Source: Bispira polyomma (taxonomy: Eukaryota). Taken from it: a stretch of DNA of 64,000 nucleotides. Under the pieces are notes generated by a model that was not told the DNA's origin, ran no database searches, and saw nothing but the letters and a program-made list of their open reading frames with translations. Of the stretch, positions 1-64,000 are shown one piece after another (position 1 is the first letter of the stretch; each line of letters begins with the position of its first letter). The position numbers were made by a program, and so were the translations under genes. The DNA lies in assembly GCA_965649765.1 (NCBI GenBank), contig OZ287748.1, positions 59,210,001 to 59,274,000 of the forward strand, given 5' to 3'.

Positions 1-3000
1 GCTGTAGCAGGATGATGATAAAGAGGATATGCCTTCAAATCAGGACAGACACCTGTAAAATATACCAATTACTTTTTCCTTTACTAAAACATGTTCATTT
101 AAAATAGGTTAGATAGAGATATGTCATTGTTGTACACCTTTAGTTAAACTGGTTAGTTAGCACAGACAGCGAGTTTTGCAATTTGGGGCTTATTCTTCAA
201 TTTCTCTCTACTTTATTCTGAATAATTTCCCTACATTTTACATTCTAATCCATAATTTCCACATTCAATTTGGTTGCAACTTTGTCATAACGTTCGCATG
301 TAAAGTTATCAAATATATAATAATTTATCCTGAGGAGTTTTTCCAATCTCTTAAAGTTATTCTATTTTTTTTTCAATATTTTTATTTGCAATACAGTCCT
401 GCCATTACAAAAATTGGTGGTACACACACCCTGGCAGAGAGGTGAACCAGTGGGGTCATAAACATATTAATTACAGTAACATTTTGATTACGATACCATA
501 CATTTACACCTAATATATTACAGTGACTGTAGCACTTTTAGGATAATTATATACACTAAATACACTAATATTATATACTGATCATACAACTGAAGGTTAG
601 TTATGTGCCAGATGAAAGGTTATATAATTAAACTTTTAAATGTATGCCAGTTTCTTTTAAATGTTTCCTCATTAAAATTCAATTTGGCCAATAGTTTTTG
701 TTGTTCATATAAAATTTTAATTTTTTTCTGTAATTCAGACATTTTGAAGGCCATTGATTTCCTTGATTTGGTATATAAGAAATTTTTTGTAGCAATTAGA
801 ATCGTATTGATTGGAAGGAAGTTACTGTCTGTGAAAAGATATCCTAAAATAATTTTCTGGGAATTCAGTTTCAAATTGTAACCTGTTTCGCTGAAGATCC
901 AGATTTGTATATTTTGCCACAATTCTTGAGAATACGGACAGAGAAAAAAAAGGTGTGTTAAAGATTCGTTTGATGCATTGCAAACCATACAGTTTGGAGA
1001 GTCTGTTTTTGCCATTTTATAAAGAAGTTTTTGGGTACCAAGTATAGGGTGTAAAATTCTGTACTGAAACCATTTTAGATAGTTGTCCCCAATAGTTTTG
1101 AAGCAGATCTTAAAAACATACTGCCAGGTACAATTATCAATATTTATTTCTAGCTCTTTGTTCCATTTATTTTTTAAACCCATGTCTAAATATATATTAT
1201 TTGAAATAATATAAAAACCTTTCGCTCCAAACTTCATATGTAATAAACTATACAAATAGTTCGGAATGCATGGCTGATAAAAGAGAAGTGCGTTATCTTT
1301 CTTAAATTTTCTGATAAAAGTGTTTATTTCAGTTTTTAGTCTGATGTAGTCTAGAAAATTTGTAATTTTCATGGAAAACTTACTCTCAATTTCTCTTTGG
1401 CAGAAAAATGATTCATTTTGATCAATAAGATCTCTAACAAATACTACCCCATGTTTGTACCAGTTGGGAAAAAATAATGTAGTCTTAGAAATCTTGTTGT
1501 TATACCATATTGGTGAAGATAAAATATCATTGTTGTCTTTGATAGTAATACACTCACAATATTTTGCCCAACTGTCCAATACTTCTTTCCATAATGAATT
1601 GCAAATATTGCTAGAGATATTTTTATACCAAGTAGGTCCAAACTTAAATAGCATAGAAGTGTCACATATGGTGTTTTCGAAAAGTTCCAGCCAAGCCGTT
1701 GATTCACCTTTAAAAATTCGACTGATCCAGGTCAATTTTATTGCCTGAATGTGACAGTCTAAATTTAACATTCTAAGACCACCATCTTTGTAATCCTGTA
1801 CAATATATTGACGCTTAACTTTGTCAGGTTTATTATTCCAAAGATAAGAGAAGAGTATTGTTTTAATCTGCTTCAAAAAGGTTGTACCTGACGATGGAAG
1901 AGTCATAAAAAGGTGATTGAACTGTGACAAGATAAAGGTTTTAATAATTGTAATCTTGCCTAGTGGAGTTAAGTCTCGTTTCTTCCAAGCATTTATCAGT
2001 TTACTAGCTTTTTCTAGAGCACTAGAATAATTTAAGTGTGGAATTTCTTCTAAAATGACAGAAAATAGAATTCCCAGTAAATTAATGTTCAGTACCCCAT
2101 TCTAATTTGGAAGTTATGGCTAACTTGTCTTTTGAATACTTTTTCCTTCCAATTCAAATTACTTTTGTTTTACTGGTATTCATCTTAAGCCCTGAGTAGG
2201 TTCCATAAGTTTCAATTGCGTTCAAAGCAGCCTGCAAAGAGCTTTGTGAACCGTCAAGAATAAGAGTGGTATCGTCAAGTGTATTATTTTAAGTTTAAGT
2301 TATCGTCATCTAAATTACTATTGCTTTTTTAAGGTACAGTAATCTTGATTACATGTATTGTTATCTATTTTAGTAACCTCAAGTCTTATTGTTTTACTTT
2401 AGTTATGGCAACCTGACTGTAACCTTAGTTTCACTTAATTTAAGGTAATCTTAATTGATTGTATATCTTAAAGTTTCTTAATTGTATATGCTGTTTCAAT
2501 TATATGCTATTATTATACTAGTGCAATTAACATGGAGTATTAATAAATTTATTTTTACATCGTGGCTTTAAAAGACATTGCCTAGTGACCTGGTCAGTAT
2601 GTACTGGGGCAGACAAGTACTTCTCCTGGAGAGGATGATGTTATTAAATGTGTAAAGTGCGAGTTTATAACAGTAGAGAGGTTTGCATAATGTTTTACCT
2701 GTCCAGACACACATAAAGGATAGACCAACATACTGGTTTGCCAGTCCACTATTGATAAGGTTCAAAATGCTTAAAGGTAAGTTGATGTAAGTTTAGGGTA
2801 AGTTAAAGGTAAGTTAATTGAAGTTAATGCAATTTGAATTGAATACAGTAAAAGATTCATTCTGAGGTTTTATTTGACAGGTTCATATGTATGTACAGGT
2901 TGACATTAAGAGAAGTTAAAGTTGAATTTGTTAACATTTTCAGCCTCATACAGGCTACAGATAACAATAAAGGGGTTACAATTACCCGAAAAAAAGCATA

Positions 3001-6000
3001 GTATAAACCATATAGTCAGACATACCTTAATGTTAAAAATAATCACCCTGTCAAACAGCGATACAACAAAATAATATAATATCCAGTAAATTAAATTTGT
3101 AAAATAAACTAAAAGTTACTGGTAAAATGGCACATGTAAAGAGAATAATTATAAAGTAACCCTGTGTTACTGCACAGAGACCAACATAATTATTTACGCC
3201 TATTTTCAAAGTACAAAGCCACGTGTATGTGGCATTAAATCAAAATTGTTGCCCGTTTTGAGATTCACTGGCAAGGACTAGCCGTAAACAACACATAAAC
3301 GCCTGCCGCTATGTAAATAGTTCCCCTCTGTTACAACTTAACACTCCCATAATCTCCTAAAAGAAGGTTGGTTTGCTAGTCTCTTGTCGTTTGAAAAATT
3401 CATTATGTTTCAGCGGACAATGCTACATATATAAATATAAAGCGCTTTCAAGGAACACTTGCTACACAAATTCTTTATACAGGAACGCCAAATTGCGTTA
3501 CCCTGCCTTAGTCAGATTTTTAAACATTCATTACATCCCGAGTAGAAACATATAATGTTCCAGCATGGTGAAACCTTGACACCAACCGCCTAGCAAAGGT
3601 AAATCCTGCCTCTCAGGGCCCCTATCCCTGGCCCACCATTAGTGAACTTAGGAGAGGGAATAAGTCCCACAGGATCCCACAGGATCTCGCCTCCACACAA
3701 AGGCAAGTTGAAAACCTCCTTCCTGCACAGGTGGTATAGACTAAGTCACATAAGGTACATCAGTTTCCAGTTGTCTGCAATTTCCATAAAGATGACTTGA
3801 GGAAACAATTAAGGTCAAAATTTTATGTGGTTATAAAAATCTCCCATCTCAAAATGAGTGAAGTTGTTTTTACATGCTGCAGATGATAAGTTCGTTTAAT
3901 GAATGGTTGTAAGTCCTGTTATGGCAGTATCCATTCATGGCAGTAATTGGGTTTTTCAACGGACGAATTTTCAGCCATATTTTGTCCATGTAAAACTACC
4001 TAGTCGGCTGTTTTACAGTGAAGACGGAGAATTACGGGAGCAACGGGGTTTTCATCGATGTTAGACCTATATCCAGCCTGTTATACTTCTGCTGCTATAT
4101 CTGTAACAGGACGGACAAGACGGGGCCCGTTTAAAACCGTTTATCGGTTCTAATGCCATTGAAGTTCATCTACTATACAACACTACAACATTGGTAAATG
4201 GCAGGGTTCCATTGAGGTTCCGTTAATGTGCTGAAGTCCGTCTAGGGTGTTCCACCCTACCATATACTCCTTAGCGTTGCCCTTGACTACAGAGGATGCA
4301 GGCGTTTTTTCTAAACAGAAAGCAGTACTGGGTCCCAGAGACACGGTCCTCCTCCCGTAAACGGCTAGATGGTTTAGATCTGTTGTCTGTAAAGCAGTTT
4401 CACAGTGCTATGAAAATGATTTGATCCATCTTACACTGACCAATGGAACACATTCACAATATCTTTACAGTCTCAGTTCCTATTCCTAGATTTTTTCATA
4501 ATACATAGGGGTTTTCAGAATAAATCATTGTACAGAATGCTCTTTATGACAAAAGTCTAGAATAAATCTCTTTTCTGCAAGGTTTTCACTATTTTGAAGA
4601 CAGAACACCCATAGTGAAATGGTTTTTCTACTCTTCCTCAACTGTTTAATGAAATCAAGGGAGTTTTCTGAGAGAGTCCCATTTATCTTCATTGAGGTTG
4701 CTTTCTTACAGTTTGGGCTCTCAAATTCTTATAACGGATTTCTTGTGGAATTTTCTGTTTACTCTAACAGATTTATTGCAGAAATTTCAGTTGATTTGTA
4801 CAGCAGTTTCCACGGGAAAGTTTGCTTTCTCCATTTCATAAATTTTGTAGAATCAGTCTGATGCTGTACTTATTTCATGACTATGTTTCAAATCTTATTT
4901 TGTGAAGCACAAGCAGCTTTGCTCAAATAAGTTACTTCCAACAGTTGTGATGGATAAACTCTTCAATAGATGTTCACACATTACTGGTGTCATTTTCAAG
5001 GGATTTATGCAGAAATTCTCTACAGGAAGTTAGTAAGGAACAGCATTTTGTATGCAGAAGATATGACAGAAGTGATTCTGATCAGTCCAGTTCTTCAAAT
5101 TCGGGGGTTTTTCATCTGTTTCGACTTGCAGGGTACCCAGGCGACTCCTTAGCTTTCCAAGTTTTTGTGCTGAAGCATTTTAGTCGTACAGACCCGGATG
5201 CAGGAAGTGATCTTTAAGATAGAAACGTATGGGGTTTTGAAGGTCGTCTTCAACAATTTTATCAGGTATGCTGTTAAATCAATCTTATTCAACATGAAGT
5301 TGGTTTCTAAAGGACGAATATTGGATTTATGAATATGCCCCGTTTTTATTCGAAATTCGTTTGTGAGCGGCAATAATGTGGTTCCGGTCTACAATCTTCT
5401 ATTGAAGCGGTATACCCTTTTTAACAGTTTAGTTAAAAAGATGCATATTTTGTCAGAAATATTCGTTTTTGGACGAATATTTCTTTACAAAAAGCAGTAT
5501 TTCCAAGATAGAATTCTTATTCTATCAGTGTTTATAGTTCACTGATATTGTTCTAAAGTCAGAAAATGGCAACCTCTCAAATTCCGAAGGGCGAATACAG
5601 TATTGCAGTCCATTTTACCTTGCCAAACAACAAATGGTGATCTGTAATGCATGTATGCCTGTCAAGTCATCATTTGTATAAGCAATGTGAATGTTATACA
5701 CCTAATGAATCCTTATATTCGAATTATCAGATTTAATTGCGAATTTCCGTTCAGAATTGTCACAACTCAGTTACAATTGATTCATTTTCTTAACAAAGTG
5801 AAATTTACGGGATCATCACTATGTGGAACACTATTCCTTTTTCAAGTTCATTGTTCACATTCTGGAACACTAGTACTAGTACAGTTACTGCTTACTTAGT
5901 TACTTAGTTAGTACTGACTTAAATCAGTGTTTTTCTACATTGTCGGTTCGCAATTTACCTTTAGGAGAACATGAAGTTTGTTCATTTTGGCAACTTAGCT

Positions 6001-8418
6001 TAACTTGTGTCTGGAGAAAGCCTTTCCTCAAGGGAATTTTTCACATTGGGTCTTTTCAATCTTACTTAAGACAACTATTGCATGTACCCACAGTCTTGGC
6101 ATCTGCTTTACCAGTATAATCAATCTTTTTAGAACACTTTAAGATGGTAGGAAACCCTTCAAATGTTCTAAAAAAGAAGCTTTCCAATTACATCTACAGG
6201 TATACAATTTGTTCTGGTATAAGTAATTCTACAACTTTGTAGAGACAACCTTATACAGCGGTCTGCTACAACTCTACACAGTTTTTTCTAGATGGTTCAT
6301 AAACATCTCATTAGGTGTATTATGGAATTTATCATCATGTTTACATTTGACCAGATATATGTTAGTACGTTCAAATATCCTGTCAGATTTCCTGTAGAGA
6401 AGAGGAAGTGATTTTCTCAAATGGTCGCTTCATCCTCAAGTATATTCGACACTGTTTGCAATATGGGGCACCTATCTCAGATATTTTCTAACATATCTAT
6501 AGATTTGTTTTGTAGTTGGTAATTTCACTGATCTCAAACCACAAGGGATGACACTACATGCATTGTATCTATTATGGGAGGAATTTGTCGGCTATGTTTT
6601 CTGTCCGACAGCCAATTTTTCTCAATTTATACAAATAGCAACTTGCGATTGTATCATGATAATAATATCTCCAGATTGATCAGGGATGTCTTGGTTTTGG
6701 GAACCATTAATCATTCATCTCTTAAACCACTTTCCAGTCAGTTTCCACTGTGGAATATCTTTTGTATCAAGTTTTGCAAGCAGCAATCTGAGCTATCTGA
6801 ATCTGCTTGCTGTTTTTTGTCATTCAAGATCAGTCTACATTCTCTGCTAAGGTGCAAGTCGAATTAAGGCGTCTTGAAGATCATCCGTAGGAAAGGTCTG
6901 CGAATCAAGGTAGACCATATTTAGGACTGGGCCACAGGGAATTAGGTGGACATCTCAGATTCCTCTATATCACAAATTTCAGAGTTTTTAACCGTCTATT
7001 TGTGTTCATACTCTTAAAGCTCAATACTATTGCTGTTACAGAACACATATTATTGAGGGATTTCTTTCTATAGGGTAGGAAGTGTCAAAAAGCTCTGAAC
7101 TTAAGATGTTTTTCCATAAAGATAAACAAAGGTCCAACATAGCCATAGCCTGTGTGAGACTTGTTCTTTCTCTTCTTGGCTTTATCTTCTATTCTTCTTG
7201 GTGGTGGCATTATGTGTGTACAGTGTATGTAACTACAATCATAACTAATGCCTATTGAGGCAGGACACTTATTCCTTTGAAATATAACTGTTTAAGTTTT
7301 TTATAGGAATTTTTTACAGTGTTATATATGGGTTATGCACATGGAGATAACACACTTATTCACTTATTATGAGATATAGCTGTTTAAGTATATTCTAGGA
7401 ATAGTTCAGTGTTTTTTATTTGTATATATCTGTAAATCAGGACATTATCTAAACCTTGACTTACATTCGCAATGCAATTTTGGGTGATGGAGAAGATATT
7501 TCCCTCTAGATCCTTCAAGGCTGTATTCAGCAATTGTTAGGAATTGATAGGACCATTTTACGCAATAAAATTGGAAATTTTATTGGTAATTGGAATTTTT
7601 GTTAGTAAAATTCCGATCAATTCCTAACAAATCGTACTTCCCGACCCACCACCCTGCATCAACATCTTCTCAGGGGAAGTGACTACAATTTTGTAATGAA
7701 GACAATGGGTGTAAGTCCACTTGGTGCGCAGTTGCGTAACCTGTGACCTGTATAATGGTGTGTGCTAAAGCGGGTTGGCTAAGGTAGTGTCGGGATTTTC
7801 GTTTCGACCGAGCCGACTCCTGGCGGAGTCAGTTATAGCAATTGTTAGGAATTGATAGGATAGGAATTTTACTGACAAAAATTCTAACTACCAATAAAAT
7901 TTCCAAATCAGTAATATAAATAGGCCTTACGACTCAATAGAAAAACACTGATATTCATGAAAAGGCCACTATCAGATACCGGCAGACGTCTGCTAAACCA
8001 TCAGAATTTATTGGTCATGGAGCGAAAAAATTGGCAGGTTGACCCTATTTTTCAACAAAAATTGAGAAATAATTGAAAACCACAAACCACAAAGTAACTA
8101 TGGGTACCCTTATTTAACTGCAAATATATAAGCCGTTTCTCAACGGATGTAAAACATGTTATGTCACAATGTATTTAAACAAATATTTAAACAGAATATA
8201 TTATGGGTTGTGGGCTGCACAATATCAGGTGCATACGATCATGTGTGGCTTTCTACTCTCATTAAAAAAATTCAACATTACTCTTAAATTATAAAGAAAT
8301 CCTACTATATGGCTCATATGTCTACCACCATATCTATTTAATAAACATACATGTATATACCTTGTGAATATTTCAAGCAAAACACCATACAAACAGTCAG
8401 TGCCACAAGAAAAGACAT
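1..8418 (-). CDS. 5' part of receptor paralogue 'copy 0' (exon 1 8361-8418 signal peptide; exon 2 starts at 52 and runs off the window)
   Basis: Exon 1 reads MSFLVALTVCMVFCLKYSQ-G|GT (58 nt, same length and phase as exon 1 of genes A and B). After a TTTACAG acceptor at 53-59, exon 2 reads (G)VCPDLKAYPLYHHPAT, nearly identical to the start of exon 2 of A (20620) and B (31865). The ~8.3 kb intron is filled with TEs. Confidence 0.75.
364..2277 (-). mobile_element. Tx1/L1-clade LINE, 5'-truncated ORF2 3' end (RT C-terminus and zinc-binding domain)
   Basis: ORF 620-1930 has the typical L1/Tx1 ORF2 tail (GGLRMLNL, WFQYRILHPILGT, CxxC...ESLTHLFFLC). Frameshifted upstream continuation DDTTLILDGS...SGLKMNTSKTKV to ~2277; AATAAA plus A-rich tail at ~364-390. 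Confidence 0.9.
2278..7520. other. Unclassified, heavily degenerate inserted sequence (probable old TE)
   Basis: Begins abruptly where the LINE RT breaks off. It has an AT-rich TTAAC/GTTAA-rich end and an internal region with only short broken ORFs and no motif I can assign. Boundaries approximate. Confidence 0.3.
7530..7910. mobile_element. MITE-like inverted-repeat fragments
   Basis: ATTGTTAGGAATTGATAGGA...TCCGATCAATTCCTAACAAAT palindromic unit at 7533-7632; its right half recurs inverted at 7842-7908. Confidence 0.5.
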
Positions 8419-10517
8419 CCTAATATCCAAGTTTCATAGTTGTATACAAATACTTGAGTTGTGAACAGACTTATAATTTACCACTGGTTTACACAAAGTA
8501 GATTACTGGGTATATATTTACATTGTATATAAACATAAAGTTGCAAGGATGTCCCTATACATAACACTCTGCCCAACAGATAATTCAACACGATTACTTC
8601 CTTGTTAGTTGAGGGCCATTGTAGGTTTTAAATAGATAGAATAAATAGGATATATATATATATATGGGAAAAAACGTCCAGTCAGAAACGACTTTCTAAA
8701 GTACTGTAGAAACCCAGTTCAGTGCACAGAAACTATTTTAGAAGAAATTGGATAAATCCCAAGCCTCAGGCAACACCGTTTGAAGTATCCCCGGTTATAT
8801 TTATATGGGCACTTTAATAGACATCCCAGCAATGCATTTTGGGTAGTATAAAACCCAAGTGGTATGCATTTCCATTGAACTGTGACTACATTATTTTCTC
8901 ATAATGTAGTGTTAGAAAATAATGTAGTGATAGCATTTTTTCTACCATTTAAAAAAGTAAATATTTAAAGATGCATTCTTAGTTTAATTTCAATTTTTAT
9001 TTTAAAATGTTGTTTTAGCTGGGTTGGGTTTTACCTAGTCCGGGTACCTATTAAGTTTACATAATGTAAGTGTCACGAGGTGTTTATCTATATATTAATA
9101 GAAATAGAGATATTGTATGGTTTATGAATAACAAGCACACCGATATTGTAACAATAGAGGATAATATAAATATATATTTTTTCTATAATAAAGGGTAATC
9201 GTAAAATCAGCTTATAACATCTATTTAGTGTGATTTAACTGGGTTGATAGAATAACAATTCCCTTCATCAAACCTATATTTTGGCTTAAATATAACAACA
9301 TTGTTTCACACATCTAAATTTAAATTCATGAAAACACTGCATTTTGCAAAATTGTTATGATCAATTTCGAAATTTGTCAACAATAATAGAAATAATAATA
9401 CAGACTTGAAAAAGCATGCTGTGTTAACGTTTTAACTATTCATATGTAATGTATTGTGACACTTTAGATGCACCAAAATAGTCTTTAGAAGTTTGTCAAT
9501 ATTTTAACTCTAGAATAATTGAAAGGCAACTTCTCTTCATATAAAAATGAGGTTTAGGGAAACATAAACAATGTTTTTGTCATTATACGCATCAGTTTGT
9601 TTTCGAAAAAATGTGTTTGAAGAGACATTTTGACAAAGTAAATATGATGTCATTCGATATGTATATGTCAGCATTACCTGTGAATGACTTAAGTATTAGG
9701 AATAGGAAGATATGGTGTGTGGAATAGACTTGGTGTGTTGGAAAATACGATCAGAGCCAATGCATAAGAAGCTAGTTTTTTCATCAAAATAAGATGACAG
9801 CATTTTATGCCAGATAAATTACATACAAACAAACACTGCAGTATTGGATAACCAGCTGAAAGTCCCAGTTACGCAATGACTTTAGAGTCTCCGAAAACTA
9901 ACAAGTTTGTGTTCCATTTTATGTACAGTGTGTAAACATTTACCATTTTAGACTTGATTAAATTGAAAAATCGCTCTATATACTGACACGACTTCTAAGT
10001 AAATGTATTTTATGTTCCCCCACAATTATTACTCTGGGTACAGTTTATTCTAATCTACAGGAAGGTGAAAAAGAAAGACAAATACAAGAGTGAAATAAAA
10101 AGTGCACCAAGTTTATGTTAAACGTTATATGAACACACATACGTTTGGGTCTTAGTTACTACAAATTATCCCCTGAAAATTGTGAAATATTTTACCTTTG
10201 GGAAAAGAGTACATTAAACACTTTGCAACATCCACAATTCTACATTTCATATATTTGCGCCATTGAAAAAAAACAAACCATTATGCCCCATTAAGCCAGA
10301 GAAAACACAATAATGCCAAAAAATTTGATTAATATCTTTACATGCTATACAATCCACTTTACACATTAGTACTATAACAATGTCAACACATCACGTGACC
10401 AATGACGTCACGAAAATATTTAGTAGTTGTTAGTTTAGTTTCTACATGGTCTAACAAGTTACAATACGAGAATACAAAAAGCATACAAACAGTGTATCAG
10501 TATAACTTTACTTATGT

Positions 10518-11141
10518 CCTGGTCACACCTACACTTTCTAGAGCTATGTTTGTGTCACGTGTGAATTTAGGAAACGGTTTAAAACGTAGTAGGAAGTGAG
10601 AATCCCATCTGTGATCATTTCTTTACATTTTGCAACGTTTTGTGACGGATAAAATCGTTCCCAAAACGTCTCCGTTTCATCTTTTTCGTGTAGTGCTTCA
10701 AACTGTTTGAAACGCTACAGAAACAGCTCCCGTTTCTCCCCGTTTCTCTGTTCATCCCCGAACGTTTCCGAAAGTAGCATAGACGTATCAGTAAGTAGAT
10801 ATACGTAGTAGTAGGGGGCGAGGAAGTCCCAGTAAGTAGTGAGATCGTCTCCGTTAGTCAAGAAAGTTTCACTAAGTAGCAGAAGGCAGTAGAACACAGC
10901 CGTAAGTAGCAGTACATTACTTCTATGTAGTAGTAGGTAGTGATATCCTACCAGTAAAGGGTTCGTTTTTTTGCCCCCTCTTCGTGTGTACAAGTACCAA
11001 CATCGTCCTGAAACGTCACAAAACGTCACAATCGACTACCCCTTTATGGAAATGACTTCACTTTGATACAATACTACCACGTTTTCAGTCTATATTGCTT
11101 AGGTACGTTGGGGTACGTTAGCACGTGTAGGTGTGACCAGG
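10518..11141. mobile_element. Non-autonomous TIR element (PIF/Harbinger-like MITE)
   Basis: 17-bp TIR CCTGGTCACACCTACAC ... GTGTAGGTGTGACCAGG; a second copy lies in opposite orientation at 21284-21972. Confidence 0.75.
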
Positions 11142-11989
11142 CCATTAATGACGAAGACATCAGACCCACTGGATAATAGCATTAATTAGCTTCCATTTTG
11201 TTCTAAAAATTTCATCTTTTTGGTTCATCTCCACTAAATACATATTTTTGTAATTACTGGCAGTTATGCAGCTAGATGGGGGTTGACTGAACATCGAGAG
11301 CATTAAAAATGTAATTTTTTGATATTAAATAAAGTAGGTTTTGGCAAGAGAAATTCATATTTATTCCCGCTTTTTCACTAACCCATTTTTTAAATTGTTG
11401 CCATAAACTATGACTCTTTGGGCAACTTACTAAACTGTTAAAAAACCACACTACATTGGGACTGTATGAGTACACAGCTGTGCAACATTACAAGAAAATG
11501 CTGCATAACTTAAATGGGTGCATTGCTGCACCATACTATCTACAGTGTGCGTTTATATTCATTTAATGTACCAAAAATACACAAGTGTATTTCAGGGGTT
11601 GTGAGCATTTTAGGCCAGTATTCATTATTTTGATGAAAAACCATGGCCTCTAGAACCGACTAATCTTATGTTATTTGCTGAACCTTAATTTATTCATATT
11701 TACAAATATAAGCCTTCTTCATAAAAAAAGCCATTTATGCCTTTTGCTAATCTAAGCAATTTTTTATAGCACTTAATCTCTGTACCAGTGGATTCTAAGG
11801 AGCATGAGACAAAAAAAAATCATTTTCATAATTTCATACAGCCATTGGACGTACAGGGGTCATGACCGTTGAGATAATAGTAAGGGAGGGTAAGGTGGAA
11901 ACCCTAGGTTTGAGCTTCTTTCTAAAACAGGTAAATGGGGAGGCAGTACGAATATCATGAGGCAGATTATTCCAAAGCCAAGGAGTGCG

Positions 11990-12510
11990 GGTTTTATCCA
12001 GTAGGGTTTTTTTCTGGCAAAGTTTGTCTAGTAAGGGTTTTATACTGTAGGGGTTGAGGGTTTCACCCAGTACAAGTGTTCATCGAGAAGGGACTTTATC
12101 AAGTAGAAGTTTTATCCACTAAGAATTTTATCCAGTAGGGGTTTCATCTAGTGTAGTTTTTATCCAGTGGGGGTTCTTCTAGTAGAGGTTTTATCCAGTA
12201 AGGGTTTATCGAGTAGGGGGTTTATCTGGTGAGGTTTATCCAGTAGGGTTCATCTAGTAAGAGTTTTATTAAGTAGGGGTTATGTCTATTAGTAGGGGGT
12301 TAATCTAGTGTGGTTTAATCCGGTGTGGTTTTCATACAGTGAGACTTTTATCTACTAGGCTTTTATCCAGTAGTTTCAGTTTGTGGTTTTATCTACTATG
12401 GGTTTCATCCAGTGGGGGTTTCATCTAGTAAAGGTTTATCCAATGTTTGATCTAGTAAAGGTTTCTCCAATGTTTGATGCAGTGCAAGCTTTGTCCATAA
12501 GAGGTTTTGT
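11990..12510. repeat. Degenerate ~20-bp tandem repeat (TTTTATCCAGTAGGGG-like)
   Basis: Many diverged copies of a tttatc(c/t)agtagggg motif; no unique spacers. Confidence 0.8.
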
Positions 12511-12559
12511 CCTATCGTCAATTTGTTCACCCATGAGTTCTTACCTCTAAAATCGGACA

Positions 12560-12634
12560 AATTGGTTATGGTTAACTTAACCACAATTGGTTATGGTTAA
12601 CTTAACTACAATTGGTTATGGTTAACTTAACCAT
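12560..12634. repeat. 25-bp tandem repeat x3 with palindromic core
   Basis: ATTGGTTATGGTTAACTTAAC(C/T)ACA units at 12561, 12586, 12611. Confidence 0.85.
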
Positions 12635-13287
12635 AGCCAGGGTACTAGACTAATTTCGTGAGCACATGGCTTCGTTTCAGATCTACAACTTTCGATCATT
12701 AGCACTTTAAGTCTGAGCACATGCACAAGTTTTAGTGCTAGAAAAGACAAATAGAATGGTATATTCAGTTTAAAATGTCTGCTTTGGGATGAAAGTTCAA
12801 TTTTCATGAGATGGTAAACTATAACTAGATTTTTTAGAAAACTGCTTGTCCTAATACTTCAGATACGGCAAAACTATCAATAACTCATCAAGTGAATTTA
12901 TACCATTACACTATTCATAGTCATCAATATTATTTTAAACTAATCAACATACACAATAATTCTGCTACAAGTTAGTTTTTATTCCATTCAAGCTAGTGTA
13001 GATAGTACTATTTTTTCTATTACAAAACACTGTACAAGTGAAAAAGTTTATGAGAACTACCTTTCTAACTGTTTATATGTATAATATTAATATCTCAACA
13101 AACAGCGACTCTATTGCATCTATATTACATATATCTGTTACATTAAATTATAAAGACACTATACTATAATGTGGTCCAGTTTATTGATTTTCATTTGCTG
13201 CTAGTTTAAAACTAATAACTTAATGTTGCATTTTCCACATCAGGTGTCATACTTCCATTCTCATATATGGTATTTTCTTGGACAGTT

Positions 13288-13780
13288 TCAACCCACGGTT
13301 GTATTCTTAGTGATTTGTGCCACCTGTAATGTTGCATATTCAGTTTTACAAGGACTCAATGACTTCTCAACAAACTCTAATACAGCGTACTCATTTTTAC
13401 TAGGACCCGGTGACTTCTCTTGATTCATGTATATTGCAGATGTATTTTGAACATTGCGACTGCCTCCCTCATTGTAATAAATATCCGATATAGCTTGTTT
13501 ATCTGGCCTTGTATCTCGTTGTTTGTTCATAGTTATATCAGGACATGTAAAATCTCGATCCATTTGTCTATTTCTGCCATTTCCACTTTCTTGGGTTACT
13601 TCTGATGTTTCATAGATTCCTGTTTCTTCAGATTTGTCAACTATTACTCCATTGTTACTGGCTTCTATTGTACTATCTGTTTGCTGTGACATGTTAAGGT
13701 GAGGCATATTTTCATAATTATGTTCTAAAAAGGAATGACCTGGAGCATTTGTGCCATCCTTTCCAGCTGCTTTTTTCTTC
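13288..13780 (-). CDS. Gene A terminal exon: cytoplasmic tail with multiple Tyr motifs
   Basis: RKKKAAGK...HNYENM...GIYETS...IYYNE...AIYMNQ...NEYAVL...TEYATL...VG*; includes ORF 13288-13707. Confidence 0.85.
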
Positions 13781-26095: not shown

Positions 26096-27545
26096 GATGA
26101 TACTTGCTGATCAGTAAACTCTGTGGATGTTTCAGTGGTTGTCTCTACTGTTTGTTTTAAAGTTTTGGATGATACTTGCTGATCAGTAAACTCTGTGGAT
26201 GTTTCAGTGGTTGTCTCTACTGTTTGTTTTAAAGTTTTGGATGATACTTGCTGATCAGTAAACTCTGGATGTTTTCAGTGGTTGTCTCTACTGTTTGTTT
26301 TAAAGTTTTGGATTGCTGATCAGTAAACTCTGTGGATGTTTGAGTGGTTGTCTCTACTGTTTGTTTTAAAGTTGAGGATGATACTTGCTGATCAGTAAAC
26401 TCTGTAGATGTTTTCAGTGGTTGTCTCTACTGTTTGTTTTAAAGTTTTGGATGATACTTGCTGATCAGTAAACTCTGTGGATGTTTTCAGTGGTTGTCTC
26501 TACTGTTTGTTTTACAGTTGAGGATGATACTTGCTGATCAGTAAACTCTGTGGATATTTCAGTGGTTGTCTCTACTGTTTGTTTTAAAGTTTTGGATGAT
26601 ACTTGTTGATCAGTAAACTCTGTGGATGTTTCAGTGGTTGTCTCTACTGTTTGTTTTAAAGTTTTGGATAATACTTGCTGATCAGTAAACTCTGTGGATG
26701 TTTTCAGTGGTTGTCTCTACTGTTTGTTTTACAGTTGAGGATGATACTTGTTGATCAGTAAACTCTGTGGATGTTTCAGTGGTTGTCTCTACTGTTTGTT
26801 TTAAAGTTTTGGATGATACTTGCTGATCAGTAAACTCTGTGGATGTTTCAGTGGTTGTCTCTACTGTTTGTTTTAAGGTTGAGGATGATACTTGCTGATC
26901 AGTAAACTCTGTGGATGTTTTCAGTGGTTGTCTCTACTGTTTGTTTTAAAGTTTTGGATGATACTTGCTGATCAGTAAACTCTGTGGATGTTTTCAGTGG
27001 TTGTCTCTACTGTTTGTTTTAAAGTTTTGGATGATACTTGCTGATCAGTAAACTCTGTGGATGTTTTCAGTGGTTGTCTCTACTGTTTGTTTTAAAGTTT
27101 TGGATGATACTTGCTGATCAGTAAACTCTGTAGATGTTTTCAGTGATTGTCTCTACTGTTTGTTTTACAGTTGAGGATGATACTTGCTGATCAGTAAACT
27201 CTGTGGATGTTTTCAGTGGTTGTCTCTACTGTTGGTTTTAAAGTTTTGGATGATACTTGCTGATCAGTAAACTCTGTGGATGTTTCAGTGGTTGTCTCTA
27301 CTGTTTGTTTTAAAGTTGAGGATGATACTTGCTGATCAGTAAACTCTGTGGATGTTTTCAGTGGTTGTCTCTACTGTTTGTTTTAAAGTTGAGGATGATA
27401 CTTGCTGATCAGTAAACTCTGTGGATGTTTCAGTGGTTGTCTCTACTGTTTGTTTGAAAGTTGAGGATGATACTTGCTGATCAGTAAACTCTGTGGATGT
27501 TTCAGTGGTTGTCTCTACTGTTTGTTTTAAAGTTGAGGATGACAT
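26096..27545 (-). repeat. 72-bp coding minisatellite, 20 units (24-aa SSTLKQTVETTTETSTEFTDQQVS)
   Basis: GATCAGTAAAC recurs 20 times from 26109 to 27479 with periods of 72 (x9), 73 (x9) and 65 (x1); gene A has a single unit. Confidence 0.95.
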
Positions 27546-27724
27546 AGTTGTGGTCCCTGTAGGTGCTACTTCACCACACTTTACTTGTAATGTGCCTACC
27601 TCGTGTTCTACAACTATAATACAGAAAGAAAAAAGGTTTACATATTGTTTAACTACCTGTGTGTAACAAGTGCTTATATGGGATATTCTTATTGCACTTA
27701 TATATTCTGGACAATATATATATA

Positions 27725-29318
27725 TGTTACAGTAAATATGTGAAATCAGTAAATACGCGTATTTACTGAAATTTTTAGTAAATACGTGTATTTACTGATT
27801 TGGTCAGTAAATACGCGTAATCCCTAAAAATTTCGGTCAATACGCGTACTTACTGGTTTTTGGGTCCAGTAAGTTCATGTATTTACTGAATTGTCTTAAT
27901 ATTCTTGAAGTGATCATTAACTAGCCATACTAAGTCTTTTTCATCCATATGATGTATAATTATGTGGTAGTGTTGATTTTACAAGTTATTAAAGATTCCA
28001 TCTTTTTTTAGGTCAATTTATTTAGACACATTACATATACATGTACATATGCACTATGTTGTCTATCCTAAGTGTATGTTATACATATCATCTAATTTAT
28101 TACACCAATGTGTTACAAGTAGTCTTCAAAATATATATTTACACCTAAAAATTACTTTTGAAATAGACTTGCTCATGTAAATGACATGTCGTATATTACA
28201 TGTCATGTGGTATATTTTATGTGGCAAATGACACCAATTAATTAATTACATTTTTACAGAAAATATGTACATGTATAAGTGGTTGGAAATAGTAAAAAAA
28301 TGTGTCTGCTCTTGTTTTGGTCAGCATGATTTATCTCTTCAATCATTTTAAAATATTCATTTTTTGGAATAAAAAAATTTTTAGTTTTCTGAAATTTAGT
28401 GCATAAATCTTGCTTAAATCTATGTTCAACAAAATGAGCCATTTTGGCCATGTACAAATCTTAAATGAATTGATAGCAGGCAAGCAGTCTTTATATACAA
28501 CAGTATGTGATAATTACAATTAATGGCTAACTTCAAATTCAATGGGTGATTATTTTGAACCTTGTTCATCTGGCCCAATGGATTTCTCACACTGAGAAGC
28601 CACATCTCAACTTACCTGTAATTGTAATTAAAGTTAAGAAGCCACAAGTATCACATATAATTGGATGACCAGCATCCAATATAGCTAATATAGGCAAATA
28701 CAGTTTTAGGTACATCAAAAGAAGGGTTTGTAAAGGGTTCTTACCTTCAAATCTAGTGTGACCTGTACAGACATGTAATTGAGTCTTTGATGATATTTGG
28801 ATGCTATATAAGCCATAGTTAACTGGTTACAATAATATCAAAAAAGTTTTACAAACTAGTACCTTATAACCTTTAGTCTTTATTTAATAAAATAGTAATT
28901 TAAAATTATATTTAATTTTCACAGTTTTAGAATTATTTAATTTTAAATGTAAAACAAATAAGAGTGTTCAATTTGTATACACTATGTATAAATCAATATT
29001 TTGACCACACTTGTGTAAAATGGACAATAATGTAAATACAAAATACATGTGATGTAGCATGCTTTAAAGTGACCTAATTAAATCCAGATACTTTAATAAC
29101 TTTAAACACAAACCACCAAATAATACTACATGTATATCATATGCATGAGAAAGACTGATGAATTCACCAAACACTGATATATATCTTTTAAATGTCAATA
29201 AAACCCTTGAATGAACTTTTCACATTTCACATGTTTACTGAAATGATCACCAGTAAACTTTATACAGAAATTTTCAGTAAATACGCATATTTACTGATTT
29301 CACATATTTACTGTAACA
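27725..29318 (-). mobile_element. Ginger2/TDD-like non-autonomous DNA transposon
   Basis: ~46-bp near-perfect TIR TGTTACAGTAAATATGTGAAATCAGTAAATA...; TATA on both sides. ORF 28254-28457 (FFIPKNEYFKMIEEIN...KSRH) resembles the N-terminus of KRBA2/SCAND3-type Ginger2 transposases (recognition from memory). Confidence 0.65.
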
Positions 29319-29423
29319 TATATATATATAAATATGTTTCAGTGTATACACGTACTTAAATATTTATGTGAAGCATTATTTTAGCTTCTACTAAAATGAT
29401 ATATCGTATTGTAATATACTTAC

Positions 29424-30215
29424 CACCGACTGGTAATATAAAGTGTACTGCTGCATTGATATTATTTTCATCATTGGTGAACTGTAGATTGAAGCTTTCT
29501 TCATCCATACCAGTATTAATGTGAATCCTTTGTAAGTTACTGATTATACCAGGTAATATATGATACTCAGTATCGCCTTTAATGGCTTTTATTATAATTT
29601 TAGAATTTCTATCAGCAGTTTCACTTTCAAACAATGTTCCTGGCCCTCCGATATACAACTTACTGGTCCAGGTAATAATACATGTACGGTTAAACATTGA
29701 CATCTTATTTCCTGGTTCATCGTAAACACCTGTGCTCCAGTTTTGAAACAATCCACTATGGCTTTCAATATACACCACGTCTGTCGTTTGTACAGTTGCA
29801 TCATTTTGCATTGAAATCACTTCAAACGTATAAGCAGTCTTACACATATAAGTCACATGGAAGATATGTGGATAATTATTGATAGATTCTTCTGAAAGCT
29901 TTAGATATATTCCATCAGAATCATCATTGTTTCTGCTTATTTCCCATCTTATTAAAGATTTACTGTTGTAGATTTTGTCAAAATCAAATGTGAATTCGCC
30001 AAACATTAAATCCGGTCTTTGGCGTATTGCCAATACATGTGAAGTATTCAGAGTTGCCAGGTATTCTGTAGAATTGTATGTACAGTTGTTGATGTAGTAC
30101 ATAGAATCCTGTAGAACTAGCTCAATAACACTAAGTCTTTTTATTTGATTAGAGTATTTACACATTGGTTGATGGTCTGACAAATAGGTTTTACAGAGAA
30201 GTCTTGACTTCAAAC
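29424..30215 (-). CDS. Gene B large ectodomain exon (264 codons, still open)
   Basis: Within ORF 29356-30303; TTTCAG acceptor and GTAAGT donor; aligns end to end with A 16604-17401. Confidence 0.75.
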
Positions 30216-33200
30216 CTGAAATATATGAAATTATTTTTGGACTCATATTATAAATATTTGTAAAGCAAAACTTGAACAGTCTAGCATCATAAAAGTCCCA
30301 CAATTATTTTTGAGCTTTAATGTCAATGTTATACATATTCAGTTGTTTATGTGAACATTTTTAAGACAACTGGAAAGTTAATTATCATCACACACAAACT
30401 AACACATTATTAGTATCTCATGGTCCTCATGGTATAGTGGGAAATCTGTGATAGTATGGGATTTTCTTCAATATGCCACTGCTAGTAGGGTGGCTCTTGT
30501 GTAAGAGATATCACATTTTTTGAGTGCCCTTATATTGAACTTGTTTATATTATGTCATTTATGTTATTTAAATCTTTATATAGCTAGACTTCAAAGATAT
30601 ATTTCCTCGTACTTTTTGTGAAAATTAGTCAATTTATTTTTATTTAACCAAGCTTTTACTTAACCATAATCAGTTATGTTACGACACAGCTTTGTCCCCT
30701 GACCACAATTTTAAAATATAGAAAGGATTGTCAGTGTTTTAAGTCTAAGAATTAGCTAGAGATAGAGCACCAGAAACAAAAAGTAGACTATAATAGGATT
30801 GTGTAAAACCTTGTATTACTCACTTGCATCAGATGTTACACAATAACTGCCCTGATCAGGCTGCTATGACATGGTAAACCTGTCCCTGTGGGCAGGATAG
30901 TACTTGTAATTTGTCTCCGTCACTATATTATATCTCTGGGACCTGAAAGAAAATTTCTGGGATAGGTTACAGATAGCTGGAGTCACTAAAACACACCACT
31001 GACTACGTCCGGCATTCAATAATGGCCTTATATATAACTTGTTTAATGGGGAATTCCACTATACTAACAATTTCCTATTGCAAGGAACTGAAGGAACTAA
31101 AATAATATTTAGACATAGGTTCTGGTAGTAAGACATACTGTTAGCCTGGGGGTCGAAAGAGCCAGTTGACTACTATTTTACACAAAATCAAACAGATAGA
31201 TATTAGTATGAATACACAATCATTTAAGTCATCCATCCACAGAAGTTTTTTGTTTTCACTTGTGGTGAGATATTGTTAATATCAGCAAGTATTCATTTGG
31301 ATGCAAACCATGAATACAATTTTTTCTTGTCAGTCAATGATAAATTTGTAATTGTAACTAATACAACGTAAATCTTACAAACAATTCAAAAGTCAGTGTA
31401 TTATAAACTTGCCTAGTTCCCCCCTGGACTGGTGATATGGATGGGGTGATGCATGGGTATCCCCTGAGGGTCGTTTTGCGGTTATAGTATAGTTTATTAT
31501 TATAGTGTCATAGTCTTTCACTATATCATCATATATAGATATTTAGATATAATTATAAGCTAGATGTTTCCCATCCCCTCTGATTATTAATGACTTCACT
31601 GACCGGGACCTTTACTATTGCGGATGGCATTGTTTATAATAGAAGTACAATGTAATAATTAAAAAATTATAATAGATTCACAACATCAAGCTAACCTTGT
31701 CTATGTTAGACGTCACACCACATACATTGTTGTGGTAACACTTGGTATATAGTACTTCTTTATACTGGAATGGGAACACACATCTCCCCTCTGTCTGTAT
31801 TTCAAGTAATTCAGTGGTATTAGACTGATGATAAAGAGGATATGCCTTCAAATCAGGGCAGATACCTAGAAAATATGTAGATTCATGAGTTTAATGACAT
31901 ATTTACGAAATTGTAAACGATGACAACACAATTAAAGATTGTTTGTGTCCTCCATATATTCCTACTTTGTGACACTCCAAAAGTCTTAAAAAATTTAAAT
32001 ATAACTGAACAAGAGAGCAGAAAGCTTTGACCATAAATCCTGCATGACATCTATATTATAATTGATGGTGGCATTAACTTTTAATGTGTATTGAACAGCA
32101 ATATAAAACACCACCAACAAAAAAAGAAAAACTATTCCATTGTGTTTAAATCTTTCTTCAGTTTCATTTGAACCCTGCTCAAAAGTCTAAACTGAGAAAT
32201 AATAAGTAACAAAAAATTATACAGCTAGCCATATATGGAACTGGTGGTTAACTAACTCTTAGATAATATTTCTGTACATCTATATTACAATATTGCATAA
32301 GCGTACACACTCACACACAGGTAGGTGTATATATATATATATAAGGTAGGTGAATATACAACATTTACAAAAGATATACATTTACAAAGATATACATTTT
32401 CACTGTTATTCCGTTGAAGTGAATTGATAAATGCATCCTATTTTCCTTGGTCATCAAGAGGGGATAGTAGGCAATGGTGTGTCCCCATCCTGGCCAAGGA
32501 TGTTATCCCCAAGTAACAATAATAACATTACCTCTGGTCATATTCTCGAAAGACCTTAAGCTTATATCTGAAGTCACCATAGCTCTGGCTAAAAAGAATC
32601 TGATTCCATATTTGAATTCAGTGCTGAAACCTCGCTTACAATGAATGGTCACAAGTATAGATTTATTCCATATATATTAGGACTTCCACATAGCCTTCAT
32701 GTGAGTTGATAGTGTGTTTGAGCTTGAGTGTCTTTGAGTTAACCTTTGATGACTAGATCAACTCGCTGACAGTATGTAAAATATGTTTTGCTAACAAGTA
32801 TAGTTACATACCTTGTGAAACATCCAAGTAAAGCAATATGAAAACAACGAATATCACATACAAATGCATGGTGTATTTGCTACCAAAATACTGGTCAAAT
32901 AATACTCGTCATATTAACATATTAATAATACTGAGGGTTCTTAACGACTTCTAACTTTGACTTGTGGTTGTATATTCATTTTCAAAGATATATTACATGT
33001 GTATGTTTGTGTGTTTAATATCAGATTTCTTCCTTGTTGTTCACATCCAAAAGAGCTCGAAGTAAAATCGTTAGGTCAACCAAATTAGAACCAGGTGACA
33101 GTCAGGCACATAGTTTGTCAAACAATGTAAAAAGTAGCTCACAGATGCATACAAGCGTGTACAAATAAGTTAAATAAAGGTTTACCACAAACTATATGCG

Positions 33201-33572
33201 AGAAAGTTATTTAACAGAAGTATTATCTGAAATCATAATGCACTCTATAGCTGGAGTATGAATTTAATATTTTATTAATTAAAATTAATTCTTCAGCCAT
33301 GTTAGAATTACGAAAAGCTACTCCCAGTGTGTACATTATATTTCATGATAGGCAGTTAACATCATACTAATACAGTGATAGTTTGTCCATTTTCTTACGA
33401 AAATAATTTGTAAAGTATAAATAGCATGTATTTAATATATATAATGTAAAATATTAAAATAGTATATGTTATAAAGTGCTTTGCATATAACCCAAAGGTA
33501 TGTTGGGCTGGCCGTACAGTATTTTTGTTATTCTATATATATGTAATCTATGTGAAGCAGGTGGCACTATAA

Positions 33573-33576
<4 letters not shown>

Positions 33577-33620
<44 letters not shown>
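33577..33620. repeat. (TC)n microsatellite
   Basis: Perfect TC run. Confidence 0.95.
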
Positions 33621-33626
<6 letters not shown>

Positions 33627-35170
33627 TGTAATGTTATCAAGTGCACTCACACCTGCTGTCTTGCTTTTCCAAAAGCTGCATGACATTAAATATCATATAC
33701 ATTGGAAAAAATTGTGACAGAGCTTTCAAATATTCTATAATTGTTAATGACAGAGATCAGATTTTACGATCAAAGCCAAAAATAAAACTGTTTCGAGAGT
33801 AAAATTTTTTATTGAGGATTTCATTATAACCACTAAATTTGTTGTAGTGTCTTTCAAAAGTTACCAACCCATGTTTAAAAAAAGTTATATTCAGTTGTAT
33901 TTTATCTATTGTTGATTTAAATGTGGTCTTTGTAGAAACTAAATTCTGTATAAAAGTCTATGTCTTTTCACTGTGGGAGTTGAGCTAGAAGAATTCAGTA
34001 TCTTTACATTTAAGGTATTTCATCTATGCTTCAACTGAACAGTATTGTTCAGCCCTGTAACAAAAATCCACAACATTGTTTTTCTATATACCTGCACAGT
34101 GTAAACCTGCCACCTGACATTTGTTTCTTTGGATATGTATCTCAAAAGAAAAACAAATATGGAAAAAACCCCATCTGCCATGTTATGTGATTATTAAACA
34201 AATATGAAGGAACATCAGGATACAAGAACCTACATAATTCTACAACCAAATCAACTGAAACAAGATATTTATTCAAAGGTGGAAAAGTTACTTTTTTTCT
34301 ATTATTAACTATATTAAAGAAAATAATTTAGTACAGTTCACAAAACTGGTTTCCAAAAAACTTGTAATAGGATGCTTATATCATGAAGACCTATGTTAGA
34401 CATGACTAAGTTTTGGGTAGGTTTTAACCAATCTTCTTATTAGACTGCAATACCCAGTTGGCATCTAAAGAATCAAGGGTGCCAAACTCAATATAAAGAC
34501 TCTATATTTGTTTGTATACTGAGGTCAAGTAGATTTTTGATTTTCAATTTCTGTAAACAAAGGGATAAGTCAGAGAAAACATATCAAGAAAAAAGTATAT
34601 CAAGCGGGATAAAAACAACCATTACAAAGCAGAAGGAAAACAGTGAATTCAGTATTCTGGACACCAATCCATAACAGTGTACAGGTAGGACATTAATAAG
34701 TGAATGATACAATATAGGTCAGTTGTAATAATCTAATTTATAAATGAGGTTTACCTATATATTGATGTGTGTAAAAGATTGGGTTACGATATGTATACTA
34801 CTTGAGGGGGACTTCAATTACTGTCTACAATATATAACCTTTCCACAATATATACTACCTGTACGAGACTTAAATTACTGTCAAAATATATTACCTTTGC
34901 ACGGGGCACTAAATACACTTCTACTGTGTATTGTCACAAGTTCTCACCTTATTGACAAAAACCCAACCTATTCCATTGTTAACATATCACTCGTTAAACT
35001 GTCTAGTGTGAACAAAATATCCATAGAAAATAAGTTAGACAAAGTACCTGACAATTGGACCCAAAAAAGTTTTCTATACTAGTGAAAGGATATCTTGTCG
35101 GTTTTTTAATTATGTTGGTATAATTAGTGACACTGTTGAGCTTCTAAAAAGGTCAAAGAAGAAGTAGAAG

Positions 35171-38100
35171 ATGTGTGTGGCTGACTTGATGTATGTCATT
35201 GTGATTGTGGTCTCTGGACAACACCTGGCAAGTATTCATGGTAGGTGTTGGCCTGTCTCGATTTGTGCTTCTTATTTAACTCACTTGTCATATACACAGG
35301 TGTACTGCTAGGTAGACAAGGAAGTGATTATAAAATACTATGGTATCTATCATTGTTAGGTGTAACCTGATGATGTTTTCAAACCTTCATGGATTGGTTG
35401 AAAGCAATCGACTCGTCTAAACTGAAGGGTGTCCGATTTACCCGAGTATATAGTGGCCATGTATTTCACATTGTGGGCTTGTTTCTTTTTTAAAAGACAA
35501 TTCTTGTTTCCAATTATTTCCCTTTAAATTTAATCAACTGCCAATTTGCAAGCACTAACTCCCAAGTTTCCACAAATAGGGCACAATGTTGTGCTACAAA
35601 ATGGCCACAATCAAGAAAAGATTTGTATCACCTAGTAGGCTAGTAGTAGCTATTGTGATCAATATATGTTGGCAACGTGCAACTTGATCCTTGGTGCTAA
35701 AGGTTATAGAAGCCATATTGTTAACTTGTTTTTACGAATGGACCTAAAATGGACGTAAAAATGTCCCTTACTGACCCCCACACCCCCTCTTTTGTCTCAC
35801 AGTGTCACCTACACAAATTGTAAACCCAACACCTTTAAAGATTCCTTTTGTTCATGTGGTATACTTAAAATACCGTACTTAAGTTTAAATTATTACCCAT
35901 TCTTTTATTTTTTAGCTCAAGTTGGTCAGAATTATTCTGTCTGTCATGACGAAGACATTGCAAACAGTCAGACAGTGATATTAGAGGACAGTGGTGGGCA
36001 GACTGACTGTCTGTGTATTTTGTCAAAGACTGACCTGAACACAGAATTTATTATCACAATCACTAACTTCACCTGCAGCAGGGATAATAGTGTGGCTCCC
36101 TGGATGTTAATGGTAAAGTGAAACACAATTTTTCTCACTTTTTTATCATCATATATGTAACTTAGAATATAATATAATATAAAATTGCATGTATATAGTC
36201 TAACCCTTTTAAGCAAAACTCTGTTAAGTCAATTTTCCTGTTATGTGAAGAAATATCTGTAGTCCCATTAGTGCTTTTTATTCTAAAATCTACCCTGTCT
36301 AGTGAAAATCCTGCATAAGTGGAGGTATTTTGCCTGATTCCTTGAGGTTCGACTTAAAGTCGTTCAACTATACTTCATAATGTATAGTTTTTATCTATCT
36401 TCCTCAAATTATGTGACACCTGTGTTCAGTTTAATTTATCTGGCTGTATCAAAAGTGTAAACACACAGGAGGTTGTATCAGGCATACAATAATTATGTTA
36501 GTAATTGGGTTAGTATAAATTGTACATCTACATAAAATTAAAAGGTAGCTGCAACTTGAAAAGTCTGCAAGAAAAAAATTGTTTTAGTCATGTGACAAAT
36601 AAAGTGCCTTCTTGGCAGTCATAACCTTAACACGCATACTAATATCTTGGGAATGAAATGTTCATAGTTTGTTATTTATTCACTTAAAATAGTAAACATG
36701 TGAATTTGTTCATCAATCCTACATAATTGAATATGTTTACTATATTAAAACTTATACTCCTACAATTTGCTGTTAACTTCTTCATACATCAATGTAAGTT
36801 ACTAAGTAAAGTAAAGTAAGTAAAACGTCTACTGTTGAATATCTATGCTTTCAATTTACTGCTGTACCTCAGACCTTTGCAAGAAATACATTCCAACATC
36901 TTACCTTTATCCATGAGGAGTTAAATTCTAACTTCTTGTATATAGAAGTTTATTATTTCACAAATTTCAGTTTTATGTTGATGGTTGTGAGAGCATGGTT
37001 ATTGATTGCCAAACAACATGGAGTTCTGAAGGTGTAACACATCAAATTCTGCAAGAAACTAATCCACGCCAGCTTGAGGTGAAGCTACTTAAGAACACAG
37101 GCAATCCTGTAGATTTTTACTACAGTGTAACAATGACTGCCGGAGCAGGTAATTACAAAATAAACAAATCACTGATGGCGATTACATACCCCCAATTTAT
37201 GGATTCCCAGGACTCTAAACCATTCCTTAAAGCTTGTTTACGATTCCCATGTTCCAAATCACTACTTTCATCTGTATGCTGATGATTGACCTACTTTGTA
37301 TTCCAAATTCTAAACACTAAGTACTAGTATATTGTTGGAACTGTTACACCGAAATAAAACCCATTGATGATCTCTTATCTAAGATTCTCTACTTTTTTAT
37401 TTTACATTTTATGATCTATTTCTATTCACTGCATAAAATTTTCCTGATATTTCATACAGAAGCGATCTTCTGCTATATGAGACATTCTATGATCTAAACA
37501 GAATATCACTAATAGAGCCTTCAGTTTTTTAAGAGCCTGTTTTATCGCTTTATATATTTTGATTTAGTGTGTTTTTATTTTCCCAATGATTATGGCCTGC
37601 AGCTAGGGGACGTAGTATTTTTATGAAAAAGGGCGCCATTAATGGAATAGTTTAAGTGAGCGTTTCCATGCAGGCAACTTTCTGAGGCGACCAGCCGACG
37701 TATAACAGGCAATTTTTAATTTTTATGTTTCTATACAATTATTTAGGAAAATAGATACCTGTATTTAAACCTGAATATCTTAGCCATTTCTAAACCGATT
37801 TTGATGCAACAAAAAGCACAATATACCCGATAAAATAAGCTTCCTCACCATATTTTCATTAAATTTATACCTTCAGTAATTTTTGAGCTATTATAAAAAA
37901 ATCAGCAATGTTTACAAGGCGACGGCAATGCCAGGCGTTTTTTTTCGCTGCTAGTAGCGAAAAAAATTGCCTGGCATTGCCCGCCGCCTGTCGGCGTTGC
38001 TCACATGGAAACACTTGGCTTTAAAGCAATGAAACTGATAGAATCGCCGTCGGCCGTCGCCTGATCGCCTCAGAAAGTTGCCTGCATGGAAACGCTCACT

Positions 38101-41100
38101 AAACTGGTTTATATCCTTATGCTACCAGCTATCGATCACATAAGCGGAGAAATGTAAAATTGTGTTTTAATAATTTTATATCTGTTTTGACCTCATATTT
38201 TCTTAATTTGTGTTAGATATAAGTTGAGTTTGTTCACTTTTGTAATTCCAATCGATCGGCCCTAAACTGCGGTCACATGTGTAAAATGGATGTGTTTTCC
38301 CCAGATCGATAATAAGAAGTGATCACTAATAGGAATGTGATAATAAATAGGTTTACTGTTACTGCTACCCTGTGCATTATCTTGTACTAATGTAGAGACT
38401 TGAGTATGTGACCGATTCATCAGTCACTGAATGCTTGTTTTGACAACTAGGATTGAAGCTCACCAGTGGTGTTTACCAACTCATGAAGGCCGGGGTCTCG
38501 AATGCTGCATATAAGTGGATGTTCTGCCTTCTATGTGGCGCTTGTATGTCAAATAAATAACAAATACACTTTTTGAAGGTACAAGTTCAAATTGAGGAGA
38601 CACCAAGACCACATTACTTTACAAACCCCCACCATTATTCCTAACCATTAAAACTTAACGTCAATGATGGTCATTCTATTAAATATCAAATTTAAGAAAT
38701 TTAAGTATAACATTTATACATTTATCGGAACCTTGCATCAAATGTAACAAGAGGAGAATGGCCTGGTGGCCATATCATGAGAATGCCTATCTTGGTTAAT
38801 CAATACACCAGACCAAGCTTCAACCATCCAACGAAAATATAAGGCGTTTTGGTTTCTATTGATATATTTTCGTTCATGGCTTTATAACTTCCTAAATATT
38901 ACCTCAATTGAACAGTACTTTTACAAATGCCATTTTCGTGTTTTTCTAATAATATTGAAGTTAATGTGCTGACATGAGGCATAATATGAGGCAAATTTCA
39001 AAAATATAAGCAAACGTTGCCAAATCCACCTGTTGGTAATTATCGAAACATCCTTCACCCAAAACTGACGTCATATATGTAACAGTACTAGATATGTACA
39101 CGTGTCAGCTGGGAAAAGTCTGCTGCCAAGAATATCAACTGGGAAACAGCTGGATAGTTTTTCCCGTTGCAACTTGGAGCCAAACAAAATAAACTCGGTC
39201 TTATCAGGGTTCAGCTTGAGTTTATTTGCTGCCATCCAGTGTTGTACATCGACAAGGCAGTTCTGTAAGGAGTTGAAAGCTGCCTAGGCAGAATCGGGTG
39301 TAAGGTGGATGTACAATTGGGTATCATCCGCATAGAAGTGAAAGTTTATGTTTTTGTATGCAGCAATGATCTTACTGAGTGGGGTGGTATACATTGAGAA
39401 CAAAATAGGACCCAGGACTGAGCCCTGGGGAACCCCAAATTTTAACCATGTAGGGTCGGACAAGATGGTGCCAATTTTGACCGATTGGAATCTATCAGAC
39501 AAATACGCCGTGAACCATTTAAGTGCAGTACCGTTGATACCAAACCAAGACGCTAGGCACTCAAGAAGAACTTTGTGATCAATAGTATCAAATGCCGCCG
39601 ACAGATCCAGCAGTACTAAGGCAGTAGGCATACCTTTAGATAAAGATATATGAACGTCATTTTTGATGCAGAGTAGTGCAGTCTCTCTAGAATGACCACT
39701 TCTGTACGCTGACTGATACTTATTGCATAGATTACTAACGTCGAGATGTTGTTTGATCTGTAAGGCGACCACGCGTTCAACCAACTTAGAGATATAGCAA
39801 AGGCCTGAGACAGGACGGTAGTTTTTCAAGTCAGCCTTTGGGAGAGAAGGTTTTTTTTATTAAAGGAGTGACAATGGCTTTTTTTAAATCATTTGGAAAG
39901 ACGCCATTGACCAATGAGAGGTTAAAAAGTTTGGTGATTGAGGACAATAAAATGTCAATACATTCCTTAACAAGGAATGTAGGCCACGGATCTAACAAGC
40001 AAGATTTTACGGGTGATGTAAGTATAATTTTCCTGACCTCATCAACAGTTACTGTGGAGAAACGGTTGAAGATGGTTGGTGGAGCTGATGGTAAAGGAGC
40101 ATTTGGGGCAGCTGATGTAAAACTATCACGGATTCTGGTAATTTTATCAGTAAAAAAAGTACTAAAAATGTTTGCCAGTGATTTACTATTGCTGTTGTCG
40201 GGTAATATAGTCTGTTTTTTCCGGTGCTGTTTAATTTCTCCCAGAGTTTCTTTGAGTCACCCTTGCTTTCTGTGATTATGTTGGTGTAGTATACACGTTT
40301 GGCATCATTGATGGTGTTATTGCACCTGGTGATGCATTGGCGTAGTCGCGACCTGTTTGCGGTAGTTTTGTTTCGGCGCCATGTCCGTTCAGCTTGTCTA
40401 CGCAGCATCTTCAACTCCCGGTACCTACCAGTGATCCACTCAGGTGCAGGCTTCTTCAATGTCTTAGACTTACACGGAGCATAGAGATCATACCAGACTA
40501 GGTTTGCATTCTCTGATTTTCTCAGTGAGTAGGGAACCGAATTTAATTTTGCAAAAAGTTTTAGAAAGTGTATAAATTACTCTTTATGGACATATTAATC
40601 GTTACTGGTAACTTCCTTGATTTTATATATATATTGGGTACTTCATTCTGACTCACAAGATTGAATAAAATCTTTGTGAATAAAATTAAAGTACGGAGTA
40701 AGGACACATAATCTTCGGAACATGTGCAGTGTGGTCGAAGTAAAACCATAAAGAAACAGTTTTTAGAGACGACCATTTTATATATTTTGAAACAATATTT
40801 TAAAATGTGTACATGAGTAAGTATAGGACGGAATTGAATTTTGTAAGCAGTTTCAAAAAGTGTATAAATTACTCTTTATGGACATATTAATCATTAAATT
40901 GTAGCTTTACTGGTAACTTTGTTGATTTTCAGAAACAGAAACGTAAGTTGTTGATATCACTTAATTTATTTAATAAAGACAGGAAATTGTGATGGAACCA
41001 AAGATATTTTGGAAAAATCATCTAATTTGCTTGACAATAGAAATGGACCCTTCAATCAAATCCGACGATCCCAAATAAATAAAATTTGAATCACTTCTAC

Positions 41101-44100
41101 TATACCCTATGTGCTTCACCTACAACACCAGGTGACCCCAGGTCACCACCACACAAAAAATCTCATCCCATGTGATACACACGATTATCCCGCAGGTAAA
41201 TCCACAGCAGGTACCAGTGGAGAGAACACCATCACCAGTTTTATCTCGGAAATATGGCTCATCACATACATATTTCTCCCAGCAATCATTTTGCTGTTTT
41301 CCACAATTTACCCCATACTACACCTTACCTCATTTTAACCTTGACATCGCATAACATTGCTGATGAGCCTCTTCAGTGAAACAGTGTCACACTACCTTGA
41401 TTTATAGACACCATCAATGTTGATCTTGTTTGTGATGTCACAGACAAGAGTGGTAACTAGTATTATGTCATCACCAACACTAGGTAACACTAGGTGATGA
41501 CAGCTTGCCAGATGTAATTTTCAATTTCATTGGCCAGGAGGATTTATTGTCCAGGAACACAAAACCGGCTCACTACAAGCCGTTTAATCACGTTCACGCA
41601 TCGAGCATCAATGTGAATTAGGAAGTTAAATGGTAAATTTGGCTCGTTACTAACTATACCCCATATGATCAAGCCAATTTAATTTTAAACCATCTAGAGA
41701 CAAGAGAGTCTATATACACTAAATATAAGAGCACAACTCCCTACAGATTCTGAGATTACCCTGTCGACAGAAGGTTACGATGGTTACCATGTTCTTCCAC
41801 TATAATCCCCACCCTACATCTTCATGGTAAAGCATGATGATGCAAACATTTTGTGAAAATTGGTCAAAGCTAAAATTGTGTATGCTGTCAATGTTGTATT
41901 ACTGCAGAATAAAATTTTCAGTTATGTCCATTCAATGTGGGGTACCTACTACACTGCAGACAAAGCCAGTGGAAGAGTGTACAACACAGCCACCACCAAC
42001 AAGTAAGTTACTAACAATGGAGGCATTAGGCAAGGGTGTTCCATAAGTGCATTGTTATTTCTTTTGGTAGCAGAGGTCATAGCTATAGTTTTAAGAGATT
42101 CAGATAATGTAAATGGTATTAATATTGGTCTAACTGAAATTCTTTATTTTAAGAATTCTACAGCTATGCAGGATTAAATCTAAATAAAGTCAAGACAGAA
42201 GCAATCTTAGTTGAAAATATAGAGGATGTTTCTGAAAAGATATGTGGTATTGCCTGTAAAGTTGGACCATTTAAAACACTAGGAATGTGGTTTTCCACTA
42301 ATTCTAAAGAAATATTTCAGTTAAACAGTAGACATAAGATACATAAAATTCAATTGATCCTTAATTGTTGGCAGTCCAGATGTTTACAATTAACGGTAAA
42401 ATCACAGTTTTGAAAACTTTAGTTATAATACACATTTATTATATTGTTTCTGTCTTTCCTTTAAATAAAACTTTATGTTCTCAACTTGATAAATTTTTTT
42501 TTTAACTTTCTATGGAGTAATCATAAACATCTAGTGTAAAAAAGGTTTCTGTAATAATAATAATAATGCTAAAAGGAAGTCTTTATCAGAACATCTGATG
42601 TGTATCAAACCAAAGCAGCTGTATAACAAACTACCTGTTTCAAATATTAAATTATTTTATTAAACTGATTTATTATACACTTGGTACAGTTTCATTGCAG
42701 CTTTACTTAGAAATGTAGTTGAAGTAAAACAAGAAAAATTGTGGAATAATACTGCAATCTGTATTGGAAATAAAATAATAAACATTGAATATGCGCATTG
42801 GTTTAACGCAGGTATTTGTTATATTGCTAATGTATTACAAGATCACCAGGCAATAAAAAGAAATAACTTCTAGTGCTAATATGCCTAACAACATTCCAAA
42901 ACTTTGTCTTGAGAACCTGTCTAAGTAAGAAGTAAACAGGTATATAATTACCTTGTACATAAGCATATGAAACCTCGAAATAGTCAAGATAAATGGCTTC
43001 AATATTATCCTTTTCTAGAAAATGTTGACTGGAGGAATATATATCCTTTAAGTTTTAAAATTGTGAAAGATACTTATATCCAGACTCTACAATATAAAAT
43101 TCTGCACAAGGTTTATAATTGTAATTTTAAATTCTTTCTTTGGGGTTTAGTTAATTCACCACTTTGTGACTGGTGCTCAGAAATTAACAGTCTTAAACAT
43201 TATTTTTACTATTGTAAGACTGTATCTGTTTTCTAAAAAAAAAGTTAAAAATTGGTTATCCGTTTCATTAGCTATAAATGTTGACGTAACTCTTTTAAAA
43301 GTTTTACTAGAATTTATCAAGTTTGATCCTAAAATTGTTTATGTTTTGAATTATGTGATATTGATGGGTAAATACTTTGTCAGCAAATTCAAACGTAATA
43401 AAAGAACATTTCTTTTCTTAGATGTTTTATTAATACTCAGAGATAAGCTATATATAGTAAATAATTAATACAAACGAGATGATTAAGTTGACAAGAACTT
43501 TGGGTTACTTTATGGTGTTATATAATCACAGGAATTCAGAAACATCAAACAAAGAAAGTAAACAACACTATTGTACAACTTATTGTGAGTAATGTTTTGT
43601 ATTTAATGCAAGTATAGATTTTTGAACATTTGTGTAATACTATACATTCTGATGTTAGACTGTGCATTCATTGTTGCAAGCATATCACTATGAGATTGTT
43701 TTTGTTTAATTGTAGATATAGTTTAACACTGTATCTATAATGGTTACTATAACTTGGTAATGTCTCATTTTTGTTGTTGTTGATAAATATTTACAACAGA
43801 AGGAAAAAAAGTAAGTTAACTGACACAAATGATTATATGCTCCACAAATAACAACATATTAACAAAGAATCTATTTTTGATGTACTTATGAGTCAGGAAT
43901 ATAGCTGAGACTACATGAACTCATTGTTGATTTAAATCTTAAAACAGTTATGTTGTAAGAAAGAAACTTTATGAAAAAGTAAAGCCTCTTTAGTTACTAC
44001 TTCAAGGTAATTGATCAAGTTTACATTGTATTTGTAAACAGTTCAACATTTTTCTAGTATTTATACATCACCTGTGTAAGTGTATTTGTGTGTACAAATG

Positions 44101-45700
44101 TGACAATTACCAATTTTAAACTTTAACTCCCAACCTATGTTTTTTCCACAGAATTCAGTGTGTGCTCAGATATTACCGTCAAGCGTAGTCAAGTCACCTT
44201 AGAAGACAGCTTGACCCAGGGACCGCACCCATGGGTTCAATGTACACATAAGAAACTTCACATGTGATAGGAATACAGGAGAACGCCCAAAACTTGTAGT
44301 ATGTACTTTTTGTGGCAGCATACTCTGTTATACAACTAAAGACGGCAATAAAACCACATTCTAAAACTGAAGCAGAATTTCTCTTCTCAATCATTAGGTG
44401 GGCTAATCCTGCACTTCTTTTTCTGAATTGTTATTGGACCAAGAATCAGCCTATCAGTGGAGAGGTATTTGTATAAATCAAGGGACAGAGAACTCATAAA
44501 CTCTCACTCTACATTTGGCATTGTTTAGGAAAGAGGTGAAATCCTAAATCAAAGTGGAAGTCAGGACATGTATGGAATTGTTGTGTTTCCTCGCTTTGTT
44601 TTGGGACTGTCATTATATATAAGCAAAGAAATATAGTAGAACTATAGGACTATTTTTTGAATACATCCGAACTTACCAAGCTACAGCCTCTAGTCCCCTT
44701 AGGTGGGATGAATCATCATGTACTAGAAGAGTAAAACTTAACTTAGGTTATTCTCAATAATATGTGTCAGTACAAAATCCTCATGGTCTTCCAGAGAATA
44801 TGTTTTCAATGACATTACTACAGCAATATAACATACAATATATTCAATATAATACATTCAATATGTCATCCACTGTGCTACCAACATGTACTACCCACTT
44901 GGTCAGTAACACACTCACTTAGGAACACAGAGGACCTGTCTGTTTCTATTCCAGACTAGGCTGACCAGGTATAGGCATATACATAGTGGCTTGAATGATC
45001 ACTTAAAATGCTGGTCATCATTAAGTTCTATACCCAGTGGCAACCTAAAGAACCTTATGGACATTGATAAATAGTGTCATCCTCAAGCCTCTGTCTTCAG
45101 TTAGGGGAATGACAGTTACTGGTTGGCTGTACTTGATTTACTGGGAGTTATGCAATTAGAGCCTATAAGTCCTATGGCTTACATTCATACTTTTTCAGAT
45201 AAATGTAATAAAACACATCTAAATATAGTAAATTTTAACATTGTGTAGTGCCACATTATAGCAGAATAAGAAGCTATGAATGCAAACATTGCTGGTAATT
45301 GCTATAATACATGTATTTGTAGATCTATGAGGATGGCTGTAAGTATGCAAACATTCTATGCGAGGAGAACTGGCAGACATCAGTGATTTCTGTGGAGCCT
45401 CAGATTTCTCAGATGTTCCTACACCTTACAAACAACGGGCAGCTCTCTCAGAAAATTATCTATGAAATAGATATCTTTTCTATTCGTGGTTAGTCAGGGA
45501 ATACATTTTTTTATATTTCAATTTGATTCAGAGGTCACACAGTTTTATGTAAAAGTTGCAAAGGCAAATTTTCTTGTTTTGAGGCATTAAACCCAAATGA
45601 TGAAGCTTTCCCACATTCCCTGATTATACCGGTATTCTGTTTGGCAATTGCAAATACTCAAAACTGTTTTGCCTTTAAAGAAGCAGAACATGTATATCTA

Positions 45701-45747
<47 letters not shown>

Positions 45748-48700
45748 ATATGTAAATCTGCAGTAGGAAAAGATAGTTCAATCAAATTCTACACCACCTG
45801 TATTGCACATAAACAGCCATAATATATGAAAGCCAGCTATGGATGTCAACTGATTTTCCATTAATCTTTCTATTTTCTGTAGTGCTGACAGTACAGTGTA
45901 ACTTGACCCCAGTTACTATTGACATGGTAAACAACTGTCCCACCACATCGGTGTCATCCACCCTGACAACTGACAGCATGTCCTCTACTACAGTAATATC
46001 AACTGGTCCTGACACAGTTCTACATCACACAACAACAGCTACCTCCGATGTGACTACCTCTTCAACAGGTACATTAAATAACACAGGTTTATCTGCAGGG
46101 CCCTTATTTCTTAAAGGTCTTAAACTTAAACTGCAAACACCGATTATAGTCAAACCTCATTAAGTACTTGCCCTTTTATTAAAAGGAAAATCTTATGTCG
46201 CACATACTTTAAGGCCTATTCTTTTGAAAGTCAAAAACCCTGTCGGATAGAAATCCTGCTTTAGGCTTTAGTAACGTAAACACAAAAAACAATTGCAGCT
46301 AAATCACGTTATGAAAGAAAAACTGCCTTGAACCTACACCACTTTTCTTATGAAGGCCTCCAAGTCCATTTTTAATGCGATTTTTACTTTATAAGTTGTA
46401 AAAATGATATAGGGTGAATTAAATAACAATTCAAGCTAAATTCTATAAATTTTAACATTGATTTTAACAATTTATCAGCAACAAATACTACATATAAGAA
46501 GGTGAAAAATTGTAAGAAAAACATGAATATTTGTCCAAGAACACCCTTCACAAACGTGACACAATACACATATAAAGAAGGTATCAATGCTGAAATATTG
46601 TACATGACTAGAAAAAGGAAAACATCAGCAATATTTTGAATGAATTCGTTTTTAATAAAAGCACAAAAACAGGGATAATTTTAGAAAAATATTAAAGTTA
46701 ATCTCTTCTAAACTTTGTATTCTTCGTTTATATAATGTAAGGAAACATATTTAACAAGCAATCAGTGACCGATAAATCGGTCACGTATTCGTTTGCTAAT
46801 AATAATAATAATAATATAATACATCAGACTTTTTTAACGCTTATTTTCGTTGTAACAAATTCTAAGGCGCAAAAAAACCACAGCCAGAGTCGAAAAACAT
46901 AGGTGATAGACAGAAGGAAGTTGTCATCAATGCGTCCACCGAGAATGGGAAAGAGACTATGGAGGGAATGCATCATTGAACAGATAGCTCTTTAAACTGC
47001 GCCGGAAGGAATACAGGGATGGAGCTGTCCTAATGTGTTGGGGCAAACTATTCCATAGGGTAGGGGCATTATTTGTAAAACTTTTATCAAAGTGAACCTT
47101 TGACCTGTGTACTTTGGACTTATATTTTGGAACAAGAAGAAATCTATTTTTGGGAGCGGCTCTCCTGGTGTTGACATTGCACGTGTAGTAACTCAAGTGT
47201 GGTTCAAAGTATTTAGGCAAACCTGAATCGAGAAACTTATATACTATTGTAGCAGTTTTAAAAACACACTGATACCTAACAGGGAGCCAGTGGAGTGACT
47301 TCAGAATCGGTGAAGCATTTGAAAGCTGAGCAGAACAACTGACCAGACGTGCCAATGAGTTCTGGATGCATTGCAATTTCTTTAGATCCTTTTTTAGTCA
47401 AGCTGCGATACAGTGAATTGCAGTAGTCCAGTCTGCTACCAACCAGAGCATTTGCTGCAGTTATTGCAACCGATTTTGGAAGGTACCTCCTGATTCTCCT
47501 GAGGTCTCTGAGACCCATGAAGCATGACTTACACACTGATTGGATATGACTGAAAAATGAAAAATCACTGTCAAACAAAACTCCCAGGTTCCTCACTTTA
47601 TCAGTTGGGGATAACAGTGTTTGCTAACAGTAATTATGTCGACCTATCAACCTAATGAACCTTTAGGCAATTTGCATCGAAATAAGATGAGAAAGCTTAT
47701 TTTGTTGTGATTTGTGAGCTTTTTTTTCATCAAAATCCGATGCAATAGATATTCAAGCTTAAATACAAGTAAGATTTTGAGGCCAGTTTTATTTTAGTAA
47801 GACCCGGAAGTGGGCAGAGCCAGGCTTTCTCCATGTATACGCATATATGACAACATGGTTGCAAAGACAAATGCGGTAAAATGTAGGCCAAATCCATGTC
47901 AAACAAGGTCACCAATTTAGCACCCTTATTAGAGTTTGTTCAACTCAACGACTGCATTATACTCGGAATTAAAGCGTGCCACTCCCAAAATCCACCCCAA
48001 AAAATAAGATTCATGGCCGAGACATCTCTGTCGCAACACAAAATCCATACCAACCCATCAATAAGTAAGACTAGCCTTGCTAGACTAACTCATTTAAAAA
48101 CATTAGCCGATTTTGTTGGAGACCAAAAAAAAGAAAGTAATTAATTTTGACTGGGGCGATTTTGTCTAAGTTATACGTTTAAGAAAAAATCCTTATTAAT
48201 TTTGACCAGAAAAAACAGCCATTTTTATTGTAATACTAAAAACCAGGGCTTTTAAAAAGGTGTACAAAATTTTGGTTCCCTTGTTCTTGGCTGTATGTAG
48301 CTAGTAATAATGTTGAACGATCTTGCCGCAGGTAAGTGCTACAATATGGGGACACAGCAGTTTTCTGGAATCGAGCTGAGATTTCCATTTTCTCATTGTT
48401 TCGAATTATTTTGTAAACGTGGACTCTAGAACTTTGTTTCATAGAACTCGCTGGGGTCACTTCTAAAATGTCTGGCGTAAACAATTATTCTTATATTGAA
48501 ATTACACATATTTGATAGTATAATACCAATAGACTTCATTACCATGTTTTAGATTAAAATTAACTCAAGCAGGATAATAATACTTATCAACACACTTATC
48601 CCAACATACACCCTCCACAGTAATAAATACAAATTCAACATCCCACACACATATACACCCTTGTCATTCCCAAACACAGCACAGCCCCCTCCCCTCCCCA

Positions 48701-51581
48701 TCCCCCACCCCAGTTTACACACACACATACTGCACACTTGTCCTCTTCCACACATAATTCTTTGTGTGTGAAAGAAGGTGTGCAGTGTGTGTGAAGACAA
48801 GGAAAGGCTAGAAAGTATAATATGTGACTATATATGTCAAACTCATGTCAGCGCAACCTAGATTTTTACGAATTTTTAAAACAGTTATTATAGTTTTTTA
48901 TTAAGAAAACGAATCGACTGCATTATCCCCAGAATTAAAAAAAAATACCTGGTAAGTATGGAGTTAAATTTTCAGGCCAATTTTACGAAAATGCTGTCAC
49001 AACACCAAATCTGCACAATCCCATCAATGAGTGAGACTAGCCTTGCTAGACTCACTCATTAAAAATGTAATTCATTCAAAACAATATACACGTTTTTTAA
49101 AGTTGTGTAGTTAATATAATATCTTTATTTATGCTTGATCAATACTCGTATTGTGTGACAATGGAAGGGGCTGTCTGCGAGAATTGTTTACAAAATATGA
49201 CGTTCCACCATAGATTTCAAACTGTGTGACGTCACAATACAAGTATCGTTATATGGCTGTTTAATCACTTTGGAAAGAAATATTAAAGTTTTAAATGGTA
49301 TTTGCATATAAAAATGGTTAAAACGGTCACAAAAGACATATTTTAAGGCTGCCGTAATAGCAACTTATGGTTAAACCATTTTCGTAACTGAGGTATAATT
49401 TACTGGCTTTGCATTTGTGTGTTTACGTTACTAAAGCCTTAAGTAAAAGTATTTCTCCTGGTCCTTTGAGATTCAACTTAATGGGATTCAATTGTATATG
49501 ATCAAATAAGATTTTACTATTTATGGCAATAAGACATGTTACCATTTATTTTAATAGAGCTTAAGTGAGGCACTCAAATATTGTAGATTTTTTTAACTTT
49601 TTTCATACACAAACATACACCAGGACACATTTTGAGATCATTGTGAGTTTAAGACATTTGATAAATATTACAAGCTCCGGTTTCTCTGTGCATGTGTGCA
49701 CTGCCATCAAATAACTAAATAATTCCCACTCAGACTAAAGTATAGACAAATACCTATGATCTAAACCTCATGGGATTGTCTGAAATGCATTATTTTTAAT
49801 ATGATTTCAAATTTGATAAGTCATTCAAAAGAGATAAGACCTCTTTATGTGGTCTATGATTATGGTTCCAGAGTCATCAGCAAAAGTTTTCAGATCTGAG
49901 AATGTTGAATTCAAACACATAGACTATTCCAGAGTGATATATGTCTTGGTGTTTTTTTTTCTCTAGTATCTAGCCTACACAGATGTGGCCTCAGGCAAGA
50001 TATTCTCAGTTAATGCTCACATATCATGTTTATTGAATCTAGTAGTGTTGTACCAAATCAGGCCCATCGTTTAAAAACAATTAAGTTCCAGTAAAACATA
50101 TACTAATGAGAACATCTCTGACTAACATTACTATTTTAGCAAGAATATTGTGGTTTTGAAAACGAAATATCACATGAAATAGGAAATATATTGAAAACTT
50201 AATAGTAACTTAGTAAAGAAGCCTTAACTTTTTGTGGCCATGGTAACTGCTGCAGTACCACTACTTTCGGTAAAAGTTCATCATAATATTTATGATAACT
50301 ACGGAAAATCAACTTTCACTGACATGCTACTTACTTCCTGACTGTATTTTGTATTTAAACTAGCTACTGGTTCAACTGCTGCACAGACAGGGGATAAGAA
50401 AATGAGCAAAGGTAACAAATACTGGTCAAAATGAACATTACTGACATGACATTCTACTTTAATGTACAAAAGAACCCCATTTATCCCACCTCCATTAGGA
50501 TTACCTAAAAAAGAACTGATGTGCCCGAATTTAAAGAACAAGTTTCTCACGACTATCAGCTCTGAACAAAACCCATGTCTCTCAAAATTTGTAAAATATG
50601 TCTCTATCATCAATGTATCAAAATTTGATTCAATGTTAATCTAGTAAATCTACTATAATTTTCCGTTCACAAACCATTCTGACTTGACCTTATTCTATAA
50701 ATTTATTAATTTGTCTCTATTAGTAACGGAATACAGTGGAACCCTGTTAAGTCGAATCTGAAGGGACCATAAAAATGTTTTCTAAAAACACAAATTCTAC
50801 TCAACAGGTAAATTTCAATTAAAATATAGCAACAGGGCCATTATAGAACTTCTACTCAATAGGTAATTCCACTTATCAGAGTTTTACATATAAGGGTTTG
50901 ACTGTATTTAATTGTAGTCCTCTTCACAGTATTTAGCCAAACAGCCATATATTGTCATGCAGACATGATGCAGTGGAATTAAACATCATCATTTATGGCA
51001 ATGCAAAATATAGTTTGTATAAAATACCAATTAGCAAATAGAAGAGGCTTTTAAGTGGAGCACAAAAACATAAATTTGGACAAATGGAAACAAGTTCATA
51101 AGATTGAATATTCTTAAAGTTTTGCTAACTCAGGTTTCATCAGAATCAATAGTGAACTACATTTTATCACATCCCTTTAAGTATGACTCGAGTTAAGGCA
51201 ATTTTCTATTTATTTTAAGAAATATTGTACCCCCAATAACTTCAAGGTCTTTTATTTGAGGATCTACCCGGTTTAGTGGAACTCCTGCTTAAGAAGGAGT
51301 ATTTCTCCTGGTCTCTTGAGGTCCCACTTAAAAGGGTTTACCTTTACTTCTGTTTTGTAGCTTTAAACATTGGTCTGATAGCTAGAAGGGTTGCCTTTTT
51401 GGTCTAATATTGAGGTTCTACTTCAAGTGGTTTACCTATACACACATGTATATATTGTTTTGTAGATTTGATCATTAGTGTGATAGCTGGCGGTATTGCC
51501 TTCCTAGTGTCTCGTTCAGTAGTGATTATAATAATAGCAGTCAGAAGAAAAAGAAAAGCGTTAAGAACTTGTTCTTTATAA
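35171..51581 (+). CDS. Gene C: type I membrane protein with two CUB-like repeats, stalk, TM containing Arg, short tail (exon 5 frameshifted)
   Basis: Exons 35171-35240 (MCVADLMYVIVIVVSGQHLASIH), 35916-36112, 36971-37148, 41922-42002, 44152-44298 (deletion/frameshift), 45323-45488, 45883-46068, 50364-50411, 51466-51581 (DLIISVIAGGIAFLVSRSVVIIIIAVRRKRKALRTCSL*). All AG/GT; exons 5-7 repeat exons 2-4; AATAAA at 51587. Confidence 0.7.
36196..36372. mobile_element. Tc1/pogo-like MITE (degenerate)
   Basis: TA-TAGTCTAACCC ... GTTCAACTA-TA ends; shares internal sequence with copies at ~46146-46260/49443-49495 and ~51270-51340. Confidence 0.45.
37656..38099. mobile_element. PIF/Harbinger-like MITE, young copy
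   Basis: Perfect 35-bp TIR GTGAGCGTTTCCATGCAGGCAACTTTCTGAGGCGA with TAA target duplication on both sides. Confidence 0.85.
39102..40490 (-). mobile_element. L2/CR1-group LINE ORF2 fragment (reverse transcriptase)
   Basis: ORF 39284-39829: NYRPVS, QSAYR, LLDLSAAFDTIDH, GVPQGSVLGPILF, FYADDTQLY; frameshifted upstream part in ORF 40049-40459. Confidence 0.92.
41020..41390 (+). mobile_element. Possible Penelope-like element remnant with degenerate hammerhead motif
   Basis: CTGATGA-GCCTCTTCAGT-GAAAC-AGT-GTC at 41360-41388, preceded by a C/A-rich tract and a weak W...TIPN..N end of a GIY-YIG-like ORF. Confidence 0.3.
42011..43808 (+). mobile_element. Tx1/L1-clade LINE, 5'-truncated and degenerate
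   Basis: GLNLNKVKTEA, FKTLGMWFS, QTLQYKILHKVYNCN...CDWC...HYFYYC; A-tail; TSD AAGTAAGTTA at 42001-42010 and 43809-43818. Confidence 0.85.
45703..45744. repeat. (AT)n microsatellite
   Basis: Perfect AT run. Confidence 0.95.
46264..49438. mobile_element. Kolobok-like non-autonomous TIR element with nested insertions
   Basis: 21-bp TIR GGCTTTAGTAACGTAAACACA ... TGTGTTTACGTTACTAAAGCC; TTAA on the right, TTTA on the left; splits a Tc1-like MITE. Confidence 0.65.
46800..47615 (-). mobile_element. L2/CR1-group LINE 3' fragment
   Basis: ORFs 47276-47596 (VRNLGVLFDSDFSF...ALVGSRLDYCNSL) and 46957-47376 (LHWLPV...APTLWNSLP...LKSYLF); (TAA)n tail at ~46800. Confidence 0.9.
50734..50904. mobile_element. 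Tc1/pogo (Tigger-like) MITE
   Basis: TA-CAGTGGAACCC ... GGGTTTGACTG-TA. Confidence 0.7.
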
Positions 51582-53516
51582 AGATCAATAAATGACTTTT
51601 TGGAAACATTCTAATTTGAGAGAACACCTGCAAGTACCTGTCATAAGCACTTTATAATCTGGGGTAGCATCATTCTAATCTTTTCCTTAATAAAATTATG
51701 TTTTGGTCATTAATGTAGCACTTGGTAGATCAAGTAGATGTTGAAGTTTATGTTTAGTTCAACTTCAAATTTCAGGCTTCTTGAGGCACAGAGAATTTTC
51801 TATACAATTGCAATGATTGTCATTATAGGGCTTTGGTGTTTGGTGATTTTATACACTAAAAGTATATATCATATTTTGTTAAAAAGGTATATTTACACAA
51901 GCAATCAGTATAGTAAATCTGTAATGCAGATTATAAGAAAATATTCTAGAATATTCATTCTAATCTTATCTTTTATATGTAACTAATCTGCAATTACACA
52001 TGCTGTAATTATACTCTTTTATTGAATGTATATCTTTTACGTAAGCTTAACTTAAATTAAGGTTACCTTAGTAAAGTTAGTAACCTTAACTTAAATTGCA
52101 TGTAAAATCTAGAAACTTTAACTCACCTTAACTTAAGGTCACCTTAGTTAAGATTGCTCCAATGGTGACCTTAACTCTCACATATTGAAGTAGAAACTTA
52201 GTCTGGTCACCTTAGTTAGTTTACGATGACCATAGACTGTATATAAAAGTAGTCACTCTAAAAAAAACTAGTAAATGTAATACCTTTACTAACTGTAAAT
52301 AAACTGTAAATAACATTTTTATCCCTCAAACTGTCCTATATCTTGAGGGTACCTTTACTTATCTTTCTGGACTTGCCACTGAGTTGGGTACTGTGTACCT
52401 TGACATAGTTGGTGTCAAGGATGTCAGTACATGGCCTCACCCACTTTTGTTCTTTAGTTGCTCTCTTGAACTGTTAACCTCTTCTCTAATTGGCCCCCAC
52501 AGTTGGGTGCCAAAATTGATCAATTTCTTCATTTTTGCATTTGACATTCAGCAATGCGCATCGAATTTTCCGCCGTCCCATCCCATTTTCTATCGAAAGG
52601 ATCAGATCATATTTTACTCTTAGAGCACAACAAATTAAACTTATTATCACTTATCATCTTCCTTTAAGTTACCATACAGAGTACCCCAGGGGCTTACGGT
52701 GGGGGCCTGACTGGACGGAATCCAGTATATACATGCTCGACTTTTGTCTGGGAATATAATATTACTTGGTCAAAAAGTCTTTTACCCCAGTCTTGTAAAA
52801 GTAAACTTGATGTAAAACATCAGCACTAATTTATTTTTCTGTTCCTCCTATTTCCTAATTTTCAAATATTAAAACAATACATTTTAAATACAACTCCATA
52901 TTTTATTGTTCAAGTAAGAGGATTTGTGTAGAGTAAGAAAGTAAATACTGTAAAGTCTAATTCATATAGATACTTAAATACTTCATAGTACTACATATAA
53001 CCTCTTTTATGGTGCAGTATCGCTTTCTTTTCACATGAATTCTGGCCAAACAAACATTACACGAATTTGACTGTAGTAAAAACAAATGCTTGATTTGTAA
53101 ACTTTTGTTACTACACCCAAGGAGATTATGTTTTTTACCTGTGCCCGTTTGTATGGACACAAAAACTATTGAATTAAATTACATGGAATGAAGTGGAAGA
53201 CTATGTTAAACTTATAGAAGTAACAATAAGTAATGCTACTAAAAATATCCATCTTGTATTGTAAAACTGAAAGTTGTGTAACTAACAATGGTTATCAATC
53301 CACCTATTTCAGATTGTCTAGAGGTATCCGACAAGGCTGTCCCATCAGTGCAGTTTTATTTTTGTTGATAACAGAAGTTACTTCGATTATTCTTTGTGAG
53401 TCTAACTCTGTTAATGGATTAATATTTTCAGAAACGCACATTAAACCGTGTCAATTGGCAGATGACATGACAATGTTTTTAACTGATATGTCCTCTGTTA
53501 AAAGTATCCTTACTCT

Positions 53517-53958
53517 TGTTACATATAAGGACATTGTGGTATGTTAAAGTAGAACCGGTCTAGTTAGTACTAATGTTTCTTACACTCTGCTAGAGTGATC
53601 GATTTATAGATTTGGGGAACCCCTAAGCTTCTAAAAGCTGGTTCTATTTTGTTTCTGTTGTTATTGAAGTTGTTTTAATCTGTTTACATTTCATTCTGGA
53701 ACCTTCTATCAATTGTTTACATATTCTGGAGCCTTCTCTAGCAGTAGTATACATAAGGGTTGAAAGCCTGGCCACAGACTAGTGTTTATTGAGTTGGTAG
53801 GCTATATGAACTGCTATACTGTGAAACACTTTTTTTCTTTTCCTGTGGATATAAACTGATTATTATATACATTTTGTTGTGAACTCATTGGAGTGAACTG
53901 GATATAAAGTTGTGGATCTACCAGAGATTTGATTTGCTGCATATTGGTGACCGTAACA
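53517..53958. mobile_element. Solo LTR (442 bp)
   Basis: TGTTAC...GTAACA ends and 5-bp TSD ACTCT (53512-53516, 53959-53963); removing it restores the LINE frame SVKSILTLFKEFYRY. Confidence 0.85.
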
Positions 53959-54929
53959 ACTCTGTTTAAAGAATTTTACCGATATGCTGGCCTAAAACTG
54001 AATAAAAGCAAGACTGAAGCAATTATTATTGAGTATGACGGTACCTTAATAGAAGATCCCAGTTTGGGCATAAGGTGGATAAATGGTCATTTCAAAACAT
54101 TAGGTACATGGTTCTCTGTTAACCATGAAGAAATAAGGATCTTGAATATAAATAATAAAATGGAAATAATCAAATCTGTTCTTAATGTTTGGAAAACTAG
54201 GTGCCTAACACTCAAAGTAAATAACTGTACTTAAATCTTTATTCATTTCACATATATTACAGCTTGCTTCAGTCTTGCCTTTTACTAACAAACAGTTGAT
54301 AAACCTAGACAGTCTGTTATTTGATTTTGTGTGGAATAATAAGAATTCACTTGTATCTAAAAATACTTTAATTTAGACTGTAAGTAACGGTGGGCTTAAA
54401 ATGTTTTTTTTATGTATGTAGTAAAAACTGCAAAAATTATGTGGATGAAAAGATTTGTTAATAATATTAATACCAAGTGGAAAGTTCTACCTGAAAATCT
54501 AATGGGTCTTAAAAAATCTATGATTTTTAGAAAGTACTATTTTGAAACCATTAAACATAAACCATTTACTACCTTTTACAGAAATATGTTATCCATTTGG
54601 TATGATTTTATTACAGTGGCACCCCAAACTATGGATGACTTTTATAATAAAAATATATTTTACAATGATTTATTTTGAATTGATAACAAGGCTATAGCCC
54701 ATGAATATACTGACTGGGCAAATAGTGACATATTGGTTGTTTCTGATATTCTACAAGTTGATGGTCCTTTTGTAAAAAAAAACAGATTTGGCTAAGGTTT
54801 AGTTAAATTTATAAGGGAAATACATTAGGTTTGAGTTGACCTCAACTTGAACATAAGTGAATTTAAATTGATACATTAAGTACATATAAAAATAGCCTCA
54901 AACCCAACGGTGGAAGTAGAGCATTTACT

Positions 54930-55721
54930 TATTCATCCAATAAACGTTGGAAGGTAGAACCCACTTTATCAGTACCATTTGAACTTGCTTGGATGTAAGT
55001 CCAAACACAGTCAGACGTCCAGGTGCCATGCTCTTTTATATGCTGTACCGGGACTTTTTTTAAGAGCCACATACGGGCAGATGGAAGTGGAGCTTAACCT
55101 AGGTAATGTGATTACCTGTACTTTGTCCCTGTTTTGCATGGTCTTAGACTATTTGAATAACAATTTGACTGAATCTTTCTAAAAAAATACACCCGCCCCT
55201 GTAAAGTGAAGCGATGAATCAAACTCAGCTACTGATTGTGGGGCAATATTAGAAAGTCTATAAAACAATTTAAATCCCGTCAAGAAGATTGCTTTGCAAG
55301 TGTGAAGATTGCTAATATGTTTGCAATGGAGGATCATTTGTTTCAATTTATCCACATCTATTATGTTTCTTCTCACCACTGTGTGTGTTCTATTAATTTT
55401 TATTGCTTTAATAAAATACTTGATTTTTAGATGATCAAGCATCTGAAATGGCAAATCATATACCACACACATAGCTTTAATTGCAGATACATAATTTGCA
55501 ATCATTGACACTTTATTGATCACTAAATACTCCAGAAAAGAGATAACACAGTCAACACTTACAGCCTCTAGGGCGACTCCCACACACAAACAAAATGCCA
55601 CAAATGTTTTGAAAAACATTTCATAACACTTCCTGATCTTAGGTCGGAAGGCAGTGTTAAGTCTCCTGTAGGCTTGACCCTTTAAACTTTTCAGTGCTTC
55701 TATCTCTACAACACAAAGCAT
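54930..55721 (-). pseudogene. Tyrosine recombinase ORF of the Ngaro-like element
   Basis: ORF 55179-55721 (IANYVSAIK...FYRLSNIAP) and downstream KEHGTWTSDCVWTYIQ catalytic end; the segment with the HxxR motif is deleted. Confidence 0.8.
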
Positions 55722-55878
55722 AGTATCCTACATTTAATATCTGTAACAAGGCCTATAGTGTGTTATCAATATAGGTTAATTCAATTGAGGTTTGCAACCA
55801 AACTGGACTGCTCACCAATGATGCCAACTCATTTACATTATGTACAGAATTGGTCCATCTGGACAGCAAGTCTGCAGT

Positions 55879-57473
55879 TCAGTTGTTTTTACCTAATACA
55901 TGAATATTCCCCATGGCTGCCATATACCAGACATTTCTGGCACACGCTGAAAGAAAAGGATCTTTGGCTCCACCTGAAGAAAGTACACATACTACAGCCT
56001 CATTGTTGCATTTGATTATGACTTTTGCACCACACCAATATTGCTGGTACAATTTCAATGCTACTATGATGTTCACCATTTCTAGATGCACAATGCTTAA
56101 ATTTTGAAAATTCATTGGAATTGCTAAATGAAACACCAAATTTCTCCATACTCCACCCAAGCAGACCAAACACGCATCAAATTCTAAGGTGTGGTCAATG
56201 ACCTTGTGGTCATACATGGATATACCATTGTACATTGGAAGAAACCGGTCAAACCATTTCAAATCTCTGTTGAACTCATCAGTAAGAATTATCGTGTTAG
56301 GATTTATCACGCTTCTCAGTAGTTCTAACATTCTATTCAAGAAAAACCTAGCAGGTTAAACACATTTGTGTATATACAACAAAGAACCTACCAAAGATTG
56401 CAATTGTTTTTTGGTACACTGTTTTCTATTGCGCCATTCTGCTACAGTTACTCTTATCTCTTGTAGTTTTTCTTCAGACATGGAAGTTGTACCCTGCACT
56501 GTGTCAATAAGTACCCCCAGACACACTGTTTGTGTGCTGGGAGCAGCTAGCTTTTTCTGGCTAATAGTGAGACCTAGGGTTTCCATTATTTCATAAAGAC
56601 AGTCAAACAACTTTTTGGCGACATCTTGCGTCCCATAACCAAAAAAAATTGTCACAATGATTTACGACACTGTAGCCACACTGACGCATGACATAACTAA
56701 CTGTGTCACGTATGCGTTAACAAAACTGGCTACCATAACGACTCCCAAATGGCAGACACATATCTATGTATGAACCTTGCCAGTTTAGACCCAAGAGGTC
56801 GTATTCAGCCAGATCTATTTTTAGTATCCGGAATGCACGACTTACGTCCAACTTTTAGATGTGAGCTCCTTTACCAATCTTGGCTATCTCACGAGTTAAA
56901 TCATCCAGCGTTGGAAAACTGAGATTAAAGTCCGAACCCAGATAACAGTCTTTGTCAACCCCTGAAATAACTTCTTGTCCTTTCGGTCAACTAAGGTCTA
57001 TTATGACGCGCTGTATCGAGTCATAAAGGGGGAGTAATGACAGTTTATAATCGGGCTTACAACGAATGGATCTATTATGGCTCCTTGCTTTTTCTCTTCA
57101 TTTAAGTACACCTCCACATCATTGGGGTATTCAATGGCCGACATATGATTGTCTGTGTTTGAACTAAGTGGGCAGTTTCTGTTGAACCCCAAGGTAAATC
57201 AAAATTTCAACAAATGCATCAATTGCTTGTCCCAGTAATCAGTAAGTACAGCACGCCAATGTGTAATTGAGACTTGACCAGTATGCGGGCAGCCATGAAA
57301 TTGGGCTGTCCCCCCTTTTTAACCTCATTGTGTAAAGCTATGGGACAGTTGATTGTTGAATTTTTTACACCTACTATTGTGGGTAGTGCAGGTTCAGAAA
57401 GTGGAAGAAAACCAAATTGGAATACAGACTGGGCTCTGCACTGTCTGAAACTATCACAATCCCAAATACACAA
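55879..57473 (-). pseudogene. RT/RNase H ORF of the Ngaro-like element
   Basis: Fragments NHMSAIEYPNDV...HYSPFMTR, LGLTISQKKL...CLGVLIDT...LQSLVGSL, FDACL...IVHLEMVNI...IKCNNEAVV. Confidence 0.85.
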
Positions 57474-58107
57474 GGTGTGATTTTTTTCTTCTGTTGTGAA
57501 ACAATATCGAATTAATGAACTTCTTTTCTTTGAAAATCCCCAGTCCTATTTAGTAGCTGGGGTCAATTCTTTTTTAATTGTCACATTGTCAATTATCTGT
57601 GAAGTGGCCTTGAGGCCTCTATTCTTGTCAAGTTTTGGAACTGGTACACCCTTTTGTGGGGGAAAATTAATTGGTCTGATTTCATTTACAGTCTTTTCAT
57701 GCAATTTTCTGCCACTCTGTATGACCAGAACATTGGTGTGCTGTTTTTTGTTTACATTATTGTGCACTCTGCTAACCTTACCATGTGTATTTCTGACCAC
57801 CCTAGCATATGACTTCCTGTCAATAGTATTTGTAGCTCCAAAAGTACCCAAGACACTTCCCAAAGGCCGTATAAACAAATTTTCAACATCTACTTTTCTG
57901 ACAGAACTATTATAAAAACATTTGGTGACACATTTATTTCTGCGTACTCTGGTTTTTTGTTCAATATCTAGACATTTCTGTCTTACACAGACATCATTTT
58001 TCACATACATATTTACAACATTGACATTATCTACAACAGATGATACCTTTTCACTCATTTTTTTGGCTGAGCTTTCTTTGCAAACAGACATTCCTTTTTA
58101 GGATGCC

Positions 58108-59176
58108 CTAATATACACCCTCTGGCAATACAGTGTGAGCATATGTGCCTATGAAGCTTGCCACCAATTTCATGGTCTTTGGTGAACTGACAAGTACCAT
58201 TCTGGTAAAATTTACAAAACCAAGGTTTCTTACCATTATCAGTTGAATGATTGCCATTGAAATAACCCTTTCCCTAATTTTTTGTACTACTATTGTTAAT
58301 GTGTGTGTGTTTCTGAGCTTGAGCTCTGCGTAGAATACGATCAGTATCATTCCAAGTAAGCGACCCCCTCTCCATTTCACACAGGAGAACAGCATGTGCT
58401 GCTTTTGCCCCTTGCCAATTAAAGTCGGCGGCATCCTCCATAAGCTTAGACATGTACATAATCATCTTTTCTCTTTTAACATTATCACTTTGCTCAACTA
58501 CATTTTTACAAAAACCTTGGACTCATTGGGACATTGAAAGCTGATCGTATGACAATCTGGTTCTTGTGGCCCCCCTATATAGCCTCTTGAGGCCACGCTA
58601 CCTTGTTTTTGACTAGAACATCCACAGAACACCCCCCTTTAGATTTAATTTTGAAATTTTCAGTACCTGATTTTTGTCACTCACGTTCCAATTCTCTTAG
58701 CCTGATGTCTACTCAACGCTGAAAAGAATCTGACTTTCTGAGAGCTGACAAACTGGGGTGTGGTTCATCATCTGATGAATCACTGTCTGATACACTAATA
58801 TTTTTACTTTTATCAATACATTGACCATCATATTTTTGAGATGAAACCAATGTACTTAACTTCTGTCTCTTTCCTTTGTGTTGATCTCTCTGACGCTTGT
58901 CTAAGTCAGCCACCCTGTCCTCGACCGCATCCAGCCTGGAATTGATCCGCTGTAGCTGTTGGAGAATCTGCAGCTGCACACTGTCCTCTTCTCTTCCTGA
59001 TGATCTGCTGCTACCACGTCCATCATCCCGTTATTAACAACTCTAGTGTCCGACACATTCAGGGTTTCTTCGGTAACATCAAAATCGTCCTCAATGTTTT
59101 TTCTCCTACAATTTTTCCCGGTTGGTGGGATATGTTTCCCCCCACATTTATTGCACTGGTATGTATGCTTTGACAT
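58108..59176 (-). pseudogene. gag-like ORF1 of the Ngaro-like element
   Basis: N-terminal CxxC...H..PTGKNC motif, YMSKLMEDAADFNWQGAKAAHAVLLCEMERG core, C-terminal CKFYQNGTC...H zinc finger; frameshifted. Confidence 0.75.
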
Positions 59177-61072
59177 ATTTATATTTGTTTATATTTGTTT
59201 ATATTGGCTATTTGCCTATTGTCACAGAAAGAATACAAAAACGAGACACACGCAGTTTTCCGTTTTGACCACTCCACAGCTTGATTTATAATTTTGAAAT
59301 TAAAAATATATGGCATTTATTGCAAGAATGAATAGGTCTAGACCGTCCCTTTATCCCCAGCCAAAAAAAGCCCAAATCAAGCGTGAGGTTCTTTAAATGG
59401 AGGTCTGTGTGTGATCTCATACATACAGAAACAGAAGTTCTTTTATTCAGCACAGTGTGCTTGTCCATAAAACAACTAAAACACTAACATAATCCTATAA
59501 TGTTCCTTCATATGACAAAACTCTCACAAATAGAATTAGTTGTAAATATAAAAAACAAGTGTAAATATAAATTAAAAAGAACATTTCCTGCCACACTCGT
59601 CTGTGACTATTTTAACACTGAAGTTCACACCTATACTCCCAAGTAACCAGGTTTTGTCTTCTTTGACCAAACTTTTTACCTGTTAAATTCAGACTGGTAC
59701 CCTCAAGACAATTAAGGTAGGAAGGACTGACAAGGGCAATGCCTAAACACCGCCCCCGATTAAATCACTTCAATCCAAAATATTACTACATTGTTAATTA
59801 TATACTGCTCATTGGAAAAGATTACATTAAACAATGTGAAAAGAATGGGTCAAAAGTTTCCTTTTATGCTTTTCCGCATATAGTTAAAGATAAATTGAAG
59901 ATAGAGGAACTAGTTTTTCTTAAAAAATGTAAGAGTGATATTTTTGAAAATCATTTTGGTGAGTTAATGTTAGCCATACAGTAATTCTGGTCTGGATGTT
60001 ATAATGTTATACATACCATATTGTTTTTGTGCTCAAGATTTCAGTATTATGTACAAAAAAAAATAATAAAAATTTCAAAAAAAGTGGAAGGGTGTGGAAT
60101 GGGCCCAAAGAAAAATATCCTTGTCCGTCAGTTTCCGTTTAATTTAACAATTCTATTTTCTCTAATTTGTAATAAAACAGTGGAAGGTAATACCATTATA
60201 CAACTTGGACATATCGACCAGTGACATCAAAGTCTCAAAAGAATCCCTGCATCCTCAGCCAAGGTCAGGCTAATGATTGCACCATGAAACCATATCTAAA
60301 CAACAGGGGGTCAATGTTCTATATATGCTAAAATGGCCTTACTTTCACTTCAAAATGATCTGGACAAACCAATGACAAACAGTAAAGTTCTTTTTGCTAT
60401 GTTCGTATTTCACATTATTATGGCTGTTATAAAAATACAATAAAATGTATTTCGATTGAAATTCTGGTTTTGATTCTCCGATTGATTTCTGTGAAATATT
60501 ACCCTGGCTAAATACATGTGTAGTCATGTTAAAATACCTACTTCTTTTACTACACTGTACAGCGACTGATTGTATATAATAAAATATTCACCAATGATGG
60601 GATTATGTACAACAAGTTGGTAGCTGTAGCTGGCTGGTTAGAATTTATGGGATGCTGTCTGTAAGCAGAATGGCTCACTATGGTATGATCATTTAATGCA
60701 AGTATGAACTTCCATTTTAACAAGACAAAAATCCACTGAAAAACTCGTTTTCAATTATTCGACCTGATTAAAATAGTGGATTTGTTGGTTCTATAATGTT
60801 AGAGATGTATATGACACTGGCAAATTTAAAATCTAGGCAGAAAAAACTTATAATGAAAATATACTAATATACTAATAATACACCTCAAGCTAGTTAAGAA
60901 CATAGGGTTTTATTATGGTGCTGGCAAAACAAAACAAAAATTCAGATTAAAATTCTACTAGATGGCCTTAAAAATATTTAATTCCAACAGGCAAAATCAA
61001 AATTTTAATCTCACCTAGGCAGATTTTAAATCCGCCAAGGCAAGATGAGAATTTTGATTTTGCCTAGGCAAG

Positions 61073-61329
61073 GAGGCCGCAGTGGCCTAGTGGTTAGCAA
61101 GCATTGAGCTTCAAAATTTCTTGTCTCTCGCCTCTGGGAGCGGCTGGCGTGGGTTCGACTCCTGTCGATGCCTGTGGGAAAGGTGGTAGTTCCTTACTGT
61201 GGGCCGCTGGTTTCAGTGCAGAATCATGATCAACTGTATCCAGTGTTTCCTCCAGCATCTCCAGCTACCTGTCCCAATATAATCTAAACAGGTACCAGAT
61301 TGTATGTTAAATATCTAAATTCAAATTCT
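61073..61329 (+). mobile_element. tRNA-derived SINE, near full length
   Basis: A-box TGGCCTAGTGG, B-box GGTTCGACTCC, AAATTC-type tail; 10-bp TSD CCTAGGCAAG (61063-61072, 61330-61339). Confidence 0.85.
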
Positions 61330-61469
61330 CCTAGGCAAGATTAAAATTTTAATTTTACCTAGGCGAATATAAAATCTGCCTGGATTTTAATTTGGCCTGT
61401 GACACATACATGTACAATTTAGGCAGCCTAACAGTAAGTCGCACCACCTGTCCACTTATAGTAGGTTGC

Positions 61470-61690
61470 CAGGTGGCCCAGTGGTTAGATGTGTCTGCTT
61501 TAATATCAATTAGCCCATCAATAAGCCCAGTAGCTATAAATGTTTGTTTTAATATTATATGTGGGGACAGAGGGTTGTGTACCACTGCTTCCTTGTCGAG
61601 TAAAGGTTTCCTGGGTACTTGCCCTAGGTTGGTGGTTGACACAGTACAAATAGTTCTAACTGTCACAATATAATAAAACGTCAAAATTTA
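61470..61690 (+). mobile_element. Degenerate SINE
   Basis: GGTGGCCCAGTGGTTAG head and GTACTTGCCCTAGGTTGGTGGTT body shared with the SINE at 14703. Confidence 0.5.
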
Positions 61691-61969
61691 TTTAAAACTA
61701 AAATAAAGTCAAATTATATCTAGTCAAATATGAAAAAACATGGATATTATAGAACTGTATGAACTGTGGCAGTGTAACTAACGTTCACAACAATCTTCGC
61801 TTCAATACTAAAGTAGTCAACCAGTTCACTGAAGTGCATTGCCCTATACCTATATACTGTAAACACAAAAATCTACTGCTACTAGATATTATGCTAGTGT
61901 CTATAAGCACACTGATTCTTAAAAAAACATATCAAAATATATTTTGTGAGAGTTGTTTCCTGGGAAGTG

Positions 61970-64000
61970 TTAACTATTATAGACACTGTTTTCCACCATT
62001 TCAGCAATACTTCCTCTTAATTGCACTTCTTGTTTTACACTGTTACTTCCAGTGTCCTGACACGCCTCAGGATATTGTACCGTATCATATACTTCCACAT
62101 CGTCCTCTTGATCATTCTCATTCCTCTCAGAGCTGACAACATCTCTATCCTGGATCATGCTGGATTCTTCATACATGTCATTATCTATCAATGTATCTTG
62201 TACACTATCACAAACATTGCTGTCATAGACCTCATTCTCTACCAAATCCCGGTTGTTGGAAACACCGTAGTTATAAACATCATTTTCAATGAGGCCTTCA
62301 AGATTACTACTCGCAGACATAGTTACTGCTGTTTTTTGGAGACCATCTGAATGAAGCTGTGTATACACATTGCCTTCAGAAGGCACTGGGTTATCACCTA
62401 GATGGATTGTGGTAGCAGTATATGAAGTTTCAGATTTGGAATTATAGCCTTTCTTGCTTATTTCTCTCCTGAAAATAGATGCCTTACATTTTAGTAACAA
62501 TATAAGAAAAATACCAAATACAGTAGTCAACAATTAAAAAAAAAACATGCATTCAATATGTAAACAAAGATTTATTTGATACACAGACTAAACAGGATTG
62601 TGCATTATTGAAATACCTTTTCGTGATGACCATGCACACACCCACAGAAGTTGCTGCAACTATCAACACAACAGCACCAGCTGTAACTCCAATTATGATA
62701 CCTGTGCAAATATAGTACATGAGTACATATGGTGGTAATGACTGCAAACTCATATGGTAAGTAAGTGTTTGGTTTTAGCTGTTACAGTTTTTCCACTTTG
62801 AAAAATTGTGCTGCGAATGCACATTTAATTTATACTATATTACTGTTATTTCCTGTAGATCCAAAGAATATATAGGAAGTTTAAGAAAAAATGTACTTGC
62901 CCATTTGTTTGTTTTGTCCTTTGTTATTGTCAGTTTGAGGATCACCTTTTCCAGTCATGTGGATGGTTGTCAATGGTTGTGTTGGCTGTGGTATGATGGA
63001 GACTGGGTATTGTGGGCAGCCAGTCAGAGCAATCCCACATTGTATCGCCATAGAACCACCACCCACGGCTGTATAAATGTTTCACATAAAGTATACATAT
63101 TTATTTTACATCAATTATAACTCATTTATAATTATTTACAGATTTGTAGACACAACAAACTTGGCAGAAAATACTGGGGAATTAGTAGCACAAAGGGAAA
63201 TATCATTTGAAAATTTCTTAAATGAGAGGCAAATTTAATATGTTTACAATAAATGAGATGTTACAACTTGATAAATAATTTTTCAGAATTAAACCAAAAT
63301 TTTAGGTGAAGCATCAACATAATCAACCTACTCTTAGAGAGAACACTGTATGACATATTGTATAAAGTCTATAGACGGCGCTTATATTGTACATTTGCTA
63401 AAAGTTTACAATTTACAAAATCAGACATAATCTTACATTTGAAAGAGACGATGAGAGCGCCCTCTTCTCCTTTATACTGCAGTGTATACTCATCACTCTG
63501 TCCCTGTAGTATTCCTTCAATGTTATCACCAGGGATATATACCACAAGGAGTTTGCTTTGTGTACTTATTGTAAAATATATGCCCTCGCCTGTCAAAATA
63601 TTTCTGATGATACCATACTTAACTGTTGTCCCTATTGGAACTTTGAGCTTGCAGCAAAACTCAGCTTCCGATTTAATGCCCATTAAAGTCTCCATGAATT
63701 TTTCTTTAGAATCATAAAAATGTGTTGTATAACTCTGCAAGCTGCTGGTAAGAATAAAATAGTTTGTTTTTAGAGTTACATTTTGCCCAAAGGAAAGCAC
63801 ATGTTGAAAACACTCATGCCTGATGAGAAAAAATCTCTGTACATGATTGCCTTTCTCGCAATAATTGATGACTTCCTTGTTAGGGTTTCTATGCGTCCAA
63901 ATATTGGAATCGTTTTGATGATAATCTCTTTGCATCCTGCCAATAATATTGTCTGTCGCGTGGACAACATCACCCCTCCATGTTATCTGACATAAGATTC
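61970..64000 (-). CDS. Gene D (3' part): type I membrane protein with a long acidic tail carrying repeated NxxY motifs
   Basis: Exons >64000-63437 (open to the window edge), 62901-63068 (SVGGGSMAIQCG...stalk; GC donor), 62617-62701 (GIIIGVTAGAVVLIVAATSVGVCMVITKR), 61970-62468 (tail ending MVENSVYNS*). Phases are consistent (1,1,2) and the same as in gene A. Confidence 0.85.

Follow-up and report, generated by a model that had tools for sequence, protein, structure and literature searches.

What kind of receptor system is encoded by a group of single-pass receptor genes in Bispira polyomma, and is it an invertebrate counterpart of the paired receptors of vertebrates, such as KIR, LILR, Siglec and SIRP? 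We analysed a window of 64,000 nucleotides, by which we mean the whole stretch (GCA_965649765.1, OZ287748.1:59,210,001-59,274,000; contig C1 of 75 in an assembly of 1.035 Gb), and included 100 kb of flank per side; coordinates below 1 or above 64000 continue the window numbering. Searches and folds were run exon by exon, and spliced models were built to check reading frames. The receptor array found here is real and previously undescribed. A preliminary description had listed five spliceable genes (0, A, B, C and D). All five exist, but the family numbers nine genes and C is not one of its members.

Extent of the array and gene models

By scoring for a shared large exon as the mark of family membership, we counted nine family genes, all on the minus strand and in the order m4, m3, m2, 0, A, B, D, E, F, extending from -51 kb to +102 kb (~150 kb). 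A tenth, frameshifted copy lies on contig C7. The family plan comprises a signal peptide, an optional FN2 domain, a CBM14-type module, a large domain without a Pfam family, a stalk, an uncharged transmembrane (TM) helix and a Tyr-rich tail. Copies 0, A, D and F splice into open frames, and the exon phases are the same in 0, A and D. Since these phases recur and the array itself recurs in a second species (see below), the genes are real beyond what chance would give. The earlier reading of a tandem cluster stands for 0, A, B and D within the minus-strand array but not for C, which lies on the plus strand and is not a tandem copy.

Gene A has eight GT-AG exons and encodes 730 aa, including a 163-aa tail, with its FN2 domain split over two exons. 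In order of transcription from the minus strand these are a signal-peptide exon (22331-22388), FN2 exon a (20454-20620; Pfam fn2 E 4e-6), FN2 exon b (19293-19374), a degenerate CBM14-type chitin-binding exon (18103-18288; Pfam E 0.05, with paralogues down to 7e-8), a large exon of 265 aa (16604-17401) whose SUEL-lectin-like and CUB-like halves have weak structural matches, a stalk exon with 45% Ser/Thr (14869-15207), an uncharged TM exon (14031-14100) and a tail exon carrying YENM, YMNQ, YAVL and an ITSM-like TEYATL (13288-13780). Close to 13290 a frame shift deprives A of the last ~25 aa seen in B. We excluded a 57-nt candidate exon (~22000 in A, ~32550 in B), which is interrupted by a stop in A and is not repeated elsewhere.

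Copy 0 is open over the whole gene and encodes 740-776 aa depending on the stalk donor. Inside the window it has just its signal-peptide exon (8361-8418, minus strand) and 52 bp at the 5' part of FN2 exon a (1-52, minus strand), the remainder running left to about -12600. D is also open (~726 aa, one GC-AG intron), and the window contains, wholly or in part, its last four exons, on the minus strand: the large exon (63437-64000, on to 64165), a distant homologue of that of A; a short stalk exon with the GC donor (62901-63068); an uncharged TM exon (62617-62701); and a tail exon with 10 Tyr, mostly in acidic NxxY repeats (61970-62468). The signal, FN2 and two CBM14 exons of D follow to the right of the window (70059-75780, minus strand). 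The plan of ectodomain, Ser-Thr stalk, TM and tail proposed earlier suits A well, but the stalk of D contains 15% Ser/Thr; the long tails with many Tyr ascribed to A, B and D are present, with 7-10 Tyr each. D and m2 are distant members. As to whether the ectodomains of C and D are unrelated to those of A and B, D proved homologous to A (hhalign 92.7%, E 4e-7), whereas for C no homology was found. Further right, E has frameshifts in its CBM exon and its tail exon, and F has an open frame of 636 aa. The TM helices are uncharged in all nine family genes and in those seen in the second species.

Gene B carries three lesions, namely a deletion of ~1.34 kb, an out-of-frame stalk exon and a tail frameshift, in keeping with the pseudogenisation, exon loss and stalk VNTR described at the outset. 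On the minus strand its signal-peptide exon (32812-32869) and FN2 exon a (31696-31865) are followed by a CBM-exon remnant with the deletion junction (30802-30931), the ~1.34-kb loss having removed FN2b together with the 5' portion of that exon. The large exon (29424-30215) is open and 80% identical to that of A. The stalk exon (25908-27613) contains a VNTR of 20 copies (26085-27542) and is out of frame as assembled because 72- and 73-bp units are mixed. The TM exon (25044-25125) is uncharged, and the tail exon (24234-24793) has its frameshift near 24570. The deletion and the tail frameshift hold even if the 73-bp units are assembly errors. With B, E and the C7 copy broken, the array turns over by birth and death, through duplication and decay; the suggestion of a diversifying single-pass family lacking Ig domains fits such an array, in which no Ig was found.

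A profile run against 1.84 billion representatives yielded 11 matches, of which nine were credible; those that we looked up had neither name nor annotation, as the preliminary description had anticipated in recognising no named family. In a second species (ENA ERZ22147071), contig ctg31190l has five genes in one orientation, spread over more than 400 kb, and ctg30077l has one more. They share at most 47% identity with the genes here and have CBM14, stalk, TM and the same tail. Since genes of the same plan occur in this second species, the array is old and common to at least two species. In the literature we found no description of the FN2/CBM14 domain combination.

Ectodomain modules and cytoplasmic tails

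A, D and m2 each have an FN2 domain (PF00040) that exceeds the Pfam threshold (E 4e-6 to 9e-10); for CBM14 (PF01607) the threshold is passed in D and m2 (best E 7e-8). CBM14 falls below it in A, m3, m4 and the second copy in D, and F gives no Pfam match for it; A, 0 and F carry a degenerate form of this chitin-binding module. The ectodomains, first described as uncharacterised, are therefore not featureless, since Pfam detects both FN2 and CBM_14. These were the only families that Pfam returned: EMI and EGF/NIM domains were not among them, and no Ig domains were found in the family.

The large exon matched no Pfam family and no PDB sequence. A word-index protein search with that of A gave no match at first and later unnamed proteins only, within a length window that excludes full-length kin. 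No convincing fold emerged from Foldseek comparisons with PDB and the Atlas, and the Atlas feature search gave weak CUB leads at most. In structural comparison, residues 131-265 of the A large-exon model (pLDDT 70) align to CUB (best Z 7.1, rmsd 3.2, 103 aligned), and the N-terminal half folded alone (pLDDT 69) has SUEL/rhamnose-lectin domains and two Plasmodium entries as its top seven matches (Z 3.8-4.6), with Z-scores that lie within the range of common arrangements and models of pLDDT about 69. The lectins concerned are latrophilin lectin domains and rhamnose-binding lectins. Cys18, Cys44 and Cys124 are nearly invariant in the large exon, a pattern that we take to be compatible with a SUEL domain minus disulfides. 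We treat the SUEL-like and CUB-like halves as weak leads and not as identifications.

The common tail, seen in E, F and the second-species genes s40, s41 and s42, combines an NPxY close to the membrane with a YxKPxKxGIYKxP block, acidic NDxY repeats and a YxxL-x10-YxxL pair. NPxY and this ITAM-like pair are kept in F, s40, s41 and s42; E is broken, and A, 0 and D are altered. The 10-residue spacer of the pair satisfies the wide definition of an ITAM but not the narrow one of 6-8. In a shuffled tail NPxY arises by chance in 2-4% of cases and the YxxL pair in 1-2%, figures that cannot be multiplied across the tails, which are related and hence not independent. In A and B NPxY is absent, the first half of the pair reads YMNQ and YAVL/TEYATL is duplicated. 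Copy 0 retains NPxY and has lost both Tyr of the pair, D has no ITAM-like pair, and among the window genes no intact pair was found. The tails of 0, A, B and D contain no canonical ITIM; an ITSM-like TEYATL is present in A and B. Draper and MEGF10 signal via NPxY and ITAM, with Src kinases, Shark/Syk and CED-6/GULP (PMC8092387), and judged by its motifs the conserved family tail has the Draper/MEGF10 layout. A search of the genome for PF11628 and PF07213 (adaptors of the DAP12/FcR-gamma/DAP10 type) gave no match, and the control queries were matchless too.

Exchange of tail segments and selection

We compared trees of ectodomains and tails, bridging each break in a broken copy with X. Ectodomain trees place E with s39/s41 and F with s42/s43, a grouping by orthologue. 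In tail trees the four second-species tails (s39, s41, s42 and s43) come together, so that E/F-type tails group by species. The AU test rejects F+s42+s43 (p 0.004) and E+s39+s41 (p 0.003) as clades of tails, and E+F and s39+s41+s42+s43 as clades of ectodomains. Between E and F the tail DNA is 84% identical, whereas the ectodomain DNA is not alignable.

Copies 0 and A present the reverse arrangement, their FN2, CBM and large exons being 74-82% identical and their tails 21-22%. Their dS is 0.06-0.36 in the ectodomain exons (0.17 in the large exon) and about 1.1 in the tail, and the tail DNA of copy 0 aligns to E and F without alignment to A. Here a 0+A+B+C7 clade of tails survives the AU test (p 0.34) because the A-type branch is long, so that the test points to neither a direction nor a donor for the 0/A exchange. 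Taken as sequence evidence, these patterns suggest that neighbouring genes exchange tail segments and that binding and signalling halves are thereby recombined.

The ectodomain dN/dS is ~0.44-0.59, indicating purifying but loose selection. One 27-codon exon has a value of 2.8 with a wide interval, and positive selection was not found in the ectodomain. Among sequencing runs, no RNA run containing the locus was found. At gene A, long contigs from three DNA runs (two samples of one study, which may be the assembled animal) are identical to the assembly. The listed read differences and a joint at 17429-17527 look like cross-mapping from B.

Possible functions and known systems

With modest confidence, we favour the reading that these genes are a tandem set of non-catalytic type I receptors that combine glycan or chitin binding with Draper-like Tyr signalling and exchange their tails; their expression, ligand, kinases and immune role we infer. 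Raised on a glycosylated stalk, the FN2, CBM14, SUEL-like and CUB-like modules would recognise chitin or other glycans displayed by particles, microbes or matrix. Once the receptors cluster, Src-type kinases could phosphorylate Tyr in its acidic context. The putatively ancestral F-type tail has YxxP sites, an NPxY that may recruit PTB adaptors of the CED-6/GULP type and a long ITAM-like pair that may serve a Shark/Syk kinase. This would be a Draper/MEGF10 engulfment tail layout beneath a different ectodomain, in an array that is renewed by duplication and decay while neighbours swap tail segments, mixing binding and signalling halves.

The receptors resemble Draper/MEGF10/CED-1 (PMC8092387) in being single-pass and non-catalytic, with NPxY and an ITAM or YxxL in the tail. 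They differ in having FN2-CBM14-SUEL-like-CUB-like modules in place of EMI/EGF and in forming a tandem multigene array with tail exchange, and would be a functional analogue at most, not a member of that group. Biomphalaria PTC1 (GRC) and PTC2 (PMC7494358) are likewise invertebrate clusters whose single-pass genes are lineage-restricted and share little identity among paralogues, and the array here is similarly rich in single-pass genes for which no relatives are known. Saccharides are the probable ligands of GRC proteins (PMC7494358). PTC2, however, has no known domains and is defined by allelic hyperdiversity and an association with resistance, and the likeness is one of cluster anatomy. The family described here couples recognisable glycan-binding modules to a conserved NPxY and ITAM-like tail, with tail exchange in two species, and 0, A and F offer defined combinations of ectodomain and tail for testing how invertebrate chitin or glycan sensing might feed Src/Syk-type signalling.

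A non-immune role is unlikely in our view, although it deserves serious consideration. CBM14 and FN2 are matrix-binding modules too, and the proteins might work in epithelia as adhesion or sensing receptors, tethering cells to a matrix of chitin or collagen, with NPxY as a trafficking signal. A literature search on the domain names turns up shell-matrix proteomes, and the dN/dS of ~0.5 and the absence of visible allelic variation at A point the same way. The conserved ITAM-like pair, the repeated tail exchange and the high rate of pseudogenes, however, suit recognition receptors better. Should matrix adhesion be true, this would be an undescribed yet ordinary gene family.

Somewhat less likely still is an adaptor-free paired system within the family, in which F-type tails would activate, A-type tails (YAVL + TEYATL) would recruit an SHP phosphatase and copy 0 would act as a decoy or endocytic twin. 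This overlaps with the glycan-receptor reading and does not exclude it. The hallmark of paired receptors is like ectodomains on differing tails (PMC12447643), and 0 and A, with similar ectodomains on very different tails, show such a signature at a place other than the one first proposed. A, however, has no canonical ITIM, and the ITAM-bearing F is ~30% identical to A extracellularly, which does not imply a shared ligand. In comparison with vertebrate paired receptors (CD300A/C, PMC12447643), clustering, pseudogenes, gene conversion and the 0/A pair with unlike tails are shared, the genes here being clustered with both gene conversion and birth-and-death turnover; the present family differs in being without Ig domains, a charged TM, a short tail or, in 0, A, B and D, a canonical ITIM. 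Moreover, conversion has clearly made the tails more alike here (E/F), whereas CD300 shows the opposite pattern. A broader version, equally speculative, is that of a non-Ig, adaptor-free invertebrate system that tunes glycan responses by recombining ectodomains with activating (NPxY and ITAM), inhibitory (ITSM-like) and decoy tails, with tail conversion arising independently in two species.

The described invertebrate clusters of ITAM/ITIM-type receptors, Botryllus FcoR and Hydractinia Alr, are to our knowledge Ig-based. That the present locus serves allorecognition, as Botryllus fuhc/FcoR or Hydractinia Alr do, is very improbable. Like FcoR (PMC12065747), these are clustered invertebrate type I receptors with long tails and differing Tyr motifs. 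FcoR differs in having Ig/sushi domains, in being paired with fester genes and in its tie to a fusion phenotype. No Ig domains were found here, and the allorecognition function once suggested gains nothing from gene A, whose long contigs in two DNA samples, possibly the assembled animal itself, match the assembly without the hyperpolymorphism expected of such a locus.

Gene C (35171-51581, plus strand) is an unrelated insert with exons at 35171-35240, 35916-36112, 36971-37148, 44152-44298, 45323-45488, 45883-46068 and 51466-51581. Searches of its exons, including one with the family profile, found no homology to the receptor family, and the Atlas feature search gave no match. Exon 4 (44152-44298) is frameshifted, and the frame is kept only if exons 4 and 5 are both skipped. 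As assembled, the last exon (51466-51581) does encode the basic TM residue and 12-aa tail reported for it, with an Arg (CGT) in the middle of the helix; the Arg is private to C, however, since the codon is Leu (CTT) in a paralogue, C', 590 kb away at C1:58.655-58.670 Mb. We compared C' by searches and two short pattern queries. Its exons 2 and 3 are 89-90% identical to those of C, and its exon-4 region reads open, the version in C being 31 bp shorter. A pattern query for a restored splice donor guessed for C' gave no match. C and C' also show a 1-bp difference over the region of the TM exon, near the tail, and their protein match breaks off at residue 29 of 37; the short tail of 12 aa is therefore probably peculiar to C, an unrelated, decayed duplicate. 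The original proposal of a paired-receptor organisation, with C as an activating arm whose short tail and charged TM would bind an adaptor, is consequently largely refuted: C can be read in frame as a 248-aa form skipping exons 4 and 5 with the Arg and short tail in place, but it is inverted, frameshifted and without homology to the family, its Arg is absent from a 90%-identical paralogue, and the TMs of the family are uncharged and the tails of 0, A, B and D free of canonical ITIMs. C does contain two related two-exon domains, which confirms the domain duplication noticed at first.

Variation within and around the family genes

Within the array, gene m3 (stretch L017, window-numbering −37213 to −36143) has a large exon that carries an acidic insertion of about 80 aa, together with an RRKR sequence, a possible furin site. 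In s43, a family gene of the second species (stretch L043), the acidic NDxY unit of the tail is expanded in tandem (12450–13279). The signal exons of A (window 22331), D and F (75723 and 101936, both outside the window) end in the same uncommon donor, GTTTGT.

An A-type copy has been dispersed to another contig of the same assembly (G000:C7:23.741–23.749 Mb; L033). Here FN2 exon a is duplicated, the large exon is frameshifted and the tail contains stops. The unrelated gene C has a paralogue, C', on the window-bearing contig (G000:C1:58655369–58669489, plus strand), and C' is apparently the more intact copy of the two.

Single-pass-type exons beyond gene F

Adjoining gene F, we find an extra Thr-rich stalk and uncharged TM exon (L025, window-numbering 107600–108420, minus strand), upstream of which a family ectodomain was not found. 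Another single-pass gene lies at window-numbering 126300–133215 (L027, minus strand), with a tail frame of 177 aa. A Pfam search of this gene gave zero matches; one of its exons, judged by eye, looks like the terminal part of a SUEL lectin domain.

Mobile element remains

The first introns of copy 0 (window 10845–11110) and A (21396–21672) each contain a copy of a 270-bp repeat, likely a short mobile element; the two copies lie in inverted orientation and are 70% alike. The first intron of copy 0 also holds a LINE 3' fragment (620–2101, minus strand; zf-RVT, E 3e-8). A LINE piece at 39100–40480 has about 40 near-identical copies across the genome, and further pieces lie at 42000–43500, 46957–47600 and 53200–54700. 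Remains of a tyrosine-recombinase (DIRS-like) retroelement occupy 55179–59200 (minus strand), and a second such remnant (window-numbering 64629–69518, L021; RVT_1, E 6e-9) is located in the gene D intron between the CBM exon and the large exon.
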